Source: a phage
Length of the DNA: 64,000 bases
NCBI GenBank assembly: GCA_019338205.1
Contig: GCA_019338205.1_4761.1
Direction: 5' to 3' (one strand)
Shown: positions 1 through 64,000 of the stretch, one piece after another
Layout of the letters: every line of letters starts with the position of its first letter
Numbering within the stretch: position 1 is the first letter of the stretch
Notes under the pieces: generated by a model
The model's input: the letters and a program-made list of their open reading frames with translations, nothing else
Told to the model about the DNA's origin: nothing
Database searches by the model: none
Translations under genes and position numbers: made by a program

Positions 1-817
1 AGTGTGCAATGTTATCCCCATTACCAACAATAATTTTATTATACTGCTTAGTAACAAAATCAATAGTTGTGTATGTCACATTGCTAAATGAATTTTTAAC
101 TTTAGCATTGCTCTTAGTCTGCCACTCGAAATTAAAAACCATCAGATTAGGCGACATATCAATAAACTGCCCCATGAGTCTAGGCTCACAGATTATAGCT
201 GGTATTGGCTCATTTTTTAATATTGTATCGTGTCCAGCGATCGTTATACCATCAAAATCTTCCCAGCAATACACGAAAGACTCGGTTTCTACGCTTTGCC
301 CGTATGCCCTCACAAAATCCATATAGTCATTTATGGTACTAACCCACGGACAACGAGGAATAACAACGTTATCACCCTTTATAGTAGGTTTCCATAAAGG
401 AACTTCCTTATAGATGGCATCAATCATGCTAGTTACGTTATTAACCGCGTTATTTGTCAATGAGCGAGAAAATTTAAGGTTTAATGTTTCGTGATAGCTC
501 TTTAACTGGAATGTTAAAATGTTGTCAGATTTTTGGTCAATTGTTACATTACTATGAGAGATCCCATAGATTCGGTTAAACACTTCATCTGTATTAGCAG
601 TGGATAGCGAAATCTGAATGATCTCTCTACCGTTTAATTTTGTATGCATCGCCTTATTATCATAGAATTGCAACAATCCTTCGTTCACCCCACGAATCGA
701 ATCACGCAGAGTCATTGTAACAAAGGTAGCACCCAATTCTATAAAGCGATGATTTAGAAATGCCTCATAATCCTGATAAAGTTTTATTGAGACATTAGGA
801 AACCCCGTTCTTTGCAT
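1..817 (-). CDS. 27: baseplate hub subunit gp27, N-terminal ~272 codons (3' end runs off window)
   Basis: Open minus-strand frame from ATG at 817 (RBS AAGAGG) to window edge; absent from ORF track because no stop in window. N-terminus MQRTGFPNVSIKLYQDY...RDSIRGVNEGLLQFYDNKAMHTK matches recalled T4 gp27; synteny 27-51-26-25. Confidence 0.7.
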   Translation of the reverse strand, partial: MQRTGFPNVSIKLYQDYEAFLNHRFIELGATFVTMTLRDSIRGVNEGLLQFYDNKAMHTKLNGREIIQISLSTANTDEVFNRIYGISHSNVTIDQKSDNILTFQLKSYHETLNLKFSRSLTNNAVNNVTSMIDAIYKEVPLWKPTIKGDNVVIPRCPWVSTINDYMDFVRAYGQSVETESFVYCWEDFDGITIAGHDTILKNEPIPAIICEPRLMGQFIDMSPNLMVFNFEWQTKSNAKVKNSFSNVTYTTIDFVTKQYNKIIVGNGDNIAH

Positions 818-1565
818 TGTTTGCCTCTTTTACGTCTTTCTCGACCAGTGTCAGTGCAATGTTTCTCTCGACGGGTAACATGTCCATAAGATCACTGATA
901 GAATAATTTGATTTTGCCAATAGATGGTTTATTCGATAAAAGATGAATAACTCATCTGGATTCAACAACAATTTGAATAATGGAAGAAGACCTATGTATT
1001 TCAGGTCATGACTCTCACAACAAGATATCTTTTGTTCGATCTTGATTGTGTGCATCTGCTTAACAACTTCTTCAAATTCAGAAAATGAGATTGAATCGAT
1101 AACCTGTTCTCTAACTTCTTCCGGCAATTCAGTCCATAGATAGTCATTAATACCATCAGATACACGCTCTATCGCATCCAGAAACGTTTTTGCATAGTCG
1201 GTTGATGGTTTAACATACCGGAAAGTTATTTTAAGCCCTGCGGCCTCTAGAACGATTGGTTTTAGTGCTTCAACCTGTAAGTTAAGCAACATTCTTCTTT
1301 CTTTGTTGCAAGTCGGGCAAGTAAAACAAAGCGGTATCTTAGTTTTACCAATTGAACTAGTAAAGACATTCAGGAAAATATATTCACGAAATGCCGGATC
1401 TACGTCTGGATATATTTCTTCTAATAGCTCATCAAGAATCGTTTGTTCTTCTTCTGGATTCATCTTAATTTCAGTTGACACCAGAAGGAAATCTCTATAA
1501 TCTTTTACCGTGAATGGTTTAAATCTCTGCACACCTTCCGGCAGTTTTATTCGGATAATATTCAT
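795..1565 (-). CDS. 51: baseplate hub assembly protein, gp51-like (256 aa)
   Basis: ATG with RBS AGGGGG; lies between gp27 and gp26/25 as in T4; size close to T4 gp51; CxxC motif (CPTCNKE). Assignment by synteny and size. Confidence 0.5.
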   Translation of the reverse strand: MNIIRIKLPEGVQRFKPFTVKDYRDFLLVSTEIKMNPEEEQTILDELLEEIYPDVDPAFREYIFLNVFTSSIGKTKIPLCFTCPTCNKERRMLLNLQVEALKPIVLEAAGLKITFRYVKPSTDYAKTFLDAIERVSDGINDYLWTELPEEVREQVIDSISFSEFEEVVKQMHTIKIEQKISCCESHDLKYIGLLPLFKLLLNPDELFIFYRINHLLAKSNYSISDLMDMLPVERNIALTLVEKDVKEANNAKNGVS

Positions 1566-1585
1566 GGTATAATCCCCCTTTCGGG

Positions 1586-1593
1586 TATTTATA
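1586..1593 (-). promoter_or_regulatory. T4-type late promoter (TATAAATA) upstream of gp51-like gene
   Basis: Plus strand reads tatttata; exact TATAAATA on minus strand 21 nt upstream of ATG at 1565. Confidence 0.5.
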
Positions 1594-1635
1594 AAATACT
1601 AAATAATTCTATGTGTTTATAAAGGGTGTTTTATT

Positions 1636-2265
1636 ATGCAATACTTTTTCAAGATCCAATTAGGCGAAAAGTTGATACACGCCCGTGCTTTCACCTTCGG
1701 CGAATTTCAAAAACTGGTAGCAGCAAAAGAGACTGGCAAGCTGTCAGAGGTTGTTATAGAGATCATACATGAATGTACGGGGATCAATGCATTAGAGCTA
1801 GAGAAATGCGAAGCAGAATATATTTTTCTTCTCTTATGGTGTCACAGCCTCAATAAGATGAAAATTGATGCTACTTGGGTGTGTGGTGTATGCAATAAAG
1901 AGAAAGTATACTCTCTTGATGTTTCACGCACACAGATACCAGAAGTTGAACCGTATATTCTGGACTTAGGACAAGTAAAAATCAAGTTTCGTCAACCTAA
2001 GTTTACAGAAGATGTTGATATTATGCAGATGGTAATTGCATGTATCGAATATATCGTGATCGGCGATCAGCAATTCAATATAGACGACCTGAACGCACAG
2101 GACTTTGACCGCGTGCTGGATATGCTTACCACGGATAAAGTGGAAGAAGTGATCGACGAGCTAACAAGAAATCAAATCACGCTGGCAGTACCGATCAAGT
2201 GCGAATGCGGGGAATCTGGTGTATATTCATTATCAGGTCTATCCAGTTTCCTTAAAATTCTTTGA
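1636..2265 (+). CDS. 26: baseplate hub subunit, gp26-like (209 aa)
   Basis: Immediately upstream of gp25 on same strand; length matches T4 gp26 (208 aa); CxxC motif (CGVCNKE); paralogous-looking to the divergent 256 aa ORF. Confidence 0.5.
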   Translation: MQYFFKIQLGEKLIHARAFTFGEFQKLVAAKETGKLSEVVIEIIHECTGINALELEKCEAEYIFLLLWCHSLNKMKIDATWVCGVCNKEKVYSLDVSRTQIPEVEPYILDLGQVKIKFRQPKFTEDVDIMQMVIACIEYIVIGDQQFNIDDLNAQDFDRVLDMLTTDKVEEVIDELTRNQITLAVPIKCECGESGVYSLSGLSSFLKIL

Positions 2266-2273
2266 GGTATAAC

Positions 2274-2660
2274 ATGGCAACTATTAATCAGATGTATACT
2301 GATTTGGATCTCAATATATCCAGATCGTGGAATAACGACGTTAAAAAGAACATAGGGATTAAAGCGGTTAAGGATTCTATTCTACTGATCGTGACTACTC
2401 GCAAGGGATCTCGTCCATTTGATCCACTGTTTGGATGCGATCTCAATAAATCACTGTTTGAGAACATGAACCCACTGACAGTGGACACCTTATCAAAAAA
2501 CATCAATGAGGCGATCCGAAACTATGAACCACGGGTCCGAAACCTGACAGTAGAAGTAACTCCGCAGTACGACGATAACTCAATCATAGTATCAATCTAC
2601 TTTTCAGTAATAGATAACCCAGATGATCTTGAACAACTACGCATAAGACTTGCAAAGTGA
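2274..2660 (+). CDS. 25: baseplate wedge subunit gp25 (gene 25-like lysozyme family)
   Basis: RBS GAGG then ATG at 2274; sequence ...TTRKGSRPFDPLFGCDL...RNYEPRV...FSVIDNPDDLEQLRIRLA closely matches recalled T4 gp25; 128 aa. Confidence 0.9.
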   Translation: MATINQMYTDLDLNISRSWNNDVKKNIGIKAVKDSILLIVTTRKGSRPFDPLFGCDLNKSLFENMNPLTVDTLSKNINEAIRNYEPRVRNLTVEVTPQYDDNSIIVSIYFSVIDNPDDLEQLRIRLAK

Positions 2661-2707
2661 TTTTGTGTGTGATATGATATAGGTCTTAGTGTGAATAAGG
2701 GGATATT

Positions 2708-3115
2708 ATGGACCTAAACGATTTGAAAGAACAATTAGAAGCTGACATGAAGATCGATGCGACTAAGTTGCAATGGGAGGCGCTGAATAATCCGGTAGTA
2801 TACTCAAAGTGGTTAAGGATTTACAGCGAGGCGAAAAGAGAGACGATTGCTCTTGAGGCTAAAAAGAAAAAGGCTATGAAAAATCGTCTTGACTTTTACA
2901 CTAACCGTAGTGATGACTGGTGTCGCGCTGAATATGAGAAATCAGAATTGAAAGTTGTCATGGCAGCAGACGACGAGATCTTACCGCTTGATACGAAAAT
3001 TGCATATTACCAGATGGTAATGGATTTTGCTGGTCGCGCACTTGATATCGTTAAATCTCGTGGATTTGCGATCAAGAATGCTATAGAATTGCGTATGCTG
3101 GAATCTGGACGCTAA
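2708..3115 (+). CDS. uvsY: recombination mediator UvsY
   Basis: 135 aa; DATKLQWEALNNPVVYSKWL...KSRGFAIKNAIELRMLESG aligns with recalled T4 UvsY (137 aa). Confidence 0.9.
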   Translation: MDLNDLKEQLEADMKIDATKLQWEALNNPVVYSKWLRIYSEAKRETIALEAKKKKAMKNRLDFYTNRSDDWCRAEYEKSELKVVMAADDEILPLDTKIAYYQMVMDFAGRALDIVKSRGFAIKNAIELRMLESGR

Positions 3116-3136
3116 ATACATGCAGGAGGAATTTTT

Positions 3137-3313
3137 ATGAAAATCTGTATTTGTTGTAAACAACCTGTCGAGGATGCGTTATCCGTCCAGACAGAAAACG
3201 GCGTTGTTCACACTGGCTACTGCTTACAGCTAGTAACAGAACGTTCGATTAGTGAAGATGCGAACGGCGAAGAACAAGAACAACTCGTAGAGCAAACAAT
3301 GCTGTTAATGTAA
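3137..3313 (+). CDS. small Cys-rich protein (58 aa) downstream of uvsY, uvsY.-2 position
   Basis: ATG 3137 with RBS AGGAGG; MKICICCKQP...; below ORF-track length cutoff; position matches T4 uvsY.-2. Confidence 0.35.
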   Translation: MKICICCKQPVEDALSVQTENGVVHTGYCLQLVTERSISEDANGEEQEQLVEQTMLLM

Positions 3314-3346
3314 TTTGTTGATAACCGATTTTAATTGGTTTATTTT

Positions 3347-3371
3347 GCCCCATCAATGATGGGGCTTTTTT
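3347..3371 (+). terminator. intrinsic terminator after uvsY operon (possibly bidirectional)
   Basis: GC hairpin gccccatca / tgatggggc followed by TTTTTT; A-run on the other side. Confidence 0.6.
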
Positions 3372-3376
3372 ATATC

Positions 3377-3613
3377 TTAAAAATCCTCTTCCGGCTCCTC
3401 TTCTGGCTCGTTGTCCGCTTCCAATTGCTTACGGCGTCCAGCGATGGCATCACGGATCGAAATATCATCAGCAGGTTTCAATTCTGTTTCTTTCTTGCGC
3501 TTCTCATAATATGCCTCAAGTTCATTTAATCCCTCGATAGTATTACAAGAATAAATCTTACTCATGAAACCGTCAATAGCGGCCTCAACCAAAAAACGTT
3601 TAAAGCTAATCAT
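3377..3613 (-). CDS. UvsW.1-like small acidic protein (78 aa)
   Basis: Directly downstream of uvsW on minus strand; RBS GGAG; size as T4 UvsW.1. Confidence 0.5.
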   Translation of the reverse strand: MISFKRFLVEAAIDGFMSKIYSCNTIEGLNELEAYYEKRKKETELKPADDISIRDAIAGRRKQLEADNEPEEEPEEDF

Positions 3614-3633
3614 TTTTAATCTCCGTAGAATAA

Positions 3634-3651
3634 AGGGGCATTAAAGCCCCT
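3634..3651 (-). other. stem-loop between uvsW and uvsW.1
   Basis: aggggc-attaaa-gcccct inverted repeat just upstream of uvsW.1 RBS. Confidence 0.3.
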
Positions 3652-3656
3652 ATTTA

Positions 3657-5159
3657 TTAAATCTCGATTGTTTTCGTGACATATTCGAATCGATCGGTGT
3701 TGTAAATTTTTATTCTTTCAAGCGCGTGTTTAAGAGCATAATTAAGGTGGCTAAACTGTTTCTTAGCATTCTTGCTCTTTGTCTTCACCGCCAGATGATC
3801 TATAAGATCCCAGACCGTTGCAATGTCTTTCGAACCATGTTTACGCAATGCACGACCGATACTCTGACGAACGATAGTTGATTCCTTCACTGGATGACCG
3901 AAAATAACATGATGCAAATTCTTAATTGAAACACCAGTAGAGAACACACCATAAGACGCAACACAAATGATCCCGGTGTCACCCTCCGCCATTTTCTTAA
4001 ATTCATCACGTTCTTCTGTCTTAACTCCACCGTCAATATAATAAACCTTGTCGTGTACCTTCTGTAACGCGTCATACATAAGTTTTCCGTGCTTAGTATT
4101 GCGGAACATAAGGAATACGTTTTCGCCCTTCTTAGCGAGTTTTAGCGCCAAATTACAAGCAAACTTATTTCGTCGTGGGTTAGACGTAATATACTTGATC
4201 TCTTCCGCATATTCTCTCCCCTTAACCGCGCTACATTCCTCATCGGTATAACGAAGGAAAAGACAGTTAATTTTCAGTTTTGTCACCTGCCCTTCTTCCA
4301 TCAGGCGGTCAATACTCACGATCTTAGAAATATCACCGAAAAGCCCGACATACTGCATCATGTTAGCTTTCCCGTCACGAGGGGAACCAGTCATACCGAT
4401 CTTAAATTGGCAATGATCCATATCAGTAACGATGTTTAGCAGGTTTTTAGCAGTGGCTTTGTGACATTCGTCAACAATAACCATCCCAAATTGCTGGAAC
4501 CACTCACGAGGTTGTTTACATGCTGATTGCCACGTACTAACAACGATCAGGCGATCACCTACGTGTTTACTAGTACCGCTCATGATAGTATGAATTGCTT
4601 CATAAGGAAACTGGCGATAATCAACAAAGTCATCACGCATTTGCAGCACTAGCGACGTGGTAGGAACGATGATCAGCACTTTCCCTTCGTAGTTCTCTAA
4701 GTACCAGCGAGACAACATACAAGCAATCGCAGATTTACCAGCGGACGTAGGCAAAACTAACATACGGCGTTTATGATGAATACCTTCAAAGACAGCCTTT
4801 GATTGATACCAATGCGGGGTGATCCTGTTAGCACCGGAATATAATTCTAAGTCATTACACCATTTTGTAATTTCTTCTTCTGTAACTTGTTCTTTTTCGA
4901 ATAAGCGAGGATCTACCCATACACTATAGCCCATATTTTTAGCGAAGATTCCCACGGTTTTAGTTAGGCCGATTGGCAGCTTTCCGTTGTAATCTAAAAG
5001 ACGAATACGCCCATCCCATCCACCATACTTAAATCTTTTTTGAAACCGCGCTCCCTCGACTTCAAAACTAAAATAATCTCGCATTTCTAATAAAATTGAA
5101 TCGCTACATTCAATTTGAACATGGGAGTAGTTCAGAAAGTGAATTTTAATATCTTGCAT
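3657..5159 (-). CDS. uvsW: UvsW RNA-DNA / DNA-DNA helicase (SF2)
   Basis: Start taken at ATG 5159 (MQDIKIHF, RBS GAGG); track start 5174 is a GTG. Walker A LPTSAGKS and DECH box; N-terminus matches recalled T4 UvsW. Confidence 0.9.
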   Translation of the reverse strand: MQDIKIHFLNYSHVQIECSDSILLEMRDYFSFEVEGARFQKRFKYGGWDGRIRLLDYNGKLPIGLTKTVGIFAKNMGYSVWVDPRLFEKEQVTEEEITKWCNDLELYSGANRITPHWYQSKAVFEGIHHKRRMLVLPTSAGKSAIACMLSRWYLENYEGKVLIIVPTTSLVLQMRDDFVDYRQFPYEAIHTIMSGTSKHVGDRLIVVSTWQSACKQPREWFQQFGMVIVDECHKATAKNLLNIVTDMDHCQFKIGMTGSPRDGKANMMQYVGLFGDISKIVSIDRLMEEGQVTKLKINCLFLRYTDEECSAVKGREYAEEIKYITSNPRRNKFACNLALKLAKKGENVFLMFRNTKHGKLMYDALQKVHDKVYYIDGGVKTEERDEFKKMAEGDTGIICVASYGVFSTGVSIKNLHHVIFGHPVKESTIVRQSIGRALRKHGSKDIATVWDLIDHLAVKTKSKNAKKQFSHLNYALKHALERIKIYNTDRFEYVTKTIEI

Positions 5160-5195
5160 AGCGAATAGCCTCACTCAATAAATACAGTATACAAA

Positions 5196-5203
5196 TATTT
5201 ATA
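5196..5203 (-). promoter_or_regulatory. T4-type late promoter (TATAAATA) for uvsW
   Basis: Exact TATAAATA on minus strand 37 nt upstream of uvsW ATG; uvsW is a late gene in T4. Confidence 0.55.
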
Positions 5204-5230
5204 CAAACACCCCCCAATCAGGAGAATAAC

Positions 5231-5956
5231 ATGTTTGATAAAGAATATTTCGAAGAACTCCGCGCTATTGCGGCGTCCGACGACAAAGAAGCACAGAAAA
5301 CAGCTAAAACAGAATTAGCTGACTATGCAAAACAATTTGATATTAAGGTCAAAAAGACGCTCTCGTTAGAGAACATGATCGAGTTCGTAGAAACCGAATT
5401 AACTAAACTGGCTTCCGAAATGGAAGAAGAAACTCCGGCAGAAGGAACCAGTATTAACGATCTTATTCTGGCAGCAGACACCGCAGATGATAAAGTTGTA
5501 TTCGACGAAGTTGATCCGTCTCTGGTTGAAGCAATGAAAGAACCTGAGATCGTCATTGAAGAAACAAAAGAAGAATCTCCAGCAGTTGAACCAGTGGTCG
5601 AAGAAGTTAAGTCAGATGTTGAAGAAGCACCGGAAGTTAAAGTGGAATCTCCGGTAGCCAACATTTTCTCTAACGAAGCAGAGCATCGTTCCCCAGCACA
5701 TGACACTGATTCATTTTGCGATCTTACTGGCTTCCGTCCGACCATTTGCTTGATCGGTGGCGGTCGTGGTTACTACTCCTGCCCGTGGTGGATTTTCGAC
5801 TGGATCGTTAATACTCCAGATTGGAAGAAGTATCCAGAGCGTTTCCCGCACGCGTATGTACACGACACCCTCAAGTCACTGATCTATTATATCAAACGCG
5901 ATGGGTCTGTCAAGGTGCGAGAGACTAAACATAGCCAATTCCACACACTCAAGTAA
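5231..5956 (+). CDS. hypothetical acidic protein (241 aa), in the position of T4 inh
   Basis: RBS AGGAG; long Glu/Asp/Pro-rich central region, Cys/Trp-rich C-terminus; no motif recognised. Confidence 0.45.
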   Translation: MFDKEYFEELRAIAASDDKEAQKTAKTELADYAKQFDIKVKKTLSLENMIEFVETELTKLASEMEEETPAEGTSINDLILAADTADDKVVFDEVDPSLVEAMKEPEIVIEETKEESPAVEPVVEEVKSDVEEAPEVKVESPVANIFSNEAEHRSPAHDTDSFCDLTGFRPTICLIGGGRGYYSCPWWIFDWIVNTPDWKKYPERFPHAYVHDTLKSLIYYIKRDGSVKVRETKHSQFHTLK

Positions 5957-6221
5957 TTTTTGGGTGATAAAAGTTGTGAAATATTTGTTATAATTTTAAT
6001 TGTAGTTCCGTTATGCAATTAAAAAGAGGATACTACATGTCTAACAAAATCAATGTATTACATCAAACAGAACAAATACCCAGACGAGATCGATACTATT
6101 TCGGCCTCGTTGCATCACTATTCTAATACTCATGTATTGGAATCTCGCAATGGTTATCTGGTTGATGGCAATCAACTATTTCAATTAATTAAATTCGGAT
6201 TTTCTATGGGAGTGGCTTTAT

Positions 6222-7448
6222 ATGGCTTTCACAGTATCAATTAAATCTGACAAAAGATGTTTTCTTGCTGGAGATGGTTTCACCTTAACGGCGACTGTAG
6301 AGGGTGACGAACCATTACCCAGCAATTTGACATATACATGGACAAAAGACGACAAACCGCATGAAAATAACACAGCTACGCTAACTGTAGAAGGCGCAAC
6401 AAGTGAAAATGCGGGTAGCTATAAAGTAACGGTACAAGATACCGATACGACGGAATCAGTAGAATCTGAAGTTTTCCTCATGGAAGAAGCGGAATTAATC
6501 GTAAACATCACCGAACCGCAGCATTTCTACGTATCATCACAAAAAGACGTAGAATTACATGCAACAGTAAAATTTTCGGGTGGGAAGACTCCAGCAGACA
6601 ACTATGAACTACATTATAGTTGGAGTAAGGGCGAAGAAGTTATAGACACAAAACAGAATATTACAATCAAAGAATTTACAGCAGATAAAAACGGCGTGTA
6701 TACTGTAAAAGTGTGGGGTGAGTCGGAAGATTCAGCCAATAGCGCATCGACTAAAATCATGCTGGCAACAATGAACGTAGATCAGGATGTGGTGGAATCA
6801 AAGACCGTGGCACTAGGTAAGGAGATCTTACTTAATTATGTTGTGTCAGAGGACATTGTAGGCGATTCTAGCGGTATGCCTAAATTGACGATCAAACATA
6901 ACTGGTATTTGCAGCGCGCAGGGCAACCGTCACCGACTCTGATCGGTAGTGAGGACGGCGAAGCACTGGAAGGATTTTCTATCATGCCAGACGGTCATAT
7001 GTTCAAAGAGAGTGCTACTTACGATGACACAGCCGAATTCTGGTGTGTTGCTAAACTATATCAACAGATCGAAGAGGAAACAGTCGAAGTTGCATCAAGT
7101 ACAAGCAGAAAATGTTCAATGGAAGTTGTTGAATCTCTTCATAAAATGTTTCGTTACGTACACCCGATCCCGTGGCGCAAAACTTCATTTATCTACATTG
7201 GATGGTGGGTATTTGACGAGATCGTTAAATTCAATAAGGCTGGGTTAGAGTGGCGTAATCGAGAAGTTTATTCAACCAGCAAGTACGCCAAAGATCTGGA
7301 GACGATCGCAGCAGCGGAAGAAAAATATAGTGATTGCACATGCATGGAATCTCGCAATGGTTTCATGTATCATTCCAAAGAGTTCCATAAACTGGACCGA
7401 GAGACGTCAGATCGAGTTCTACGCATTCGTGAAACGCATCCTGCTTAA
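6222..7448 (+). CDS. hoc: Hoc-like outer capsid decoration protein with Ig-like repeats
   Basis: 408 aa; repeated Ig-like strand motifs (AGSYKVTV, NGVYTVKV); sits between uvsW and gene 24 as T4 hoc does. Confidence 0.65.
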   Translation: MAFTVSIKSDKRCFLAGDGFTLTATVEGDEPLPSNLTYTWTKDDKPHENNTATLTVEGATSENAGSYKVTVQDTDTTESVESEVFLMEEAELIVNITEPQHFYVSSQKDVELHATVKFSGGKTPADNYELHYSWSKGEEVIDTKQNITIKEFTADKNGVYTVKVWGESEDSANSASTKIMLATMNVDQDVVESKTVALGKEILLNYVVSEDIVGDSSGMPKLTIKHNWYLQRAGQPSPTLIGSEDGEALEGFSIMPDGHMFKESATYDDTAEFWCVAKLYQQIEEETVEVASSTSRKCSMEVVESLHKMFRYVHPIPWRKTSFIYIGWWVFDEIVKFNKAGLEWRNREVYSTSKYAKDLETIAAAEEKYSDCTCMESRNGFMYHSKEFHKLDRETSDRVLRIRETHPA

Positions 7449-7459
7449 TGAAATCTATC

Positions 7460-7486
7460 AGCCATCCTTCGGGGTGGCTTTTTTGT
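7460..7486 (+). terminator. intrinsic terminator (PeSL-type stem-loop) after hoc
   Basis: agccatcc-ttcg-gggtggct hairpin followed by TTTTTTG. Confidence 0.6.
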
Positions 7487-7494
7487 TTTTGTGC

Positions 7495-7522
7495 TTGACA
7501 GAGCGATTTAGATGCCTATAAT
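7495..7522 (+). promoter_or_regulatory. sigma70-like early promoter (TTGACA-16-TATAAT)
   Basis: cTTGACA at 7495-7500 and TATAAT at 7517-7522, directly after terminator hairpin. Confidence 0.55.
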
Positions 7523-7649
7523 GGCACGCATCGACCTGCTACTGTCCATAGTGAGGCGAAGAAAATATTATGAATATGGGGTTGAAAATGGCTTTAATAA
7601 CTGTTACTGTCCTATTCGCTGTTGTGTTTATGAATGTATGAGGTGAAGT

Positions 7650-7847
7650 ATGAATGAGATTGTACGATTGATCAACGAAACACCAATCGAGATGTATTTT
7701 CTGGCTTTGGTTGCAACAATGGTCTATCAGCTAGTCGCATGTCATGTATGGAAATCAGAAAATGCGTTTATCCGGTTTATTGGTACTGTCATGATCCAGT
7801 TTCCGGTACTGATCACTATCCTGTTAATCGTCAATGGGGCGAAGTGA
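7650..7847 (+). CDS. small membrane protein (65 aa)
   Basis: RBS GAGGTGA; two hydrophobic helices. Confidence 0.4.
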   Translation: MNEIVRLINETPIEMYFLALVATMVYQLVACHVWKSENAFIRFIGTVMIQFPVLITILLIVNGAK

Positions 7848-8122
7848 TGGACAAGAAAACAGCGTTAATGGTTTACATGCTACGCGAAGACCACGGTCTT
7901 AATTTTGTTGATATTGCTAAGAAGATTGGCGGGATCAGCGGACAAGATGCGGCTAAGGCATGGTTGATGGTAAAAGATGCACGAGAGGCTTACGCCAACC
8001 GTGAAAAGGTTGTTTATCGTAAACACCACATCAACAAAAAATTTAAAAATAAAGTTCAAAAACGTGTTGACATGCCAAATAACACTGTTATAATGGACGC
8101 ATTCAAACGGGCAATGTCCTGA
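7847..8122 (+). CDS. hypothetical basic protein (91 aa)
   Basis: ATG overlaps preceding stop (TGATG); in-frame internal start of track ORF 7739-8122; Lys/Arg-rich C-terminus. Confidence 0.45.
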   Translation: MDKKTALMVYMLREDHGLNFVDIAKKIGGISGQDAAKAWLMVKDAREAYANREKVVYRKHHINKKFKNKVQKRVDMPNNTVIMDAFKRAMS

Positions 8123-8168
8123 TTTGTAATTAATATTCTGAATAACTAATCAATAGAGGTGACTAATT

Positions 8169-8606
8169 ATGAAATTCCGTAAAAACCACGTAGCAATGAA
8201 AAAGGCAATGTTCGAAGCATTCAAAGCAGTTGATCAGGGCGGTGTTACTCTGATTGAGCAAATTAATGTTGATGTTTGGCAATCTCCGGCGATCACCTGC
8301 TCCCGTCTTGCTACGGCTGGCCTTCTGAAAGTTCACAGCTCTACCGCATACGACGAAGCATTGCAAGTTATTAAGGCTTTTGCAGGAGACGTTACCAGCA
8401 AGTGGGTCTATGAGAATAAAGGTGAAATTGCGGTTGCTCACGTAGGCAACAATATCCAGATGGAAATCAAGATTAAGGAAGGGTCTAAACGCAATCAGAT
8501 GCTTGTTCGCTTCCAGCCATACAAAACTAACGTAGTGCCGGATGATCTGATCATCTCTAAGAGTAATGTTACCATTCGCCGAAATCAGATCGTTATCAAC
8601 AAATAA
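8169..8606 (+). CDS. hypothetical protein (145 aa)
   Basis: RBS AGAGGTGA; followed by terminator hairpin. Confidence 0.5.
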   Translation: MKFRKNHVAMKKAMFEAFKAVDQGGVTLIEQINVDVWQSPAITCSRLATAGLLKVHSSTAYDEALQVIKAFAGDVTSKWVYENKGEIAVAHVGNNIQMEIKIKEGSKRNQMLVRFQPYKTNVVPDDLIISKSNVTIRRNQIVINK

Positions 8607-8614
8607 TTAACATT

Positions 8615-8640
8615 AGCCGTCCTTCGTGGCGGCTTTTTTG
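8615..8640 (+). terminator. intrinsic terminator
   Basis: agccgtcc-ttcg-tggcggct hairpin plus TTTTTTG. Confidence 0.5.
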
Positions 8641-8697
8641 TATCTGTTATTAACATAATTTTAGTTTACATGTGCACAATATTAATACTGTTTGATT

Positions 8698-8752
8698 AAA
8701 TTATGATCAAAACGAAGAAAGATCTTTAGAACATAGAAAATGTATCTTTGGT
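8698..8752. repeat. intergenic repeat element, copy A (aaattatgatcaaaacgaagaaagatctttagaa...)
   Basis: About 50 bp motif shared with 8847-8900 and 45762-45815. Confidence 0.5.
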
Positions 8753-8846
8753 TAATTATTAATCACTACATATTGTAACACAAATGTTATACTCCGTAGG
8801 AGTTCGCGAAGCGATATCCTTTTGTGTAGTTTTTACATGTATGATG

Positions 8847-8900
8847 AAATTATGATCAAAACGAAGACTTATCTTATAGAATAATAAAAATTTGTTTCGA
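8847..8900. repeat. intergenic repeat element, copy B
   Basis: aaattatgatcaaaacgaagacttatcttatagaataataaaaatttgtttcg; degenerate direct repeat of copy A about 150 bp upstream. Confidence 0.5.
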
Positions 8901-8966
8901 ACATTTATTAATCAATTATTGGAAGTGTTTTATTGCTCGCTGTGCTCGCTTCCGCTACGCGGATAC

Positions 8967-8995
8967 TTGTATTTGTTATTAACTTGTAGTATGAT
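8967..8995 (+). promoter_or_regulatory. candidate sigma70-like promoter (TTGTAT-17-TATGAT)
   Basis: -35/-10-like hexamers with 17 nt spacer, 25 nt upstream of ATG 9020. Confidence 0.35.
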
Positions 8996-9019
8996 ACTGC
9001 TTTCTATGGAGGAAATATT

Positions 9020-9607
9020 ATGTTTGACCAGTTACAAGATCTATTTGGAGTAAAACCACTTCGTAGATGTGCTTTAATAGGCTCTAGAAAAGCGCCTAGC
9101 GACATTTTGATAATGGCTAGTACCATTGGGAGGGTATTGTCAGAAAATCGCGTTGTAGCGCATTCTGGAGGGGCTTACGGTATGGACAATGCTTTCATGA
9201 AGTATTACGATCCAGATTATAGAAAAATTTTCATTCCAAATTGGAAGTTTTATGACCACAAGCATAACGGTCATGATGTTATTGCATGGCAAACCTTAGA
9301 ACAAAAAAATCTGGCGATGGATGAATTAGAACATGTTTATGATAATCCTCGTTCTATACCGTTATACATGCAAAATCTGTTTTCTAGAAATGTTGCTCAA
9401 GTCTTAGGTGAGACACTTGATGATCCGGTAGATTGTGTGATATTCTGGGCGAAAGAAGTTAATGGAATCGTTTCGGGAGGAACTAGAATTGCTGTTTATG
9501 TTGCCCGTAGACATGGGATACCATGTTTTAACTTATATCATCAAGAAAATAGATCCGCCGTCGAAAAAATCTTGGGCGGATCTGACTTGTCTTGGTTAGA
9601 TATTTAG
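9020..9607 (+). CDS. DprA/Smf-like Rossmann-fold (SLOG superfamily) protein
   Basis: 195 aa; ALIGSRKAP...HSGGAYGMDNAF and ...GIVSGGTRIAVYVARRHGIPCF resemble DprA-family motifs; occupies the 24-hoc variable region. Confidence 0.5.
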   Translation: MFDQLQDLFGVKPLRRCALIGSRKAPSDILIMASTIGRVLSENRVVAHSGGAYGMDNAFMKYYDPDYRKIFIPNWKFYDHKHNGHDVIAWQTLEQKNLAMDELEHVYDNPRSIPLYMQNLFSRNVAQVLGETLDDPVDCVIFWAKEVNGIVSGGTRIAVYVARRHGIPCFNLYHQENRSAVEKILGGSDLSWLDI

Positions 9608-10849
9608 TTAAGCGTTGTCAATCTCAAGCGGTGGCAGTTCGATTCCTAAAATGTAGGACATTTCAGAGCGTCCAGCCATTTTACCCCAATCGTCACCCTT
9701 GATGACCTGGTGTTCTTCCTGATCAACTTTTGATGTATATGGGTTGACAGAGAGTGAATAACGATTCATAATAGCTACATGATGCTGGAAGCTATTAGGG
9801 TCAATTACACTCTTATACGCGCCAGCGCCGTCGGCTTCTGTATATGGGGAGTAGAACAGAGAACCTACACTCTCCATATCACCGATCATGTGCTTACAAC
9901 CAACGAGCATATAATCGAAAGGTGTTGTCGTGTCTGCGTACACTTCCAGACCGCAACGTAGACGACCTTCGCTTAGAGCATTGTCGGTTTCTTCCATCCA
10001 ACCGGAAGATTGCAGGAGGCCAACCACGCGAGAAGACGCCAAAACGTATGTACCAGCAAAGGAGGAAGTCCGCAACATTTGATTGCTCATTTCGCAAGCA
10101 TAGCGGTAAAGTTCACGCGCTTGTGCTGGTGCATCCTGAACGCTAACGAGAGAAAGTACGCCGTCAGGGGTGATCCCTTTAATTTTATAGCGAGATGATA
10201 CAGTGATCAACTTCTGAATAATATCTTTGTTGATCTCTTCGGAAGCGATCGTAGCCAGAAGATCAATTACAGAGTTTTCAGAGTTGATTTGGCTTGCCTC
10301 AAGATCCTGCATCAATTCGGTCGTGAATGAGGTTTTCAGTTTACGAGAACCTACATTAACCTGCCATTTATCAAACTGCATAGAGGTAGACGAAATTTCG
10401 GTGTTTTTATCTTCAAAGTATTCTACCGATGCACAATCGCTATAGAAACGAATTTTGTTTGTCATTACGCCTTTAAAGATTGCAGCTTCTGGAGTTTCGG
10501 CATCTGCACCGACTGTACCAGCGGTCACAACTTCGTATACAACATTGTCTGATTTGAACAGTGCGCCTTCGTCATAAGATTTTTCTTTTGAAAACTCTTC
10601 GATCTCTGTGCGATCACCAGCCGCGCCACCGTAGGTTGTAGCAGTTCGGAAAGTCATCTGACCATCACGATTAAGATAACGTAGTCCGTACAATGCAGAT
10701 ACTGGTTGATCCGTTGGCTGGATTGCTACCAGATCAGAGAAAATCAGGTTGTTTACCGCGCGAGTTAATGATAATAGTTGCGGTCGCGCTGTCTGGTTAG
10801 CTACTGAGGAAGTAGATTCCCGCAACAGTTCAGTAAAAATATGAGTCAT
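9608..10849 (-). CDS. 24: capsid vertex protein gp24
   Basis: Start set at ATG 10849 (MTHIFTELLREST..., as in recalled T4 gp24 N-terminus); the track start at 10897 is a TTG. Paralog of gp23. Confidence 0.9.
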   Translation of the reverse strand: MTHIFTELLRESTSSVANQTARPQLLSLTRAVNNLIFSDLVAIQPTDQPVSALYGLRYLNRDGQMTFRTATTYGGAAGDRTEIEEFSKEKSYDEGALFKSDNVVYEVVTAGTVGADAETPEAAIFKGVMTNKIRFYSDCASVEYFEDKNTEISSTSMQFDKWQVNVGSRKLKTSFTTELMQDLEASQINSENSVIDLLATIASEEINKDIIQKLITVSSRYKIKGITPDGVLSLVSVQDAPAQARELYRYACEMSNQMLRTSSFAGTYVLASSRVVGLLQSSGWMEETDNALSEGRLRCGLEVYADTTTPFDYMLVGCKHMIGDMESVGSLFYSPYTEADGAGAYKSVIDPNSFQHHVAIMNRYSLSVNPYTSKVDQEEHQVIKGDDWGKMAGRSEMSYILGIELPPLEIDNA

Positions 10850-10886
10850 GTTTATGAATCCTGTATTTGCCTTAATGGATATATCA

Positions 10887-10894
10887 TATTTATA
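10887..10894 (-). promoter_or_regulatory. T4-type late promoter (TATAAATA) for gene 24
   Basis: Exact TATAAATA on minus strand 38 nt upstream of ATG 10849. Confidence 0.6.
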
Positions 10895-10933
10895 CAAAAA
10901 GAAAAAGGAATCCGAAGGATTCCAAAAATAAAC

Positions 10934-11086
10934 TTACTTCTTCCTAGAAACATTATCAACGCTACGGTTAACTTTGTTTACCAGATTAATTGCATGATCA
11001 GAACGAATAATTGCATAAGCTAATGCTAACATCAATTCGTTGTATTCCTTACGAGTCATAACATAGCTGTTTTCTTTCTTACTCAT
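10934..11086 (-). CDS. small hypothetical ORF (50 aa) in the 23-24 spacer
   Basis: ATG to TAA, MSKKENSYVMTRKEYNEL...; no clear RBS. Confidence 0.2.
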   Translation of the reverse strand: MSKKENSYVMTRKEYNELMLALAYAIIRSDHAINLVNKVNRSVDNVSRKK

Positions 11087-11361
11087 GCATTCCTCCTTAT
11101 GGAGAATTTTGGGTTAATTCAGGGAACAGCGTACCAAAACCAAAAATTACCTCTAGCGTCACGCTGAAATGTCATAACAAGGCCGATCTGTATATCTACC
11201 AAATCTATCCGACCCAATATCAACATGAACGCTCATTTCATTCATTGGTCCCTTTGTCATGCAGTTACTACGGAAATTGGTGGAATTGTTTGTTGTGTGT
11301 ATCTATTTTAGCTCCCAATAGAATATAGGCTTGCAACCTTATTTATAACGGGTTATAATAC

Positions 11362-11392
11362 GCAAAAAGGGAAGACCCTTTCGAGTCTTCCC
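11362..11392 (-). terminator. intrinsic terminator downstream of gene 23
   Basis: Perfect 8 bp stem GGGAAGAC / GUCUUCCC followed by UUUUUG on minus strand; a second hairpin at 11434-11452 immediately follows the gp23 stop. Confidence 0.65.
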
Positions 11393-11470
11393 TTTGGAAT
11401 TAACACTTTACACTGTCATAAGGTTTATGATAAGTCGGGCATTGCACCCGACAGGAGTTTTCAGGAATGA

Positions 11471-13057
11471 TTAGCAACCTTTAACCCATACACGACGGAA
11501 GTATGCGTTTTTACCTACGCTGTCTTTGCTCAACATACCGGAGGTGATGCGAGCGGACGGTGCCTGGGATTTGCTGTCTGCAAACGGGTTAATACCGATG
11601 CCGTAGCGAGTCTTGAAGCCCAGAACCGGGTGGAAAGACTGCGGGTCAGTTGCACGCAGCGGAGTCAGAGCAACATACGGAGCATAGTAGATACCAGCAT
11701 CCATTTCGTTGTCGCCTTTGTAACCTACAGTGAAGTAGTCCTGACGAGCATACTGGTCGATGAACACTTTGTACTTACCAGCCAGAACACCAGCGAAAAC
11801 AGCTTTAGTGGTGTCGGTATTCAGACCTTTTGCAGCACCCTGCATAGCAAGACTGATACCCTGATCAGCAGACGCCAGAATGTTTACAACGTTACGGGAA
11901 GCGATAACAAAGTTACCCGCACCGCGACCAGTCTGACGAGCGATTTCAGCAGCTTCTTTGTCGATCTGGTAGATCAGAGATTTGAAGGATTCACCAGCCC
12001 AACGAGCACCGCGAGTATCGATCGGGTCTTGCAGGTCAAATACACCAGCTTTAGAACCAACGGTCTGAGTCATACCAGTTTTACCAACCTGAGCGGTAAA
12101 GTTGATCACATCAACGATTTCGCGGTTGATTTCCAGCAGAACTTCGTTAGCCAGAATAGCATTCAGTTCGGCGTCAGCGTCCATACCGTGTACAGCACGC
12201 AGATCCTGCGCAACTTCGATAGAGTAACGGGCTTTCAGTTGGCGAGATTTCGCTTCAACAACCTGTTTGTCAATACGCATTGACATTTCAGCCCACGGGT
12301 TATTCTGAGAACCGTTAAAGCCTTCCTGAATTTCGGCAATGGAAGTCGCCATACCGAAAGCGATTTCAGCCAGTTTACCTTCTTCCATCAGCTTCATGAC
12401 AACTTCATCATCTGACTCGCTGCCAGCTTTGGCCGGGGTTACTGCGCCGGAGGTAACGTTTTGCAGATATGCAATGCCAGTTTCTGCGAAGGTGTGGTGT
12501 ACAATATCACCTGCTTCAATCTGATTATTGAGAGTTAGTTTAGCAAACGGAGTCCCGGTCGGAGAACCGACAATTGCACCTTTAGCAGCAAGAGAGCTAT
12601 GGAACGCATCAGGAGCATACATCGGATGGAATGCTTCTTTCGCCTGAGATGCCAGCGGGTTAGGACCATATACAGAACGGATTGCAAAGATCTGGCTAGT
12701 CGGGGTGCTCATCGGCTGAACGCCACAAATATCAAATGCGATCAGATTAGGGATAGCACGGCGAACCATACCGATAACAGCCGGACCTACGTTGGTGATT
12801 GCACCAGTAGTCTGACCAGACGCGATATTAGATGCGTCATAACCGTGGTCTCCAGCAACTTCGGCTTCTGCGATAAAGCCACCGAATGCTTCAACAACTT
12901 TTTCATCCTTATAGATCGGGTCTACAGCAAAATCCGCTTCCTGAGATTCCAGAATTTTAGCAACCAGTTTCTGCTTAGACGCAGTTGCGATTTCCGGCAG
13001 TTTTTCGTTCTCCAGCAGCGGGGACCATTTTTCCATCAGTTCTTTGGTAGTTTTCAT
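11471..13057 (-). CDS. 23: major capsid protein gp23
   Basis: 528 aa; near-collinear match to recalled T4 gp23 (LPEIA, GPAVIGMVRRAIPNLIAFDICGVQPM, YYAPYVALTPLR, GIGINPF). Confidence 0.97.
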   Translation of the reverse strand: MKTTKELMEKWSPLLENEKLPEIATASKQKLVAKILESQEADFAVDPIYKDEKVVEAFGGFIAEAEVAGDHGYDASNIASGQTTGAITNVGPAVIGMVRRAIPNLIAFDICGVQPMSTPTSQIFAIRSVYGPNPLASQAKEAFHPMYAPDAFHSSLAAKGAIVGSPTGTPFAKLTLNNQIEAGDIVHHTFAETGIAYLQNVTSGAVTPAKAGSESDDEVVMKLMEEGKLAEIAFGMATSIAEIQEGFNGSQNNPWAEMSMRIDKQVVEAKSRQLKARYSIEVAQDLRAVHGMDADAELNAILANEVLLEINREIVDVINFTAQVGKTGMTQTVGSKAGVFDLQDPIDTRGARWAGESFKSLIYQIDKEAAEIARQTGRGAGNFVIASRNVVNILASADQGISLAMQGAAKGLNTDTTKAVFAGVLAGKYKVFIDQYARQDYFTVGYKGDNEMDAGIYYAPYVALTPLRATDPQSFHPVLGFKTRYGIGINPFADSKSQAPSARITSGMLSKDSVGKNAYFRRVWVKGC

Positions 13058-13090
13058 GTTCTTTAAACCTTGTTTGTTGTTAACCTAAAG

Positions 13091-13098
13091 TATTTATA
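13091..13098 (-). promoter_or_regulatory. T4-type late promoter (TATAAATA) for gene 23
   Basis: Exact TATAAATA on minus strand 34 nt upstream of gp23 ATG. Confidence 0.7.
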
Positions 13099-13116
13099 AA
13101 GTAGATTTGAATTACA

Positions 13117-13911
13117 TTAGATGAAATTCAGGTAGCGGGATACGCCGGAATCTACAGTTGCCTTTTTATCTGATTTTTCGACAGCTTCTGCAATAACATT
13201 CAGCTTGTCGGCATCAGTATTTAGTGATTCTTCAATCTTCGCTGGTTTGTCTTCTTTCTTAGCAACCATTTCGACAATTGCAGTTAATTTCTTATCGAAA
13301 GTTTCGCTATATTCCAGACCTTCAATCAGCGCGGTTACTTTTTCTTTCTGAGTATCGGAAAGATCACGAGTGCTTTCATTGATCGCTTGTTCGCGCTTCA
13401 TGCCACGAATTTCGCTTTCAAGTTGCAGTTTGGCATCAAAGAGTTCAGAGGTTTTTTCTTTTTCTTCTTTGAGTGCTTCGTCAAGTTCAGCAACAACGTC
13501 TACAGATTCTTCCGGTACTACAACATTGTGAGTAACGAAAACATCTTTCAGAGAACCAATCAGGGATTCGCACAGATCCGCTTTAATATTACGGGTAACG
13601 GCTTCTTTATTTTCTGCCAGCCATTTAGCGCCTAAGTGATTCAGGAATTTATCTGCATCTTCGTACAGTTTGGTTTCAATCTCGGTGCGTGCTTCTTCGA
13701 CCTTTGATTCTACCAGTTCATCGGCTTTAGCGGCGATTTTTTCAATGTGGCTTTCTGCCAGAGCAACAGCATTAGCTTTTACCGCCTGAGCGTAGATAGC
13801 ACCAAAATTTTCTTTTACTTCCGGCGACAGTTCGACGGATTCAAACAGGTCATCGAGAGCAACGTCTACGGTGATCTGTTTTGCTTCTTCGAGCAGCATT
13901 TCTTTAAGCAT
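13117..13911 (-). CDS. 22: prohead scaffold core protein gp22
   Basis: 264 aa, acidic, helical; between 21 and 23 as in T4. Confidence 0.8.
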   Translation of the reverse strand: MLKEMLLEEAKQITVDVALDDLFESVELSPEVKENFGAIYAQAVKANAVALAESHIEKIAAKADELVESKVEEARTEIETKLYEDADKFLNHLGAKWLAENKEAVTRNIKADLCESLIGSLKDVFVTHNVVVPEESVDVVAELDEALKEEKEKTSELFDAKLQLESEIRGMKREQAINESTRDLSDTQKEKVTALIEGLEYSETFDKKLTAIVEMVAKKEDKPAKIEESLNTDADKLNVIAEAVEKSDKKATVDSGVSRYLNFI

Positions 13912-13942
13912 GGTTATAACCTTCTTGTTGATAACGACGTTA

Positions 13943-14638
13943 TTATTTATAGCGTTTAGATAACGCTTCTGCGAGCGCCATAAACGCGCTATTATTCGAT
14001 TCTACGATGTTTTGTTGTGAGGCTGTAGGGTTAGTCACTTTTTCGGTTTTATCGCTTTCTGGTGCGTCTGACGCGCTAGAATCGCTATCCATTGACTCAA
14101 CCACCGGAGTTACCCACGCATCAGGTGCGCTCGGACCCCATACAACATCAACACCAACCGTCAACACAAAACCTTCCTGTACAATATTGTATCCGCGACC
14201 GGAGTCTTTTAAACGACCCAACCCACGGGAGGAAACGCCAGGAATCCAGCCAGCGCGAATCAGTGCAGCAAGTTTATCACCTGCGCCTTTATCCCCTTCA
14301 ATAACACGGGCTTTACCCATCACGTTATTACCTTCCCACCATAATTTTTCAATTATGATGCAAGCATTAGATGGATCTGGCATTGCTCTTGCTGGGTGAT
14401 TAAGTTCGCCTAGAGCTTGATGTGTCTCAACTTGTTCATGTATGTATTTAGTAACCGCATTTTCTAGAACACTGCGAGGATACCAGCGTTTATTGCGGTT
14501 TACTGTTTCGGCTTGCAGGAAAATCCCTTGAATATAGAGATTTCCTGTAGCCTTATCATCAAATGATTCAAGCAATGACGAACTACCGCGAGCACAAGGA
14601 ACGCCCCATTGTTCGATCAGTAATTCGTTCTTTTCCAT
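13943..14638 (-). CDS. 21: prohead core protease gp21
   Basis: 231 aa; ...LGELNHPARAM... motif and position as T4 gp21. Confidence 0.85.
   Translation of the reverse strand: MEKNELLIEQWGVPCARGSSSLLESFDDKATGNLYIQGIFLQAETVNRNKRWYPRSVLENAVTKYIHEQVETHQALGELNHPARAMPDPSNACIIIEKLWWEGNNVMGKARVIEGDKGAGDKLAALIRAGWIPGVSSRGLGRLKDSGRGYNIVQEGFVLTVGVDVVWGPSAPDAWVTPVVESMDSDSSASDAPESDKTEKVTNPTASQQNIVESNNSAFMALAEALSKRYK
13944..13951 (-). promoter_or_regulatory. T4-type late promoter (TATAAATA) for gene 22
   Basis: Exact TATAAATA on minus strand overlapping gp21 stop, 33 nt upstream of gp22 ATG. Confidence 0.55.
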
Positions 14639-14649
14639 GTTGTTTCCTG

Positions 14650-15057
14650 TTATAATCCTAACGCCTTACGTTTACGCATTGCTTTTTTGCGCTTACGTTC
14701 CGCATGACGTTCGATAGATGGATTTGCACGTTTGGTTTTTGCAGCACGACGGGCAATTTGACGGCGTTTAGCTTTGCTTAGGCCAGTAGTCATGTAAGCA
14801 TTACGCTCACGGGTTTTGCGATCTTTCTTACGTGCAACTTCCCCGCGTGCGTTTACATGTTTAACCATTGCTTCATTTACAGTAATTCCGTCGATGATAG
14901 ACAGCATTGCCACCGCCAGTTCCGGCTCATCCTCGGAGATACCTTCAACGATTTTCAATAGTTCTTCTGACTCAAACATAGCCAACATGTCCAATTTTTC
15001 CTGTGCTTCCGGCAGAAAAGTTTCTAAGTCAGCTTTAGGAGTAAAATCTTTAATCAT
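14650..15057 (-). CDS. 68: prohead core protein gp68
   Basis: 135 aa with basic C-terminal tail; synteny 20-67-68-21. Confidence 0.65.
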   Translation of the reverse strand: MIKDFTPKADLETFLPEAQEKLDMLAMFESEELLKIVEGISEDEPELAVAMLSIIDGITVNEAMVKHVNARGEVARKKDRKTRERNAYMTTGLSKAKRRQIARRAAKTKRANPSIERHAERKRKKAMRKRKALGL

Positions 15058-15069
15058 GTTGGCTTCCTA

Positions 15070-15309
15070 TTATTCGTCGTCTTCTTTGTCTTTTTTATCG
15101 TCTTTGCGATCTTCGTCTTCGTCGTCCTCATCTTCCATATCTTCATCATCGCGGTCTTTTTCTTCTTCACCTTCGATCATGATACTGGATGCGATTTCGA
15201 CACGCTGGGATTCGATGATCTGGGCTTTTTTAGCCTCCATGATCTTATCAAATTCTTTTTCGATCAGCGTTAGATCGCGAGTTTTAATTGCTTCGATAAA
15301 TTGTTTCAT
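15070..15309 (-). CDS. 67: prohead core protein gp67
   Basis: 79 aa with very acidic C-terminus; synteny. Confidence 0.65.
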   Translation of the reverse strand: MKQFIEAIKTRDLTLIEKEFDKIMEAKKAQIIESQRVEIASSIMIEGEEEKDRDDEDMEDEDDEDEDRKDDKKDKEDDE

Positions 15310-16875
15310 TTAAAAATCCTCTATTTCATCGGGAGTTTGTTTAAAGCGCGGATCGTTCGCTTCTTCTTCGATCTGTTTCTTCTCGGTGTCCATCTGGTCA
15401 TCGGTATATTTCAGAATGTCACGCATCACTGTCTGGTTAGAGAAATATTTACCAATGTAAGGTGTAATACGTTCGATTAGACCGATTCGACGTTCTAAAA
15501 TTTCCGCGTCTTTAACTTCTGTATAGTAAGAGTCCCGATGGAAAACCACCTTGATATTATTTATTTCACGATCCCAATCGTCTTCCGTAATTACATTTTT
15601 GAGAATCAGATTATATTTCAGAGGATCGCGCAATACTTCCGAAAACTGTGATTGCAGAGTTCTAATGAATTTCGAAAATTCCAACTCATCGCGAGTAATT
15701 TCTGAACCATCACCACCGATCACCATATTAGCATCGGAGAGATTGCTGCGTGACAATGGCACACGCAACGCTTCATACAATTTACGGTTAAAGTAGCGAA
15801 TATCATCGATATCACTCATACCGGATGCACCGGGTAAAGTAGTAACGTCGGTGATTGCTTTACCATCTCGACGCTGTAACCAGTAGTCCTCTGTCATTGA
15901 TAGATTTGCTTGCTGGTTTTTAAGTTTACCAGTCGATGCATCATAAACAACGCGGTTTTTAAAAGACTGTGCCACTGAGTTCATGTGCTGTGCAGCCTTG
16001 CGGTTGTTCATGTTTCCGGTATCAATAAAGAACACTCGGCGTTCCGGTGCACGCGTGATACGATAAACGACCATTGCGTCTTCCAACAATTTAAGCTGGT
16101 TTGCTGGCTTAACAGCCCGATGCAAATAACCAATGATATATTTATCATCGCAATCCATCAAGCCGCTGTGAGCGTATGTAATAGCACTACGCGGGATTTT
16201 AACGCGACTATTAGGAGAGAATACTTGACCACCTGCGCAATAAGAGCTATTGCCTACAGTGTAAATGAAATATTCTTTCGTTGCTTTATAAATTTTACCT
16301 TCCGGTGTGTCTTCTGTAATGATCTCGCGAACATATTCAAGATTTCGTGGGTCAAGCTGGCGTAATTCTACGATACCATCTTTTGGATTTTTGCCGATGA
16401 TTTTATGGAAGAAAATACGCGAATCGACATACCAGCGACGGAACATATCCTGACCGCGCCTATCAAACTGGATAGTGTTTAAAAGATCTTTAAATTCTTC
16501 ATGAATGCGCTCTTTTACAGATTCACTAAAGCCAGTCGCCTCAAGATTTAATGAAACAACTTCATGACCTTCTTCAAATACAATCGCATCGTTAACGATA
16601 TTTTGTACAGCGTTTTCGACTTCATGGTTATTCATCAAACCGCGATATGTGTTAACTAATTGCTTAGTTGTGCTGATTTTCTGGTCGGTGCTGTAAAATT
16701 GCTGGGTAAGAGAGTTCCACGCGCTAGCAGGTAAATTATCATTAATTTCTACTTCCGTAGCACCATCATTGTTTTTAGGTGCGGCTATAGACTCTGCTTT
16801 ATCTTTAATTTGTTCTTCGTATTTGTCGTTGTCAAAATCAGCCCAACGCGCAAGCATTTTTAATCTACTAAACAT
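15310..16875 (-). CDS. 20: portal vertex protein gp20
   Basis: 521 aa (T4 gp20 524 aa); synteny between 19 and 67. Confidence 0.9.
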   Translation of the reverse strand: MFSRLKMLARWADFDNDKYEEQIKDKAESIAAPKNNDGATEVEINDNLPASAWNSLTQQFYSTDQKISTTKQLVNTYRGLMNNHEVENAVQNIVNDAIVFEEGHEVVSLNLEATGFSESVKERIHEEFKDLLNTIQFDRRGQDMFRRWYVDSRIFFHKIIGKNPKDGIVELRQLDPRNLEYVREIITEDTPEGKIYKATKEYFIYTVGNSSYCAGGQVFSPNSRVKIPRSAITYAHSGLMDCDDKYIIGYLHRAVKPANQLKLLEDAMVVYRITRAPERRVFFIDTGNMNNRKAAQHMNSVAQSFKNRVVYDASTGKLKNQQANLSMTEDYWLQRRDGKAITDVTTLPGASGMSDIDDIRYFNRKLYEALRVPLSRSNLSDANMVIGGDGSEITRDELEFSKFIRTLQSQFSEVLRDPLKYNLILKNVITEDDWDREINNIKVVFHRDSYYTEVKDAEILERRIGLIERITPYIGKYFSNQTVMRDILKYTDDQMDTEKKQIEEEANDPRFKQTPDEIEDF

Positions 16876-16902
16876 TATTCACCTCGAATTGGGAGAAATT
16901 AG

Positions 16903-16921
16903 GCGGGGAACTTCTCCCCGC
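16903..16921 (-). other. intercistronic stem-loop between genes 19 and 20
   Basis: gcgggga-acttc-tccccgc inverted repeat; weak U-run, so attenuator rather than strong terminator. Confidence 0.35.
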
Positions 16922-16933
16922 ATGATAATATAT

Positions 16934-17428
16934 TTATTCTACCCAATCGATAGCAAAAGTAACTTCAAACGTTTCAACTTCGTTGTTTTGTTCCCAATCG
17001 AGGGTTACTTCACCAACGTTGGTCGGGAAAATACCGTACAATGTTTTTTCGCTAGTTGATTCTGTGTTACGGTTAAGTTGACGAACAATAGCTTGTTTCT
17101 TATATTGTGCAGGAGTTGCACCAGTGATCGCCGAACCTGTGCCATGTGTCTGATCGCTCCATGCAACGATAGCATCACGGATCTTGTGTGCGTCATCGTT
17201 GAATACAGTGATGGTCCAGTCGTCGTATACACGGTCGCCAGCGATGTTAATTTTACGGTTTTGATAGCCTACCGCAATTTTTTCTACGGTAGCAGCAGGG
17301 ACAGTCGCAGCCTTACATATCAGCTTAAAGTTTTGCCCCAGATACGGGATCTCAACTTCAAACAGGTTAGGACGAGCAAAATCGCCAGACTCGAAACCGC
17401 GTGTAATATCATTCAAATCGAGTGCCAT
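16934..17428 (-). CDS. 19: tail tube protein gp19
   Basis: 164 aa (T4 gp19 163 aa); follows gp18. Confidence 0.9.
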   Translation of the reverse strand: MALDLNDITRGFESGDFARPNLFEVEIPYLGQNFKLICKAATVPAATVEKIAVGYQNRKINIAGDRVYDDWTITVFNDDAHKIRDAIVAWSDQTHGTGSAITGATPAQYKKQAIVRQLNRNTESTSEKTLYGIFPTNVGEVTLDWEQNNEVETFEVTFAIDWVE

Positions 17429-17447
17429 AATTGATATTCCTTAATAG

Positions 17448-17468
17448 AGCGGGGAGAAAATCCCCGCT
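17448..17468 (-). other. intercistronic stem-loop between genes 18 and 19
   Basis: agcgggga-gaaaa-tccccgct 8 bp inverted repeat. Confidence 0.35.
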
Positions 17469-17501
17469 TGATTTAACTTTTAATCTATGCTAATTTACTG
17501 A

Positions 17502-19505
17502 TTATGCCTGGTTAGCTGGACCGATAATTTCGTCAAAATCAGCACCAGTTGCAACAGCAGTGAAATTGAGCATGATATAGTTGATCGATTTTGCTGGTTT
17601 GATGAACATACTAGCAACAAATTCGTTACGATCAATTACATCCGGCGTGTTATTCGTGGTGTCGCATTGTACTCGGAAGTCATAAATGCCACCCAGAGAG
17701 CGAATCGTGCTGAGATATTGCGAAACCTCCATACGGAAGGAAGCGCGAGTAAAGTTATCGTTGTTTTCAAACAGTTTGTATTTGCTTGAATCGCCGATAT
17801 TCTTTTTCAGCATGTTAAACAGACGACGAACGTTAATGCGGTCAAACGGGCTAGGAACAGTCGTAGCGGTTTTATCACCCATCAGGATAAACCCTTCACC
17901 ACCAGCACCGATCACCGGGTTAATTGCAGCCTGATACAGACGATCACGGTGTGCCTTGCGAGGCTCAATAGCCAGTTTAACCACGTTCATGATCTGACCA
18001 CGGTTATAACCTGCCGGACTCATCCACGGTTGAGATACCACATCAGTTCGAGCACATAAGCCAGCAATATCAGCAGCCAACGGAACCCAACGGTTTACGT
18101 CGTTGTATTTGTCATACTGATATTTGTAGTTACCATCAATAACAGCGTAAGTGGTATTAATGTTCATGTTGTTTTCATTATAGTTTCCTGAACCTTCGCG
18201 CCATGCAATCAGGTTATCAATTGCGGTAGTCACCGGAATATTAACAACAGTGCTACGCGGCGGAGAAACCATTACTAAGCAATCCTGACGCTCATCACCG
18301 ATGGAAACAGCATGTTTCTGTACGGTAGAGAACGCATCGCCTTCGCCAGCACATGCACCAGCGATCAACAGGTTTACGTGAATAGATTCACGTTCAGCAA
18401 ACAGATCCCAACCTTGCATCATCGCACCGATGAACGGATCAGCACCAACTCCACCAGTCGTTGCTTCGTTAGCAGAAACGCCACCAGCAAGAGAGATAAC
18501 GCCACTGAAACCATCGACCCAGCCCTGAGCGGTTGCATAGATGTACTGGCTAGAACCACGAGCAAAGAAGTCGTCCATGTAGATAGAATTGCCGTATACG
18601 TCTTTATCCCCTTTCAGAGTAGACAGTACATAGGATTCTACCACAACACCATCTCGACGAACAATAAACGCATATTGATTATCATTCTGCGGTGCATATG
18701 GAATTAGGTTGCGTGCTGCGGCACGAGTTCCGCCGAACGGATACATAGTTAATTCAGGTGCTACCGCGCCACTGAACGAGCTACGTGCCAGAATTTCAAC
18801 TTCCAGAGAGTTGCCGATCTCACCAGCATAGATTGCACTTACCGCTGGCATATCATACTTTTTGAGCTTAGTCAAAAAATCTTGATTGGTGATATTGGCT
18901 CGGGAAGTTTCCAGATCCGTTAACAGAAGACCGGAATCAGTAACAATTTTAGTTACTGACAGCGCCGCACTACCGTTACCTGACGAAGAAGTGAACTCTG
19001 CCGTCCAACCTCCATCAAGTTCTGGATATACACCGATTGCTTTAGCGTGAGCGATAATTTTACCAGTTGGGATAAATACGCCCTTAACTTTACCATCACC
19101 ATCAACTTTAGTTACTTTACCTGCCGTTTCAATATCTTGACGGTTATGTTTAATCTTGATGGTATCGCCTACTTCATAGTTTGAACCTTCGTTTGTGATT
19201 TCAAACTCTACGTTACCAGCTAGGGCAGTTGCGTTTTTTGCTTTTTCTTTATTGAGTACACGAACAACACGCAGGTCATTGCCATACTGGAGGAAGTTAG
19301 CCCCGCTCATGAAATAGTCTGCGGTGTTATTATCCGGCTGACCAAATTTATTAACTAATTCAACTTCATTAGTTACTTGAACAATCTGGAAAGCTGGACC
19401 CCATTGAAATTTACCTACCAGCGCCGCGCGACCAGTCGCAGATTGCACAATGGTAGTGGAGAGAGTAGTTTCTTTCGTTTCGAAACCCGGTGATAATAGA
19501 GTCAT
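17502..19505 (-). CDS. 18: tail sheath protein gp18
   Basis: 667 aa (T4 gp18 659 aa); synteny. Confidence 0.92.
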   Translation of the reverse strand: MTLLSPGFETKETTLSTTIVQSATGRAALVGKFQWGPAFQIVQVTNEVELVNKFGQPDNNTADYFMSGANFLQYGNDLRVVRVLNKEKAKNATALAGNVEFEITNEGSNYEVGDTIKIKHNRQDIETAGKVTKVDGDGKVKGVFIPTGKIIAHAKAIGVYPELDGGWTAEFTSSSGNGSAALSVTKIVTDSGLLLTDLETSRANITNQDFLTKLKKYDMPAVSAIYAGEIGNSLEVEILARSSFSGAVAPELTMYPFGGTRAAARNLIPYAPQNDNQYAFIVRRDGVVVESYVLSTLKGDKDVYGNSIYMDDFFARGSSQYIYATAQGWVDGFSGVISLAGGVSANEATTGGVGADPFIGAMMQGWDLFAERESIHVNLLIAGACAGEGDAFSTVQKHAVSIGDERQDCLVMVSPPRSTVVNIPVTTAIDNLIAWREGSGNYNENNMNINTTYAVIDGNYKYQYDKYNDVNRWVPLAADIAGLCARTDVVSQPWMSPAGYNRGQIMNVVKLAIEPRKAHRDRLYQAAINPVIGAGGEGFILMGDKTATTVPSPFDRINVRRLFNMLKKNIGDSSKYKLFENNDNFTRASFRMEVSQYLSTIRSLGGIYDFRVQCDTTNNTPDVIDRNEFVASMFIKPAKSINYIMLNFTAVATGADFDEIIGPANQA

Positions 19506-19536
19506 TAGAATTTCCTCATCTTTTTATGCATTATCG

Positions 19537-21860
<2,324 letters not shown>

Positions 21861-21873
21861 AATAAATTACCTC

Positions 21874-22707
21874 TTAAAATTCTCTTACAATACGTGGACC
21901 CGGTGGAGTCGGTGCAACTGGTATTGGAGTATCACTAGAATATGATTCTTTGATAGTTCCGTCCCATTCTTCTTGCTCAACATCACGTTTAACAACTTCA
22001 TGATCCACAGATTCAAAATTACCGCTAGGATTTAATTCACGAGAATTAGCATGAAAATCAAGATAAATCGTTCTAATTTCCCCCTTAACGTCGGTAGCTG
22101 GAGGATATATAAACCCGATGAACTCAAACATAATGGTCCACTCAAGACGACGACGAGAAAACTTATCTTCGCCTACCTGTTCATCTGGAGTAATAGAACT
22201 AATTGTGACCTGAATATCTCGATCAATCCATACATCATTACCGTGTAGTTCTTTAATCTTACAGTTAAAATGAGGCTGGAAGTAAGGAAGAATCTGTTCA
22301 ATTATCTGAAACATATCATCTTCGTTACGCGTATAAATCCCTAACTCGAAAGTAAACTTATATGGTACGGGGTTATATTGTGTTACGCTCCTGATTCCAT
22401 CAGCCGTATATTTTGGTACTGTCTTATTTGCAATATTGGTTTTAAAGTTCTGGGCGTATGTCATATCAATCAAAGAAAGACACATACGAGGTAAAATAGT
22501 TTCTACCTTTGCGACGTCTTCCTCGCTTAAGATATTGTTATATTTGTCCAGACTCATCATGAATTTTTCTTTCTTTGCGTAGGTGATAGGAACTTTAATA
22601 AAACGCTCACCGTCACTACGCACCCTTTTAATTTGTACGCCGGAGAATAAATTACCCAGCAATACAATATACCGTCTAATTGACGAATTATAGTGCCAAC
22701 CGAACAT
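21874..22707 (-). CDS. 15: tail sheath stabilizer / completion protein gp15
   Basis: Start set at ATG 22707 (MFGWHYNSSIRRY... as in T4 gp15); track start 22737 is TTG. Confidence 0.8.
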   Translation of the reverse strand: MFGWHYNSSIRRYIVLLGNLFSGVQIKRVRSDGERFIKVPITYAKKEKFMMSLDKYNNILSEEDVAKVETILPRMCLSLIDMTYAQNFKTNIANKTVPKYTADGIRSVTQYNPVPYKFTFELGIYTRNEDDMFQIIEQILPYFQPHFNCKIKELHGNDVWIDRDIQVTISSITPDEQVGEDKFSRRRLEWTIMFEFIGFIYPPATDVKGEIRTIYLDFHANSRELNPSGNFESVDHEVVKRDVEQEEWDGTIKESYSSDTPIPVAPTPPGPRIVREF

Positions 22708-22733
22708 TTGACCCCCTTGTTTATGAGTATTTA

Positions 22734-23474
22734 TCAAAAATCGGCGAAAGGTGAACCCTTGCCATTAATAGGATCAAACGGATCAATAAAATCTTGTCCT
22801 TCGCTTCTGAATTGCTTATCTTCTTTGTACTGATCTAAGTTGATATCTGTTAACCCGTCCAGATTAGTGATCGGTGCAAGATCCAGATCCGCAAACTCAT
22901 CAACATTAATTCCCTCATTGCGTTGTAATTCTGGTCGCAATTCCTCACCGCTATACACGAATTTCTCTGCAATAATTTTACGCATGGCATTTTTGCCAGC
23001 CTGAAAAAACGGCTGATATGGCTCGACGTAATTAATTTCAAAGAGATCATTACTCATTGGAATATAAATTAAGTCACCTGATTTTGGCTCTTGATCGTCT
23101 ACTTGATGCTTGAATAAGTTAGGATTCACCGTAAACGTTAATTCGTCGTTTGCTGTATAACCCATAGATTGAAAAAAGTTTCCTGCACCTTCATACCCGT
23201 CGAAAGAGTTTATATACGCAGCAAATTTCCATGCTTTAGTAAATTTGCTTTGAACATCCTCCCCAAAGATCATATCTGGTTTGACAAATTCACGAGGGAT
23301 GTAATATAATTCTACACCTCGCATCTGAATAGCTTCGGCGACCATAACGTCGGCTAACGTCTGAGTATTTGTATATTTGTGAAAGTTCACATAAGGATTA
23401 AGAATCTCTGTTTGTCGTGTATTCTCGTAGTCCTTCTGCGATTCAAGGCGAGCAAAAAGAGTGTTGTTAAACAT
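22734..23474 (-). CDS. 14: neck protein gp14
   Basis: 246 aa; synteny between 13 and 15. Confidence 0.75.
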
Positions 23475-23488
23475 ATGTTACTCCAAAT

Positions 23489-23504
23489 GGGGGAATACTC
23501 CCCC
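23489..23504 (-). other. intercistronic stem-loop between genes 13 and 14
   Basis: ggggga-atac-tccccc hairpin. Confidence 0.3.
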
Positions 23505-23510
23505 AATAAA

Positions 23511-24443
23511 TCAAATCATGAGGATGCCGAACGGAGGATCTAAGTCAAGTAGTTCTTGTCGCAATTTCTCAATGTCGGCGCGTGCTTCTTCAATGATTCG
23601 GATACCATCAACAGTGACACCGCCGGGTAATTGCAGACCTTGATGTTTAGCCATGATGGACCCCCACACCTCCTTAGTGAAAGCGGTTGCCATGTCTTTA
23701 ACCCAACGGTTATTATATGCGCCCTGCTTGTTATCACGGATCGGTCCCATGCCAGCAACAATCCCGCTTAAACCAGCAGTTGGGTTATCATAAACGGCGC
23801 TAATCCCGCCAGCGGTAGAACATCCTCCCGCATGAGCATAACCAGCAACCGCACCGATCATATCAGGAACGTCTATATAGCTTTTAACATATAATTCAAC
23901 AACAATGAGATCACCTTCTCGAAAATTTCCTGTAATCTTAAGTTGTCCGTTTGCGCTATTATACCAATAATCTGGAAGCGGATTGAGCATATTTTGCATA
24001 GTTGCGCGATAGCTCATAAGCTGTTCGAAATATCCCAGATCACCGCCCATTGCATTTGGACCATAAAATTTACTACAGCCAGATCCTAAACCGCCATTTA
24101 CACCCGCTAAACCCAACAGAAAGTCAGTAAACCACGGATAAACGGCAGTACCGTCCATCGTAGCCGCGCTACCGACGTTTGTTCGAATTATTTTAGTTAC
24201 TGCGAATACACCAGAATCGCTTAAATCAAATACCCCGTGTTGCGCTTGCTCTGCACTAACACGAAATACTTTATATCCTTTATTCACACCATCGAAATGA
24301 TATTCCCCATAGAGTTCTAGTGCTCTCTGAATACAATCGTAAATCTGGTCTTCTGTGACTTCTACGTTAATTACTGGTGCGCCTAAACGACGCAGAATAG
24401 CGTCTTTTAATTCTCTTGGGTTATTGGTTACATATCCTGACAT
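23511..24443 (-). CDS. 13: neck protein gp13
   Basis: 310 aa (T4 gp13 309 aa); synteny. Confidence 0.75.
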
Positions 24444-24460
24444 AATATCACCTATAAACG

Positions 24461-24483
24461 GAAAAGGGGCTTAACGCCCCTTT
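24461..24483 (-). terminator. intrinsic terminator after wac
   Basis: aaaggggc-guuaa-gcccc stem followed by UUUUC on minus strand. Confidence 0.5.
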
Positions 24484-24489
24484 AATTTC

Positions 24490-26259
24490 TTATACCGGAG
24501 AAATTCCAAAGAGGAACTCTTTAATTTGTAGCTGTTGCGCTAATGCTTCTTCGGATACGCCCTTAATGCGAATATCGATCCGGTCGCCCTTTTCAATATT
24601 TAGGAAAGCACTGGTAGAATAGCTAATTAAATCATCAGTTCCATAATGACCATTTCGTACCTCATGTACAATCAGACCATTTTTAGCAATACCGACTACG
24701 AAAGTAGCGTTATGTGCCGCATTTACATAACAACGGAAATCACAACGGAATAAGCCTTTGTCGTTAACCGTAACAAGAGATTCGCTCTTAACTATTCCAC
24801 GCGCAGGAACTTCTTCGGTCATATCGTTTAGCGGGATTCCTTTGTATTGATCTTGTCCGTCGAGAGTAATATCAATCTGAGCGGTGTTTTTAAATGCACC
24901 AGCCGCCCATGCGACCTGAACCCATTCCCCGTGCTTACGTAGATAATGGAAACCATCATCAGGAACGTCTGTTACCTTGCTTGCATTTGATGTGCTCAAT
25001 TCCTTAACAGTTTTCACGATCCCATCTTGTTCAAGCTGCGTGCTTCCTTCTGGATTGCCGTACATGTCGCTTGACAGCTTAATAACCCCGGCGGTTAGAC
25101 CGGAATCTCGATCTCCGATCATCTGCTCGATATCCTGTACGCTAGCTTCTAGTCGTCCCTGTGTATTTTCTACAATTTTTAGACGACCTGCGATAGTATG
25201 ACGCTCACTATCAGTACCAACTGTGTTAGAGATTCGTGCAACCTCACCACGTAGGCCATCAGCACCACTAACACCGACAATAGATTTAAGATCTACAAAT
25301 TCCCGTTCTTGATTAGTCAATCGATAATCAATACTTCCAGCGGCTTGAGGATTGCCAATCGTATTTTCCAGAAGAGTTAAACGAGGACGGATACCAGCGT
25401 CAAAGCCGTTGACTTCATCATTAAGCTGTGTATAATCAGATTGTAGCTTAGTTACTTTAGTCCCGATATCAGGAATTGATTCAAATAGAATCGCTTTCTT
25501 TACTTCCTGAACTTCGTTTGATATACTAGCGATATTGCGAGTATTTGTGCGAAGACGAAGATAAACATTGTCCTGTGTTGCTAGTGATGTATCGCCTAGC
25601 TCGCTTCGCATTTTGTTAACTTGTTTTGTTAGCTCTCCAACGTCAGAATCTTGCCAGTCGTTTTCTAGTTGGCGGATTCGCTGACCGTGGTTGTTTAATG
25701 CTTCCGTATTCTGGATAACTCGATATTTGATACCGGAACCGGAACTACCTGGATCTGGATAACCGTTGATATTGAAGTTAGGGAAAGCGCCCAATTCTTG
25801 TTTGATGAAAGAAATATCATCATATATTGTTCGTGTACTCGGATCTGCTGCCGGACGAACACCAATTTTCTTTCCTGTCTCCGCCAGTTCATCTACTGTG
25901 GTTTGTAATGTCCTTGAAGTTTCTCCTAAATTTTCTTCTACAGACTCAACCTTTGCAATAGTTTGATTGACAATATCAATAATACTACCATCAGCAACCG
26001 CGCCTAAAGTAGTTTTAATATCATTAACTGCGGTAACAACTTCGTTAACTTTTGTTACCGTTGTCTTAGAATTTTCATCCAGACGAACAATATTTTCTTG
26101 AATAGCATAAGGGGCGCGGTTAAGCGTCCCCTCGTGTCCTGTTTCTGTGGTTGCTGCGCTTAGACATTCACCATTTTTAATCCAGCTAATAGAATGCTGT
26201 CCCTCTCCAGGGACACCATCGACGTTAGGGATCTTTCGAATGTTTAACTGTTCGATCAT
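24490..26259 (-). CDS. wac: fibritin (whisker / neck collar protein) with extra C-terminal domain
   Basis: 589 aa; N-terminus ...VDGVPGEGQHSISWIKNGE matches T4 fibritin; coiled-coil body; foldon-like PDDGFHYLRKHGEWVQV followed by about 130 extra residues. Confidence 0.75.
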   Translation of the reverse strand: MIEQLNIRKIPNVDGVPGEGQHSISWIKNGECLSAATTETGHEGTLNRAPYAIQENIVRLDENSKTTVTKVNEVVTAVNDIKTTLGAVADGSIIDIVNQTIAKVESVEENLGETSRTLQTTVDELAETGKKIGVRPAADPSTRTIYDDISFIKQELGAFPNFNINGYPDPGSSGSGIKYRVIQNTEALNNHGQRIRQLENDWQDSDVGELTKQVNKMRSELGDTSLATQDNVYLRLRTNTRNIASISNEVQEVKKAILFESIPDIGTKVTKLQSDYTQLNDEVNGFDAGIRPRLTLLENTIGNPQAAGSIDYRLTNQEREFVDLKSIVGVSGADGLRGEVARISNTVGTDSERHTIAGRLKIVENTQGRLEASVQDIEQMIGDRDSGLTAGVIKLSSDMYGNPEGSTQLEQDGIVKTVKELSTSNASKVTDVPDDGFHYLRKHGEWVQVAWAAGAFKNTAQIDITLDGQDQYKGIPLNDMTEEVPARGIVKSESLVTVNDKGLFRCDFRCYVNAAHNATFVVGIAKNGLIVHEVRNGHYGTDDLISYSTSAFLNIEKGDRIDIRIKGVSEEALAQQLQIKEFLFGISPV

Positions 26260-27662
26260 TATTGTACCCTTATCATGTAGTTTAATGCAAGGCTTTTAAC
26301 GCGAGTTTCGCCAGACGTTCTAACCTGTCTTGCGCTGTCAAAGTTAACAATACTACCCCAATCATCACCACCACCGTTTTTATAGTTCGTGCTCCATTGA
26401 CCGCCTGTGATGGCAAATACACCACCAGTCCAACCGCGCCAACGGTTAGCTACAGGGAAGTTACCTGTCATATGTTGCATGGTGTCGTCTTGATAAGTAC
26501 CAAATCCACGACCTGGGTCTAGTCCTCGACTGTGGTCGCATCCTCTAGCAACAAGCCCTCGCATATCGGGTAGAGCAAAGTTGTCTCCGCCATCTCCGCC
26601 GTAAGTGAAACCGATTCGTGAAAATAATACTGGATATTGGTGTTTATTTAACCATTGACCGTTGCAGATTTTGAATTGTGCGTGGTCGAAACTGTTAAAT
26701 GCTGTAAGAATGATGCCACCAATAGGCATACAAAGACCATCCAGTTCATTTTTAATGATAAACTGGTTTCCGTCGCCTCCACTATGACGATACACATCGC
26801 CAGTAACGACACCACCACTTAGAGGCAATACACGAGCATTTGCCGACAGTGCTGCGTTTGCCTCGCCTGATCCTGGGTTATCTGTTAGCTTAACAACACC
26901 GAATTGTCCAGTGGTTGCTTTAGTGTTCGCAAATTTTTGTGCTGATACTACTACTGTGTTGTCATTACCGTCAATCATTTGTTGTGATGAGGCAATTTTA
27001 ACAGTACCCGCCTGATTTTCATTTGCTCTTGCGTTGGAAAATGCATATGGACTAACGGCAAATCCTTCTCTGATAGTACCAGCAAGCGTTTGTTGGCTTG
27101 TCGCCAGTCTAACTAAACCCTCACGGGACTCGGTCGCCGTGTTTTGTTCTGGAATCAACCCAGGAACAATCTGAGCAATAGCAGCGTGCATCTTTTTAGG
27201 CGTGACCGCCATAGTGTCATCACTACCGATTTTTGCCGCATCCATAGAACAGATTTTAATTGTACCCTGTACGGTTTCCGTTGCTTTCTTATTCTCGAAT
27301 ACATGGGTTAATGTATCAGGACCAATTGCAATATTTGGAGTATCGCCCATAGCTTCATCGTTATTAGCATAGCGAGTGATCCCTTTGACAAGTTTTGTTG
27401 CGTCCGGTCTTGACAGCTTAACAGCCAATGTTTTGGGGGTAACAATTTTAGTTCCATCCAACCCATCATCTACTTCTTGTTGAGTAGCAATTTCAGCAAT
27501 ACCCGCTGTTTCTTCGGTTGCCGTTGGAAGACCTGCAATAGCAAATCCCTGAATAGCGGCTAATGCCGCTTGTACGTTTTTTATATTGCTAGGCCAATTT
27601 CCGGTAGGGTCAAACTTAACATACTGTGCATCGTCTTTTACGTGATTAATAGTGTTATTCAT
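26259..27662 (-). CDS. 12: short tail fiber protein gp12
   Basis: 467 aa; synteny between wac and 11. Confidence 0.75.
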   Translation of the reverse strand: MNNTINHVKDDAQYVKFDPTGNWPSNIKNVQAALAAIQGFAIAGLPTATEETAGIAEIATQQEVDDGLDGTKIVTPKTLAVKLSRPDATKLVKGITRYANNDEAMGDTPNIAIGPDTLTHVFENKKATETVQGTIKICSMDAAKIGSDDTMAVTPKKMHAAIAQIVPGLIPEQNTATESREGLVRLATSQQTLAGTIREGFAVSPYAFSNARANENQAGTVKIASSQQMIDGNDNTVVVSAQKFANTKATTGQFGVVKLTDNPGSGEANAALSANARVLPLSGGVVTGDVYRHSGGDGNQFIIKNELDGLCMPIGGIILTAFNSFDHAQFKICNGQWLNKHQYPVLFSRIGFTYGGDGGDNFALPDMRGLVARGCDHSRGLDPGRGFGTYQDDTMQHMTGNFPVANRWRGWTGGVFAITGGQWSTNYKNGGGDDWGSIVNFDSARQVRTSGETRVKSLALNYMIRVQ

Positions 27663-27673
27663 AATTTTACACC

Positions 27674-28318
27674 TTACGCAATACGCTTAAAATAAAATAG
27701 TGTTGAATCAAATTTTTCTTCCGTTCCCAATCTGGACCATGCACCATAACCATAACGAGCAGGGGAATTTATTTCCCCACGAACGCTAATACCATATTTT
27801 TCTACGACCGTTGCTTCGTGTGCGTTTGAATCAATATACTGAATCTCTATTTTATCGTTGCCAGTACCTTTCCTCTCAACTCTAGAGAATAAGATACTTT
27901 TGTCTTTCAATTCATTAAATTTTGTTGTGACCATTTCGCATAATGCAACATTCGACGTTCCAACATTAACAACAAATGGATAACCCAAAACTTCAATTAC
28001 AACTTTTTTCGCGGCTGGATCGTGTTTATTTGTTACCGTTCCAGTGAAAGAAAGAGTTTCTATTTGTCCCGCCGCTTCCGGTGGAGTTGAATTTGTAGTT
28101 ACCAATACATCACCAACATTAAGCATAGAAATGCTATACAGGTCATCAATTGCCGACTGCACGTTGTTAATAAAAGAACCTTTGCGAGATTGGTCTACGT
28201 TTAATCCACCAATTGGGCGAATGTCACCAATAATGGGGTCTTTCGACCCCGGATCGTATGAAATGAATGCTGCGTCACTAGAAAATACGCTTGCTTTAGA
28301 ACGTGTTTTAGAAATCAT
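27674..28318 (-). CDS. 11: baseplate wedge / short tail fiber attachment protein gp11
   Basis: 214 aa (T4 gp11 219 aa); synteny. Confidence 0.75.
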   Translation of the reverse strand: MISKTRSKASVFSSDAAFISYDPGSKDPIIGDIRPIGGLNVDQSRKGSFINNVQSAIDDLYSISMLNVGDVLVTTNSTPPEAAGQIETLSFTGTVTNKHDPAAKKVVIEVLGYPFVVNVGTSNVALCEMVTTKFNELKDKSILFSRVERKGTGNDKIEIQYIDSNAHEATVVEKYGISVRGEINSPARYGYGAWSRLGTEEKFDSTLFYFKRIA

Positions 28319-28319
28319 A

Positions 28320-30122
28320 TTAACCTACCCTTAACCAGCGATGAACGGTGCGATATGGAGGAAGAATACCCATCATTGATGGATCAGCATTTCCAGAATT
28401 AACTTTTACGATATCCTCTCTATATTTCGTAAACGCTGGACCTGCCGCATCAGGATCAACTTGACAGCCACCAATGATAATTGACCCCGTATCGTCTTTC
28501 ACCAAAACACGATCACTGGATTGTAATTCAGGAATCATATCTTTCTTGATTTGATAGGCAACTTCACCACCAGTACCACCAGCGGTGTGTGTAGGTTGTC
28601 CATGAATATCAAGATCGTTATTGTTTAATGCAAAATTCTGGTCGCTGGCATCGGAAGACCAACCAGCAAGAAATTCTCCTTCCGCATACCGAACCCAGAT
28701 ACCAATACCCATATATGTCGCTGGGTTAGCTGGGTTATGTGCGTTTTCGTATATCGTGCCGATCGGATGGAAAATATCAAACAGTGCATATATATCCATA
28801 ATTCGACCTGAATACTCTTCTGCCGGACGAGTGTTTTTCTGGCTAGGATTCTGGAAGTCGGTATATTCAATTTGTTTTGTTAAATTAACTTCGTCTTCGT
28901 TATTGAGATAAATCTTGTCTGCTTTTTCTTTAATTCCGCCGACACCATCCCATTCTAATAGAGTTCCGATATCGTTATTAAACCAACGAATTGTTATAGT
29001 ATCTCTATTGTCCAACGCTTTAGCTAATTTAATCCCTGTTACAATGCTATTCTCATCAAATACCAGTGAATAATCTTCTCCAGACTGTACCCACTGACCG
29101 CCAGCAAGTGCGCAACTCTCTTCGGTTTCTCCGTCAGCACCTTCACAAACAAACGAAGGAAGATCAGCATCACCAGCTTTAATCATTTGAGTACCATTTA
29201 TTAATAACTCAAATGAATTTGGGTTAATTATATCACGTTTACTAACTCCCAAATCAGCATTGGTAAATTCTTTTTTCGTCGATAAATCACCTACCCACAC
29301 TTCACCCGGAATAGTTTCTAGTGCTGTCATTCCGGTATCATACACTCTAATTGTGTGTGTGATATAACTAGATCGGAATGATGCAATTCCGTCCATATAT
29401 GTAATAATTTGAACGGTATCCCCAGCCGAACAAGGAAAACGAAGTTTTATGCTTTTGCCATCAAGTTCAACAAGTGATCCATCCTCACCAATTGAACCGT
29501 AGTTAGAGTCATTACTAAAAGACTTGCCATAATATAAAAGGTTTCCTCGATAATATACTTCAACATTTCGAGTGTTATATGTGTTAGAACCAAATACATT
29601 AGGGAAATCTGTTTGCCCTTCTGTGGCAATATAAACTTCCTTAGCTACTGTGCTTAGGTCAGACGTGGTGATCGTGTCAACTCGCTTGTTTTCGATATAT
29701 TCCCAGCGTCCAGGCGCACAATAAACCAGTTCAACATCCATAAAATCTTTATACAACTCACGGTCGATTGGAGATCCCTTAATGGTATCACCTTGTGCTG
29801 GCTTAAGTGTTACGTTATGAGACGCCCACGAGCGCCAAACATCACGAAGTTTAATTGTCTTGTTATAATCACCAACTCCACCTTTAGGCAATTCAACAGA
29901 AACAGCGTTGTTCGTTGTATTAATCGCCCATGCATCACCAAAATTTGGTTTTAATACTGGTTGTGTGTGAGTTTTCCACGCGCCGGATGCATGAGGGATA
30001 TCACCATCCCCCAGCTTAGTATAAAGTTCAGAAAAGTTGTCATTAATCTTTTGACCGCCTTTTCTTAGATAATCACCTGTACCGTCATCAACAACGTTAC
30101 CGATATTAATTAATTGTTTCAT
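28320..30122 (-). CDS. 10: baseplate wedge protein gp10
   Basis: 600 aa (T4 gp10 602 aa); synteny. Confidence 0.8.
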   Translation of the reverse strand: MKQLINIGNVVDDGTGDYLRKGGQKINDNFSELYTKLGDGDIPHASGAWKTHTQPVLKPNFGDAWAINTTNNAVSVELPKGGVGDYNKTIKLRDVWRSWASHNVTLKPAQGDTIKGSPIDRELYKDFMDVELVYCAPGRWEYIENKRVDTITTSDLSTVAKEVYIATEGQTDFPNVFGSNTYNTRNVEVYYRGNLLYYGKSFSNDSNYGSIGEDGSLVELDGKSIKLRFPCSAGDTVQIITYMDGIASFRSSYITHTIRVYDTGMTALETIPGEVWVGDLSTKKEFTNADLGVSKRDIINPNSFELLINGTQMIKAGDADLPSFVCEGADGETEESCALAGGQWVQSGEDYSLVFDENSIVTGIKLAKALDNRDTITIRWFNNDIGTLLEWDGVGGIKEKADKIYLNNEDEVNLTKQIEYTDFQNPSQKNTRPAEEYSGRIMDIYALFDIFHPIGTIYENAHNPANPATYMGIGIWVRYAEGEFLAGWSSDASDQNFALNNNDLDIHGQPTHTAGGTGGEVAYQIKKDMIPELQSSDRVLVKDDTGSIIIGGCQVDPDAAGPAFTKYREDIVKVNSGNADPSMMGILPPYRTVHRWLRVG

Positions 30123-30973
30123 GTAGCAACCCCGATTTTAATAGTGTCTACGGCTTTAACTGCTAAACGAATATTTTCGCCAGTAGCCTTATACTCTGCA
30201 TATACTTTATCGCCGGAACCGATGAAATAACGAACCGTGTATAATTCGTCTTCTGTCTTCTGCAAAACTGCATATTCCGTCGCATAAACTTTTCCGGCTT
30301 TAGAATCAATCATCAGTAGCGTTTCACTTGAACGCATTTTTGAACCGGATGTATTGCTAGCGGTAGTTAATAATTTGATGGAAACGTATTCTGTTTTTGC
30401 GGCAATAGCAACGTTTGTTGCTACTCCAGTTACGTTAACTGTTTTATCTAATGGCGTTGTTGTATCGGTAAACATACTTTCGATACCCAATCGCCATGTT
30501 ACGCGACTACCTTCAACGGCAGTACACCAAACAGTGACTTTTGAAAATGGTTGTGTTATTGTAGCATCACCGGAATACCCGCTAATAGAATCACCTGCTT
30601 GAGTTCGAATATTGAGCGGTGTCGTCGTTGAAAAGCTACCGTTACTATTTATGAATACAACACCCTCACCAACCTTTGCTTTAGGTAGAATAGCAATAAG
30701 TGCGCCTTGAGTTGTATCGATATCGTGTAGACTCCCAATCTCAACAGCGGAACCAGCGTAGCTTTGACGTGGATGTTTCTGATAGTATCCGGTTGCATGA
30801 ATAACCATTCTTCCTACGCCGTGGTCTACGTCTTTAAACCGCTGATCAGCAAATGCGTCATATATTGAATCAAAGTTATCGTTAATTTTATTACCGCCGT
30901 CATAGAGGATGTCCCCGGTGCTTGGATTGCCGACAGTACCTGTGTCTATTCTTTTCTTTGGAACTTGTGCCAT
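30119..30973 (-). CDS. 9: baseplate wedge / long tail fiber socket protein gp9
   Basis: 284 aa (T4 gp9 288 aa); synteny. Confidence 0.75.
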   Translation of the reverse strand: MAQVPKKRIDTGTVGNPSTGDILYDGGNKINDNFDSIYDAFADQRFKDVDHGVGRMVIHATGYYQKHPRQSYAGSAVEIGSLHDIDTTQGALIAILPKAKVGEGVVFINSNGSFSTTTPLNIRTQAGDSISGYSGDATITQPFSKVTVWCTAVEGSRVTWRLGIESMFTDTTTPLDKTVNVTGVATNVAIAAKTEYVSIKLLTTASNTSGSKMRSSETLLMIDSKAGKVYATEYAVLQKTEDELYTVRYFIGSGDKVYAEYKATGENIRLAVKAVDTIKIGVAT

Positions 30974-31000
30974 TGTTTAATTCCTCATGTTATGATGTAT

Positions 31001-31008
31001 TATTTATA
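31001..31008 (-). promoter_or_regulatory. T4-type late promoter (TATAAATA) for gene 9
   Basis: Exact TATAAATA on minus strand 28 nt upstream of gp9 ATG, between the inserted cassette and gp9. Confidence 0.55.
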
Positions 31009-31018
31009 AAATACATAC

Positions 31019-31044
31019 AAAAAAGCCGCCCACAAGGACGGCTT
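31019..31044 (-). terminator. intrinsic terminator closing the inserted methyltransferase cassette
   Basis: gccguccuugugggcggc hairpin followed by UUUUUU on minus strand, immediately after the MTase stop. Confidence 0.55.
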
Positions 31045-31048
31045 AGAA

Positions 31049-31888
31049 TTAAATGTCAAACAAATCTGAGAGCGTCCCAGACTCGCTTTCCTGTTTCGGT
31101 AAGGTAATCTCCTTACTTTCTTCTATTTGTTCGTTAGGACGTGATTTAGGCGCTTCTACGGCTTCTTTCTCGTAATACCGAACCTCAACCACTTCCGTTA
31201 AAACGTTGGTACTATGCCATTCATCGCGATAGATTGATGTATCGATCCCACATCCGGCATAAGTCACCAAACCAGTTTGTTTGCTCCATTTTAGATATTT
31301 ATTAGACTTCATGGTCCCGTCATAATAAGGTCTGCCGGAATAGGCAAAACCAGCGGAACCAGTAGGAACAATAAAATAACCTACATCGGCAAACTTCTGG
31401 CCTAATGTCATAACCTTAAATTCAAATTCGCCGCCAGTGTACTCAAATACATCCTTTGTGTCGGTTGTATTGATTTTCCCGAAAGGTGGATTGCTGATCA
31501 CCACATCGAATTTTTCGTTTGACTCAAATTCGAATACATCGCTGGTGATCCATTCTGCCTCCGGTAATAGTCTCTTGCCAATACGCGCAAATTCTGGATT
31601 GAGTTCGACGCATACGATCTTTTCTGGCTTACAACGATGTAACATACAAAAAGATAAGCGACCGATCCCAGCACAAAGATCTAATACTTTTCCTGTGCAA
31701 TGTGCATCGATGGTAAAATCCCATGCAAGCCCTTCTGGGGTAAAGAATGCACCTGAACCGCCTAGACCATCGCCATGATAGTTATTATAGCAAAATTCTT
31801 TTTCTTCATATGTCAATGGGCGATCTGAATTAATTAACTCCATCACCCGATCGTGTAATTTTTGTTCTTGTTTAGAAAGTCGTGCCAT
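31049..31888 (-). CDS. SAM-dependent methyltransferase, N6-adenine DNA MTase-like (279 aa)
   Basis: Motif X-like AFFTPEGLA, motif I VLDLCAGIGRLS, motif IV VISNPPFG in that order (gamma-like); not found between genes 8 and 9 in T4. Confidence 0.55.
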   Translation of the reverse strand: MARLSKQEQKLHDRVMELINSDRPLTYEEKEFCYNNYHGDGLGGSGAFFTPEGLAWDFTIDAHCTGKVLDLCAGIGRLSFCMLHRCKPEKIVCVELNPEFARIGKRLLPEAEWITSDVFEFESNEKFDVVISNPPFGKINTTDTKDVFEYTGGEFEFKVMTLGQKFADVGYFIVPTGSAGFAYSGRPYYDGTMKSNKYLKWSKQTGLVTYAGCGIDTSIYRDEWHSTNVLTEVVEVRYYEKEAVEAPKSRPNEQIEESKEITLPKQESESGTLSDLFDI

Positions 31889-32220
31889 TATTTAACCTTT
31901 GCTGTGACGGTAACGCTATGTCCCAAATAAACATGAGACATAAAGAACACAAAGTTTTTAAATTGCGGATTCTTACGAATCCATCGTTTCAATTTTCGAA
32001 TGCAAGTTATACGATGATCATAATTAGAATAACTAAATTCAATACCCTGTTTCATCATCTCGTGCATTTCTTCGTATGTGTGCCATTGGTTATCATGTTT
32101 ACAAAACCAATGAGTACCATAGAGTTTAGGATCTTGTGCACGTAGACCATAGTAATGCTTTTGCATTGGGAACTTAGCTTTATTCATTGTATAATGCAGT
32201 TTAATATTTACGCGTGCCAT
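31888..32220 (-). CDS. hypothetical protein (110 aa), co-transcribed with the MTase
   Basis: Stop overlaps MTase start (ATGA); His/Tyr/Trp-rich; no motif recognised. Confidence 0.4.
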   Translation of the reverse strand: MARVNIKLHYTMNKAKFPMQKHYYGLRAQDPKLYGTHWFCKHDNQWHTYEEMHEMMKQGIEFSYSNYDHRITCIRKLKRWIRKNPQFKNFVFFMSHVYLGHSVTVTAKVK

Positions 32221-32465
32221 TTTCTAGTTCCCCACATACCGAAAGTTGGATTATACACAAAATAGATAGCTTCGTCGATAGTCTTGAATCGTTTAGTGTC
32301 ATTCATGAAGTTGATACCCTCCCATAGTTCATCGGTGTAATCGGCTAGTGATGAATGAGTATGATCGATGATCTCTCCAATCTTTTCACCGTTCGCGATC
32401 ACATCCCAACCGCAAGGGGATACCTGAATTGCTTCACAATTATCTGTAAATTTACGACGTGCCAT
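32208..32465 (-). CDS. hypothetical protein (85 aa), first gene of inserted cassette
   Basis: Strong RBS GGAGG; overlaps next ORF by 13 nt. Confidence 0.4.
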   Translation of the reverse strand: MARRKFTDNCEAIQVSPCGWDVIANGEKIGEIIDHTHSSLADYTDELWEGINFMNDTKRFKTIDEAIYFVYNPTFGMWGTRKWHA

Positions 32466-32575
32466 AATTTATCCTCCGTTGTTTAGATGTGTGTATTATA
32501 CCTTACCAAATAAGATTGTCAACACCAAAAATGGAAAAAGCCAACTCTCTCGAATTGGCTTTTAAAATCATACAC

Positions 32576-33571
32576 TTAGAACTCAAACAATACAGAAACA
32601 AGTTCTGTTTGATCTAATGACCGAACGATAGGTTGTCGGTTTTCCATGTAGATCATTTCGCCTGAGTGTGGCTCTAAGTCTTGCGGTCGGTACTTATCTT
32701 TGACCGCTTTAACGTCTGGATCGCTAGGGCGTGCTTTCTTTTCCAATGGGTTAAGGATAATGCTTAACTGACGGAAACCAGTATTACCCACTAACGCGGT
32801 AGTTGGGAATTGCGCAGAGTCCATATAAGCCTGAAAACGCAAAGTTACTACTTTCAGCCGATAAAGCAGATTATAGTCATTATACCAGGTGATCACATTG
32901 TCATAGCCCCAACGCGCCGGATCTTGTCGCAGTTCATCGGGGAACGGTACAACAATATGTTCATTGGTGCAACGGTTGATCGCCGCATCAGGTGGAATTG
33001 TGTACAGATATTCCCAACGATACCCATCACCCATATCAATAGAATCGCCCTTTCCTACAGGTGGCGCAATTGATTCATGAGTAGGTGTCCACTTTCCGCC
33101 CAACTTCAAACACTCTACTTTAGCGTCAATGCTTGAAATCGAGCAGTAACCGCGATCAGGAACATCGGTTACGCGATACACCATCCAGCCGCTACCAACA
33201 TCAGTTCGGTTATATGGTGCTGAGTTTACGACAACAATGTCATTGATAAAGAACGTGCGCGGGTTATCCTGTCCGGTATCACCCCAGTCTTTACGAGGGA
33301 TAACCGCATCAAGAAGTGATTTGTTAATCTTAACCGCCCCCATCATATGGGTCCACATGTCAACAACACCAGCCGTTGAATCGGTCGGATAAGGTGGGGC
33401 AAAGCCCACCTCTTTTTCGTTTTCTGACCACGGCTCCGAACGTCCAAACGTTCCATAAATTGTAATTTGATTTGCTCCATCGCCTACAGAATTATAGAAA
33501 TTCAGAAGTTTTTCCGTTCTGAATTGACTAGTAATGATTGAGCGATAGATCACACTATTTTCATTAGCCAT
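32576..33571 (-). CDS. 8: baseplate wedge protein gp8
   Basis: 331 aa (T4 gp8 334 aa); synteny; start overlaps gp7 stop. Confidence 0.75.
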   Translation of the reverse strand: MANENSVIYRSIITSQFRTEKLLNFYNSVGDGANQITIYGTFGRSEPWSENEKEVGFAPPYPTDSTAGVVDMWTHMMGAVKINKSLLDAVIPRKDWGDTGQDNPRTFFINDIVVVNSAPYNRTDVGSGWMVYRVTDVPDRGYCSISSIDAKVECLKLGGKWTPTHESIAPPVGKGDSIDMGDGYRWEYLYTIPPDAAINRCTNEHIVVPFPDELRQDPARWGYDNVITWYNDYNLLYRLKVVTLRFQAYMDSAQFPTTALVGNTGFRQLSIILNPLEKKARPSDPDVKAVKDKYRPQDLEPHSGEMIYMENRQPIVRSLDQTELVSVLFEF

Positions 33572-36500
33572 TAATTTTCCTCTGTGTCGGATTCTTCGGA
33601 TCGCGTGGATTCCCTATATTATCCTTCAACCGTTTATCTACAAGTTCACGGAACATAGAGAATGTTACCGCCGACTGGTCAAACAGTGGACTCATTGCAA
33701 ATCTTCGTTCGCTTGCTTTAAGTCCGTGGAACAATTCGCTGTTCTCCTGATCATATTCAGGGGGAACCGGAAATTCTTCACCAATTAAAGGTGAAGTCAA
33801 ATATAATGCTTTTCCGGTAAGCGGGTCAATCTTAATATTTCCATCAACATCAAGATCAGCAACACGATCAGGATACACGCTAGGCAATCCGCTGTCAAAC
33901 TTATAATTTTTCAGAGATTGAATTATAGTCTCGGTGTGCTTCATGCTCAACCCGCTGTTAATGAACATCGTAAGCAGGGTAACACCGATAAACCCAAAGC
34001 CGACAGGATGAACGAATCGCATTACATCATTTGCATAGCGCGAAACTGGCAATGCGCTTTTAATCTTCATGGTGTATTGGCTTCGTGAGCGGTTGATATA
34101 GTCGATTGAACTACTCAACAACTCTTTACCACGCACACCAACAAGGATCATCCCTTCAAACGCTGTTTTCTCTGATTTGATCACTTGACCTTCTTCGAAC
34201 CGCCCGATCAGGTTATGAATGGTTACTCGCCAGCGTAGGCGACCACCTTCATATTCCCTTTCAAGATACGTCACGTTAGCCCGTCCGGTTGGAGTATAAA
34301 TCGTGCGACCTACGATATCCTCGTCAATGTTCGTTGAACTAACAACAATATCATACTCTAGTCCGGCTTGTGATTCAACCTCAATTTCCACATCTTCATT
34401 ATAAAGTAACTTAAACAAGAACTTATAAGAAGCCTCCACGCCCTTAGTGGAATAAAAATCTGATTTGCGGGATTCAAAGAATCTTACTACCGCATCTCGC
34501 TTGTTTTTATCTGCATAGATGTTTCGTTTGTTCATCTCTGACCAAAGATACTCATATGCATCTTGCTCGCGTGGATATTTGTTTTTAATCAGATTTTTTA
34601 GTTTATTATAATATGTTCCTGAACCATCACTTAAGAATTGCAGATAATATTCAGAGAATTTTCTGAAATTTTCGTTCTCAAGCAAAAAGCTATCCGGTGT
34701 CATCTTATTCAGTAAAGGCCGCAAATCTGGATCTTGCTCTCGATCGTAGTGAACCGGAACCCAGGGAACCTCTCGGACCTGATTTTGCAGTTCAGCAACA
34801 AATGCTACATTTGTAGGCTTCCAATATACACCAACCTGATCACGAACGCGATAGTTAAATTGATAGAATCCTATGATCTCTCCTGTGTTTTTATGGAACA
34901 TTACACCGGATGCATATTGTTTGAATCCTTCAAATTTAACATTGTTAAGATAACAGGTCACGGTCCCTTTATCATAAACTTCTCGGTTGACCCTATTTTG
35001 GTCAAGAATGCCAGATGTATCAACTTCTTGAGTGTAGATAACCTCTGGATAAACAACCAACGGGCGATTATCATTTGTGATCCACACACGGACACCGTTT
35101 CGACGCATCCATGTATAATCGGCCTCATTATAATACGCTTGCGGTCCTAACTCCCAAATACGCAAATCATCATAACTTGCTCTGAAAGTAGTTTGATGTA
35201 TTTTCTTATCAGTTAGATAAGTTGGCTCCTGAGAATATTTTACAGCTTCGCCCAATTCATATTTCGCGGCAGTTTCTGGATCAGGTAAAATGCTTTCGAA
35301 GTGATGATTATAATGGCTTATGAACACCTCATCACCATTGGTTGACATATTACTGAACCCATGCTGAATATATTCCCTTTCCTGCGGAGTGTTGCCAAAT
35401 ACTCTCTGAAAAGACAGACCATCACTCCCTATCAAGTATACACCCGCATCATCTGACGGAACAACGTTTTCTGGTTTAGTTGGATCTTGATAACGCTGTT
35501 TAACTTCACCAGTAACAAATACAAGCAATTTACCGTCGATCACATCCATTTTCTGAATGACAGCTTTATCATTTCCTGTTACTCGAATAACATCAGGATC
35601 GAATATTTTTTCGCCAAACGTAGGCGAACCCTGTACGGTATCAACTGGAGTATTCTTAAGACGAATCCGGCGAATAACATCCTTAGCACCAACCCACAAA
35701 TAGTCATCACTACATGCCATAGCTTCGGCGTATTTTGTGGTGTCCCCTGTTAATCTGGAAAATACACCAAAGACCTCAACGTCAAAGCCTAAATCGTTCT
35801 CGTCACCAACCTTTGCAAAAGTGATCGTATCATCACTAAATCGAACATCGTCCGCGCTCCATCGAGTATCGCTCGCTTGTCGTCCGTAAAAGATTCGATC
35901 ATATCCTAAAACGTAAGTAGTGGTTTTAGACTGATAAACGCATGTACGGGAAACCGGATTGCCTACACGGTCATTAAAAGCCTTGTATGCTTTCCATGAT
36001 TGGCCTTTATCGTTCGACACCTTCACAATCGGCTGGAACCGTTCGAAAAGGTACAAAACACCGTTCATTTCCGCTAACATAGTGCGGTTTATATCAGTAC
36101 AAACTTTTTCTATGTGGTCCTGTATTTCATGAAAGTTCTCATCAACTACAATGTAGTTTGAGATATTTGTCATGTTTGCATATTCAGGACTAAAGACAAA
36201 ATCTTCCTTCATCAATGATGCTTGAATCAGGTCAGTATTAAACTTGACATACTCTCGATTATCGTATGTAAATTTTTCCTTTATAAACTCGTTTGCAAGG
36301 TTGAACTCTCGCATCATAGAAAAATTATATGCGTTTGTTTTAAATGTCTGAAACTCTTCTGTCTCAACCCATTTACTTTGTTCAAATCCTTCTGCGGCTA
36401 CTGCTACACGAAACTTGTAATAATATTCTGGAAAAAGGTTTTTATCCTCAAACCAGTTTTGGTCGGCAGTATATCCCAGGTTTACCCAGCTTAACTCATC

Positions 36501-36650
36501 GACGGGGATGATCTCCCCGTCTCGTGTTCTGGTTTCGGCTAACTCCACAAAATAAAAGAAGTTTTCGCCTACGTCATCCCATGTGATATACGCCTGATTA
36601 GCAGACAATTTTTCTATTGTCAAGCTAGTTACACTAGGCGCTTTAATCAT
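33564..36650 (-). CDS. 7: baseplate wedge initiator gp7
   Basis: 1028 aa (T4 gp7 1032 aa); synteny. Confidence 0.85.
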   Translation of the reverse strand: MIKAPSVTSLTIEKLSANQAYITWDDVGENFFYFVELAETRTRDGEIIPVDELSWVNLGYTADQNWFEDKNLFPEYYYKFRVAVAAEGFEQSKWVETEEFQTFKTNAYNFSMMREFNLANEFIKEKFTYDNREYVKFNTDLIQASLMKEDFVFSPEYANMTNISNYIVVDENFHEIQDHIEKVCTDINRTMLAEMNGVLYLFERFQPIVKVSNDKGQSWKAYKAFNDRVGNPVSRTCVYQSKTTTYVLGYDRIFYGRQASDTRWSADDVRFSDDTITFAKVGDENDLGFDVEVFGVFSRLTGDTTKYAEAMACSDDYLWVGAKDVIRRIRLKNTPVDTVQGSPTFGEKIFDPDVIRVTGNDKAVIQKMDVIDGKLLVFVTGEVKQRYQDPTKPENVVPSDDAGVYLIGSDGLSFQRVFGNTPQEREYIQHGFSNMSTNGDEVFISHYNHHFESILPDPETAAKYELGEAVKYSQEPTYLTDKKIHQTTFRASYDDLRIWELGPQAYYNEADYTWMRRNGVRVWITNDNRPLVVYPEVIYTQEVDTSGILDQNRVNREVYDKGTVTCYLNNVKFEGFKQYASGVMFHKNTGEIIGFYQFNYRVRDQVGVYWKPTNVAFVAELQNQVREVPWVPVHYDREQDPDLRPLLNKMTPDSFLLENENFRKFSEYYLQFLSDGSGTYYNKLKNLIKNKYPREQDAYEYLWSEMNKRNIYADKNKRDAVVRFFESRKSDFYSTKGVEASYKFLFKLLYNEDVEIEVESQAGLEYDIVVSSTNIDEDIVGRTIYTPTGRANVTYLEREYEGGRLRWRVTIHNLIGRFEEGQVIKSEKTAFEGMILVGVRGKELLSSSIDYINRSRSQYTMKIKSALPVSRYANDVMRFVHPVGFGFIGVTLLTMFINSGLSMKHTETIIQSLKNYKFDSGLPSVYPDRVADLDVDGNIKIDPLTGKALYLTSPLIGEEFPVPPEYDQENSELFHGLKASERRFAMSPLFDQSAVTFSMFRELVDKRLKDNIGNPRDPKNPTQRKING

Positions 36651-38551
36651 TGAGCAATTGCCTCCAGACTAATAGTTGTGTACTGAGGACGGAGATCGTT
36701 TTCAAACACGATCAAAGAACCGTCTTTAGTAAAGATGTTATCAGCAATCGGTTTAGCTATCAACTCAATATATGAACCAGTAAAGCGATCGCTATTGATA
36801 TTCAGTTTACCCAGATCCCATGAAATAAGGTCTTCATAATGCTGAACCTCTCCAACCTCAAAGTATAGGTCCGCACCGTCGATAACCTCTTTATCAAAAT
36901 CAGTGCCGGAATAGTGCGGTAAAGCGATTGCAGAACCAACAGGGAAAGGTCCAACCAGCAATTTAGCTAAACCGGATTCTTTGTTCATTTCTGTACTTAC
37001 ATAATGGATCGGATATTGCTTGTCGTCCTTTTCGAAGTTGAACGAACTAGACTTGATTCCGCTCTTATACTGGTTTAAAAACTTGATTCCGGCCATAGGT
37101 GCTTTATAGAAGTTGTCGATCTCTCGAACCATCTCGATTTCTGCACTAGAACCTATCACAGATACATCAGCTTTGTCAATACGAGCAAGCATTTTAGACT
37201 TACTAAATGTCTGGTTAAAAATTTCCACTTCGTCGGTATAATATGCATCAATCTGATCAATAACCGCACCGCGCAACCACTGCTCTGATTCTGACAAGTC
37301 ATTGATTGAATAGGAAACTTTAATATTCTGTTTAATATACAGATAGTTAGGGTCAATGATGCTCGGCGTGATAGGGGCAAGATTATATTTTGCCAGATAA
37401 TCCCGCATATCTTCTTTTTGAACAGTTGTCAAACGCAAGCCAGATTTAGGCTTAACAGCAACAAAAGCATAACCCGGTTTTTCTCGGTCGGTGAAACATT
37501 GTACCGCCTGAACAATACTACCAAAACGGCTAGACACAAAAGCCTCATAGTCGGAAGCAGTTACACAACGACGCTGAGATTCACGCATTACCGGAGCAAG
37601 TTCACGGATACGTTCGATTGATTCAGGATCACCACCACCATCTGCACCGACATAATCACGATCATTTGTCGGATTCTCAATAATTTTAACAATAGAGATA
37701 GATGCAAGGGTATCCGCATATGTAAAATTAACTGAACCGTTTGCTTCCGCGCCCTTAGTGCTAATATATTCGATAACAATATTAGCACCAGTTGACGGCT
37801 TAAGTCCACCAATATAATTTGCTTCCAGCGCCCCGCCAGCAGCAGATAAAGTTGATTCACCTTCACCAAAGAAGATTTCTGTATGACCGTCTACGGTTTC
37901 ACGCATATAGAAAATATTACTAGCGCCAGTTGCATTAACAATACTTTCTCGCGTCCAGTCTTTCCATTCAGCACCGTCTACCCACAACTTAACCTGAGCG
38001 CGGTCAATATCTGGATCGCGGATCAGAATTTGTTTCTTCGGATCAAATAACATTTCTGTACGAACAATACGACCTTGCGCGACTTTAAGCATAGGAGTAT
38101 ATAAACCATTTGAACCTAAAACGCTCACAACGTCTTCTGTAGTAACAAACGGATAAGACGTCTGGTGGTCCACACTTGCAATAAATTTAGTTCCTCGTGG
38201 GATTCGAATACTTGCCGGATTTCGCGGATGTGTTACGTGCAACATAATTGTAGTCGATGCACTAGTTTTACTTGCTGGCAAATATCCTAAATCTTGCGCG
38301 GCTTGAACAACTGAACTACGCTTAATTGCCGTTCTGATAAAAGATTCATATAGAGCGGCGTTGGCGAATTGCTGAATATAAAGGGTATTATATGCGAGCA
38401 AGTCCATCAATACGTTAATACCAGCACCATTAAAATCAAAATCTTTAAATTCTTCCTGGTTTCTCATCCAGTCTGTTAATGTGCTTTTAATTTCATCAAA
38501 CGTAGCAGCATTAAAAATATCAGGAATTTGTGTAATCTTTTGCTTTGTCAT
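36647..38551 (-). CDS. 6: baseplate wedge protein gp6
   Basis: 634 aa; synteny, overlaps gp7 start. Confidence 0.85.
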
Positions 38552-38841
38552 TTTATGAATACCTTCGGTGATGCCATAGCGACGGTATCGCCACAGCTAA
38601 TACGATCTGCCATTTGAATTGCTTTCTTTCCGGTAACAAATACTTTCGGGGTACTGGCGACCGTAGTTCCCCCGTGTGTATCATAAGGCTTTGTTGTTTT
38701 TGTATGTGGTGTAATTGGGTCTCCTTCGACTAATACAGGGATACCCTCAACAAATACCTTAGATTGAGTTGCATTAATTATTGTCGGACCGTAATTACCA
38801 TGTCCAGTAGTTTTTGCTTTGTCATATGATAAACCAGCCAT
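38548..38841 (-). CDS. 5.4: PAAR-repeat spike tip protein, gp5.4-like (97 aa)
   Basis: Start set at internal ATG 38841 (MAGLSYDK...) to avoid overlap with HNH gene; small beta-rich Gly/Thr/Val protein with the size of T4 gp5.4, directly upstream of gp6. Confidence 0.7.
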
Positions 38842-38854
38842 CAAAACCCCATCT

Positions 38855-39394
38855 TCATACATCGTTTAATTTGTTAACTTTTGAATCTCTAGATAATGCA
38901 GCGGTGTTATAGGCAATCGCAGCGTCAATTTCATTATCAAATAGACCTAAACGGATTCGTTTTCCATTGGCTCTAATTCTAGCTTCCCACTTTTTGGAAT
39001 TTTTATTCCAATTAACACCAATATATGAAGATGTGCAATCGGATTGTTTATTTTGGTTGTACATTTGTTGAGTAACGGTTGCTGGTCTTAAATTGCTAAC
39101 TCGGTCGTCAAGGGAGTTTGTGTTAATATGATCTATTTGTAGTGGTTTTCTCGGAGTGTGTCCGTGATGCATATGATAAACAACATGAGACCTCTGAAAC
39201 TCTTTACCATCAACAGCAAGTCTCCAATATCTATATCCACATGGATTTATCTTCAATCCACCAACTAGACTTCCGGCTTTAGAACGTCCACGAGAGAACC
39301 TTCTATAAACCTTTCCGTCAACTTCATAAAATAGTTCATGTAGTCTATTATATAAAATTTCATCTTCTTTGGTGTAATGAATTACTTCAATCAT
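38855..39394 (-). CDS. HNH homing endonuclease with C-terminal AP2 DNA-binding domain
   Basis: HNH core ...[35 protein letters not shown]...; AP2-like [40 protein letters not shown]; RBS GAGGG before ATG 39394; inserted between 5.1 and 5.4. Confidence 0.8.
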
Positions 39395-39395
39395 A

Positions 39396-39965
39396 TTATC
39401 CCTCACTTCTTCTAACATAATCTCTTAACTGTTTACTCCACACATCCCAATTTCCAAAAACGGTTTGAGTATAAACTTTCTCTATTGTGTGTTCGGTTAC
39501 TACCGGAGGCGGATTAGTTTCACCAGCACCCTCTCGGCTACTGGAACCACCACTATTTCCTTCACCAGAACCACCAGAAGACTCTGAAACAGATTGGATA
39601 TAGGTTAGGGTTACTTTATAAGTATAAACCTCCTGTAGACGTGTAGGAGCGTTAAAATAATATAGATCTGCGGTAGTTGGATCTGGTAAATCATCAAAAC
39701 TTCCGGCAGATTTTTTAATTCTATCTTTCGTTATATATTTAAGAGAATCCGCGCCAAGCGAAAAACTATCCAGATACTCACCAGATATTTTAGTTTCTTC
39801 AACGGTAACGCCCTTATTAGGGCGATACTCGCTGATCTTAAACTCTTTAATCGTGTATGTGGTATTTGCATCTGGTGGCGTTGCTTTATAAGAGAACACC
39901 ACCTCAAAGATTTCTCGCTCGCTGATATCCTCCAATTTTGAACTCATCGGAAGAATTTCAACCAT
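39396..39965 (-). CDS. conserved hypothetical protein, gp5.1 position (189 aa)
   Basis: Immediately downstream of gp5; Gly/Ser-rich linker SESSGGSGEGNSGGSSS; assignment by position only. Confidence 0.45.
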   Translation of the reverse strand: MVEILPMSSKLEDISEREIFEVVFSYKATPPDANTTYTIKEFKISEYRPNKGVTVEETKISGEYLDSFSLGADSLKYITKDRIKKSAGSFDDLPDPTTADLYYFNAPTRLQEVYTYKVTLTYIQSVSESSGGSGEGNSGGSSSREGAGETNPPPVVTEHTIEKVYTQTVFGNWDVWSKQLRDYVRRSEG

Positions 39966-39973
39966 TAGTTACC

Positions 39974-41773
39974 TCACCCAAGATCAATACGGCTACCATC
40001 AATTTTAACTGTACCAGATGCAATATCTTTAACGCTTGCACCACAATTACGGGACCAGTCACCATTAACCTGATCTGATTTAGTGCCATTGACGGTCATA
40101 TTAAAATTACCCTCAACGGTTAAATCATAGTTACCTTTAATTGTTTCGGTAGTGTTACCCTCGATCATTAATTCAGCATTACCCTTGACGTTAGCCGTCA
40201 AATTGGCGTCAAGCTGCGCGGTAACATCACCTACAACATGCATATTTGCAGTACCTTCAACGGTCTGATTAACATTGCCACGAATAAATTCAGTGACGTT
40301 ACCATCAACGGTTTGCATCACATTACCCATATAATAAACTTGCGCGTCACCTTCAACAACAACTTGCAGATTGCCTTTAACGTTGACTTTGCGACCTTGC
40401 TTAACGATCAAATAATCATCACCTTCAATCTTTTCTACCCTCGTTCCGTCCGGTCTGGTTTCTTCAAATGTACCAGAAGGATGTTTACGATGATAACGCT
40501 CGTGAGAAGGAGTATCATCAATCTCGATAATATGACCGCTCTCTGACTCGTACACATGGTTATATGGATACCTTGCAGAATACGAACTCTTAGGCTCTTT
40601 AAACATGATTCGTGTGTCTTGTGGGGTAAACGGTGCTTCTGGGTCTTCTTCTGCTCTCTGCGTCTTATAGGCAGCAATACGGGCATTTCTCAAACGTGCT
40701 CTCGGATCATCTGAAACAGTTTCCTCTTTCTTAGGAGCAATTACGCCATATGATTCTAAGTTGCCAGTAAGAATAATTTTAGAAACACGGCTGGAGCGTC
40801 CTGGAGTTTGATTAGCCCATACTGATTGACGTAATCCATCATAGGCTTGTTTCCATTCTTCCGCTAACATCGCAGCAAGACTATTCTTAAATTTACCCAA
40901 TCCACCAACGCCCATTTGAAACGCCATATTTTCTAATGCCATACGACGTGAGGCATTACATTTATTATAGACAGGTGCAATTCGTGGATGTTTGCGCATA
41001 TCACGACGAGTCTTTTCTATATCGTCAGCAAATACTTTACTAACTTCTTCGGCGGTAAGTCTTCCGTTTGTAACTTCACGCCCTACCAGCTTAGAAAGTT
41101 CATTATTGATAATACCCAGATCACTGGTTTTCTTATAAATGATCAAATGCCCGATGCCTATTGTCGGATATCCTTCTGAATCAAGATACCATTTCTCGCG
41201 ATATCCCTCATCGCCCCGCAGCATTTTTTCTATTGTAAAATCAGGATTATCATCAACCGGAATTTGGTCTAATGGCTCGTCGTCTGGATTTACTGCAACT
41301 CCAGTGTTTTCATCTCGAATATAGACACTATCAGGTTTTGTTGTTTGTCCGGTTTCTGGGTTAATACCGCCACGAGCAAGAATATTAACATCATTACCAA
41401 TATAACGAGGATATGCACCAGAAGGGTCGCAAAAACCTTCTGTAGTGAGTGGTTTCTCTGTATATTGTCCGGCAATAGTACCCAGAATAACGCAGTTTAA
41501 ATAACGTTCATCTAAAGCCAAACCAAATACCATTGAACCTTCAACAATACCAGTAGGGCTTTGACCTATACCGGAGATCGCCGCGCTTGTAATATCTTGT
41601 ACTGGCGTAATCCATAATAGATCTTCGGTTGGAAGACCTTGAATGTCACCGTGTGCGGATAGCGAAGGATGTATACCATGAATCCTAACCTGAACACGCC
41701 CCAGCATTAATGGGTCTTCCCTGTTTTCTACAATTCCGGTAAACCATTTAACGGAGTTATTAAACATTAGCAT
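39974..41773 (-). CDS. 5: baseplate hub / cell-puncturing protein gp5 with lysozyme domain
   Basis: 599 aa; OB-fold-like N-terminus, central T4-lysozyme-like domain (GYPTIGIGHLI), C-terminal VxGxxxxxN beta-helix repeats. Confidence 0.9.
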   Translation of the reverse strand: MLMFNNSVKWFTGIVENREDPLMLGRVQVRIHGIHPSLSAHGDIQGLPTEDLLWITPVQDITSAAISGIGQSPTGIVEGSMVFGLALDERYLNCVILGTIAGQYTEKPLTTEGFCDPSGAYPRYIGNDVNILARGGINPETGQTTKPDSVYIRDENTGVAVNPDDEPLDQIPVDDNPDFTIEKMLRGDEGYREKWYLDSEGYPTIGIGHLIIYKKTSDLGIINNELSKLVGREVTNGRLTAEEVSKVFADDIEKTRRDMRKHPRIAPVYNKCNASRRMALENMAFQMGVGGLGKFKNSLAAMLAEEWKQAYDGLRQSVWANQTPGRSSRVSKIILTGNLESYGVIAPKKEETVSDDPRARLRNARIAAYKTQRAEEDPEAPFTPQDTRIMFKEPKSSYSARYPYNHVYESESGHIIEIDDTPSHERYHRKHPSGTFEETRPDGTRVEKIEGDDYLIVKQGRKVNVKGNLQVVVEGDAQVYYMGNVMQTVDGNVTEFIRGNVNQTVEGTANMHVVGDVTAQLDANLTANVKGNAELMIEGNTTETIKGNYDLTVEGNFNMTVNGTKSDQVNGDWSRNCGASVKDIASGTVKIDGSRIDLG

Positions 41774-41784
41774 AATTAATCACC

Positions 41785-42339
41785 TTACACATCAGCCTTT
41801 TCCATTTCTCGAATGAATGCGTTAATAAATTGTTTAATTTGTGTAGGGTCTATGATCTTGATCTTGCGTCGTTCCTCATTGCGGAGGATCGCATCTTCCA
41901 GTGTGTCTACCGCCGATAATGCACCTTGAAACTGCAAATGACGATGATGAATATCCCCTTTATCATACCAATTGCTTGATCCTTTCGGATATTCTGTAAG
42001 ATTCCAATACTTGTTTCCGTCAATATCAACATGGTATAATACTTGATTTCCTCCTACATTTGCATATCGTTGTTCGGCTGATTCATATGCTGTCTCTTGA
42101 TCGGTGATCCAGTCATGAAACGGATCGTATACGTCATTAAGCATCAGCAAGATCCAGTAAAGTTGTTGGTTTCCGTATACTTCATATGCAACTTGTTCCG
42201 GTCGTGGACTACCTTGAATGTAATATGTTTGTATGTTATAATCAGAAATTATTGCGTTGAAATATGCGCGGTAATTGCGCACAATGTCAGTAATCATCTT
42301 GCCGTTGTATTCAATGGCAGGGAAGAAAGAAAAGAGCAT
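41785..42339 (-). CDS. 53: baseplate wedge protein gp53-like
   Basis: 184 aa (T4 gp53 196 aa); immediately upstream of gp5 on same strand. Confidence 0.6.
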   Translation of the reverse strand: MLFSFFPAIEYNGKMITDIVRNYRAYFNAIISDYNIQTYYIQGSPRPEQVAYEVYGNQQLYWILLMLNDVYDPFHDWITDQETAYESAEQRYANVGGNQVLYHVDIDGNKYWNLTEYPKGSSNWYDKGDIHHRHLQFQGALSAVDTLEDAILRNEERRKIKIIDPTQIKQFINAFIREMEKADV

Positions 42340-42371
42340 TTTATCACCCTCAATTGATAAATAGTATTATG

Positions 42372-42379
42372 TATTTATA
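42372..42379 (-). promoter_or_regulatory. T4-type late promoter (TATAAATA) for gene 53
   Basis: Exact TATAAATA on minus strand 33 nt upstream of gp53 ATG in the divergent region. Confidence 0.5.
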
Positions 42380-42394
42380 ATAAAGGGTGCTAAA

Positions 42395-43090
42395 ATGGAC
42401 TATCAAAAACATTATGATCGATTAATTGAACGCGCAAAGCATAGAACGCTTGAAGGATATAAAGAAAAACATCATATTATTCCTCGTTGTATGGGAGGCG
42501 ATGATAGTCCAGAAAATATAGTTGAGTTAACGGGGTCTGAACATTTTGTTGCTCATCAACTTTTAGCAAAAATGCATCCAACACATCACGGAATTGTACA
42601 TGCGGCGAAAATATTGATGGGGTCTACCAACTATAACAATAAACAATTTGAGTGGGTAAGAAAACTTGCGGTCGAGACTTCAAGAAAATTTCATACAGGA
42701 AGAAAAAGATCCGAAGAGACTAGACGCAGAATATCAGAAGCAACTAAAGGAAAGAGAAAAGGAATTAAATTATCTGAGGAACATCGACAGAAATTATCTG
42801 CTTCATTAAAAGGTAGAGTGTTTACAGAAGAACATAAAAGAAATATTGCGTCAAGAGAAATTACACAAGAATGGAGAGACAACATCTCTAAAGCGGGTAA
42901 GGGTAGAAAGTTGTCACAAGAAAACGTAGAGAAATGGAAACGTATTCATAACACGCCAGAAATGAAACAAAAATATAGTGAATTGTCAAAGTCTCGTCCG
43001 TATTTCACCTGTCCTCATTGTGAAAAAACAGCCAATCAGGGAAATTATGTTAGATGGCATGGTGACAACTGCAAGAAGAAGGTGGTATAA
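42395..43090 (+). CDS. HNH homing endonuclease (Mob-like, NUMOD-type repeats, C-terminal Zn-ribbon)
   Basis: 231 aa; HNH core KHHIIPRCMGGDDSPENIVELTGSEHFVAH; repeated basic modules (GRKRSEETRRRISEATKGK, KLSEEHRQKLSASLKGR); CPHC; inserted between 53 and 4. Confidence 0.75.
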   Translation: MDYQKHYDRLIERAKHRTLEGYKEKHHIIPRCMGGDDSPENIVELTGSEHFVAHQLLAKMHPTHHGIVHAAKILMGSTNYNNKQFEWVRKLAVETSRKFHTGRKRSEETRRRISEATKGKRKGIKLSEEHRQKLSASLKGRVFTEEHKRNIASREITQEWRDNISKAGKGRKLSQENVEKWKRIHNTPEMKQKYSELSKSRPYFTCPHCEKTANQGNYVRWHGDNCKKKVV

Positions 43091-43563
43091 TGGGTAATTG
43101 CAACACATATAAGGGTAAATATAGACCTGAAAACCCGGAGAAGTATAAAGGCGACCTGAAAAAAATCGTCTACAGGTCAAGTTGGGAATTACATATAATG
43201 AAATTTTTAGACCGCAATCCTAGAGTTGCAAAATGGGGATCTGAGACCGTAGTAATTCCTTATGAGTCATCAACAGACGGAAAAAGACACAGATACTTTA
43301 TGGATTTTTACGTTAAGTTTGATGATGGCAAGGAGCATTTATGGGAAGTTAAACCAGCTAAAGAGACAAGGCCACCGGAAAAGCCAAAAAGAATGACCGC
43401 GAAGACAAAGCAACGATATATGCATGAAGTATGGACATACACAAAAAATACTGAAAAATGGTTAGCTGCCGTGAAATTATGCCAAAAGCATAACATGGAG
43501 TTTAAGATCATAACCGAACATGCATTAAAGAAAGTGTTTGGCTTTAAAGGGCTTAACAAATAG
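43090..43563 (+). CDS. 4: head completion nuclease gp4-like (PD-(D/E)xK fold)
   Basis: 157 aa; candidate D...EVK catalytic motif (FMDFYV...LWEVKP); position next to gene 2 as in T4. Confidence 0.55.
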   Translation: MGNCNTYKGKYRPENPEKYKGDLKKIVYRSSWELHIMKFLDRNPRVAKWGSETVVIPYESSTDGKRHRYFMDFYVKFDDGKEHLWEVKPAKETRPPEKPKRMTAKTKQRYMHEVWTYTKNTEKWLAAVKLCQKHNMEFKIITEHALKKVFGFKGLNK

Positions 43564-43574
43564 AGGATAATATT

Positions 43575-44396
43575 ATGAGCGTATTTGAAATAATCACAGA
43601 AGACGAAAAGCCGTCTCCCCAAAAACGAAAGTCTAAACAGTGGGTCGAATTGGGTGTAGAATTTGCGAAAGCAAAAGCCAAAGGCATGACAGCTAAAGCA
43701 TTTGCAGATTCTAAGGGAATAGCCTATGCGACTTTCACTAAAAGTATGTCTCGTTATGCCAGCGAAATTAAAACAGCAATAGAAGTTGAAAAACTAAAAG
43801 GGAAAAGTGCAAAGGGTCTCAATAAGCAGCAACGCGCAATGATGATGATTAATGATTTTCGTGCGTCTATGCGTGCTGTATCAAAGAGTCGTCCTAAAGA
43901 AAAATCACAGGAATGGTTTACTAAAACAATAAAAGCGGGAATAAAGGGACACCAGATTGTAAAACCGCAAGTAGGGCGAATCTATACCTTTATGTATGAT
44001 GCTAAGTATAAAGACACTTTGCCATATTGGGATGTTTTCCCACTGATCATTTGTCTGGGTGATTCTAAGACAAAGGCGGGTAATACTGTAATGCTGGGTC
44101 TTAACTTACACTATGTAACGCCTAAAGCCCGTCAGCAGTTTCTGGAAGCACTTTTAAAGCAATATGCATCTACTCCTACCTTGAGTAATAAAACACGCTT
44201 AAAAATCAAATGGAGCGATGTAAAAGGTATGCGTGGTAGTGACCACATGATCAAAGCATATCTACCGGGACACATTAAAACAAAACTTGTTGAGATTAGC
44301 CCGAAAGACTGGAGCAATATTATCTACCTTAACACATATAAATTTGTTTCTAAAGGTAAAAACTATGATGCAAGGAAGGTGTGGAAGGATGCTTAA
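43575..44396 (+). CDS. 2: DNA end protector protein gp2
   Basis: 273 aa (T4 gp2 274 aa); basic; RBS AGAGGA; synteny 4-2-3-1. Confidence 0.7.
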   Translation: MSVFEIITEDEKPSPQKRKSKQWVELGVEFAKAKAKGMTAKAFADSKGIAYATFTKSMSRYASEIKTAIEVEKLKGKSAKGLNKQQRAMMMINDFRASMRAVSKSRPKEKSQEWFTKTIKAGIKGHQIVKPQVGRIYTFMYDAKYKDTLPYWDVFPLIICLGDSKTKAGNTVMLGLNLHYVTPKARQQFLEALLKQYASTPTLSNKTRLKIKWSDVKGMRGSDHMIKAYLPGHIKTKLVEISPKDWSNIIYLNTYKFVSKGKNYDARKVWKDA

Positions 44397-45417
44397 TATT
44401 AATTCCGTGGGGAGCAATCCCCACGTTTATTATCTTCGTCAACCGGAAGAAATAGAATACAGAGTAAACAAGGTAACAAAATCTCCTAGAGAATTTGCGG
44501 ATAAAGTTATTGAAAGGTGTAAACTTGTCGACCATACATTCTTAGGATTTTCTGGAGAATGGAAAGGAAAATTGACTAGATCTGTTATCCAATGCAATAA
44601 GCATGGAACTGTCTATGATGTTTCCAGTAATAGTTTCTATGCTAAAAAGGTTATTGTTGGTTGCCCTCAATGTAGGGGAGTTATGACAGAAGAGGAAGCA
44701 ACCAAATTCATTGAAGAAAAATGTAAAGATCTTGATTATGAATTTTTGGGATTTGTTGGTGGCTGGAAATCACAAATTACTAAGATGATTCTTAGATGCA
44801 AGAAACATGACCATATTTGGAAGAATACAAAGTTCTTTGATTTTAAAAATCATGGTACATGTGGTTGTAAGAAATGTGCGGCTGAACAATTTAAGACGGA
44901 ATATGTCGTTCCCGTGGAAGATGCACTATCTAGAATAGAAGATAAATGTAAAAAGTTAGGGTATGAATATATAGGTGTCGATGGTGAATGGATAGGTACT
45001 GCAAATTCATGGATAAAACTTAAATGTACAAAACATGACGCAGAATTTTCTGTAAGATATTGTACGTTCAACAGAAATGCTAAAGGGTGTCCGAAATGTA
45101 GTTCTTCTGGCTATCGTCCATCTGAGATGGGATATTTTTATATCCAGACGTTAGATGATAAATTTATAAAGTTTGGTGTAACCAATGAATTACCGGAAAC
45201 CAGAATGAAACAACATATGCAGAAATCTAAGTTTGTTCACAAACTTGTTTACGTCAAACAAAGTGTTGATGGCTGGATTCCGTGGGAACTTGAAAAGGAA
45301 ATAAAGAGAACTTATCATTGTGGCGTTGTTGATAAATCCATGTTGAAAGATGGATACACAGAAACTTTACCAATCACGGAACTTGATAACATAATTAAAT
45401 TAGCTGATACATATTAA
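44389..45417 (+). CDS. three-fold Zn-ribbon repeat protein with C-terminal T5orf172 (GIY-YIG-like) domain
   Basis: Three about 60 aa repeats (FLGF.GEW.G...C.KH...C.C, each ending CPQC / GCKKC / GCPKC) then GYFYIQTLDDKFIKFGVTNE...; start at ATG 44389 (RBS GGAAGG); inserted between 2 and 3. Confidence 0.5.
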   Translation: MLNINSVGSNPHVYYLRQPEEIEYRVNKVTKSPREFADKVIERCKLVDHTFLGFSGEWKGKLTRSVIQCNKHGTVYDVSSNSFYAKKVIVGCPQCRGVMTEEEATKFIEEKCKDLDYEFLGFVGGWKSQITKMILRCKKHDHIWKNTKFFDFKNHGTCGCKKCAAEQFKTEYVVPVEDALSRIEDKCKKLGYEYIGVDGEWIGTANSWIKLKCTKHDAEFSVRYCTFNRNAKGCPKCSSSGYRPSEMGYFYIQTLDDKFIKFGVTNELPETRMKQHMQKSKFVHKLVYVKQSVDGWIPWELEKEIKRTYHCGVVDKSMLKDGYTETLPITELDNIIKLADTY

Positions 45418-45423
45418 AATTAA

Positions 45424-45446
45424 GCCCGTCATTGACGGGCTTTTTA
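45424..45446 (+). terminator. intrinsic terminator
   Basis: gcccgtc-att-gacgggc hairpin followed by TTTTT. Confidence 0.55.
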
Positions 45447-45701
45447 TTATAGATCGATAGCATGAGCATAACCATGTAAGAAGTCTTTTAATTCTTCCTT
45501 ATTGGTAACACGCTGTAAAATCTCTAATGCCTTGTCGCGATCACGTAATGCACCTGAAAGGGATTTTATTTGGTCATCCCTTTCTGCAATCTGCTTAAGC
45601 AGATCTGTATTGCATTTAGACAAATAGAGAACTTCACCCCGCAATGTTGCCAATTCGTTATCCAGACGATCATAGAGTTTTAACAAAATGTCTTCTGTCA
45701 T
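45447..45701 (-). CDS. hypothetical coiled-coil protein (84 aa), convergent
   Basis: Heptad-like Leu spacing; only minus-strand gene inside the plus-strand 4-2-3-1 block. Confidence 0.35.
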   Translation of the reverse strand: MTEDILLKLYDRLDNELATLRGEVLYLSKCNTDLLKQIAERDDQIKSLSGALRDRDKALEILQRVTNKEELKDFLHGYAHAIDL

Positions 45702-45761
45702 AAGAAGTCCTCGTATAGTACCCGTTTTATTTATTACTGTATAAAAATATAGTTATTGGTT

Positions 45762-45815
45762 AAAATATAACCAAAACGAAGAAAGATCTTTAGAATAATA
45801 GAAAATTTGTTTCGG
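45762..45815. repeat. intergenic repeat element, copy C
   Basis: aaaatataaccaaaacgaagaaagatctttagaataatagaaaatttgtttcgg; same motif as 8698-8752 and 8847-8900. Confidence 0.5.
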
Positions 45816-45891
45816 TTAAAAAGTAGTCAGTGCCTCCGGCACGTCGCAAAGCGACAATTGTTAATAAATATTTTCATTTGAGGAATCAGTA

Positions 45892-46482
45892 ATGTCTAAT
45901 CTCTTTAACTATGCTAACCCCAGCAACTGGCAGATCAATATTCCAGATGGACAACTAACAAAAGGCTTTACTTTAAATGCTCAAGGTGTTACACTTCCGG
46001 CTATAACCATTCCACCGACTAAGCAAGTTGCTGGTCAATATGGTTTGGCGGTCGCTGATTATCCGTCTAGTCATGTGGAGTTTGACCCGTTGGTAGTCCG
46101 GTTTATTGTCGATGAGCATTTGGAAAGCTATCTAAACCTTTACACATGGATGCTTTCTATAGTAGACTACAATAACGGTAACTCCACTGCGTGGAAGGAT
46201 TCAATGCCGGAAGCCGTTCAAGTTCACATGATGGACAACGAACGCCGTAACATTGTGTGCACTTTTAACTTTTATGGTTGTTGGTGTTCACAATTGGGGG
46301 AACTTGAGTTAACATACACCGATGATATGCATGAATCTCTGGTATGTACTGCAATTCTTCCATTTAAAACGATGAGCATTGAACGTGATGGTCAGCTGAT
46401 CGTTCCTCGCCCAGCAATTCAGGCGGCGGATCGTCAGAGGGTGGAAGGTATTAAAGCTATGCACCCTGCTTTTAGAAAGTAA
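45892..46482 (+). CDS. 3: tail completion / sheath stabilizer protein gp3-like
   Basis: 196 aa; RBS GAGGA; synteny between 2 and 1. Confidence 0.55.
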   Translation: MSNLFNYANPSNWQINIPDGQLTKGFTLNAQGVTLPAITIPPTKQVAGQYGLAVADYPSSHVEFDPLVVRFIVDEHLESYLNLYTWMLSIVDYNNGNSTAWKDSMPEAVQVHMMDNERRNIVCTFNFYGCWCSQLGELELTYTDDMHESLVCTAILPFKTMSIERDGQLIVPRPAIQAADRQRVEGIKAMHPAFRK

Positions 46483-46497
46483 TAAGAGGCTTATATA

Positions 46498-47154
46498 ATG
46501 AAATTGATTGCACTTTGTGGTAAAAAGCGAGTAGGAAAAGATACTGCCGCGTTAATCATTGATGGACACAGTTATCAACTGGCAGCACCGATCAAAGAAA
46601 TCTTATGCGAATGTCAACCAGACTTAGGTCTGACTTATCTTGACTTTGACGGGTTAGGTCGTGACAGAGAAGCCGATCTAGGTATTGATACCTATACCGC
46701 GCATAAGTGGTTTATTCAGTGTCTGCTTATGCTAGATTCGAAGTATGGCGGTAGTTCCTTTACTTGTGATCGTCTGGCTGAGATTTACAAGGTCGTTAAT
46801 GAGATCGGCGAAAAACATAATAACGTCTGGTCTATTCGTCTCATGTTAACCACTCTCGGTACTGATATAATGGTTAACTTGATCAATCCGCTTTATTGGT
46901 GTAATCTCTTCGTGAATGAGTTTATGAAGCGCAAAAATGAAGAAGGGTATTTTGTAGTGGTTGATGTGCGTCAGCCTATTGAAATTGCTCTTATGCGTGC
47001 TATGGGTGCTAAGGTGTTGCATATTCAGCGTGATACTGGTATTGTATCGACTCACTCCACCGAAAAAGGAATTTTGCCTATTGACGGTGAAACAGTTATC
47101 ATAAATAATGGCACATTAGAAGAATTTGAAAGCGAGATTCTCGCGAACATTTAA
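46498..47154 (+). CDS. 1: deoxynucleoside monophosphate kinase gp1
   Basis: 218 aa; P-loop MKLIALCGKKRVGKDT and ...LGTDIMVN... align with recalled T4 gp1. Confidence 0.9.
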   Translation: MKLIALCGKKRVGKDTAALIIDGHSYQLAAPIKEILCECQPDLGLTYLDFDGLGRDREADLGIDTYTAHKWFIQCLLMLDSKYGGSSFTCDRLAEIYKVVNEIGEKHNNVWSIRLMLTTLGTDIMVNLINPLYWCNLFVNEFMKRKNEEGYFVVVDVRQPIEIALMRAMGAKVLHIQRDTGIVSTHSTEKGILPIDGETVIINNGTLEEFESEILANI

Positions 47155-47186
47155 TAAAAAGTTATCAACAAGTAGGAGATGTGAAT

Positions 47187-47447
47187 ATGTCCAATCAGCA
47201 TGAACAAATGATTAATGTCCTGAAAGTACGTCTGTTTGACACTCAAGAAAAGGCCGCATTCTTAGAAGGCCAACTGAAAGATCGTGAGCGTGTATTGATG
47301 GAACTGGTACGCATTCTGGGTATTCAGCCAGACGAAAACGGGACTGTTTCCCTTGATGCTATTGTCGAAGAAGTGAAAGCACTTCTCCCTAAAGACGAAG
47401 CAGCGGAAGACGCAGAAGAGGAAGTAGAACTGATCACGGAGGCTTGA
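47187..47447 (+). CDS. 57A: tail fiber assembly chaperone gp57A-like
   Basis: 86 aa acidic coiled-coil; RBS AGGAG; pattern ...RLFDTQEKAA...GTVSLDAIVEEVKAL... resembles T4 gp57A. Confidence 0.65.
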   Translation: MSNQHEQMINVLKVRLFDTQEKAAFLEGQLKDRERVLMELVRILGIQPDENGTVSLDAIVEEVKALLPKDEAAEDAEEEVELITEA

Positions 47448-47449
47448 TT

Positions 47450-47914
47450 ATGACCCCGTTTAGAGAATCCGTTAAAGGTACATATGCGGCGGTTAAATTC
47501 ACTGAGGATACACTAGACCGCATTGAAAAATTGCAGGAGTTCTACGATCTGCCTAATGCCGTTCCTCGTGATAAACTGCATAGCACTATCTTATATTCTC
47601 GTGTCTATGTTCCGTTTATCCCAGAAGAAGGGGAGAAGTTCTTAGGCTCTCTATGCCATCTGAAAGTGTTTGAAACTCAATCCGGTACTAATGCGCTTGT
47701 GCTGGCATTTGAAAGCGACTACATGCAATTCAGACACGATATCGGCACTGCTTTAGGTGCGACGTGGGATTATCCTGAATATGTACCGCATATCACGCTT
47801 TCTTATGATGTTGGTGCGCGTAAATTTGGCACTGACCTAGAGTTCGATTTAGAGATTGTCCGATCTCATGAGTATGTCGAAGATCTGGATCTGGAGTGGA
47901 CGACCAAACTGTAA
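47450..47914 (+). CDS. 57B: gp57B-like protein, 2H phosphoesterase-type motifs
   Basis: 154 aa; two H-x-T-x motifs (HSTILYS, HITLSY); RBS GGAGG; track start 47444 is TTG. Confidence 0.6.
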   Translation: MTPFRESVKGTYAAVKFTEDTLDRIEKLQEFYDLPNAVPRDKLHSTILYSRVYVPFIPEEGEKFLGSLCHLKVFETQSGTNALVLAFESDYMQFRHDIGTALGATWDYPEYVPHITLSYDVGARKFGTDLEFDLEIVRSHEYVEDLDLEWTTKL

Positions 47915-47921
47915 TTCTATA

Positions 47922-47946
47922 CCCCGAAAATTTTTCGGGGTTTTTT
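47922..47946 (+). terminator. intrinsic terminator (PeSL stem-loop)
   Basis: ccccgaaaa-t-ttttcgggg palindrome plus TTTTTTG. Confidence 0.65.
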
Positions 47947-47957
47947 GTTTTTAGTTG

Positions 47958-47986
47958 TTGACAACCATAAACGACTATAGCATAAT
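47958..47986 (+). promoter_or_regulatory. early promoter cassette type I (TTGACA-17-CATAAT plus conserved leader)
   Basis: TTGACA, 17 nt, tagCATAAT, then conserved leader ATCGAAACGAAACAC...GGAGAATCAAA-ATG. Confidence 0.6.
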
Positions 47987-48023
47987 GCACATATCGAAAC
48001 GAAACACACTTAGGAGAATCAAA

Positions 48024-48404
48024 ATGATGATGATGATGTTTAAAGATAAATTCGAATGTCACTACACCCGTAACTTTGACTTAGTATCCCGCTACTACAT
48101 TCATAAAGAAACTGGCACGCAAGTAGTTCTTGAATCTCACAGCGAAGTAGGATTCGATTCAACAAAAGTAGCAATTAGTGCTCGCTTCTGGGATAACGGC
48201 AAATTTGCTTATATCGCTTGGAACGACGACGAAAATATAATTACAGTAGCTTTCGGTGATGACTACTACACTAAAAAGACTTTCGATAGTAAGCCATCAA
48301 ATGAATACCTGAAAGCGTATGTGCAGCACATGTTCCAACGTGTTCTGACCGGAATGGAAATCAATGTCATGAAAGACATTGTAGACGAAGTAAAATATTC
48401 TTAA
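48024..48404 (+). CDS. early hypothetical protein (126 aa)
   Basis: ATG 13 nt after conserved GGAGAATCAAA leader. Confidence 0.55.
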   Translation: MMMMMFKDKFECHYTRNFDLVSRYYIHKETGTQVVLESHSEVGFDSTKVAISARFWDNGKFAYIAWNDDENIITVAFGDDYYTKKTFDSKPSNEYLKAYVQHMFQRVLTGMEINVMKDIVDEVKYS

Positions 48405-48410
48405 AAATAG

Positions 48411-48439
48411 TTGACAACATGAAACGGGGGTAGTAAGAT
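48411..48439 (+). promoter_or_regulatory. early promoter cassette type II (TTGACA with G5-N10-C5 inverted repeat over -10)
   Basis: TTGACA at 48411; cggggg-tagtaagata-ccccc; leader CGAAAGGAGAATCAAA-ATG. Confidence 0.5.
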
Positions 48440-48470
48440 ACCCCCACAAACAAACGAAAGGAGAATCAAA

Positions 48471-48629
48471 ATGAAATTCATCGGTAAAACTTTTATGTTC
48501 GTAGCTGGTACTCTGTTTACTGCAACTCTGTTAGCTGGTGGCTTAGATATCTTTACTGCCTTTGAAACTTTCGGGTATACTGTAGCATCGGGTGCTCTCT
48601 TCGGATTGGGTTTAGCGATTAGCAAATAA
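48471..48629 (+). CDS. small hydrophobic protein (52 aa)
   Basis: MKFIGKTFMFVAGTLFTATLLAGG...; behind type II cassette; below track cutoff. Confidence 0.45.
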   Translation: MKFIGKTFMFVAGTLFTATLLAGGLDIFTAFETFGYTVASGALFGLGLAISK

Positions 48630-48638
48630 GGTGATAAT

Positions 48639-48842
48639 ATGGAATTGGATATGGTTAAAGCAAAATTTATGGGTAAGGATAAGAGCGGTAAAACATTTGT
48701 TATTAATAGAACATTGTTTAGCTCTGACCTTAAGTGGGTAACACAACAATTTGCGGAAGTCAACGAGGCAGTTGTGACATGCTTCGTTGATGGTAAAAAA
48801 GTTTTTGAAATTGATCGTCGTGGGGTGTCTAATGATCGCTAA
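48639..48842 (+). CDS. hypothetical protein (67 aa)
   Basis: RBS AAGGTGA. Confidence 0.45.
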   Translation: MELDMVKAKFMGKDKSGKTFVINRTLFSSDLKWVTQQFAEVNEAVVTCFVDGKKVFEIDRRGVSNDR

Positions 48843-49029
48843 ACTGTTTAGCAATACTTTGTTTCTGATTGCATTTGTTTTCTTTCTGTGTCTGATCATC
48901 GGTGTGATTGCAGTCGGTAGTTATTCCGGTATTACAATAGATGATTTTTGTATGTTGGTTTTCTTTTCAAGTGTTCCTACACTCCTGATCGCTGTATGTG
49001 GTGCTTTTAGATGGATCTGTGATCTATGA
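48832..49029 (+). CDS. small membrane protein (65 aa)
   Basis: Internal ATG of track ORF 48787-49029; two TM helices; overlaps upstream stop. Confidence 0.4.
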   Translation: MIAKLFSNTLFLIAFVFFLCLIIGVIAVGSYSGITIDDFCMLVFFSSVPTLLIAVCGAFRWICDL

Positions 49030-49136
49030 CTGAACAGGAACGAATGATGTTGATAGGTGGACCTGAGTTCACTAAATTTGATGCAATTCTTATTGCGTTT
49101 GGTTTTCTTATGATCTGTTGTATGGTGGCGCTATGA
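49026..49136 (+). CDS. mini membrane protein (36 aa)
   Basis: ATGA overlaps at both ends suggest translational coupling; hydrophobic C-terminus. Confidence 0.3.
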   Translation: MTEQERMMLIGGPEFTKFDAILIAFGFLMICCMVAL

Positions 49137-49357
49137 GTAGTATAAAATATTTCGCTTTCTTGTGCTTTATGATGTTCTTTACATTCTTTGCATGTGTTTT
49201 CTTTACCTGGCTTGCTCATGTTGATAATGCAACCGGACCGTTTTACTTCTTCTGTGTATTGTCTGTGTTGACTGGTGCTCTTGTTACGTGGATGATTCGA
49301 GATTGTTACGGAATGTATAAGTTTGAAAAGACTCGACCGAAATGGGGCAAACGATGA
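49133..49357 (+). CDS. small membrane protein (74 aa)
   Basis: In-frame ATG of track ORF 49118-49357; two TM helices. Confidence 0.4.
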   Translation: MSSIKYFAFLCFMMFFTFFACVFFTWLAHVDNATGPFYFFCVLSVLTGALVTWMIRDCYGMYKFEKTRPKWGKR

Positions 49358-49536
49358 AATTATTTGCGTGGCTAATTATTTTAAATGTAATTGTTAAGAC
49401 CTTTCTCGCTGGTCTGATGATGGCGCATAGCACGAAACCAGAAGAAGCATTAACGTATTTTGTTGCTTATGTGCTGGGATTCTTGCTTACTGCGTGGATG
49501 TGTGATGAATATCGAAGAATTGAGGTAAAACCATGA
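49354..49536 (+). CDS. small membrane protein (60 aa)
   Basis: ATGA overlap with upstream gene; hydrophobic. Confidence 0.4.
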   Translation: MKLFAWLIILNVIVKTFLAGLMMAHSTKPEEALTYFVAYVLGFLLTAWMCDEYRRIEVKP

Positions 49537-49751
49537 AAATGACTTTTTATATCTTAGCAAGTATCATGCTTGTGATCTCTTCTGCATTATTTGCATTTCT
49601 TACCGTTTGGGGGATCTGTACTGATGCGAAGCCGTGGGATATCGTAGAAAATACGGTTATGTTTATTATTAGTGTCATGTGTCTTTTTGATGCATTTAAC
49701 TCTATCAAGGAAGAAGACCAAAAACGTCGCGATAGAAAGCGATATAAATAA
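49533..49751 (+). CDS. small membrane protein (72 aa)
   Basis: RBS GAGGT; two TM helices and basic C-terminal tail. Confidence 0.45.
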   Translation: MKMTFYILASIMLVISSALFAFLTVWGICTDAKPWDIVENTVMFIISVMCLFDAFNSIKEEDQKRRDRKRYK

Positions 49752-49899
49752 TAGTGAACTAAAGACAGCGCGGTTAGAATGATTTGGACGTCACCTAGCC
49801 GCATTTATTGCAGCGTATGGGCGATCCGGTACGCTAAAGCATTCACTTGCTAGGCCGCTAGCAGGTTGGAGACAAGGAAGATTCGCTACCTTCCCTATA

Positions 49900-49926
49900 A
49901 GCCACTCTTCGGAGTGGCTTTTTTAT
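49900..49926 (+). terminator. intrinsic terminator (PeSL stem-loop)
   Basis: agccactc-ttcg-gagtggct plus TTTTTT. Confidence 0.65.
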
Positions 49927-49952
49927 TGCCTAAAATTTTTTTAAAAAAGTTG

Positions 49953-49981
49953 TTGACACCAGATCCGGCCTATAGCATAAT
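49953..49981 (+). promoter_or_regulatory. early promoter cassette type I
   Basis: A-rich upstream tract, TTGACA-17-CATAAT, conserved leader, ATG 50028. Confidence 0.6.
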
Positions 49982-50027
49982 ACACCCATCGAAACGAAAC
50001 ACACTTTCTTAAACGGAGAATCAAATT

Positions 50028-50213
50028 ATGGCACGTCGCATCACTAAAGCACTGAAAGCAGTAAGCAAAGAAAACGTAGTAGCTATTCTGGTAATCTGGG
50101 GTTATAACGAAGAATCCGCTAAACAGAAAGTTGAAGCAGGGTTTGAACTGGCAGTAAAAGCAATGCCGAATGATGACTCTGTAGGACTGGCAAACTATAT
50201 TGCATATTTCTGA
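50028..50213 (+). CDS. early hypothetical protein (61 aa)
   Basis: Behind type I cassette. Confidence 0.5.
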   Translation: MARRITKALKAVSKENVVAILVIWGYNEESAKQKVEAGFELAVKAMPNDDSVGLANYIAYF

Positions 50214-50221
50214 TAAAAGTG

Positions 50222-50250
50222 TTGACAGGGGAGGATAACTCCCCTACAAT
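50222..50250 (+). promoter_or_regulatory. early promoter cassette type II (TTGACA, ggggag-gataa-ctcccc, TACAAT)
   Basis: Inverted repeat fills the spacer between -35 and -10. Confidence 0.5.
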
Positions 50251-50279
50251 ACAACCATCAACGAAACGGGAGAATCAAA

Positions 50280-50507
50280 ATGATTAACTTTAAAGACGCA
50301 GCAAAAGAAATTATCGACTTTGAGCGCGAACTGTTTGAGATTGAACCGCAGATGGGTAAAATGGAACTGGCTAACCAGATCTGGGCTACTAGACTGAATC
50401 CGACTGACCGCTTAGAGATCATGAACCTTGTAGGTGCAAGCGACATGAAAGGTGGTGCGATGGCTAAACTCCGTAAATGCACCGCATACATTGCAGAACA
50501 ACTTTAA
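50280..50507 (+). CDS. early hypothetical protein (75 aa)
   Basis: Behind type II cassette. Confidence 0.5.
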   Translation: MINFKDAAKEIIDFERELFEIEPQMGKMELANQIWATRLNPTDRLEIMNLVGASDMKGGAMAKLRKCTAYIAEQL

Positions 50508-50519
50508 TTGGAGGGTTTT

Positions 50520-50708
50520 ATGGGAGAGAAACCATTAACGCAACTGAGAGTACGCTATTATCAGATCTTAGCATTGCTTAACGCTGAGGGCGTAGATCCA
50601 TCGGACCGCGAGGCTGTAAAAGCGTGCTTATCTGATACGGTACAGCCAAAACAAAATTATGCTTGCTATATGTACTTTCAAAATCGTTTGAATAACGTTA
50701 AGTGTTGA
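50520..50708 (+). CDS. early hypothetical protein (62 aa)
   Basis: RBS GGAGGG then ATG 50520; track start 50508 is TTG. Confidence 0.45.
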   Translation: MGEKPLTQLRVRYYQILALLNAEGVDPSDREAVKACLSDTVQPKQNYACYMYFQNRLNNVKC

Positions 50709-50717
50709 GGTGATACT

Positions 50718-50906
50718 ATGGAAGACCAAATTGAACAATTACGCGAATCCGCTAAAGAGCATGGTATGAGCGAAGAGTTTGTAGAATGGTTTATTTCTAA
50801 AAAGGCTGATTCCTGCGGGTGCTTTACCTTCATCACTATGTCCATTATGTGGGAGGGTTGGAAAGGTGCTGTAGAAACTGCTCTAGAAATTATGAAAAAA
50901 GACTAA
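50718..50906 (+). CDS. early hypothetical protein (62 aa)
   Basis: RBS GAGG. Confidence 0.45.
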   Translation: MEDQIEQLRESAKEHGMSEEFVEWFISKKADSCGCFTFITMSIMWEGWKGAVETALEIMKKD

Positions 50907-50914
50907 AAAAGTTG

Positions 50915-50943
50915 TTGACACACGAGAGGGTGTATAGCATAAT
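50915..50943 (+). promoter_or_regulatory. early promoter cassette type I
   Basis: aaaaaaGTTGTTGACA-17-CATAAT then conserved leader; ATG 50986. Confidence 0.6.
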
Positions 50944-50985
50944 ACACCCATCGAAACGAAACACGAACTACTAAGGAGTATCAAA

Positions 50986-58789: not shown

Positions 58790-59004
58790 AGAAGCCTAAT
58801 ACCGCTCACATGAAAGAAAACTGCCGATGTGTTAGATGTGGTTGGCCTATTATATTCACTTGCTGTAACGACGATATGCAGCGTTTACCGTGGGGAATGT
58901 GGGATTGGTGGATGTATTGCAGCAATAAAGGTTGCGACCATCATGAAGGTGAAGGAGTCTTTCAGGAAACACCTGATTGGGTGGAGGTGATAGAAAATGC
59001 TTGA
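58786..59004 (+). CDS. small Cys-rich protein (72 aa)
   Basis: CRCVRC...CC...C..C; RBS GGAGT. Confidence 0.4.
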   Translation: MKKPNTAHMKENCRCVRCGWPIIFTCCNDDMQRLPWGMWDWWMYCSNKGCDHHEGEGVFQETPDWVEVIENA

Positions 59005-59290
59005 GACTATCATTAATCTTGTTGTGTGGACTTTTATTTTCGTTATTGTTATTATGGCGGGTGTAGAGATTGTAAAACAATATCTATTGCAATCTCGAAA
59101 TAAACATGTTGTCGTTGATATGGACTCGCAAGGCAATAAGTTGATCCGGTTAGAAGATGGTCGGGAATATTGGGTCGGGTATCCCAAAACTCTGAAAGGG
59201 TTTATCCTTGCCATGAGCATTAACATCTTTTTCATTGGTATCTGGACTTATATCGGTTTAGGTCTTGTTGGATTTTTGGAGATTAATTAA
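58997..59290 (+). CDS. membrane protein (97 aa)
   Basis: N- and C-terminal TM helices; RBS GGAGGTGA. Confidence 0.45.
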   Translation: MLETIINLVVWTFIFVIVIMAGVEIVKQYLLQSRNKHVVVDMDSQGNKLIRLEDGREYWVGYPKTLKGFILAMSINIFFIGIWTYIGLGLVGFLEIN

Positions 59291-59886
59291 TGGCGCAATT
59301 ATATTTCTACTATGCATCTATGAACGCTGGCAAATCAACTTCTCTGTTACAAAGTGCTTATAACTATACCGAACGTGATATGCGAGTATTAATTCTTAAG
59401 CCAGCGATTGATAATCGAGATTCAGAAAGTGAAGTCGTTTCCCGAATTGGCCTAAGTGCCCCAGCGATCACCTTCACTAAATCGGATGATCTTTTCGATT
59501 TGGTTTATCGTGAATCGTTAGGTAAGCGTAGACCGGATCGATGGCGTCCAGATGCAGTTTTTGTAGACGAAGCCCAATTTATGACTAAAGAGCATGTTTT
59601 AGGCTTGTGTGCGCTTGTTGATGATGCTAATATCCCTGTACTGTGCTATGGCCTTCGCACTGACTTTCAGGGCAATCTATTTGAAGGATCTGCGGCATTA
59701 ATGGCATTTGCTGATAAGCTGGTCGAAATGAAGGGTATTTGTCATTGTGGCAAGAAAGCGACTATGGTCCTTCGCGTAGATAAAGATGGTAATGTTATTC
59801 GCGATGGTGCTCAAATAGAAGTTGGTGCAGAGGATAAATATGTTTCGGTGTGCCGTAAACATTTTATTGACGGTACTACCAAATAA
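59290..59886 (+). CDS. tk: thymidine kinase
   Basis: 198 aa; ...YASMNAGKSTSLLQSA..., VFVDEAQF, YGLRTDFQGNLFEGS, CHCGKKA align with recalled T4 Tk. Confidence 0.93.
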   Translation: MAQLYFYYASMNAGKSTSLLQSAYNYTERDMRVLILKPAIDNRDSESEVVSRIGLSAPAITFTKSDDLFDLVYRESLGKRRPDRWRPDAVFVDEAQFMTKEHVLGLCALVDDANIPVLCYGLRTDFQGNLFEGSAALMAFADKLVEMKGICHCGKKATMVLRVDKDGNVIRDGAQIEVGAEDKYVSVCRKHFIDGTTK

Positions 59887-59913
59887 GAGTTAATCATAAA
59901 TAAAGCCCCAGAT

Positions 59914-59921
59914 TATAAATA
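59914..59921 (+). promoter_or_regulatory. T4-type late promoter (TATAAATA) inside inverted repeat, upstream of RI-like gene
   Basis: Exact TATAAATA on plus strand 33 nt before ATG 59954, flanked by CCCCAGAT / ATCTGGGG. Confidence 0.45.
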
Positions 59922-59953
59922 TAACTGAATATTTCAATCTGGGGGAATGACTT

Positions 59954-60256
59954 ATGTCATTTATTCGTAAAACTCTAACAGCGGCAATATGCTTGACTGC
60001 GGTCGGAAGTGTCAGTGCTGATCAATATGATCCAACTGGTGACTTTACTGATTATTTCGACGGCGCAATGATAGTATATGTAAACAAAATATCTCCTTCC
60101 ATTGAAACCAGCCAGAAATTTCATGCCCATATTATGAAGATGTATGCTCGTAGTAAATGTATGGATTCTAGGCAGTGTTTTATTATGGGTGGATATGCCG
60201 CACAACAATTTGTTCTGTTGCATAATATGGAGAATCGAGAACATGAAATTCAGTGA
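59954..60256 (+). CDS. secreted periplasmic protein, RI (lysis-inhibition antiholin)-like
   Basis: 100 aa; signal-anchor MSFIRKTLTAAICLTAVGSVSA; spacing of DP...DF and C.....C resembles T4 RI; tk-adjacent as rI is in T4. Confidence 0.4.
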   Translation: MSFIRKTLTAAICLTAVGSVSADQYDPTGDFTDYFDGAMIVYVNKISPSIETSQKFHAHIMKMYARSKCMDSRQCFIMGGYAAQQFVLLHNMENREHEIQ

Positions 60257-60641
60257 TTTTCTAAAGACTTCCGAAGAGGGAAAGGCTAATAAAGTTGACC
60301 GCTTTATCGGTGAATGTCTGATGAGTGTTACTTATATGCATTCTGCGCATTTTGGGGTAACTGGTCCTGGATCTTATGCAAAACATAAGGCTCTAGAAGA
60401 GTTCTATCTTGAAATGCAAGAATTGGTTGATAATTTCACTGAAACCAATATTGGGATCACTGGTCGTTATCAGCCAAAGTTGGTCGTCCGCAAGGAGATT
60501 AGCGAAATTGCCTATTTGCAAGAGTTAACGCAAATGGCTAGTGAGATTTATAATGATGTTGATAGCTCGTTACAGAGTGTTTTAGACGATATCAAAGCTC
60601 TATGCTTTAAAACAATTTATAAACTCACTCGACTGGCTTAA
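60243..60641 (+). CDS. early hypothetical protein (132 aa)
   Basis: In-frame ATG of track ORF 60144-60641; helical. Confidence 0.45.
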   Translation: MKFSDFLKTSEEGKANKVDRFIGECLMSVTYMHSAHFGVTGPGSYAKHKALEEFYLEMQELVDNFTETNIGITGRYQPKLVVRKEISEIAYLQELTQMASEIYNDVDSSLQSVLDDIKALCFKTIYKLTRLA

Positions 60642-60874
60642 TGTTAGTCACCGTGGGATGCATACCATAAGTAAAAGAATACTAGCATTAACACAACTAT
60701 TTGGCTTCCTCATACTTTCGCGTGTTCAATTACTGCCGAATCGGAAGACCCGTCTAAGACGAGGAAGGGTTATCATTGGAAAGGGATGGTGAATTGGTTA
60801 CTATGTTTAACTAGTTTAGCAAAGGTCGATTCAAACACTACTATACAAATGGACGTGAATAAAATATAATCAAA

Positions 60875-60900
60875 AGCCATCCGAAAGGGTGGCTTTTTCG
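60875..60900 (+). terminator. intrinsic terminator (PeSL stem-loop)
   Basis: agccatcc-gaaa-gggtggct plus TTTTTCGTTTTT. Confidence 0.6.
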
Positions 60901-60910
60901 TTTTTATGTG

Positions 60911-60939
60911 TTGACAACCGGAATAGGGTATAGCATAAT
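60911..60939 (+). promoter_or_regulatory. early promoter cassette type I
   Basis: TTGACA-17-CATAAT, leader ...CATCGACAACAAAGGAGAATCAAA-ATG. Confidence 0.6.
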
Positions 60940-60968
60940 GCACACATCGACAACAAAGGAGAATCAAA

Positions 60969-61178
60969 ATGATTAATCCAGTAGCCGCAGCACTTGCTTC
61001 CGAAGAAACTTTGAAGTATATGGTAGAACATGCAGCAAAGAAAGGAGAAATTGTTACTGCCGATGAGATCGTAGAAACCATGCTCCGCGATCCGAATGGT
61101 AACACTGCAAAGTTTTTCGGTGATCATCTTAAACTGGCTTACAAAACAATTATGGAGACCGTGAAAAATGCAAAATGA
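60969..61178 (+). CDS. early hypothetical protein (69 aa)
   Basis: Behind type I cassette. Confidence 0.5.
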   Translation: MINPVAAALASEETLKYMVEHAAKKGEIVTADEIVETMLRDPNGNTAKFFGDHLKLAYKTIMETVKNAK

Positions 61179-61506
61179 TGTGATTGAAGTTATTATGAAT
61201 CAATACCGAAACCGGATTTGGTCTGGACGTATCAAAGAAGAAAAGGCAAAACGGATCATCGAAAAATATGCTGAAAAGACTAAGCAAGCGCCAACGGCTA
61301 ACAGAGTTATGATTCTTAAATGTCTGGTGCTTTCCGGTGACGATATGCCTATTGATGCAGAGACAGCCACCGATTTTCATAAGACCTATCGCCAGTGTGA
61401 TGTAATTTTTACTTCTGGCTTCGGTAGTTATGACTCTATTATGTGGAATTTAATGCACCTTGACGCAACGATCTGGGATGTACTTTCGGAGGAGGGTTAC
61501 AAATGA
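61168..61506 (+). CDS. early hypothetical protein (112 aa)
   Basis: RBS GGAGA; overlaps upstream gene by 11 nt. Confidence 0.45.
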   Translation: MQNDVIEVIMNQYRNRIWSGRIKEEKAKRIIEKYAEKTKQAPTANRVMILKCLVLSGDDMPIDAETATDFHKTYRQCDVIFTSGFGSYDSIMWNLMHLDATIWDVLSEEGYK

Positions 61507-61853
61507 ACATTGACATTCAACGACTAATTGATCACCTTCACGCGGGAATACCTTATCATGGCGACGTTACCCGTGATATTCTTGATGTGTTGGAATATAC
61601 CCAGCAAGTGATCAACGAAAAGCAAGCATTAGAATCACGGATCGACGAGGCAATAGGAAACATTGCAACCGAAGATGAATTAGATAATCACTTTGGACCT
61701 GTTCTTGATGCTCTTATGGCTGCGCGTGATACCAAACTGAAACAGGATAAACAAGAATTTATCCTTGATGGTTTAGCTCGTTATCACAATGCAATTGATA
61801 TTATGAATAACCAGCATGATTATGCTATTAGTGTTTTGCGAGGTCTGGCATGA
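61503..61853 (+). CDS. early hypothetical protein (116 aa)
   Basis: ATGA overlap coupling. Confidence 0.45.
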   Translation: MNIDIQRLIDHLHAGIPYHGDVTRDILDVLEYTQQVINEKQALESRIDEAIGNIATEDELDNHFGPVLDALMAARDTKLKQDKQEFILDGLARYHNAIDIMNNQHDYAISVLRGLA

Positions 61854-62134
61854 AAGACACAAACGAATTTAACTGTATTCAGGTAAGCCCGAATTTTATT
61901 GTTCCATCACTGGTGACTAAGCTGAATGGTCATATGGTCGCTTTGTCTTCCACACCGCCAGAATCAGGAAAGTTTATTACTATCGTAGTTTATGCGGGGC
62001 AAATTTTCTCTCATGATTGCTGCATGAAAAATGGTCAGTTGATGGTTGCAAATTATGACTACGGCGACCTTGAATGGGAAGTTTTAGGACTGGCTAAATG
62101 CGCTGAAATTCTGGGCTATATTCGATTAATTTAA
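61850..62134 (+). CDS. early hypothetical protein (94 aa)
   Basis: ATGA overlap coupling. Confidence 0.45.
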   Translation: MKDTNEFNCIQVSPNFIVPSLVTKLNGHMVALSSTPPESGKFITIVVYAGQIFSHDCCMKNGQLMVANYDYGDLEWEVLGLAKCAEILGYIRLI

Positions 62135-62152
62135 ATTTTTTCTTAGAAAGTG

Positions 62153-62181
62153 TTGACAGCGATCCGGTGTCATTGCATAAT
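62153..62181 (+). promoter_or_regulatory. early promoter cassette type I
   Basis: TTGACA-17-CATAAT plus conserved leader; ATG 62223. Confidence 0.6.
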
Positions 62182-62222
62182 ACACCCATCGAAACGAGAT
62201 ACACTTTCTAGGAGAATCAAAA

Positions 62223-62444
62223 ATGGCAACTGTTAAAATTATCAAATCTTCCGCTGGTTTCGGTTTCATGCGTGGAGCTAAGTACCCGATGATTATTGAA
62301 AACGTTGCCATCGAAGATGGTATGGCTAAAGTGACCAGCCGTCAATTGTTCGAAGCTGGTGTTAAAACTGCTGAATCATGGGCGCTTCGTTACCCAAACA
62401 AAACTTGGTCTTTCTTCCTGAATGGAGAAGCAGAGGTCATCTAA
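62223..62444 (+). CDS. early hypothetical protein (73 aa)
   Basis: Behind type I cassette; followed by terminator. Confidence 0.5.
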   Translation: MATVKIIKSSAGFGFMRGAKYPMIIENVAIEDGMAKVTSRQLFEAGVKTAESWALRYPNKTWSFFLNGEAEVI

Positions 62445-62462
62445 GTAATATTATTAATCAAT

Positions 62463-62485
62463 GCCCCTTAAATGGGGCTTTTCTT
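62463..62485 (+). terminator. intrinsic terminator
   Basis: gcccc-ttaaat-ggggc plus TTTTCTT. Confidence 0.55.
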
Positions 62486-62498
62486 GTGAGGAAACTTT

Positions 62499-63278
62499 AT
62501 GGCAATATCTTCTGGATGGGTAGGATCATCTGCTGTGTCCGAGACTGGTCAACGGTGGATGAGCGCCGCAATGCAAGCTGTTCGCTTAGGTCGTCCGGCG
62601 TATATGTCGGCAATGGTCGGACGCTCTAAAGAGATTCATTATAGCATTGGCGCTAGTAATAGTTACAATAAAGATACGCTTATTAACTGGATGAAAGCAC
62701 AGTGATCTACTCCGGTAGTAATTACTATCACTGGTAATATTGTTTCCCAATCTACTGGCGTTCCTTGTCTTGACTTCCCTAGCTCGTTAACAAATGAATA
62801 TGTAACATTGATCATTAACTCCGGTGTTCATGTTTGGGGGCGTGGTGGTAATGGTGGCAATAACTCCGCTGGTGGTGCTGGTGGTAATGCAATAAATAAC
62901 GGAATTGGAACTAGATTACGTATTAACAACAATGGTGTTATCGCAGGCGGCGGTGGCGGTGGAGGTGGTGGGTATTATTCTCCTACGAAACCAATGAAAT
63001 TAACTTTTGGTGGTGGCGGCGGTCGTCCGTTTGGTGCTGCTGGTGGATCTGCCAACATGCAATCAGGCGCAACTGCTGGTACTATTTCCGCGCCAGGTAA
63101 AGGGTCTGTCAACGGTGTATATAATGGCGGTAACGGTGGTGATGCTGGCGGTGCTGGTGGTAAATGTAATATCCGTGGACAGGGATCGGAATATAATGGC
63201 GGTGCGGCTGGTAAGGCTGTTACTGGCAATGCCCCTCGCTGGGATAAAGTAGGCACGATCTACGGTGCTCGCGTGTAA
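62499..63278 (+). pseudogene. 38: T2-type gp38 tail-fibre adhesin homolog interrupted by one in-frame TGA (codon 69)
   Basis: MAISSGWVGSSAVSETGQRWMS... then TGA at 62703-62705, then same frame continues ...LTNEYVTLIINSGVHVWGRGGNGG...AGGGGGGGGGYYSP...RWDKVGTIYGARV; both halves match recalled T2 gp38. Confidence 0.6.
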
Positions 63279-63285
63279 TTTTATG

Positions 63286-63311
63286 GGCTATCCTTCGGGA
63301 TAGCCTTTTTG
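63286..63311 (+). terminator. intrinsic terminator (PeSL stem-loop)
   Basis: ggctatcc-ttcg-ggatagcc plus TTTTTGTTTTTT. Confidence 0.65.
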
Positions 63312-63322
63312 TTTTTTGGGTG

Positions 63323-63350
63323 TTGACAATGAAAATCATAGTGCTATAAT
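63323..63350 (+). promoter_or_regulatory. early promoter cassette type I with extended -10 (TGcTATAAT)
   Basis: TTGACA-16-TATAAT preceded by TGc; leader ...CCAACTAAGGAGAATCAAAG-ATG. Confidence 0.6.
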
Positions 63351-63379
63351 GCACACATACCAACTAAGGAGAATCAAAG

Positions 63380-63670
63380 ATGACCGCTGAACAATTAATC
63401 AAACATATCCGCAACATTATTTGGGATCTGTCTGGTGATAAAGAGGAACAGGCTGAACGCATTTTAGCTAAACTCTATGAGCGCCGTGACCGTGGAGTAT
63501 CCGTAAAGAAAGTAGAAACTTTCAAAGAGTTATCTTTCATCGAAGCTAAAAAGGATGGATTAATTTATCAGTTGACAGATGGTTACTGGTGCTATGATAA
63601 TACTCGCTATGACACCGCGACTGATGCATTAAAAGCATGTAATGACCATCTTCGCAAAACTACCATTTGA
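63380..63670 (+). CDS. early hypothetical protein (96 aa)
   Basis: Behind type I cassette. Confidence 0.5.
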   Translation: MTAEQLIKHIRNIIWDLSGDKEEQAERILAKLYERRDRGVSVKKVETFKELSFIEAKKDGLIYQLTDGYWCYDNTRYDTATDALKACNDHLRKTTI

Positions 63671-63680
63671 GGATTATAAT

Positions 63681-63878
63681 ATGAGGGTTAAAACATTGGC
63701 TGATATGGATGAGATCGAGACTCAAGTACATGCGGCGCTAGTCGGTTATGAGTTCGGGCGATTCCTTAATAAGTTCCATGATTATAAATGCTTAAATTGT
63801 GGTGCTCATAACGTAATTGGTGCTTGCTGTATTAATCCTGTTATAGTACCATATAAAAGAAATGAAACAGAAGAGTGA
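63681..63878 (+). CDS. small Cys-containing protein (65 aa)
   Basis: RBS GAGGA; C..C...CC; in-frame ATG of track ORF 63642-63878. Confidence 0.4.
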   Translation: MRVKTLADMDEIETQVHAALVGYEFGRFLNKFHDYKCLNCGAHNVIGACCINPVIVPYKRNETEE

Positions 63879-63888
63879 GGAACATAGA

Positions 63889-64000
63889 ATGAAGACCAAC
63901 GAATCAGTAATACCGCCAGCTTTCGGTCGCATTCCTATAGTTATCACAAAGTCAAATATGTCTTTCGTTGAGGTTGGCGAGCGTACACACATAACAACGA
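63889..64000 (+). CDS. hypothetical protein, 5' part only (runs off window)
   Basis: RBS GAGTGAGG then ATG 63889; open to window end. Confidence 0.35.
   Translation, partial: MKTNESVIPPAFGRIPIVITKSNMSFVEVGERTHITT

Follow-up and report, generated by a model that had tools for sequence, protein, structure and literature searches.

A conserved intergenic cassette of RB49-like coliphages, shared with an Escherichia coli prophage lineage, with a predicted RNA hairpin

Introduction

An unannotated non-coding cassette occurs four times in RB49-like coliphages and once in an unrelated prophage lineage. It is carried by a 64,000 nt stretch of phage DNA (hereafter the window) that derives from an RB49-like T4-type coliphage (Krischvirus). 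We tentatively interpret it as a cis-acting RNA hairpin cassette that host factors would handle on read-through or leader transcripts, a model that we regard as plausible but short of probable.

Phages of the RB49 type are candidates for therapy and a reference for T4-like gene regulation in which the T4 middle mode is lacking. Early PeSL promoters, late TATAAATA promoters and terminators make up the regulatory repertoire known for them. The cassette adds a fourth, highly conserved non-coding module upstream of three genes: the late virion genes 3 and 36 and one that is recombination-mediator-like. The presence of the same module in the control/origin region of an unrelated prophage points to an unrecognised host-dependent control layer that moves between phages and that would act on RNA structure or unusual initiation. 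Its four sites of 77 nt offer a small, concrete experimental target for compensatory-mutation designs.

Results and discussion

Copies and boundaries of the element

The window holds exactly three copies of the element (A, B and C), each about 77 nt long and all on the plus strand. An unfiltered profile HMM matched positions 8691-8767, 8841-8915 and 45756-45832 (E = 3e-16, 2e-12 and 3e-18, respectively), and in the 228 kb searched the best match beyond the true copies reached only E = 0.09. A covariance model recovers the identical three copies, self-BLAST of the window reveals none besides them (24-26 nt cores, E 1e-6 to 1e-8), and the 11-mer CAAAACGAAGA is found exactly at 8708, 8857 and 45772, each time on the plus strand. 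An earlier note on this DNA had described a motif of about 50 bp at these three places. Its presence, location and strand stand, but the unit measures about 77 nt and is accompanied by GC hairpins. Likewise, the count of three is correct for the window but not for the genome, since RB49 carries a fourth copy (D) before gene 36.

The element has a sharp 5′ border at TTGRTTA and ends with TTARTCA, and its 5′ arm is near-invariant (TTGRTTAAA..AYCAAAACGAAGA...ATCTT.TAGAAT). Four segments can pair as an outer stem (S1:S4) and an inner stem (S2:S3) that are parted by an internal loop of 3-5 nt per side. In copy A (8691-8767, identified by HMM, covariance model and fold), these are S1 TTGATTA (8692-8698), S2 TGATCAA (8704-8710), S3 TTGGTTA (8748-8754) and S4 TTAATCA (8759-8765); the core CAAAACGAAGA spans 8708-8718 and is overlapped by GAAGA-N4-TCTT (8714-8726), which is followed by TAGAAC (8727-8732). 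Copy B (8841-8915; HMM and covariance model) lies 149 nt 3′ of A, with its core at 8857-8867 and TAGAAT at 8877-8882. It has one additional base ahead of TAGAAT and, in the window, a private T-to-G change in S1 (ATGATGA). Copy C (45756-45832; HMM, covariance model and fold) is composed of S1 TTGGTTA (45756-45762), S2 TAACCAA (45768-45774), the core (45772-45782), TAGAAT (45791-45796), S3 CGGTTA (45813-45818) and S4 TAGTCA (45824-45829).

As the earlier note had proposed, all three reside in spacers upstream of plus-strand genes: A and B in the 413-nt spacer 5′ of a DprA-like gene (9020-9607), and C in the 190-nt spacer 5′ of gene 3 (45892-46482). Copy D, outside the window, occupies RB49 (NC_005066) positions 150000-150076 and has the same orientation as gene 36, with the gene 35 terminator on one side and the gene 36 late promoter on the other; every copy is co-oriented with its downstream gene. 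The paralogues A-D are about 70-80% identical, and all retain one 41-nt block and one fold. Between C and D, identity of about 94-97% continues through the GC hairpins.

Hairpins, terminators and promoters that flank the element

Twin short GC triloop hairpins (4-6 bp) follow each unit and are part of the repeat. After copy A (8792-8814, plus strand), they read CTCC-GTA-GGAG and TCGC-GAA-GCGA, then the U-rich stretch TATCCTTTTGTG. The hairpins after B (8935-8963, plus strand) include TCCGC-TAC-GCGGA (8951-8963), which precedes TACTTGTATTTGTTATT and is terminator-like in our scan. After C (45830-45855, plus strand; z = -3.9), GTGCC-TCC-GGCAC is followed by GTCGC-AAA-GCGAC (45843-45855) and AATTGTTAAT, and this second hairpin is also terminator-like in the scan. 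Of the four phage copies, B, C and D have a U-run after the GC hairpins, and in these same copies the second hairpin has the GC-rich stem and U-run of an intrinsic terminator (8951-8963 in B, 45843-45855 in C and L006 87-99 in D), where 0.0-0.2 would be expected. The terminator scan did not flag the second hairpin of A (4-bp stem) or that of the prophage copy (no U-run). Hairpins of the CGCGAAGCG type are found in RB49 solely adjoining the elements. Where GAA or AAA triloops were observed (the second hairpin in A, C, D and L020, and each of the two hairpins in prophage type X), they are on the plus strand.

On the 5′ side, the strong intrinsic terminator of an upstream 145-aa gene (8615-8634, plus strand, T-run to about 8640; 7-bp stem with 5 GC pairs, then TTTTTT) lies 55 nt ahead of copy A and is annotated as a terminator in GEC-3S and G37-3. 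A strong bidirectional terminator (45422-45442; 9-bp stem with 6 GC pairs, T-runs on both sides) lies 310 nt 5′ of C. The gene starts are located 36-105 nt past the stem-loops, behind one more promoter. Near the DprA-like gene, a sigma-70-like candidate read from the sequence (TTGTAT-17-TATGAT, 8967-8995, plus strand) matches 8/12 positions, which is under the scan threshold; it belongs to the context and lies outside the repeat. Also part of the context is the late-promoter-like AATAAATA (45863-45870, plus strand), 22 nt 5′ of the gene 3 start codon; the equivalent site before gene 36 in RB49 is a perfect TATAAATA.

Conservation among Krischvirus genomes

Of 59 sequenced Krischvirus genomes, 58 have the element at four places according to BLAST searches, and a homologue exists in one prophage lineage. 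The element is therefore neither confined to three sites nor unconserved in relatives, and the proposal that it represents a distinct, conserved intergenic class is borne out. Conservation inside the genus says little by itself, because Krischvirus is so uniform (at least 95% identity). Among near-identical genomes, polymorphism clusters in the predicted loops, namely AAAA[T/C][A/G]T, the 3′ internal loop and the apical loop.

Since the 3′ arm resembles a degraded reverse complement of the 5′ arm, and the uniformity of the genus weakens the argument from within-genus conservation, one could view the element as the decaying relic of an old inverted duplication, spread by descent and occasional horizontal transfer and now functionless. 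We find this very improbable. The four diverged paralogues retain the 41-nt block and the fold, the prophage homologue is 81% identical whereas the tail-fibre gene shared with the prophage has only 37% amino-acid identity, and variable sites counted on the alignment are fewer inside the elements (3/152) than in the flanking spacer (about 13/232). A MITE or other mobile repeat was also rejected: the element has 7-bp inverted ends, yet none of five insertion contexts exhibits a target-site duplication, and the positions are fixed.

A homologue in a prophage control region

The homologue, 81% identical over 75 nt, belongs to an uncharacterised E. coli prophage that is present in 54 of 5426 complete E. 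coli genomes. Neither the E. coli genomes in this set that lack the prophage nor 185,579 species-representative genomes contain the element. The prophage copy is situated in a 1.27 kb CDS-free control/origin region, with a predicted extended -10 promoter 40-79 nt upstream and, in both sub-types, the next intrinsic terminator about 250 nt downstream. The genes common to phage and prophage are limited to the tail-fibre gene and an LprI-like gene; small shared patches are a 34-nt terminator (97% identical) and 387 nt of the LprI-like gene (95.6%). No DNA-binding protein common to both was found, which points to a host-side or factor-free mechanism.

Similarity between the prophage sub-types stops exactly at the 3′ edge of the element, where differing iteron/origin modules begin, and a perfect GATTAATTATTAATC palindrome appears again 1 kb away in the same control region. 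These observations could indicate that the element acts as DNA, either as two quasi-palindromic operators (TTGRTTA-N5-TRAYCAA plus a decayed inverted copy, centres about 56 bp apart) or as a cruciform-prone homology patch or boundary for modular exchange among coliphages. The outermost half-sites (TTGRTTA/TAATCA) are indeed the best-conserved inverted pair, both strands fold better than shuffles, and the small patches common to phage and prophage imply ongoing exchange. However, the half-site and palindrome were not found in other intergenic regions, so the binding site for a phage regulator suggested by the earlier note would have no regulon past the four copies, nor is there a candidate regulator in common with the prophage. 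Furthermore, occupancy of four places in nearly all Krischvirus genomes means essentially no presence/absence polymorphism, target-site duplications are absent, the long hairpin is unfavoured with DNA parameters, and compensatory changes across 40 nt with tolerance of G-T are unexpected of a protein site. Overall, action as DNA seems unlikely to us.

The location of the prophage copy about 0.4 kb from an iteron array and an AT-rich stretch also brings to mind a transcription-primed (R-loop) replication origin that would replace the T4 MotA-dependent oriF/oriG design. Its layout would comprise a weak promoter and then AT-rich DNA that unwinds, with the displaced strand carrying stable GAA-triloop hairpins. 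The GAA/AAA triloops are on the plus strand, the iterons differ between prophage sub-types as origins would, and T4-type origins are not known to have been mapped outside T4. However, a terminator intervenes between the prophage copy and the iterons, and the phage loci lie 4-5 kb from the positions of T4 oriE, oriF and oriG as estimated from maps. We give this scheme very little credence.

Folding and covariation

All five types (A, B, C, D and prophage X) are predicted to form an AU-rich, irregular hairpin of 19-24 bp. Despite differing 3′ arms, this long hairpin is the RNA minimum-free-energy fold of the plus strand in every type (z -1.3 to -2.4), whereas with DNA parameters it is not the optimum. 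The 3′ arm drifts in sequence while pairing is retained (85.7% paired cells in alignment A3), and two pairs covary with G-U intermediates. Pair 16-64 is CG in 7 sequences, AU in 6, GC in 2 and GU in 2, with zero breaks; pair 18-62 is CG in 7, UA in 4, UG in 4 and other in 2, and some prophage variants disrupt it. The covariation score is 0.222, compared with 0.132 +/- 0.013 for shuffles (0/500 reach 0.222) and no more than 0.109 for slid registers. A local-hairpin alternative is weaker (0.070 versus 0.052). As we read these states, the G-U pairs of the plus strand are intermediates between the Watson-Crick pairs of other copies, and on the minus strand they correspond to A-C mismatches.

Every copy and both prophage sub-types share one architecture, a long hairpin followed by two GC triloop hairpins, with stems of unrelated sequence. 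In prophage variant L108, the apical 17 nt are deleted and the -10-like motif is gone, but the stem is retained; copy A, too, retains the stem despite having TAGAAC in place of TAGAAT.

There are only about four independent lineages, so the covariation rests on few events, and 3 of 14 pairs are unpaired in half of these lineages. RNAalifold retains just two small local hairpins (-2.7 kcal/mol). The minus strand of B and X folds nearly as well as the plus strand, and the pairing may thus be a purely palindromic property of DNA. Quasi-palindrome templated repair could also generate an unselected mimic of compensatory change.

A possible role as a cis-acting RNA

In the model that we tentatively prefer, each copy would head a non-coding cassette that, with its terminator tail, measures about 100-125 nt and is read as RNA from the gene-sense strand. 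We infer that the element is transcribed, that its structure acts at the RNA level and that a host factor reads it. In the phage, the structure would act in cis on the few transcripts that pass the strong upstream terminator; in the prophage, it would act on a long untranslated leader with its start about 40-80 nt upstream. The hairpin might serve as a signal for processing, stability or termination control that is handled by host machinery, and its dimensions suit a two-turn hairpin of the RNase III type. The GC hairpins could then cap the new ends or halt residual polymerase, and as a consequence the downstream gene (DprA-like, gene 3 or gene 36) would be uncoupled from upstream transcription. 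Two features sit less comfortably with an RNA. Because a strong terminator precedes each phage copy, the whole hairpin would be made only on read-through RNA. Also, the contrast between an invariant 5′ arm and a drifting 3′ arm calls for an extra assumption, namely sequence-specific recognition of one arm.

Another possibility is that the elements are a family of trans-acting small RNA genes yielding RNAs of about 60-120 nt (hairpin, twin hairpins and U-tail) that target a host or phage RNA or protein. Their orphan intergenic position between terminators, the terminator-like 3′ ends of B, C and D, and a prophage setting unrelated to any neighbouring gene would all fit, and the invariant 11-mer could serve as a seed. 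We nevertheless consider such genes doubtful: no conserved promoter is found 5′ of S1 and the only internal one is weak, an RNA made from that internal promoter would comprise the portion with the lowest conservation, the terminators have weak stems of 4-5 bp, and the prophage twin hairpins have no U-run. Nor does the element match Rfam. The four functions offered by the earlier note are all putative; a structured or small RNA is the best supported among them, through the pairing covariation.

A more ambitious proposal is a new, horizontally portable phage ncRNA module, common to a virulent T4-type phage and a temperate siphovirus-like prophage, in which twin triloop hairpins accompany a hairpin whose 5′ arm is sequence-specific. 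Host factors would read it as a processive termination-control or retroregulation signal, or it would act as a short trans-acting RNA; in its radical version, it would be a transcription-primed origin of MotA-less T4-type phages. We put this forward as an outside prospect.

Promoter-like features

Sequence scans of the copies reveal no TATAAATA, TTGACA-N17-TATAAT or TGCTT box, as the earlier note had stated. Specifically, a T4-type late promoter, which would have TATAAATA at about -10, was rejected because no copy has this motif and the late-type motifs lie 3′ of the cassette. A T4 MotA-dependent middle promoter, in which the box (a/t)(a/t)TGCTT(t/c)A near -30 accompanies a -10, was rejected because the elements have no TGCTT.

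The location of each phage copy between a strong upstream terminator and a terminator-like hairpin suggests that transcription may be initiated in between. The element could be an autonomous mini transcription unit, in which a weak or regulated sigma-70 promoter (-35-like T.A.CA, a spacer of 17-18 nt and TAGAAT as the -10) would start transcription at a purine about 7 nt past the -10 and lead into an attenuator. Initial transcription would cover the drifting 3′ arm, and attenuation would fall to the twin hairpins and U-run. The product would be an RNA of about 60-90 nt, or else some non-late transcription would reach the next gene, similar to the ‘stop, then restart’ of PeSLs. This is the sole promoter-like match common to B, C, D and X, and strong conservation extends from S1 to just beyond TAGAAT (about -47 to +3), a promoter-sized interval after which the types diverge. 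One prophage variant has TATAAT instead of TAGAAT, and all copies are co-oriented with the downstream gene. In addition, RB49 reportedly lacks MotA-type middle promoters, and tblastn with a T4 AsiA query, a weak test, revealed no homologue in RB49.

The match is only 8/12 (3/6 in the -35), however, a score too low for the scan threshold and one that AT-rich DNA often yields by chance, and an extended -10 is absent. Conservation peaks in the ‘spacer’, which is atypical of promoters; copy A has TAGAAC in all genomes examined; L108 keeps the remainder of the element without the -10; and the covariation of S2:S3 and S1:S4 is left unexplained. Genuine RB49-type early promoters in the window are near-consensus and look wholly different. 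The ‘third promoter class’ of the earlier note is favoured by the sigma-70 match (T.A.CA-17/18-TAGAAT) and disfavoured by copy A and L108, and we judge initiation within the element to be the main rival reading, possible but rather unlikely.

Comparison with known systems

Rfam 15 gave no match for the whole window at gathering thresholds, and searches at E up to 10 (both loci) or up to 1 (prophage region) returned sub-threshold noise only. We found no description of the cassette in the literature.

Our preferred reading as a host-handled RNA hairpin invites comparison with the RNase III processing hairpins of phages, which include the T7 R-sites and the lambda sib and N-leader sites. Such hairpins are irregular, span about two turns and contain an internal loop; they are intercistronic or in leaders, sense-oriented and present in several diverged copies per genome. 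They are portable between unrelated phages because a host enzyme reads them, and lambda sib, like the element, is relevant only in transcripts that pass a terminator. Assuming transcription, the predicted 19-24 bp hairpins would provide the irregular double-stranded RNA of at least about 20 bp in a sense transcript that RNase III would need. The element differs in its very AU-rich stems and its loops of 3-5 nt per side. T4-type phages are not known to depend on RNase III.

The cis-acting antitermination RNAs of the HK022 put and boxA type are likewise about 70 nt long. They precede terminators in the early leaders of phages and affect host RNA polymerase with no need for phage proteins. The put fold has two hairpins, whereas the element has one. 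The boxA consensus is GCUCUUUAACAA, and GAUCUUUAGAA agrees with it by eye at 8/12 positions. A boxA, the Nus-factor antitermination site, was rejected, since GAUCUUUAGAAU (A, C and D), UAUCUUUAGAAU (X) and UAUCUUAUAGAA (B) carry 3-4 mismatches or an insertion relative to this consensus; another count of the boxA-like stretch gives 2-3 mismatches, the first positions among them, and places the insertion in copy B. One substitution reportedly suffices to inactivate boxA (PMC7665894).

REP, BIME and ERIC sequences resemble the element as imperfect, intergenic palindromes that often follow terminators, are co-transcribed and affect mRNA ends. They are host-chromosome families of tens to hundreds of copies, whereas the element was not found in prophage-free E. 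coli genomes or in the species-representative set.

The PeSL cassettes of RB49 and phi1 (Arbiol et al., 2010, PMC2839356; Comeau et al., 2014, PMC4122927) combine near-perfect TTGACA-N17-TATAAT sigma-70 promoters with an adjacent stem, typically G(n)-loop-C(n), and have a Shine-Dalgarno sequence and start codon at their 3′ end. A genome contains about 50 of them, most of which precede ORFans in hyperplastic regions. In the window, the promoters of true PeSLs match 10-12 of 12 positions. Plus-strand scans of the element find no near-consensus sigma-70 promoter, its best internal match being 8/12, and it has no significant similarity to the PeSLs of the window. It also differs in its 77-nt conserved quasi-palindrome, which PeSLs lack, in its mixed-sequence triloop hairpins (GTA, TAC, GAA), and in number and location, its four copies falling within the virion-gene part of the map. 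What the two have in common is the phage group, a small composite build in intergenic DNA that joins a promoter-like stretch to potentially attenuating stem-loops, and repetition along the genome. Either could provide homology patches for modular exchange, and a recombination-linker role is possible for the element.

A conserved palindromic element in Krischvirus genomes

Inspection of the window sequence confirmed the three intergenic sites reported in an earlier note, and the 11-mer CAAAACGAAGA is found exactly at positions 8708, 8857 and 45772. The proposed length of about 50 bp proved too short, as the conserved unit is an AT-rich imperfect palindrome of about 77 nt with sharp ends (TTGRTTA and TTARTCA). 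An unfiltered profile-HMM search returned three matches in the window (E-values of 2e-12 to 3e-18), corresponding to copies A (8691-8767) and B (8841-8915) before the DprA-like gene and copy C (45756-45832) before gene 3. There was no other match with an E-value below 0.09, and self-BLAST of the window revealed no further copy. A covariance model agrees with the HMM and adds weak reverse-strand matches at the same loci because the element is palindromic.

Around these sites the sequence matches Escherichia phage RB49, along with 58 other Krischvirus (Straboviridae) records, at 98-99% identity. Relative to the RB49 record (approximately 106.4 to 44.8 kb of NC_005066) the window is in antiparallel orientation, so that hoc, 24.3, the DprA-like gene and genes 4, 2, 3, 1 and 57 are on its plus strand. 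The complete RB49 genome contains a fourth copy (D) at 150000-150076, flanked by the terminator of gene 35 and the late promoter of gene 36, TATAAATA. This copy lies on the opposite genome strand and so is again co-oriented with the gene that follows. BLAST places the element at four positions in 58 of the 59 Krischvirus genomes. There is only a very slight chance that it is a relic.

The element is real, more extensive than first described, and unannotated at its sites in the records inspected. Rfam yielded no match, either for the whole window at gathering thresholds or for the two loci and the prophage region described below at permissive E-values. No description of the element was found in the searchable literature, where its sequence strings matched only unrelated primers, and no Krischvirus transcriptome paper was found. 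Its separation from late promoters, MotA promoters and early cassettes was upheld. The promoter-early stem-loop (PeSL) cassettes of RB49 and phi1 are similar in logic, but they are defined by a near-consensus TTGACA-N17-TATAAT promoter that the element lacks, and it is therefore not a PeSL in that sense.

A common predicted hairpin

Aligned copies share a nearly invariant 5′ block, TTGRTTAAA-NNRTNA-YCAAAACGAAGA-NNN-ATCTT(T)-TAGAAT, followed by a few purines, beyond which the copy types diverge. The divergent 3′ part nevertheless still pairs with the 5′ part. With RNA parameters, the optimum for all five types (A, B, C, D and a prophage homologue, X) is the same long irregular hairpin (z of -1.3 to -2.4), in which an outer stem of 6-7 bp between segments S1 and S4 is separated by an internal loop of 3-5 nt per side from an inner S2:S3 stem that extends into the core and carries an apical UAGAAU. 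With DNA parameters this long hairpin is lost and the optimum consists of small local hairpins.

In a colinear alignment comprising 17 distinct sequences, 85.7% of cells are paired. Pair 16-64 occurs as four pair types (CG, AU, GC and GU) with zero breaks, and pair 18-62 as three (CG, UA and UG) with two breaks. Covariation scores 0.222, compared with 0.132 ± 0.013 for shuffles and at most 0.109 for slid registers. This evidence is limited: the sequences represent only about four independent lineages, and half of these leave 3 of the 14 pairs unpaired. The competing local fold proposed by RNAalifold has one covarying pair and scores 0.070. On the plus strand, the G-U pairs are what would be expected midway between Watson-Crick states seen in other copies, an observation that leans towards a plus-strand RNA.

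The few polymorphisms among the near-identical Krischvirus genomes sit in predicted loops, in a genus whose genomes are too alike for a decisive conservation contrast. In copies C and D, two adjacent S1-S2 loop positions (window 45763-45767 and homologues; AAAA[T/C][A/G]T) take 4 or 5 states among genomes that elsewhere share 97-99% identity. C and D, which are 87 kb apart, show the same state in two of four genomes, and gene conversion between the copies may explain such matches.

Small open reading frames at the copies (MIKTKKDL in A, a 53-aa TTG-initiated frame after B, and frames of 22-24 aa after C and D) were rejected as candidates, since they are not conserved between copies. The hydrophobic 53-aa frame (window 8892-9053), which runs from the 3′ arm of copy B across the start of the DprA-like gene, is probably spurious.

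Genomic setting of the phage copies

Copy A begins 55 nt after a strong terminator (8615-8634) and copy D begins 15 nt after the gene 35 terminator of RB49. A strong bidirectional terminator (45422-45442) lies 310 nt before copy C, with an antisense 84-aa gene in between.

Two short GC triloop hairpins follow each copy (fold z of -2 to -4.5), and we use the term cassette for the element together with these hairpins and, where present, a U-run. They include CTCC-GTA-GGAG and TCGC-GAA-GCGA after A, TCCGC-TAC-GCGGA after B, GTGCC-TCC-GGCAC and GTCGC-AAA-GCGAC after C, and GTGCC-TAC-GGCAC and GTCGC-GAA-GCGAT after D. Hairpins of the CGCGAAGCG type occur in RB49 only at element sites. In B, C and D the second hairpin and its U-run are flagged as terminator-like, against an expectation of 0.0-0.2. 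A trans-acting small RNA is a decidedly improbable reading.

The promoter-like signal belonging to each following gene lies downstream of the cassette: TTGTAT-17-TATGAT for the DprA-like gene, AATAAATA for gene 3, and the late promoter for gene 36. No conserved promoter was found upstream of S1 across the copies, and the near-late 8-mers of A (TATTAATA) and C (TAAAAATA) are missing from B and D. We considered whether the element itself might be a promoter leading to an attenuator, a possibility that we rank second to a cis-acting RNA and regard as rather unlikely. A promoter would account for the promoter-sized invariant block that ends at TAGAAT, for the variant that has TATAAT there, for the placement of copies between terminators and for their co-orientation. 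However, the match is 8 of 12 positions with a poor -35, the spacer would be the most conserved part, copy A does not fit, and the covariation is left unexplained.

A homologue in an E. coli prophage lineage

Among INPHARED phages only the 59 Krischvirus records carry the element, and no other isolated phage does. It is absent from PLSDB plasmids, and 185,579 species-representative genomes gave chance matches only. In IMG/VR and JGI/ENA metagenomes, pattern scans picked up contigs of Krischvirus and about 35 others, 20-45 kb long, that carry X; beyond Krischvirus and this one prophage lineage, matches were attributable to chance. Over 75 nt, X and copy A share 81% identity. X is chromosomal, and unannotated, in 54 of 5426 complete E. 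coli genomes. Strain DEC5A of E. coli has it inside a prophage of about 34 kb, with a serine recombinase gene and hicAB at the boundaries. No close isolated relative of this prophage was found; its best terminase match is 43% identical and its putative initiator has no match.

The region that holds X is free of CDSs for 1.27 kb, and a predicted divergent promoter pair, whose rightward member has an extended -10, lies 40-79 nt upstream of X. On its 3′ side X has two GAA-triloop hairpins of its own and AAAGTGAT boxes, as well as an intrinsic terminator at a distance of about 250 nt, an iteron array and an AT-rich stretch. The iterons differ by prophage sub-type (AGTGTAGGTTT, CCTTGTACATC, ACGGGGA and TTCAGGGGCAAAAAT), and similarity between sub-types stops exactly at the 3′ edge of X. 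That X and its phage counterparts form an origin module is highly improbable. The different arrays occupy the same position in variants L083 (6470-6600), L020, L043 and L055, a pattern suggestive of origin and initiator being swapped as modules. Near L083 7005, the perfect 15-bp palindrome GATTAATTATTAATC is similar to the S3-S4 part of copy A.

Further segments shared by the prophage and RB49 are a gp37-like tail fibre (934 residues with 37% amino-acid identity), an LprI-like gene (95.6% identity across 387 nt; 32027-32413 of prophage variant L084 versus RB49 158303-158689, RB49p262) and a 34-nt terminator at 97% identity, and exchange between these phages is therefore ongoing. The identity of the LprI-family (lysozyme-inhibitor-like) gene indicates very recent gene exchange between a temperate and a virulent coliphage. 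The terminator match (L084 13018-13051) is to the terminator after hoc.

A shared regulator was sought by tblastn of all prophage ORFs against RB49, which matched only the tail fibre and LprI-like gene and no DNA-binding protein; Pfam searches of neighbouring proteins gave no informative result. Other intergenic regions contain no additional lone operator sites. Judged by eye, the element appears to fit neither the spacing nor the sequence of FNR, CRP, ArcA, Fur, IHF, LexA, DnaA, RcsB, PhoP, OmpR, Ter, dif, hix/gix or attC sites, P1, P22 or 434 operators, or the oriC 13-mer. We consider a DNA-level operator or recombination linker improbable.

A candidate cis-acting RNA cassette

We tentatively favor a cis-acting RNA cassette read by host machinery, a model under which the shared fold, the covariation that includes G-U intermediates and the restriction of polymorphism to loops are all accounted for, as is retention of the stem in copy A, which has TAGAAC, and in variant L108, from which the apical 17 nt are deleted. 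A structured RNA also fits the recurrence of the hairpin with two GC hairpins of unrelated stems and, in the prophage, the position within a leader. The model is weakened by the location of the phage copies downstream of strong terminators, and by the much stronger conservation of one arm compared with the other. As a concrete mechanism we chose an RNase III-type processing or retroregulation hairpin, with ends that would be capped by the GC hairpins, because this best fits the dimensions and the post-terminator position; phage RNase III sites are similar in shape.

We would file the element as a composite intergenic regulatory cassette of T4-type phages, of a kind already known, and see a small chance that it is a genuinely new host-dependent RNA module. 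It is moderately interesting as a compact, conserved, horizontally shared and directly testable unit.

Other features of the window

Near-consensus PeSL promoters between 47958 and 63400 (e.g. 47958, 49953, 50915 and 62153) are followed by almost identical 5′ leaders (ACACCCATCGAAACGAAACAC...GGAGAATCAAAATG), and the homogenised unit therefore comprises promoter, leader and ribosome-binding site. Descent of the element from a shared early-gene leader (CCATCGAAACGAAAC...AGGAGAATCAAAATG) was convincing by eye and was rejected, as local alignment scores did not exceed those of shuffles.

Near-identical intrinsic terminators of a AGCCGTCCTTCGTGGCGGCTTTTTT-like family occur at 7460-7486, 8615-8640 and 31015-31043 (minus strand). 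Two genes are missing at the corresponding RB49 positions: a 231-aa HNH/NUMOD3-type homing-endonuclease-like gene (42395-43090) between the gene 53 and gene 4 homologues, and a gene for a CapR-domain protein of about 350 aa with Cys4 motifs (44365-45417) between gene 2 and the 84-aa antisense gene, roughly 340 nt upstream of copy C. Finally, about 250 nt without a CDS separate two genes at 60640-60900; this stretch, which has a strong terminator (AAGCCATCCGAAAGGGTGGCTTTTT) at its end, immediately ahead of a PeSL promoter, could encode another non-coding RNA.

Follow-up and report, generated by a model that had tools for sequence, protein, structure and literature searches.

The window analysed here, a stretch of 64,000 nucleotides of phage DNA, contains a fibritin gene whose product continues well past the point at which T4 fibritin ends. 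This raises the questions of whether the additional C-terminal residues form a genuine domain, to which fold they belong and what they do on the neck whisker. The gene and its parts are located as follows.

24490..26259, minus strand: wac (fibritin, neck whiskers), 589 aa plus stop, identified from the ORF, PHROG 1056, the T4 fibritin alignment and the JSE DNA match
26110..26259, minus strand: N-terminal domain for neck attachment, residues 1-50, the part most conserved with T4
24985..26109, minus strand: segmented alpha-helical coiled-coil shaft, residues 51-425, from the monomer model and the T4 shaft alignment
24910..24969, minus strand: foldon homologue, residues 431-450 (DVPDDGFHYLRKHGEWVQVA), from Fibritin_C, T4 foldon structures and a predicted hairpin
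24493..24903, minus strand: TNF/C1q-like jelly-roll head (predicted), residues 453-589, from fold prediction and comparison

The ORF at 24490..26259 on the minus strand was identified as the 589-aa fibritin gene wac of an RB49/JSE-like coliphage (Krischvirus). Its product matched PHROG 1056, 'fibritin neck whisker', over residues 1-581 (E 2e-180), and Pfam Fibritin_C (PF07921) was found on the whole protein at residues 368-450 with 87 bits (gathering cut-off 21). Homology to T4 fibritin was recovered by phmmer (E 3.9e-52), with window residues 7-430 aligned to residues 6-435 of 2bsg_A. At the DNA level the gene shares 99% identity with wac as annotated in Escherichia phages JSE, phiS and FL20 and ~75-80% with that of RB49 and its relatives (~75% with RB49 itself); the protein shares 98.5% with JSE Wac and 77.6% with RB49 Wac. 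In the ORF list and in the JSE and RB49 annotations, wac is located between the short tail fibre gene 12, which is the upstream 467-aa ORF in the window, and the neck gene 13, and homologues of genes 13, 14 and 15 follow downstream. All phage records matched by the DNA (58/58) belong to the genus Krischvirus or to unclassified relatives. Judged from its sequence, the window protein belongs to the published RB49-type fibritin and represents the JSE-type allele. Members of this type (RB49 gpwac NP_891719; JSE, Phi1 and other Krischvirus) have an equal length of 589 aa, the same gene position and the same architecture, and no essential difference separates them from the window copy.

The N-terminal domain (residues 1-50), for which the neck-attachment role is known from T4 work (PMC3797505), is 82-100% identical within the genus and has a dN/dS of 0.03-0.06. 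In a full-length monomer model, residues 51-424 form helices broken by loops. Their confidence is low, as expected because one chain of a trimeric coiled coil was modelled alone; biochemical studies report that T4-like fibritins form trimers (PMC3797505). The head is the sole confidently folded globular part of this model.

T4 fibritin (PDB 1aa0, 1avy, 1rfo, 2bsg) is homologous to window Wac in its N-terminal domain, segmented coiled coil and foldon. It has 487 aa and ends 7 residues past the foldon, whereas window Wac runs for ~140 more residues (450-589). Residues 433-449 form the motif PDDGFHYLRKHGEWVQV, the counterpart of which in the T4 foldon is PRDGQAYVRKDGEWVFL as printed for the PDB chain, and a hand count on the printed alignment gave identity at 11 of the 17 positions. 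When DVPDDGFHYLRKHGEWVQV is set against EAPRDGQAYVRKDGEWVFL, the residues P, D, G, Y, R, K, G, E, W and V are identical, and the key residues of the foldon motif, namely the proline, the D-G turn and the hairpin-core Y, R and W, are all kept. The T4 foldon (T4 residues 456-480) aligned apart from the shaft, to window residues 425-449, and the segment also aligned to the T4 foldon structures 1rfo, 4ncv and 1avy. Positions 65-91 of the Fibritin_C profile match the foldon segment, and the 169-aa C-terminal fragment alone still scored 24.2 bits with this profile, above the cut-off. Moreover, AlphaFold2 predicted a beta hairpin at residues 439-448, within the segment, PDB profile searches with C-terminal fragments returned only foldon-containing chains, and the column entropy of the foldon is low (0.65 bits). 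On the basis of these alignments, residues 431-450 are a true foldon homologue that was kept rather than replaced.

The earlier note had described about 130 further beta-rich residues behind a foldon-like segment, and this description holds: the foldon aligns to that of T4, and the motifs FRCDFRCY, GIAKNGLIV and IEKGDRIDIRI are all present in the extension. Positions 24490-24900 encode residues 454-589 and the stop codon, and the head as delimited here has 137 residues, the first strand beginning four residues past the foldon. Neither of the two doubts attached to the original description, a frameshift and disorder, was borne out. The gene has a length of exactly 1770 nt with zero indels in the nine Krischvirus sequences compared, and the head query was covered to 100% by tblastn in all 58 phage records, to which the module is confined in the phage collection. 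The identity to RB49 over head residues 453-589 is 76.6%. Chain length is kept at 587-591 aa in metagenomic relatives that share as little as 29-31% identity, and two of them (52% and 31% identity) show the order gp9-10-11-12-wac-13-14-15 on uncultured T4-like contigs. The dN/dS of the head was 0.15-0.18 in deep and 0.34-0.42 in shallow comparisons. When residues 421-589 were modelled with AlphaFold2 from a 13-sequence alignment, a mean pLDDT of 84 and a pTM of 0.75 were obtained, with values mostly >90 past residue 450; the extension is modelled with confidence as a beta domain of about ten strands, in which 10-residue blocks have pLDDT values of 86-95 except for two at 77 and 84. That the extension is an artefact, i.e., a frameshift, a read-through or a fused ORF from outside fibritin, is therefore practically impossible and was ruled out by the constant frame, the full coverage in 58 records, the conserved length in distant relatives, a dN/dS of 0.15-0.42 and the confident fold. 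The analysis establishes the identity of the gene, its domain boundaries, a confident predicted fold, purifying selection and an architecture kept in T4-like phages down to 31% identity; the identity and fold of the foldon and head are close to certain.

The head model superimposes on the ten-stranded antiparallel jelly-roll sandwich of TNF and gC1q, so that the C1q/TNF-like jelly roll guessed at in the earlier note is supported by the matches of the predicted fold. At lower ranks, these matches included cerebellin, C1q chains, many TNF ligands and the collagen VIII NC1 domain, as well as the phage proteins PRD1 P5, the TM4 gp23 receptor-binding domain and the receptor-binding protein of lactococcal phage 1358. 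Foldseek was concordant and gave further matches to BxpB, 4-1BBL, C1QL, adiponectin, the collagen X NC1 domain, the spike knob of phage phi812 and the lectin BC2L-C. Among the predicted viral structures of BFVD, 468 matches with E <=0.001 were obtained, many of which are collagen- or C1q-annotated phage fibre proteins.

By sequence, the kinship is faint. Of the 13 aligned family members, 11 matched Pfam BclA_C (PF18573; best E 3.3e-7) and 6 matched Pfam C1q (PF00386; best E 0.0024). The window head itself did not reach the BclA_C/C1q gathering cut-off (18.1 bits, E 0.0026, vs 38), and it was therefore classed as a distant relative by structure rather than as a family member. Apart from one chance Ig hit, PDB sequence and profile searches with the head matched nothing but foldons, so that the kinship to TNF/C1q is revealed by fold comparison alone. 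A single-sequence HMMER search of the head against 1.84 billion representatives yielded the fibritins P0008 and P0020 (29% identity) and two repeat proteins. The latter were discarded as additive-score artefacts, and the head is therefore, by this search, restricted to this fibritin family. Queried by itself, the head yielded only two 110-aa fragments in a word-indexed homologue search, and relatives were collected with the full-length query. The Pfam tag PF28231 on close relatives, a 'faint' STB2_C hit, was disregarded. According to its predicted structure, the head is thus a distant structural member of the TNF/C1q superfamily, and its identity to the BclA C-terminal domain, ExsFA/BxpB, gC1q and TNF ligands is only 8-19%. 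The stalks differ as well: BclA/C1q-type heads are carried by collagen, whereas the window head stands on an alpha-helical coiled coil and a foldon. The TNF-like heads of phage fibres (A4 9k09, A-1(L) 8ke9, Pam3 gp24 (PMC9608196), PRD1 P5, 1358 and TM4 gp23) have the same fold and are carried by trimeric virion fibres, but these are host-recognising tail fibres or vertex spikes, whereas the window head belongs to a neck whisker, the known role of which in T4 is the handling of the phage's own long tail fibres.

Parts of this architecture had been described before. Letarov and Krisch sorted fibritin C-termini into about eight types, with the RB49 type among them, and the T4 foldon suffices for trimerisation, whereas the expanded C-terminal domain of the RB49-type protein was reported to be necessary for folding (PMC3797505). 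The JS98 type (two foldons), the RB43 type (Ig-like domains) and the Aeh1 type (large C-terminal domain plus a separate chaperone) also have a conserved N-terminus and shaft, but their modules are a second foldon, Ig-like domains or a tail-fibre-like domain, whereas that of the window is predicted to be TNF/C1q-like. JS98 fibritin is an example of a foldon placed inside the chain (PMC3797505). A 2022 paper describes the C-terminal part of RB49-like Wac as 'unrelated to that of T4 Wac' (PMC9569957). The present analysis corrects the picture of a T4 C-terminus replaced by alien sequence, as the foldon stays and a domain is appended to it. Full-text searches of an incomplete literature collection found no published TNF, C1q or BclA fold assignment for RB49-type fibritin. 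The longer RB49-type C-terminus is already described (2005, 2013) and the fold assignment is an addition; the kept foldon ahead of the head and the TNF/C1q-like fold appear to be refinements, and a further addition is that alleles recombine within the head (see below). Since wac and its enlarged C-terminus were already annotated and published, these results refine an annotation and are not a discovery.

The course of conservation along the C-terminus bears on how the head is mounted, and one stretch of the head stands out.

24775..24885, minus strand: most variable stretch of the head, residues 459-495 (strand A' to B'-B region), from column entropy

Among 14 homologues this stretch has the highest column entropy (1.4-1.6 bits), and the foldon, strands A and F and the B-C and D-E loops have the lowest (0.4-0.9 bits). 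The two chain ends of a TNF/C1q jelly roll are located at the base of the trimer. Together with the first strand lying four residues past the foldon, this suggests that the head should sit directly on the foldon, and by analogy with these trimers its apex would point away from the shaft. The low entropy of the foldon and of the strands and loops that topology places at the base supports a conserved packing of the head on the stalk.

The role considered slightly better than evenly probable is that the foldon and the TNF/C1q-like head together form a trimerising, registering cap and a distal whisker knob that holds the long tail fibre. The heads of C1q, BclA and the collagen VIII/X NC1 domains set the register of their stalks and are very stable trimers, and in T4 the foldon sets the register by itself. 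A trimeric window head would follow from the trimeric fibritin stalk that carries it. As suggested by the fold family and the published biochemistry, the foldon and head would trimerise together at the C-terminus and fix the register of the three chains, and this C-terminal trimerisation would start the C-to-N folding of the segmented coiled coil. From its position, the head would cap the far end of each whisker as a knob. T4 fibritin touches the long tail fibre, just below the knee, with its C-terminal part (PMC3797505), so by analogy the knob is likely the docking surface for long tail fibre assembly and retraction. Fibritin controls the timing of long tail fibre deployment in T4-like phages and its C-terminal module varies between groups; the unit of foldon and head (about residues 426-589) is a concrete construct to express and test for binding. 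A naturally stacked foldon-TNF-like unit is also of possible interest for protein engineering, where the foldon serves as a trimerisation tag.

On the side of the tail fibre, gp36 has 496 aa in Krischvirus vs 221 aa in T4, with homology limited to the first ~171 residues, and both ends of the proposed whisker-knee contact are therefore enlarged in the genus. Phages in which the gpwac C-terminus is novel reportedly also have a novel C-terminal domain of gp36 (Letarov et al. 2005, J Bacteriol 187:1055). Within Krischvirus, no co-variation between the head alleles and the tail-fibre knee (gp34, gp35, gp36) was seen. In ECD7 and JK32, gp34, gp35 and gp36 are 97-99.8% identical to those of RB49 and the heads differ from that of RB49 by ~18-25%. 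The divergent last ~96 residues of JSE-type gp36 lie next to the mosaic gp37 N-terminus and do not track with the head allele. This lack of co-variation counts against the cap and docking role, as do the higher dN/dS of the head, the use of the fold for receptor and sugar binding elsewhere, and the divergence island that wac shares with the host-contacting gp10-12 module.

These same observations bear on a somewhat unlikely alternative, in line with the host-sensing or adhesion role raised in the earlier note, according to which the head is an accessory adhesin: a lectin-like knob with weak, reversible binding to a host polymer (O-antigen, LPS core, capsule, ECA) or to mucus, by which virions would be concentrated at cells or contact would be reported so that the long tail fibres are released. 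The closest solved matches of the head include the cyanophage A-1(L) short tail fibre domain deposited as 'CBD', the cyanophage A4 tail fibre, the receptor-binding protein of phage 1358 with GlcNAc, TM4 gp23 and the PRD1 vertex protein P5. TNF-like bacterial lectins (a Photorhabdus lectin and BC2L-C) were matched too, and many of the 468 BFVD matches are collagen- or C1q-tipped fibres, all of which agrees with an adhesin. Letarov and Krisch proposed accessory-adhesin roles for variant fibritin C-termini, e.g., the RB43 Ig-like domains (PMC3797505), and O-antigens are receptors of RB49-like phages (PMC9569957). On the other hand, the occurrence of several fibritin types on E. coli phages was taken as evidence against a role in host range (PMC3797505), and a sugar-binding site is not identifiable from the sequence of the head. 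The adhesin reading draws its probability from the wide use of the fold in receptor and sugar binding and from the variation of the head independently of the knee.

Selection on the head points in both directions. Its dN/dS is 2-5x that of the shaft, so some surface positions are freer or adapting. In favour of an adhesin, shallow comparisons gave 0.34-0.42 for the head vs 0.03-0.10 for the shaft, and between JSE and the window the head has a dN of 0.010 and a dS of 0. Since these raised values rest on few substitutions, they were not taken as proof of positive selection. Against an adhesin, the head lacks hypervariability like that of the gp37 tip, where ungapped identity in the same genomes collapses past residue 300, and it diverges at about the rate of the whole protein (77% identity to RB49 vs 78%).

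The genomic surroundings are similarly divided between the two readings.

24490..30122, minus strand: divergence island gp10, gp11, gp12, wac relative to RB49, from nucleotide identity per gene

The nucleotide identity to RB49 is 83% for gp10, 72% for gp11, 70% for gp12 and 75% for wac, which form a contiguous block. Its edges are sharp (gp9 98%, gp13 97%), and the other structural and flanking genes compared are 92-99% identical. The presence of wac in this island and the independence of the head alleles from gp34-36 are consistent with an adhesin. However, the whole of wac has diverged, the shaft included, and the dS between the two wac allele classes is ~1.8 in the shaft. The island therefore consists of old alleles moved by recombination, not of fast local or head-specific evolution. 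Recombination was also found within the head itself, in two isolated phages.

24790..24834, minus strand: two recombination breakpoints in relatives, between residues 475/476 and 489/490, from informative sites

In ECD7, wac is of the RB49 type up to residue 475 and of the window/JSE type from there to the stop, with 363/365 informative sites RB49-like on the left and 68/71 window-like on the right. Ec_Makalu_002 carries an RB49-type wac through residue 489 and the window/JSE type from there to the stop (left 375/377 RB49-like, right 61/62 window-like). These are two independent crossovers within the head. As the chimeric genes occur in isolated phages, head alleles are interchangeable on another shaft and with RB49-type tail-fibre proteins, which argues against the adhesin. 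In both ECD7 and Ec_Makalu_002 gene 13 is directly followed by a homing endonuclease gene, and this may promote exchange at the crossover site.

A more specific form of the adhesin reading, in which the whisker-tip knob is a lectin for a host envelope glycan (e.g., O-antigen) and serves as a second, capsid-proximal host sensor that biases or triggers fibre release, is considered unlikely. If it is true, the two independent recombinations that placed JSE-type distal heads on RB49-type genes would reflect selection on the binding surface.

A purely structural head, i.e., a larger substitute for the foldon that stabilises and registers the trimer and has no binding partner on the virion, is quite unlikely. 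The reported need of the expanded domain for folding (PMC3797505), the registration heads among the fold matches (C1q, collagen VIII/X NC1, BclA) and the tolerance of chimeric heads are all in line with such a cap. However, a conserved foldon is kept just upstream, so that a second domain for trimerisation only is not obviously needed, and the end with which T4 fibritin does its work, by meeting the tail fibre, is the C-terminal one (PMC3797505). Furthermore, strong conservation in the genus is seen in several loops of predicted exposure, e.g., NGHYGTD at residues 536-542 and HN at 516-517.

Auto-cleaving C-terminal chaperone domains exist in other phage fibres. Their existence and the need of the C-terminal domain for folding (PMC3797505) make up the support for a head that acts as an intramolecular chaperone, is cleaved once assembly is complete and is missing from mature virions. 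This is very improbable, as the solved phage fibres among the matches carry the TNF/C1q-like fold as an integral part and no Peptidase S74-type or other peptidase or auto-processing chaperone family was matched in Pfam and PHROG scans of the window protein.

Beyond the end of the gene, one further element was found.

24463..24483, minus strand: GC-rich stem-loop plus T run, 6 nt past the wac stop and before gene 13, from reading of the sequence

A scan for terminator-like structures flagged the stem on the plus-strand reading only, and the T run on the minus strand was read by eye. The stem-loop past wac persists in the distant contigs L016 and L017, where both arms of its stem have changed.

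When compared with RB49, the genes gp10, gp11, gp12 and wac, the last of which encodes fibritin, could be identified as a single uninterrupted block of divergence with nucleotide identities of 83, 72, 70 and 75%, respectively.

24490-30122 of the window, minus strand: gp10, gp11, gp12 and wac, divergence island in nucleotide identity to RB49

The borders of this island are abrupt, with gp9 and gp13 showing 98 and 97% identity to RB49, respectively, and the remaining genes compared are 92-99% identical at the nucleotide level. The cassette for short tail fibers and whiskers seems to be exchanged whole, as old alleles, within Krischvirus.

In two relatives, ECD7 and Ec_Makalu_002, wac consists of an RB49-type gene fused to a distal head of the window/JSE type, and the two breakpoints, both inside the predicted TNF-like head of fibritin, are independent: residues 475/476 in ECD7 and 489/490 in Ec_Makalu_002.

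Equivalent to about 24790-24834 of the window: both wac breakpoints (ECD7 and Ec_Makalu_002)

The C-terminal module of fibritin has been described as having now lost its mobility (Letarov and Krisch, 2013; PMC3797505). Homing endonuclease genes were identified close to wac in several relatives and may act as drivers of exchange at its adjacent 3' end.

ECD7 (L003) 2957-3408: homing endonuclease gene after gene 13
KFS-EC (L004) and Ec_Makalu_002 (L008) 2944-3408: homing endonuclease genes after gene 13
JSE (region L001) 3449-4204: homing endonuclease gene between genes 14 and 15

In the window, no homing endonuclease gene is present at the gene 13-15 locus, where genes 13, 14 and 15 abut.

Six nucleotides past the stop codon of wac, a hairpin starts with the stem AAAGGGGC, the loop GTTAA and the stem GCCCCTTT.

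24463-24483 of the window, minus strand: GC-rich hairpin with a T run after it, in the wac-gene 13 interval

The terminator-like scan flagged the stem on the plus-strand reading only; that a T run follows it on the gene strand comes from our own reading of the sequence. The hairpin is common to RB49, JK32 and KFS-EC, and it is kept in two distant T4-like contigs in which both sides of the stem are changed and the loops are GAAA or GCAA. The hairpin probably acts as a terminator or as a stem that stabilizes mRNA.

Within the head, HN and NGHYGTD are invariant or near-invariant across Krischvirus-like fibritins.

24943-24951 of the window; head residues 516-517 (HN) and 536-542 (NGHYGTD): invariant or near-invariant fibritin motifs

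The motifs are not retained in the most distant homologs, P0019 and P0020. Both are found in loops that would be located at the apex under TNF/C1q topology, which makes these motifs candidate sites for a partner or a metal.

The tail-fiber knee connector gp36 has 496 amino acids in Krischvirus compared with 221 in T4, and homology is limited to the first ∼171 residues, beyond which the Krischvirus protein contains repeated GDTMTG-like motifs.

L011 (JSE region) 5301-6791, and relatives: gp36, tail-fiber knee connector

Between JSE and RB49, the last ∼96 residues of gp36 are 82% identical, compared with 95-100% per 100-residue window for residues 1-400. The diverged stretch of gp36 lies next to the N-terminus of gp37, which is mosaic.

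Fold comparison with BFVD, a library of predicted viral structures, matched the foldon-plus-head model to A0A1J0MHA5 of Klebsiella phage KPV15 (159 amino acids) and A0A192YAF6 of Morganella phage MP1 (141 amino acids, annotated as 'fibritin neck whiskers'), with target-normalized TM-scores of 0.77-0.79. TNF-like whisker modules may exist as genes of their own in other genera. Both are small separate proteins from other T4-like phages, and one of the two is annotated as fibritin.

Follow-up and report, generated by a model that had tools for sequence, protein, structure and literature searches.

The closest analogue in mechanism to the system predicted here is the eukaryotic pair of DNMT1 and PCNA, in which a short PIP-box peptide links the enzyme, a DNA methyltransferase (MTase), to the sliding clamp, and newly replicated DNA is preferentially methylated (PMC9690074). 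DNMT1 maintains C5-cytosine methylation, is large and has an internal PIP box towards its N-terminus, whereas the MTase of the phage genus Krischvirus comprises a 238-aa amino-MTase core and carries its epitope at the C-terminus; the clamp partner is PCNA for DNMT1, while the phage clamp gp45 is predicted for the Krischvirus MTase and the bacterial beta clamp for its relatives. gp43, gp55 and gp33 bind gp45 by their C-termini, which are hydrophobic and acidic; these epitopes are interchangeable, and the one of gp55 is placed on a divergent unstructured linker (PMC2988020). Like these three T4 proteins, the Krischvirus MTase has a hydrophobic, acidic peptide at its extreme C-terminus, carried by a divergent unstructured linker. 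Known ligands of gp45 comprise the polymerase, the late sigma factor with its co-activator, and the clamp loader; the literature searched lists no methyltransferase among them, whereas the Krischvirus case concerns a methyltransferase.

Among phage enzymes, the Dam proteins of T4 and T2 resemble the Krischvirus MTase in being phage-encoded, in lacking a cognate nuclease and in a presumed function in protection or marking of phage DNA. T4 Dam, however, belongs to a different, alpha-class family, Krischvirus phage JSE has a separate dam gene elsewhere, and we know of no clamp motif in Dam. Small m6A enzymes with an NPP(Y/F/W) motif, encoded in the replication modules of alphaproteobacterial phages (PhiLM21_p027 and relatives, GANTC-specific), have a proposed role in replication (PMC5537653). 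As a candidate relative, PhiLM21_p027 aligned with the Krischvirus MTase at motif IV only (hhalign probability 48%); its type shows no detectable homology beyond this motif, and no clamp motif has been described for it. PhiOC_p213 of Ochrobactrum phage OC, another candidate, is CcrM-like according to the published description and the cloning primer and apparently a different protein. Neither enzyme could therefore be used to infer the specificity of the MTase. Compared with M.TaqI, HsdM, the Eco57I/MmeI type and MAD2 of the MADS system, the Krischvirus enzyme lacks a target-recognition domain, an S subunit and a fusion to a nuclease or helicase, and its identity to gamma-class N6-adenine DNA MTases is only 13-20%. 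Based on the comparisons below, we consider it probable, at roughly 0.6, that this gene encodes an orphan adenine-type DNA MTase which is tethered to the sliding clamp and expressed from an insulated early unit.

The window, a stretch of 64,000 nucleotides (contig GCA_019338205.1_4761.1), belongs to a Krischvirus with 99% identity to JSE. The initial annotation had described a three-gene cassette between genes 9 and 8, and all of its features were recovered, on the minus strand. The upstream boundary is gene 8, encoding a baseplate wedge subunit (32576..33571; Pfam Phage-Gp8, E 2e-143; phrog_977), and the downstream boundary is gene 9, encoding the baseplate wedge tail-fibre connector (30119..30973; Pfam T4_gp9_10_N, E 3e-40). 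In the direction from gene 8 to gene 9 follow ORF85 (85 aa; 32208..32465; phrog_16603, E 7e-61) and the basic ORF110 (110 aa; 31888..32220; phrog_12630, E 2e-68), both without assigned function, and the MTase gene (279 aa; 31049-31888). The strong ribosome-binding site and the overlapping, coupled starts were found as described: GGAGG (32473-32477) lies 7 nt 5' of the ATG of ORF85, the start of ORF110 overlaps the end of ORF85 by 13 nt, and TAATG is common to the end of ORF110 and the start of the MTase gene. Within the MTase, residues 1-238 form the catalytic core (31175..31888), residues 239-271 a disordered linker with low pLDDT and acidic composition (31076..31174), and the last eight residues, TLSDLFDI-COOH, the predicted gp45-binding peptide (31052..31075).

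Comparison of the gene 8-9 junction among the 59 Krischvirus records that match closely revealed the cassette in 58, at 90-99% identity; it is therefore a trait of the lineage, fixed across the genus, rather than an insertion in a single strain. In the four other T4-like genera compared (Tequatrovirus RB32, the Slopekvirus-like Klebsiella phage ALF_ER54, Pseudotevenvirus leB and Tulanevirus phiAS4), gene 8 directly neighbors gene 9, as had been expected, the two being 9-292 nt apart, and against these the junction is filled in the Krischvirus lineage only. Of the proposed insertion, the occupation of an otherwise closed junction thus stands, while the idea of a strain-level event does not; the presence of the same genes in all close relatives, which the initial annotation had named as an argument against its own reading, is largely what we found. 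The MTase gene itself has been annotated for long, and a list of 2006 gives it as RB49ORF143w.

The MTase also occurs in other surroundings. A divergent relative (L098) with a 64%-identical MTase carries it at the gene 8-9 junction without ORF85 and ORF110. Both small ORFs are also absent from RB43-type phages, where the MTase gene is located between the helicase gene 41 and the primase gene 61. At a further locus (L074) the start of the homologue and the stop of a DnaB-like helicase gene overlap. Homologues in Citrobacter and Enterobacter are tail-less genes at the edges of prophages; an origin from a restriction-modification system was considered by way of these bacterial copies and discarded, as they have no evident nuclease partner.

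The initial annotation had assumed late expression. We found terminators on both sides of the cassette, a perfect sigma-70 promoter and no late promoter TATAAATA upstream of it nearer than position 42372. Directly after gene 8 the terminator scan identified an intrinsic terminator (AAAAGCCAATTCGAGAGAGTTGGCTTTT followed by a T run; 32536..32563), which is invariant in three Krischvirus strains and annotated as a terminator in GEC-3S. It is followed by a sigma-70 promoter of the T4 early type (TTGACA-16 nt-TATAAT; 32495..32522) with 12/12 matching positions, whose hexamers are invariant and whose spacer is variable in the three strains; six perfect promoters of this kind occur in the window versus 0.12 expected. 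The cassette is closed by a second intrinsic terminator (AAGCCGTCCTTGTGGGCGGCTT and TTTT; 31023..31044), with a 9-bp stem including six GC pairs and likewise annotated in GEC-3S. As the initial annotation had described, the closing terminator is followed by the T4-type late promoter TATAAATA of gene 9 (31001..31008), whose end lies 27 nt upstream of the ATG of gene 9. This is the sole copy between 19544 and 42372, and it lies 3' of the cassette. The order of terminator, TTGACA-16-TATAAT, MTase gene, terminator and TATAAATA is retained in the divergent relative. The unit thus combines the characteristics of a T4-type early unit, namely a strong sigma-70 promoter, no late promoter and terminators at both ends. 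In view of the terminators at its boundaries, the perfect sigma-70 promoter of the cassette itself and a TATAAATA that follows but does not precede it, late expression is unlikely, and the cassette is probably an insulated early transcription unit, as judged from these signals. The terminator after gene 8, the sigma-70 promoter and the clamp-type C-terminus, of which the last is the most informative feature, had been absent from the initial annotation.

The three motifs on which the MTase had originally been recognized were located as FFTP (residues 48-51; 31736-31747), VLDLCAGIG (residues 68-76; 31661-31687) and NPPF (residues 133-136; 31481-31492). They represent motifs X, I and IV and stand in the order of the gamma class. 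In an alignment of 24 homologues with 46-70% identity, the motif X region GAFFTP (residues 46-51), upstream of motif I, is invariant, as are L71, C72, A73, G74, I75 and G76 of motif I and N133, P134 and F136 of motif IV, and P135 is conserved to at least 90%. The PADLOC model mad2 matched the MTase with an E-value of 4e-17 over residues 34-139, including the FFTP region, and several Type II MTase models matched as well. Among the Pfam models, Eco57I scored 28.6 against a cut-off of 25.3, N6_Mtase 16.7 against 20.4 and the generic MTS 38.5 against 23. The best NCBIfam matches were weak ones to PrmC and RsmC, and an identity as PrmC/HemK, which some GenBank records give, found no support (TIGR03534 37.5 bits versus a cut-off of 199.1, residues 64-137 only). 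Sequence and profile searches of the PDB yielded weak generic Rossmann matches with E-values of 1e-3 to 1e-4, which did not separate DNA from RNA enzymes; the rRNA m6A MTases METTL5 and PH1948 matched in the same range (sequence E-values 1e-3 to 1e-4).

It would be conceivable that the enzyme acts on RNA (m6A or m2G in rRNA or tRNA, as METTL5, RsmC or TrmN) or on a protein glutamine (as PrmC) and reprograms host translation early in infection. We regard this as quite unlikely. Matches of this type are confined to the generic residues 60-140 and lie far under the curated cut-offs (37 versus 199 bits for PrmC), whereas the FFTP region aligns with DNA MTase models; METTL5 and PH1948, with their rRNA substrate, have neither the FFTP N-terminal region nor a clamp motif. 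Moreover, the predicted sliding-clamp anchor and the position of homologues inside replication modules fit a DNA enzyme. Profile searches, which had been proposed as a way to expose an rRNA or protein MTase, returned DNA MTases as the best cross-family matches.

The assignment as an orphan enzyme of the N6-adenine DNA MTase type was likewise borne out by the missing nuclease partner, the X-I-IV order and the mad2, Type II and Eco57I matches. No cognate restriction endonuclease lies beside the MTase gene, its neighbors being gp8, gp9 and the two small ORFs without a match to nuclease or defence families. Neither a target-recognition domain nor an S-subunit-like neighbor was found, and the structure is predicted as a single Rossmann domain of 238 aa with an acidic core (pI 5.2) and a disordered tail. 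The core of the protein is an orphan gamma-class amino-methyltransferase, with the adenine N6 in DNA as its most likely target. In the literature searched we found no methylome or enzymology of any family member, and the papers on an "unknown DNA modification" in Slopekvirus KP15/KP27 and Krischvirus SAP/TB34 neither mention the MTase gene nor report m6A data. Against the preferred reading stands the virion DNA of Krischvirus TB34, which carries the gene and for which "no detectable modified DNA" was described on the basis of HPLC-MS (PMC13390438). The same paper is silent on methyladenine even for Dam-encoding phages, so that sparse m6A may have gone unreported.

ORF85 and ORF110 gave no meaningful match in Pfam, NCBIfam and PADLOC (ORF85 a chance-level NCBIfam match, E 0.08). 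ORF85 is found in Krischvirus and a few rV5-like phages only. ORF110 homologues with 58-60% identity occur in Vequintavirus. The predicted fold of ORF110 reached a pLDDT of 62 in AF2 with an alignment of four sequences (five homologue clusters were found), and a Foldseek search of the PDB returned nothing below E = 1. In the initial annotation both ORFs had been regarded as partners of the MTase. On a reading of this kind the three might constitute a late module in which the small proteins aid the enzyme in specificity or anti-restriction and DNA is marked around packaging. Translational coupling of the ORFs and their co-conservation in 58 Krischvirus genomes would agree with such a module, but the divergent relative has a lone MTase at the same junction, RB43-type phages also have the MTase without the two ORFs, and the rV5-like phages FV3 and HMD-6 have the ORF pair without any MTase. 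Within Krischvirus, ORF110 exists in two alleles (100% and about 72% identity), in contrast to the adjoining MTase, which is conserved at 97-99%, and ORF85 of RB49 aligns in two pieces only. The promoter of the unit, moreover, is of the sigma-70 and not of the late type. We therefore consider a late three-protein module very improbable. Because the MTase occurs alone in the relative and the pair occurs without it in rV5-like phages, ORF85 and ORF110 are not obligate partners but small, presumably early genes in their own right; they accompany the MTase in Krischvirus only.

For the analysis of the MTase tail, gp43 sequences were taken from JSE and other Krischvirus records rather than from the window, which does not include gp45. 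The MTase ends in ...ESGTLSDLFDI and JSE gp43 in ...KVASLTDLFDI, so that seven of the last eight residues match, the free C-terminus included. The gp43 tail is 100% conserved in 59 Krischvirus records and homologous to the T4-type ...ASLDFLFG. For comparison, JSE gp55 ends in ...PSLDQFYEIEN, and the T4-type ends are ...KASLDFLFG for gp43 and ...SPSLDFLYEAND for gp55. In the predicted structure residues 247-279 have a pLDDT below 50, and the 41 residues of the tail (239-279) include 11 D/E versus 5 K/R, with a pI of 4.3. The linker varies by Krischvirus strain (KQESES, EQETAS, EDKSPS), while SGTLSDLFDI is invariant. A strict regular expression for clamp ligands matched 4 of 484 phage ORFs, namely gp43, gp55, the MTase and one 70-aa ORF. 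In RB43-type loci the clamp-ligand expression matched gp43, gp33, gp55, the MTase and one 59-aa ORF on the opposite strand, which we read as spurious. Recent copying of the 3' end of gene 43 was considered as a source of the epitope; identity is limited to the last 14 nt, with different codons upstream, and such copying is thus not supported. With a hydrophobic, acidic end like that of the cognate polymerase and a divergent unstructured linker, the MTase shows the sequence characteristics of a gp45 ligand. This suggests that its tail is a sliding-clamp anchor of the kind used by the phage DNA polymerase.

A survey of 80 homologue loci on viral contigs in IMG/VR allowed a comparison of tails across the family. 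The gp43-type tail of Krischvirus was found at three loci. An RB43/Slopekvirus-type tail (...LFTFTIE or ...FDFRIE) occurs at nine, adjoining T4-type genes for gp41, gp43 and gp45; in the RB43 type, the MTase tail resembles that of its own polymerase loosely. At 30 loci the protein ends in Q-x-[SD]-L-F (e.g., QLSLFDAA, QLDLFGMAA), a motif of the bacterial beta-clamp type, and T4-type replication genes are absent within 10 kb of all 30. Hda carries QLSLF as its conserved beta-clamp motif (PMC5397184). Tail type accordingly tracks the type of replisome encoded nearby, and the MTase of the window carries the gp45-type epitope and not the beta-clamp motif. Among 150 representatives at 50% identity, Qxx[LIMF][FLWY] within the last 14 residues was present in 32, versus 0.8 +/- 0.9 (maximum 5) for shuffled tails, an excess of about 40-fold.

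A further 32 of the 80 loci, including a jumbo phage and a 230-kb Aeromonas phage, encode tail-less homologues, so that the tether is accessory. The frequency of these homologues would also be in line with an ordinary, free-diffusing orphan anti-restriction DNA MTase whose C-terminal likeness to the polymerase is functionless, all the more as orphan MTases are common in phages and JSE has two others (dam and a 223-aa MTase). We regard this as unlikely in view of the match with gp43 in seven of eight terminal residues up to the free C-terminus, of an epitope that stays invariant while the linker varies, and of the enrichment of beta-clamp motifs in relatives together with the correspondence between tail and nearby replisome. 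If the tail were functionless, the locus would be that of an ordinary, long-annotated orphan MTase gene. A tail that does bind could also serve mainly in competition or regulation, depriving the polymerase or gp33/gp55 of gp45 by titration, with catalysis being secondary. The gp45 ligands share one interchangeable epitope (PMC2988020), so that an additional ligand could compete; the catalytic motifs, on the other hand, are invariant in the 24 aligned homologues, and the core is conserved with or without tail, which argues for enzymatic activity as the selected function and renders a role mainly as clamp competitor extremely unlikely.

For the preferred reading, a clamp-tethered DNA MTase, we propose the following course of events. 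Within the late baseplate operon of the Krischvirus lineage an insulated, presumably early unit has become fixed, with gene 9 being re-started by its own late promoter. The MTase would be produced early in infection, dock on DNA-loaded gp45 clamps at or behind the replication forks and methylate newly synthesised phage DNA, the flexible acidic linker joining the core to the clamp-binding peptide. Such a tether would keep a small acidic enzyme without a separate target-recognition domain on the DNA and make it processive, and it would confine marking to DNA from the phage replisome. The likely benefit would be that progeny DNA is shielded from restriction or marked as self.

A wider reading is possible, and we put it forward as tentative and with more doubt than conviction: the MTases may constitute a widespread, apparently undescribed family of phage enzymes which are recruited to replication forks by swappable clamp peptides, of the gp45 type in T4-like phages and of the beta-clamp QxSLF/QxDLF type in phages using the host replisome, as a viral counterpart of DNMT1-PCNA. 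Krischvirus DNA made by the phage replisome would then be self-marked against restriction or against nucleases of the phage itself, and host DNA would remain without the mark. Krischvirus phages have no hydroxymethylcytosine but retain T4-type nucleases for host DNA such as DenA.

If the tail docks on the clamp, the system would represent a simple, genetically tractable case of replication-coupled DNA methylation outside eukaryotes and add a new client class to the "tool belt" of gp45 and the beta clamp. Its design would be modular, with one catalytic core and different clamp anchors depending on the replisome that a phage uses. It would help to explain how a fast-replicating phage could completely methylate hundreds of genome copies, and it would provide a candidate for self-marking in T4-like phages without modified cytosine. 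On the practical side, cocktails for phage therapy include Krischvirus phages, and how sensitive these are to restriction bears on their host range.

In the window, which belongs to a JSE-like Krischvirus, genes 7, 8, ORF85, ORF110, the methyltransferase (MTase) gene, 9, 10, 11 and 12 follow one another on the minus strand. Directly 3' of gene 8 (32576-33571; Pfam Phage-Gp8, E = 2e-143) the terminator scan placed a terminator (32536-32563), followed by a sigma-70 promoter, TTGACA-16-TATAAT, with a 12/12 match (32495-32522). ORF85 (85 aa, 32208-32465) has GGAGG 7 nt upstream of its ATG and overlaps ORF110 (110 aa, 31888-32220) by 13 nt, which in turn is joined to the MTase gene (279 aa, 31049-31888) by a TAATG overlap. 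A second terminator (31023-31044) precedes the T4-type late promoter sequence TATAAATA (31001-31008), which ends 27 nt upstream of the ATG of gene 9 (30119-30973; T4_gp9_10_N, E = 3e-40); all these elements are on the minus strand. The initial annotation had described the three ORFs between the baseplate genes 8 and 9, their ribosome binding site, overlapping starts, terminator and the late promoter of gene 9, as well as the MTase motifs FFTP (residues 48-51), VLDLCAGIG (68-76) and NPPF (133-136), all of which were confirmed; the terminator after gene 8 and the perfect sigma-70 promoter behind it had been overlooked.

With Escherichia phage JSE the region shares 99.1% identity, and full-length matches at 90-99% identity were found in 58 Krischvirus genomes (RB49, Phi1, JSE, GEC-3S and others), all of which carry the same three-ORF set between genes 8 and 9. 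The two genes are direct neighbours in Tequatrovirus RB32, a Slopekvirus-like Klebsiella phage, Pseudotevenvirus leB and Tulanevirus phiAS4. Because the set is present across Krischvirus genomes, while genes 8 and 9 adjoin in these four other genera, the insertion is genuine, but it is an old one that has become fixed in the Krischvirus lineage. The idea of an inserted cassette stood, that of a special strain-level event did not, such general presence being one of the findings which the initial annotation had set against it. RB49ORF143w already appeared in 2006 among novel ORFs, described as having a 'methyltransferase small domain' (PMC1524935). Two ENA metagenome contigs (L098 and L099, 34 and 24 kb) represent a divergent Krischvirus-like phage with a 255-aa MTase alone between genes 8 and 9, which is 64% identical to the window MTase and ends in ...TKTLDFVDFSEI.

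Perfect sigma-70 promoters of this kind number six in the window against 0.12 expected. In three strains the promoter hexamers and the gene 8 terminator are invariant and the spacer varies; the GEC-3S annotation agrees with the same promoter and terminator reading, and the divergent relative keeps the layout of terminator, TTGACA-16-TATAAT, MTase, terminator, TATAAATA and gene 9. Between 19544 and 42372 the sole copy of TATAAATA is the one 3' of the cassette. Since the sigma-70 promoter is perfect and conserved, terminators flank the unit and TATAAATA comes only after it, we infer an insulated early unit, read by host sigma-70, within the late operon, and not the late-expressed gene that had been assumed. 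No transcript data bearing on the timing of the cassette were found. A further perfect promoter, TTGACA-18-TATAAT (23281-23310, plus strand), lies inside a 246-aa minus-strand ORF (22734-23474), a neck protein by synteny; it is antisense to late structural genes and is followed on the plus strand by no more than a 60-aa GTG ORF.

ORF85 and ORF110, whose matches were limited to PHROG families of unknown function, had been regarded as partners in a three-protein module, which their distribution does not bear out. The MTase stands without them at the 8-9 junction of the divergent relative, RB43-type phages have the MTase with neighbours unrelated to either ORF, and in the rV5-like phages FV3 and HMD-6 the adjacent pair occurs without the MTase, amid tiny early ORFs. 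The pair in these Vequintavirus phages (FV3: locus L008, JQ031132.1 12605-13425) has 60-70% identity and the same 13-nt overlap; many Vequintavirus genomes contain ORF110 alone. This distribution suggests exchange between unrelated myovirus groups. Within Krischvirus, ORF110 comes in two alleles, at 100% and about 72% identity, next to a 97-99% conserved MTase: about 39 records share 95-100% identity with the window and about 24 (RB49, GEC-3S, E26 and MIZ5 included) only about 72%, with MTase and ORF85 at 90-100% identity beside both alleles. The split looks like a local mosaic replacement. The alignment of RB49 ORF85 (AY343333.1 73902-74145) falls into two pieces, together 95% of the query, and three 'hypothetical protein' features underlie this region; in the type phage the ORF may carry a frameshift or be split. 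The predicted structure of ORF110 is poor (pLDDT 62), and the model matched no known fold. Because MTase and ORF pair occur apart, ORF110 has two alleles and RB49 ORF85 is in two pieces, the genomic evidence argues that neither ORF is an obligate MTase partner, and both are treated as putative independent small early genes.

The MTase belongs to phrog_3820 ('DNA methyltransferase', E = 1e-117). Pfam gave MTS (1e-9) and Eco57I (2e-6, above its cut-off), with N6_Mtase below threshold, and the best cross-family match was PADLOC mad2 (4e-17, residues 34-139), ahead of many Type II MTase models. The orphan DNA-type MTase proposed initially is supported; its closest sequence relatives are gamma-class DNA adenine MTases and MAD2 of MADS. 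The label 'release factor glutamine methyltransferase' of some records was rejected because the NCBIfam matches to PrmC, RsmC and PrmB are far below cut-off and confined to residues 60-140. Fold and motifs say amino-MTase of gamma topology, directed at an exocyclic nitrogen, and by themselves do not separate DNA from RNA substrates; RNA m6A MTases among the closest folds count against the DNA reading. The core is acidic (pI 5.2), and the MTase has no separate target-recognition domain. It is not T4 Dam. JSE has a separate predicted dam, of T4 type and 270 aa long (NC_012740.1 41872-42684), and another predicted DNA MTase of 223 aa (120467-121138), which makes the window-type MTase the third in Krischvirus. 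Alphaproteobacterial phages have GANTC-specific MTases in their replication modules, which are comparable in gene position to the window-type MTase but are not its homologues.

The catalytic core extends to about residue 238 and is followed by a 41-residue acidic, disordered tail (pLDDT below 50 for residues 247-279) terminating in ...ESGTLSDLFDI-COOH. Of the known ligands of the sliding clamp gp45, DNA polymerase gp43, late sigma factor gp55 and its co-activator gp33 end in JSE with ...EKVASLTDLFDI, ...PSLDQFYEIEN and ...NTLDI, and T4-type (RB32) gp43 and gp55 with ...EEKASLDFLFG and ...SPSLDFLYEAND. Hydrophobic and acidic, the C-termini of gp43, gp55 and gp33 are what binds gp45 and are freely interchangeable, and gp55 carries its epitope on a divergent, unstructured linker (Geiduschek and Kassavetis, PMC2988020). 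The gp43 tail is 100% conserved (59 Krischvirus records). In the MTase, SGTLSDLFDI is invariant between strains and the linker variable (KQESES, EQETAS, EDKSPS); the predicted tail thus has the anatomy of gp45-ligand termini. A strict clamp-ligand pattern, applied to the last 10 residues of 484 ORFs (164 kb of Krischvirus), matched only four: gp43, gp55, the MTase and a single ORF of 70 aa. As the only other phage ORF fitting this pattern, the latter hypothetical protein (JSE NC_012740.1 119085-119297, ...YTLEQLLDGAL) may be another gp45 client. In RB43-type loci the pattern retrieved gp43, gp33, gp55, the MTase and a 59-aa opposite-strand ORF, which is read as spurious. A recent copy of the gene 43 3' end as origin of the tail was rejected, since identity to the MTase gene is limited to the last 14 nt. 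JSE gene 43 (NC_012740.1 17062-20204) is annotated as two CDS (402 and 468 aa, 527 bp apart), and the polymerase gene seems to be split in Krischvirus.

C-termini were also read from 80 IMG/VR loci encoding MTase homologues. Three carry the Krischvirus gp43-type tail (...SGTLSDLFDI); nine, on 10-180-kb RB43/Slopekvirus-type contigs beside T4-type gp41, gp43 and gp45 genes, end in ...LFTFTIE or ...FDFRIE after a Pro/Glu linker; 30, on 12-77-kb contigs, have Q-x-[SD]-L-F after an Ala/Pro/Glu-rich linker (e.g., QLSLFDAA, QLDLFGMAA, QADLFGVAA, QASLFGDAA); and six show related LDLF or LDFG-type endings. The tail is absent from the remaining 32, mostly on enterobacterial prophage-type contigs, which counts against a clamp tether, as does the merely loose match between the RB43-type MTase tails and their own polymerases (...SLNTLFGDDW, ...SLNDLFGDW or ...SLSDLFDF near the nine loci). 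QLSLF is a conserved beta-clamp-binding motif, e.g., in Hda (PMC5397184), and no T4-type replication genes lie within 10 kb of the Q-x-[SD]-L-F loci. Searching 1.84 billion representatives with a profile yielded 342 clusters at E <= 1e-30; among the best 150 of these, 32 have Qxx[LIMF][FLWY] within their final 14 residues, against 0.8 +/- 0.9 in composition-matched shuffles (maximum 5 in 1000) and 0.4% of internal windows. Replication modules also house the MTase gene: the RB43 copy is flanked by helicase gene 41 and primase gene 61, and at one Q-x-[SD]-L-F locus its start overlaps the stop codon of a gene for a DnaB-like helicase. A single catalytic core thus appears to bear varied clamp anchors, the predicted type fitting the replisome encoded nearby, which is the strongest argument both for a functional tail and for DNA as substrate. 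On Citrobacter freundii and Enterobacter chromosomes (L002-L007), tail-less homologues of 238-242 aa and 54-55% identity are encoded at the outer end of prophage-like regions, as the last gene before host genes; one such protein occurs on 887 contigs.

We favour, at a probability of about 60%, a clamp-tethered, early-expressed orphan DNA MTase. It would be made early from the sigma-70 promoter, bind DNA-loaded gp45 through its C-terminal peptide and methylate nascent phage DNA, most probably at adenine N6 because of NPPF and motif X. The tether would provide DNA association to a small enzyme without target-recognition domain, and only DNA synthesised by the phage replisome would be marked. The enzyme probably serves to protect phage DNA from restriction or to mark it as self; since Krischvirus lacks the hmC pathway yet keeps DenA, self-marking is an attractive, though speculative, extension. 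Against this counts Krischvirus TB34, which carries the MTase gene and had 'no detectable modified DNA' by HPLC-MS (PMC13390438); methyladenine is nowhere mentioned in that paper, even for Dam-encoding phages. Krischvirus SAP reportedly contains glucosylated hydroxymethyl-type cytosines and TB34, at 99.96% identity, canonical DNA, a difference for which no pathway genes were identified and which is unexplained according to the authors (PMC13390438).

The closest mechanistic analogue of the proposed enzyme is DNMT1-PCNA (PMC9690074). Full-text searches of the literature, mostly outside subscription journals, found no clamp-binding prokaryotic or phage MTase, which is not evidence that none exists. 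The MTase gene as such has long been annotated; what appears undescribed is the clamp anchor, together with its switching across the family. As initially described the cassette is ordinary; the predicted clamp tail opens specific, cheap and decisive experiments.

Follow-up and report, generated by a model that had tools for sequence, protein, structure and literature searches.

The 179-residue open reading frame that lies between gp5.1 and gp5.4 in the phage DNA studied here is probably a free-standing HNH-AP2 homing endonuclease gene of Krischvirus that homes at the gp5.1/gp5.4 junction. This reading, drawn from comparisons of sequences, concerns a stretch of 64,000 nucleotides (contig GCA_019338205.1_4761.1), hereafter called the window; the gene is referred to as class A, to distinguish it from a different gene, class B, that occupies the junction in some relatives. 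The source of the window is Krischvirus, the RB49/Phi1/GEC-3S group of T4-related E. coli phages. Over positions 38400–40100 it is 99.4% identical to phage KFS-EC and 94–99% identical to 59 other Krischvirus records found in a megablast census. The type of element, its behavior, and its host group are already established, and the class A gene is already annotated; it is a further case of homing endonuclease genes settling at gene junctions in T4-like phages. What is mildly new is a junction that exists in three states and includes a chimeric allele, suggesting that one homing gene has displaced another.

The initial annotation, made from the letters of the window alone, set the gene between a gp5.1-like gene and gp5.4 in a tightly packed baseplate hub cluster, and the identification of its neighbors bears this out. 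Read along the minus strand, the cluster comprises gp53 (41785–42339), the hub/lysozyme gene gp5 (39974–41773, with Gp5_OB, lysozyme, and Gp5_C domains), the gp5.1-like gene (39396–39965), class A (38855–39394), gp5.4 (38548–38841), and gp6 (36647–38551), with gp7 next among the minus-strand genes. The upstream neighbor, whose 3′ end is altered by the insertion, matches PHROG_1168 (5.4e-53) and is named 5.1 in Phi1 and RB49. The downstream neighbor encodes the PAAR spike tip (Pfam PAAR_motif, 2.4e-10), 97 residues long from a conserved ATG at 38841, and is annotated as a 294-nt gene in Phi1, MIZ4, GEC-3S, and others.

The class A reading frame is intact from its ATG at 39394–39392 to a TGA at 38857–38855. 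The minimal spacers that had been claimed were measured as gaps of 1 nt and 13 nt: the ATG follows the gp5.1 stop by 1 nt, and the class A stop precedes the gp5.4 ATG by 13 nt. A Shine-Dalgarno sequence, GAGGGA, at 39404–39399 precedes the start at 39394, which is also the start annotated in KFS-EC, MIZ4, G5211, and Makalu_003. An alternative in-frame ATG at 39418, which would give a protein of 187 residues, was rejected; it overlaps gp5.1. The protein is 100% identical to YP_010097159.1 of KFS-EC, labeled ‘HNH endonuclease’ in RefSeq, and its gene has a G+C content of 35–38% versus 40–43% nearby.

A further ATG, at 38862, sits within the 3′ end of the class A gene in frame with gp5.4. In the RefSeq record of KFS-EC, gp5.4 (NC_055757, 11961–12275) is given as 104 residues from the equivalent of this codon, inside the endonuclease gene; in all other relatives it has 97 residues and begins at the conserved ATG behind the G-run. 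The insertion probably gave rise to the seven-residue extension, MYEDGVL, as an artefact of annotation, and 38862 is probably not a real start, so that class A flags a probable mis-annotation of gp5.4 in KFS-EC.

The proposal that the product joins an HNH nuclease to an AP2 domain is supported by Pfam, PHROG_99, profile, and structural comparisons. Pfam HNH_3 scores 37.1 bits against a cutoff of 24.8 (E 2.4e-9), and Pfam AP2 scores 32.6 bits (E 9.9e-8), 0.7 bit under its gathering score of 33.3; PHROG_99, ‘HNH endonuclease’, matches at 2.6e-45. A word-indexed protein search yielded 21 homologues, and a profile of 21 homologues run against solved structures matched the AP2 domain of WRI1 at 1e-16 and I-HmuI at 1.4e-12, with TEM1 (2.3e-8), ERF96 (8.5e-7), and ERF1 (3.6e-6) also found in the PDB; phmmer alone aligned the class A protein with WRI1 at 5.6e-6. 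The AlphaFold2 model has a mean pLDDT of 93.3. In Foldseek, its N-terminal part matches I-HmuI (1u3e) best and its C-terminal part matches AP2/ERF structures (1gcc, 7et4, 7wq5, and 5wx9), the match to 1gcc having a TM-score of 0.77 normalized to the target and an rmsd of 1.9. The AP2 domain, at about residues 123–168 (38891–39028, minus strand), is modeled with pLDDT above 90 as a three-stranded antiparallel sheet (127–130, 135–142, and 145–152) on a helix (155–169).

The His-Me finger core, placed by Pfam, profile, and Foldseek at about residues 70–111 (39062–39187, minus strand), retains the expected β-β-α arrangement in the model, with strands at 86–89 and 102–105 and a helix at 107–112. 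Asp88, His89, Asn101, Leu102, and Arg103 are invariant across the 21 homologues. I-HmuI of phage SPO1 is the best structure and profile match for residues from about 28 to 122: Asp88-His89 (39128–39133) fall on its Asp74-His75, Asn101 (39092–39094) on Asn87, and the following helices are aligned. The Asp-His pair of a His-Me finger supplies the general base, and the Asn of the NLR motif is structural. I-HmuI acts as a monomer and nicks a single strand, and one-strand nicking would be the likeliest chemistry for the class A enzyme by analogy. The two differ in that I-HmuI is encoded in a group I intron and binds DNA through NUMOD and helix-turn-helix elements rather than AP2.

They differ also at one position of the core, where Gln110 (39065–39067) aligns with Asn96 of I-HmuI, a metal ligand. 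Glutamine is present in all six class A copies compared. Its location at a predicted metal-ligand position means that activity is possibly reduced or lost. Among 137 motifs of the family examined, 132 have asparagine here and 5 have glutamine, so that the variant is rare but recurrent; each of the five has an asparagine three residues later, and in class A this is Asn113 (39056–39058), one helical turn past Gln110. To judge from these alignments, the substitution may be tolerated, or the enzyme may be weakened by it.

Comparison of the 5.1–5.4 junction in related phages, which the initial annotation had called for, shows that most relatives lack the gene and that its flanks are not the same in all carriers. 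The 59 full-length Krischvirus records were sorted by the length that the query spans, and 19 genomes were read directly. Class A is present in seven records (KFS-EC, in both GenBank and RefSeq, MIZ4, MIZ5, G37-3, G5211, and Makalu_003), and the different, 246-residue class B gene is present in another seven (two records of GEC-3S, W115, Skers, JEP8, G2494, and Whisky). The junction is empty in the remaining 45, including RB49, Phi1, JSE, kvi, and ECD7. In all eight empty genomes that were read the junction is the identical sequence GATTATGTACATAGGGGTGTTTAATGGCTGG, in which gp5.1 ends and gp5.4 begins within an overlapping TAATG. A distant blastn search with the region found nothing beyond the megablast census. 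The polymorphism in three states, together with a clean cassette and intact, nearly identical copies in backgrounds that diverge by 2–4%, supports the homing-type insertion first suggested for this gene. The insertion can be called ‘recent’ only in a relative sense, as class A is found in six phages from Korea, Russia, Germany, and Nepal in addition to the window.

The extent of the cassette was determined by comparing junctions in 13 genomes. It measures 564 nt (38851–39414, minus strand) and replaces ACATA of the empty allele. At its left end, it recodes the end of gp5.1 from HRGV* to RRSEG*, and the class A Shine-Dalgarno sequence lies within these new codons; at its right end it joins the G-run that serves gp5.4, restoring the ribosome-binding site of that gene. 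Both gp5.1 and gp5.4 are still open in carriers. In empty alleles such as that of Phi1, the point at which the cassette begins is the exact center of an 8-bp palindrome, ATGTACAT (ATGT|ACAT), beside the G-run AGGGGTG. The palindrome and G-run may be part of a recognition site, or may lie there by chance.

In an alignment of 20 genomes, carrier-specific SNPs are confined to 39407–39414, inside the cassette edge, and no flanking co-conversion tract specific to class A was found. With no such tract to mark it, the position of the target can only be inferred: carriers differ from empty genomes by the cassette alone, and the class B allele keeps the junction sequence. A search allowing up to three mismatches found no copy of the intact empty junction in the window.

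These features suggest how class A could be propagated. Having no promoter of its own, the gene would be expressed from a late transcript running through gp53, gp5, gp5.1, gp5.4, and gp6, and translated from the Shine-Dalgarno sequence embedded in the rewritten gp5.1 codons. The AP2 domain would set a monomeric His-Me finger nuclease on the intact gp5.1/gp5.4 junction, GATTATGTACATAGGGGTGTTTAATGGCTGG, of a relative without class A that infects the same cell. The junction would be nicked or cut, and recombination-dependent repair would copy the 564-nt cassette from the carrier. The carrier itself would be immune, because the insertion destroys the target site. The cassette would be harmless to the operon, with gp5.1 kept open and changed only in its last residues and with the ribosome-binding site of gp5.4 rebuilt.

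Expression in this manner is consistent with the distribution of late promoters. A perfect match to the T4-type late promoter, TATAAATA, lies upstream of gp53 at 42372–42379 on the minus strand and is the nearest one upstream of class A; its role as a promoter is putative. A pattern search found no other perfect match on that strand between 31008 and 42372, and a late promoter belonging to class A itself was rejected because no TATAAATA lies nearer than 42372. In some T4 homing genes a hairpin hides the ribosome-binding site. A hairpin of this kind was also considered for class A and rejected, since the fold of 39350–39470 is no better than that of shuffled sequences (z = −0.7). The single perfect promoter and the seemingly unstructured start region suggest late co-transcription with the baseplate operon, and class A would be translated from its own Shine-Dalgarno sequence, possibly with coupling to gp5.1.

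The class B gene, which is unrelated to class A by descent, provides a second view of the same junction. Its 246-residue product, named ‘putative HNH homing endonuclease’, contains HNH_3 and AP2-like repeats and is 30% identical to the class A protein. The insertion lies about 18 nt downstream of that of class A, past the first 8 nt of gp5.4, and an imperfect second copy of the ribosome-binding site and start of gp5.4 borders the cassette. The left junction of class B retains an intact 31-nt empty-site sequence. At the left end of the GEC-3S cassette, directly after ATGGCTGG, there is a hairpin, GGCGGGTGTCGATGCCCCGCC (GGCGGG…CCCGCC), followed by a CATAAATAG/CATAAATA motif that is one mismatch from the T4 late-promoter consensus; class A is without such signals.

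A patch of variant sequence connects the two genes. It occupies 38781–38850 on the minus strand and consists of a GGGGTTTTG junction and, within the first 60 nt of gp5.4, 16 SNPs that are linked and for the most part synonymous; the SNPs fall at 38781–38833, where local divergence is about 30%. Identity to the patch is at least 98% in all seven class B records and in KFS-EC, and 80–84% in all 45 empty records and the five other class A records. In the window and in KFS-EC, the class A cassette is joined to the class B patch exactly at the G-run. Class A thus occurs on two different right flanks, the wild type in MIZ4, G37-3, G5211, and Makalu_003 versus the class B patch in the window and KFS-EC, which suggests its transfer from one allele to another through break repair. 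The occurrence of class A and the class B patch in a single allele points, at the level of sequence, to a turnover of selfish genes at the junction.

The most economical history, offered tentatively, is that class A homed into an allele in which class B was already present, removed the class B gene, and kept the 16-SNP patch. The left junction of class B would have offered an intact site for the class A enzyme, the nonhomologous class B gene would have been clipped off, and the recipient strand would have been kept over the patch. The reverse history, in which a patch-bearing donor homed into empty alleles that kept their own flank, gives the same products, and homing into class B is favored on mechanistic grounds only. 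For a plain crossover to have produced the chimeric allele, it would have had to fall in a stretch of about 17 nt where homology is imperfect. If displacement did occur, the allele of the window would be immune to both enzymes, and natural isolates would supply four states (empty, A, B, and A with the B patch) for target mapping and for studies of competition between homing genes.

The diversity of class A, set beside that of its surroundings, shows signs of a spread that was recent and under selection. Each of the six copies compared is intact; any two differ at 0–10 of 540 nt, and identity is at least 98.3%. Among 14 segregating sites, nine are synonymous and five non-synonymous; as 21% of sites are synonymous, pN/pS is about 0.15. 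Between carriers, the average pairwise diversity of class A is 1.1% and that of gp5.1 is 1.2%, against 2.2% for gp5 and about 3% for gp6; for gp5.1 the value rises to 1.8% when all genomes are taken. The backgrounds of the carriers differ from one another by 2–4%. The window and KFS-EC are the same over 38729–39491, and are 1.9% apart in gp5 and 3.7% apart in gp6. Recombination is very free in T4-like phages, and mosaic backgrounds alone are therefore no proof that spread was driven by an endonuclease. In the 3′ part of gp5.1, at 39428–39437 on the minus strand, seven tightly linked SNPs define two haplotypes, GGAGTAAACAGTT and GGGCGCAGCAACT, that segregate independently of the state of the junction.

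Another possibility is that class A arrived by homing, has since lost cleavage through Gln110, and now spreads by ordinary homologous recombination. The replacement of a nearly invariant asparagine, the lack of a class-A-specific co-conversion tract in the alignment, and the restriction of the gene to 7 of 59 records are what such a stranded gene would lead one to expect. We consider it unlikely. None of the six copies is broken, synonymous changes among them are in excess (pN/pS 0.15), and the recurrence of glutamine in four other, unrelated members of the family, always with asparagine three residues on, suggests a tolerated variant. The two right flanks, moreover, meet exactly at the cassette edge, where a crossover would need to fall within the roughly 17 nt of imperfect homology.

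Purifying selection, as signaled by pN/pS, would also be in keeping with a domesticated class A protein that serves the phage, either as a regulator of the AP2 type or in attack on competing phages or the DNA of the host. Its probable co-transcription with an essential late operon and the use of AP2 as a transcription-factor domain in plants fit such a role, and homing-endonuclease domains have been co-opted in ICP1 and its satellites (PMC10448857). A domesticated function nevertheless appears very unlikely, given that 52 of 59 viable close relatives are without the gene, that unrelated selfish genes hold the same site in other phages, and that the nuclease core (Asp88, His89, Asn101) is retained; the exclusion of a competitor's markers, for its part, belongs to the normal life style of a homing gene and offers no alternative to homing. 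That class A is instead an original gene of the genus, deleted in most relatives, is scarcely credible: presence and absence alone give no direction, but the single exact TAATG junction in the empty genomes read would call for identical precise deletions that restored the last four gp5.1 codons, and class A is less diverse than its surroundings, is scattered over mosaic backgrounds, and has its nearest other homologue at only about 41–44% identity.

The proposed homing by class A at the gp5.1/gp5.4 junction can be set against what is known of related elements. Later papers credit Magnani, Sjolander, and Hake (2004) with having set HNH-AP2 homing endonuclease genes apart as a class. Nolan et al. 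2006 (PMC1524935) described such genes in RB49 (RB49ORF040c) and RB43, and Table 5 of Petrov et al. 2010 (PMC2993671) lists them for RB49, JSE, RB43, and RB16. Like class A, they belong to this group of phages, are free-standing, have an N-terminal HNH_3 and a C-terminal AP2 domain, and vary in presence among relatives. Class A forms a separate lineage (identity to any other member found is 44% or less) and is distinguished by its site at gp5.1/gp5.4 and by Gln110 in place of the usual asparagine. The IPA-HNH genes of ICP1, AP2-associated HNH genes described by Barth et al. 2023 (PMC10448857), likewise combine an N-terminal HNH-like domain with a C-terminal AP2 domain, and they lie where regions exchanged between phages have their boundaries. 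The Pfam HNH_3 model, which class A matches directly, does not recognize their more divergent nuclease domain. The literature examined contained neither a mapped target for the HNH-AP2 enzymes of this T4-related group nor a paper describing the Krischvirus 5.1/5.4 junction.

The nearest homologues other than the class A copies are 41–44% identical, and a tblastn search of the window recovered only the gene itself. Relatives were found by tblastn in 2,325 phage records. Paralogues that are 39–42% identical occur elsewhere in Krischvirus genomes, for example, beside the helicase-loader gene. An exhaustive protein search, accepting E up to 0.001, returned 110,728 representatives; the best of those listed are mostly long proteins aligned through several AP2-like stretches, and say little about the class A lineage.

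In T4, the slot between 5.1 and 5.4 of the late baseplate operon is filled with similar precision by the free-standing homing endonuclease gene segC, which overlaps both neighbors. It belongs to another nuclease family, GIY-YIG, and to a phage of another genus, and has no sequence similarity to class A. The 5.1/5.4 junction is thus a recurrent landing site for three unrelated selfish genes in two genera. Its natural alleles constitute a ready-made system in which to study target recognition guided by AP2 and the displacement of one homing gene by another.

Two other selfish genes lie close to the region discussed here. The window contains a second free-standing homing endonuclease gene at 42395–43090 on the plus strand, between gp53 and the head-completion gene gp4. 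Its 231-residue product has an HNH motif and NUMOD3 and matches PHROG_655, ‘homing endonuclease’, at 5.2e-64. The gene is absent from all 19 genomes fetched, KFS-EC included, and is present in only 6 of the 59 Krischvirus records (ELT4, Brandy, PTE-Eco09, MIZ2, MIZ3, and MIZ6). None of these six carries class A at 5.1/5.4, so that the pairing of both genes in the window is not seen elsewhere in the collection. In Whisky (MZ504878), a 184-residue HNH-AP2 paralogue of the same architecture, 41% identical to class A, lies between gp5.4 and gp6 at 3154–3708 on the minus strand. There the end of gp5.4 is recoded and the start of gp6 rebuilt; of the 20 genomes compared, Whisky alone has this paralogue. 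As Whisky also carries class B at 5.1/5.4, a selfish gene stands on each side of its gp5.4.

Follow-up and report, generated by a model that had tools for sequence, protein, structure and literature searches.

We analyzed a window of 64,000 nucleotides from a phage genome that megablast assigns to Krischvirus, that is, to the RB49-like Straboviridae, with ELT4, PTE-Eco09, Brandy, and MIZ2/3/6 as top matches (98.8–99.3%). On the plus strand, between genes 53 and 4, the window carries a MobE-like endonuclease gene of 231 aa with an ATG start (42395..43090), which corresponds to an exact 695-nt insertion compared to RB49-type genomes. Its TAA stop codon (43088–43090) has one base in common with the ATG of gene 4 (ORF 43090–43563), forming a TAATG overlap; both the ORF and its coupling to gene 4 are present exactly as stated in the preliminary description of this DNA. 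The left neighbour, on the minus strand, is the baseplate wedge gene 53 (41785..42339; Pfam Phage_gp53, 1.4e-58; phrog_232). The right neighbour, gene 4, matches the head closure family phrog_218 (3.8e-61) and the Pfam TnsA-like N-terminal domain PF08722 (4.2e-21), and is followed by gene 2 (phrog_429). A tblastn search revealed no paralogues of the endonuclease gene inside the window.

The protein matches phrog_655, annotated as “homing endonuclease,” over residues 1–229 (5.2e-64) and has 1518 homologues at E<=1e-5. T6 MobE shares 41% identity with it over residues 1–229 (E 1e-44) and has the same three modules in the same order, while MobE homologues adjacent to nrdA occur throughout the tblastn list at ~40% identity. 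The first module, a predicted HNH catalytic core of the beta-beta-alpha-metal kind at residues 21–57 (42455..42565, plus strand), has conserved E24, H26, H27, N41, H50, and H54. An alignment of 72 homologues shows no variation at E24, H26, H27, C32, G35, N41, H50, C206, and H222 and almost none at H54, C209, and C226; the protein thus displays the His-His...Asn...His (His) motif of the HNH nuclease superfamily. The Pfam HNH models score below their gathering thresholds (PF01844, 14.7 vs 21.4 bits; HNH_5, 15.4 vs 27.5; HNH_4, 13.6 vs 22). However, a profile of the homologue alignment reaches the HNH domains of McrA (E 8.7e-4), of Cas8-HNH, and of a group II intron maturase, all aligned on the motif E-HH-x-P...GG-D...N...L...H. 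Since the profile reaches the McrA HNH domain, the low Pfam scores reflect divergence from these models and not a missing motif. The AlphaFold model (pLDDT 91.8) places core strands at residues 24–27 and 42–45 and a helix at 47–60.

The middle module (residues 101–202; 42695..43000, plus strand) consists of basic helical DNA-binding repeats of the NUMOD3 type. Pfam NUMOD3 (PF07460) matches two stretches above its gathering score (29.4 vs 20.4 bits), and most homologues have a precomputed match to the same family. In the model, this region folds into six helices (107–117, 128–138, 145–152, 158–168, 175–185, and 188–199), each headed by S/T-x-E, and the period S/T-x-E-x-x-R/K-x-x-I/L-S can be followed in the sequence as well as in the model. 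The repeated basic NUMOD-type modules noticed earlier are therefore real, but the C-terminal zinc ribbon proposed with them has to be replaced. Residues 203–227 (43001..43075, plus strand) contain conserved C206, C209, H222, and C226 in a predicted beta-beta-alpha arrangement, spaced C206-x2-C209-x12-H222-x3-C226, and give weak matches to CTCF zinc fingers. According to the model, this zinc module is a C2HC finger; its C-x2-C-x12-H-x3-C ligands rule out a ribbon, which would have two CxxC knuckles and four cysteines. T6 MobE also ends in a zinc module.

Sequence and fold searches gave no significant match to any solved homing endonuclease. The sequence search of the PDB with the single protein found no true relative, its best match, a collagen adhesin, being a low-complexity artefact, and the whole model gave weak fold matches, as expected for an elongated, modular protein. 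No NCBIfam family matched this endonuclease or either of the two companion nucleases described below.

The spacer between gene 53 and the endonuclease gene (55 bp, 42340..42394) is identical to that of RB49 and KFS-EC, differs by one mismatch from that of JEP8 and Cognac, and is the same in genomes with and without the endonuclease gene. The gene had been placed inside the divergent promoter region between genes 53 and 4; instead, it begins at the former start codon of gene 4 and leaves the spacer unchanged. A motif scan detected a perfect T4-type late motif, TATAAATA, on the minus strand only (42379->42372), pointing at gene 53, and GATAAATA on the plus strand of the spacer (42356–42363). Also on the plus strand, a sigma-70-like TTGATA-16-TATAAT (42354–42381, 11/12 matches) points at the endonuclease gene and gene 4, and the ribosome-binding sequence AAGGGTG (42383–42389) lies ahead of the endonuclease gene. 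Because its start is the former gene 4 start codon, the endonuclease gene would use the upstream signals of gene 4. The spacer would now supply its predicted transcription and translation start signals to the endonuclease gene instead of gene 4.

A new translation start region for gene 4 (43079..43092, plus strand) is found within the last endonuclease codons, where AAGGTGG (43079–43085) is followed by TAATG (43088–43092). Gene 4 is now predicted to be translated from this ribosome-binding sequence, aided by the stop/start overlap. Hairpins hiding the ribosome-binding site, in the style of I-TevI or Aeh1 mobE, were found at neither start (z-scores +0.8 and +1.4), and the endonuclease ORF contains no internal terminator like that of T4 mobE.

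To judge whether the gene belongs to the phage core, presence and absence were compared across relatives, as the preliminary description had suggested. The gene is present in 6 of ~57–60 Krischvirus records; the remaining records align as two pieces that omit the ORF. RB49, Phi1, JSE, GEC-3S, ECD7, KFS-EC, and MIZ4/5 lack it, and the flanks of RB49, Phi1, JSE, GEC-3S, and KFS-EC match the window at ~99% identity. The endonuclease ORF of ELT4 and of the window begins precisely where gene 4 begins in RB49 and Skers, and the insertion, placed at the ATG of gene 4, amounts to exactly 695 nt. Genomes with and without the gene are interleaved, with MIZ2, MIZ3, and MIZ6 on one side and MIZ4 and MIZ5 on the other, and likewise the window against KFS-EC. 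This comparison favours a mobile gene, and a conserved core gene is not what was seen. Like MobE, the gene stands free between other genes and is sporadic among near-identical genomes (6/60). Together with the full-length homology to MobE, this distribution agrees with the selfish HNH nuclease proposed earlier.

Judged by its sequence, the ORF is a predicted free-standing HNH homing endonuclease gene of MobE type, selfish and accessory, with no part in the head or baseplate machinery. As an ordinary representative of a well-known class, it will not surprise a specialist; near-identical copies in ELT4 and MIZ2/3/6 are already annotated as “homing endonuclease” in GenBank.

The insertion is accompanied by a one-sided footprint. 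To its left, no mismatch to RB49 was found over 200 nt. To its right, the first 118 nt of gene 4 (43090..43207, plus strand) are a foreign segment with 42 mismatches to the RB49/KFS-EC type. These mismatches span nt 6–118 and fall in 14 synonymous and 11 nonsynonymous codons; even the bases immediately 3' of the ATG differ (ATGGGTAATTGC vs ATGGGAGGATCT). The rest of gene 4, which encodes the head completion protein (43208..43563, plus strand), belongs to the resident backbone, with 0/356 mismatches compared to KFS-EC and 3 compared to RB49, and the gene as a whole is intact in the window. The variant 5' segment goes strictly with the endonuclease gene: all six carriers have it at an identity of at least 98.7%, while the 51 non-carriers reach at most 76.1%. 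A variant allele, or donor tract, in the flank that is linked to the nuclease gene is again a MobE-like trait.

The lack of left mismatches, the sharp right boundary, and the linkage (6/6 vs 0/51) together argue that the moving unit comprises the 695-nt gene and the first ~118 nt of gene 4, with gene 53 outside it. This is the pattern that would be expected if the endonuclease cuts the neighbouring gene and repair copies the stretch from the cut to the endonuclease gene. Nucleotides 1–118 of gene 4 would then be a putative cleavage-resistant allele as well as the minimal co-copied tract. A search for the donor of this segment gave nothing above 76% identity outside the six carriers. The segment still encodes an N-terminus of the Krischvirus type (MGxxNTYKGK) and is similar to the JEP8 allele over nt 97–121, which suggests that the donor was probably an unsampled Krischvirus-like lineage.

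Homologues with ~52–62% identity immediately precede gene 4 in Gaprivervirus UPEC07, Tegunavirus TG1, Tulanevirus Aeromonas phage 25, and Jiaodavirus KpV477, and also in three metagenome contigs. Members without the gene are documented in three genera. Our comparison showed that Jiaodavirus and Gaprivervirus are each polymorphic, most members lacking the gene; for Tulanevirus, the record of Aeromonas phage 25, a phage with a different local gene order, states “not conserved in 44RR.” An IMG/VR scan added few close relatives besides TG1 and Pectobacterium phage PM2, most matches being 25–40% identical and in unrelated contexts. Between the Jiaodavirus phages KpV477 and KP179, 29 mismatches fall in the first 90 nt of gene 4, after which divergence returns to background; between UPEC07 and ECML-359 the diverged tract is longer (~430 nt). 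The Jiaodavirus and Gaprivervirus copies compared arrive with 50–70 nt of upstream DNA specific to them, so that the left junction varies. In T-even-type genomes, the endonuclease frame extends 11–22 nt beyond the gene 4 ATG.

PM2 has a decayed copy at the same site (L013, 2501–3021), in which residues 1–113 and 187–227 are kept and the NUMOD3 region is deleted. With 71% identity across the N-terminal 113 residues, this relic is a snapshot of a degenerating homing endonuclease gene. Further homing endonuclease genes were observed in T-even-type relatives between genes 4 and 2 or just past gene 2, in UPEC07 (L004, 4441–5115) and in Yersinia phage P8 (L011, 1602–2249); the N-terminal 103 residues of the window protein share 49% identity with the UPEC07 copy. 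Overall, homing endonuclease genes favour the 53-4-2-3 region.

A +1 frameshift interrupts gene 4 itself, just past the YRSSWE codons, in six lineages from other genera that carry the endonuclease gene. It was located in TG1 (L005, 3186–3310), KpV477 (L007, 3186–3300), KEN25_1 (L010, 1897–2010), PM2 (L013, 3032–3130), L093 (~3189–3300), and L094 (~3201–3320). The sequence reads TGG GAR CRR TTT plus 1 nt and continues with V/M-M-R/K-W-L-D in the next frame, dividing gene 4 into ~37–42 and 117 codons. In KpV477 a second, compensating −1 shift leaves 15 codons scrambled; in KP179, which lacks the endonuclease gene, gene 4 is intact. An internal GGGAG-N7-ATG in the frameshifted genes could start the C-terminal piece. 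This frameshifted gene 4 is the most unusual sight among the related carriers, but it is not in the window.

Gene 4 is also mosaic within Krischvirus, even in phages without the endonuclease gene. In Cognac, the RB49 allele changes to a ~22% diverged allele exactly at nt 99/100. JEP8 has a ~24% diverged segment from nt 32 to ~390 that is confined to gene 4, with flanks at least 99% identical.

We propose gene 4 nt ~95–120 as a candidate recurrent break site and target of the endonuclease, since the end of the foreign segment, the Cognac breakpoint, and the +1 frameshifts all converge there. The equivalent of this presumed hot spot in the window (nt ~95–118; 43184..43207, plus strand) is situated just 3' of the conserved YRSSWE codons. 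It forms the right-hand end of the foreign segment and has the densest nonsynonymous cluster (R34L, W35H, Q38K, and W39F). At this position JEP8 and the window have WELHIMKFLD in common, and JEP8 is therefore predicted to be cleavage-resistant; the left breakpoint of JEP8, at nt 31/32, is away from the proposed hot spot. Aeromonas phage 25 has a homologue, yet keeps an RB49-like sequence across the YRSSWE codons, so that the target may lie elsewhere or the specificity may vary between clades. Given the PF08722 match of gp4 to the N-terminal domain of TnsA-like endonucleases, the presumed target gene encodes a nuclease-fold protein itself.

On comparative evidence, we consider it likely that the gene encodes a free-standing MobE-type HNH homing endonuclease that spreads by nicking or cutting the RB49-type gene 4, followed by recombinational repair. 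By analogy with MobE, in a mixed infection with a relative lacking the gene, the protein would bind DNA through its NUMOD3 helices and C2HC finger, and the HNH site would nick or cut the RB49-type gene 4 at nt ~95–120. Recombinational repair off the carrier genome would then bring in the endonuclease gene along with the part of gene 4 between it and the cut. In the carrier itself, that part would be too different to be cut.

A homing endonuclease could instead recognize a target spanning the insertion point, that is, the ribosome-binding site and start codon of gene 4. Immunity would then come from splitting of the site, as with intron-encoded enzymes, and the diverged 118 nt would be passive, co-transferred donor DNA. 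The insertion is indeed exact at the ATG, the bases just downstream differ between ATGGGTAATTGC and ATGGGAGGATCT, and the JEP8 mosaic segment starts near the gene start (nt 31/32). We nevertheless find this version unlikely, because the end of the segment at nt 118, the Cognac breakpoint at nt 99/100, and the frameshift in six lineages cluster ~100–118 nt into the gene and not at the ATG. Moreover, the left junction, with its 50–70 nt of own upstream DNA, is not conserved in other genera, and the related MobE cuts ~120 nt into its downstream gene. MobE nicks T2 nrdB, the gene downstream of it, at nt 122–126, and recombination points map to nt 1–189 of nrdB (PMC2790892).

The six carriers are ~99% identical within the endonuclease gene, and its possession could thus reflect one acquisition followed by descent or recombination, and not ongoing homing. 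The gene might even be an inactive or decaying relic, immobile and kept only for the translation start region that it provides to gene 4. Such genes do decay, as the PM2 copy without residues 114–186 illustrates, and T4 I-TevIII is known to be defunct (PMC2790892). Furthermore, the gene 4 ribosome-binding sequence lies within the 3' end of the endonuclease gene, so that an imprecise deletion would harm an essential gene. A relic nonetheless seems improbable to us: the ORF is full-length and retains all conserved catalytic and zinc-binding residues, the fold prediction is confident, and the interleaving of carriers and non-carriers at ~99% flank identity points to recent gain or transfer. Finally, the gene would share a transcript with gene 4 and is tied to its translation, gp4 has a TnsA-like nuclease fold, the product of gene 2 protects DNA ends, and homologues hold the same position in several genera. 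Even so, a conserved, nonselfish partner for genes 4 and 2 in head completion and packaging, comparable to the HNH terminase helpers of cos phages, is very hard to credit, as is a T4-like core gene, because the distribution is sporadic (~90% of Krischvirus and most Jiaodavirus and Gaprivervirus genomes, all viable phages, lack the gene), the closest characterized relative is a homing enzyme, and site-specific homing explains the position.

Returning to homing with cleavage inside gene 4, a broader version may be put forward tentatively: the nuclease and a resistant gene 4 start (~100–120 nt) could form one unit that crosses Straboviridae genera and has repeatedly remodelled the essential gene 4 at one hot spot after YRSSWE. 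In the window, this would have left gene 4 intact with a recoded start, and the dependence of an essential gene on the 3' end of a selfish one could slow the loss of the latter. The +1 frameshift of the six carrier lineages might confer immunity by altering the cleavage site, in which case production of gp4 would require either two polypeptides or ribosomal frameshifting.

Three selfish nuclease-like genes had been reported within 7 kb of the structural module. Both companions exist and are sporadic (7/60 and 11/59), although the third is better described as CapR/GIY-YIG-like. An HNH_3 + AP2 endonuclease gene (38855–39418, minus strand) lies between genes 5.1 and 5.4 and occurs in 7 of 60 relatives; W115 and GEC-3S appear to have a different, longer HNH gene at this position. 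The other companion (44389–45417, plus strand), present in 11 of 59 relatives, encodes a CapR-repeat endonuclease of 342 aa (phrog_681, 2.2e-79). This protein contains three CapR-homology repeats, shows a weak GIY-YIG signal at its C-terminal end, and gave no match to T5orf172, the family named before. Its gene shares 8 nt with the end of gene 2, and its listed TTG start at 44287 is probably too far upstream. The genes assort independently: MIZ6 has the MobE-like gene only, and KFS-EC has the HNH-AP2 gene without the MobE-like gene. Hence, three nuclease genes in a 7-kb stretch come and go independently among RB49-like phages, in agreement with the earlier picture of a selfish nuclease cluster in the structural module.

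The insertion is exact, the foreign segment of 118 nt ends sharply, and linkage is perfect, which makes the locus a clean natural example of probable free-standing endonuclease homing. It also yields a testable target prediction (RB49-type gene 4, nt ~95–120) for a clade of MobE relatives located before gene 4 in several genera. When T4-like phages, therapeutic or environmental, infect the same cell, enzymes of this kind influence marker exclusion and mosaicism.

Phage HNH endonucleases of the I-HmuI and I-TevIII type combine an HNH module with extended modular DNA-binding regions, as the window protein does, and I-HmuI, like MobE, nicks one strand. Enzymes of this type are encoded within introns, in contrast to the free-standing gene of the window. 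The annotated “HNH homing endonuclease” genes of Aeromonas phage 25, Yersinia phages TG1 and phiR1-RT, Klebsiella phage KpV477, and Escherichia phage UPEC07 occupy the same position directly before gene 4 and are 52–61% identical to the window gene product, and sequence comparison places these homologues and the window gene in one apparent site-specific clade. TG1 and KpV477 differ from the window in having a frameshifted gene 4. The closest parallel is MobE of T4, T6, and LZ7, a free-standing HNH enzyme encoded between nrdA and nrdB (Wilson & Edgell 2009, PMC2790892), to which the window protein is 41% identical over its whole length. Both proteins have an N-terminal HNH module, NUMOD3 repeats, and a C-terminal CPHC...H...C finger. 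Both genes are free-standing, have no promoter of their own, and share a one-base stop/start overlap with a neighbour; both are sporadic among close relatives and sit immediately upstream of a conserved gene with a polymorphic 5' region. They differ in site (nrdA|nrdB vs 53|4) and in presumed target (nrdB vs gene 4). The window gene also lacks an internal terminator, unlike mobE, and it comes first in its transcription unit, so that here the host gene is coupled to the endonuclease gene and not the reverse.
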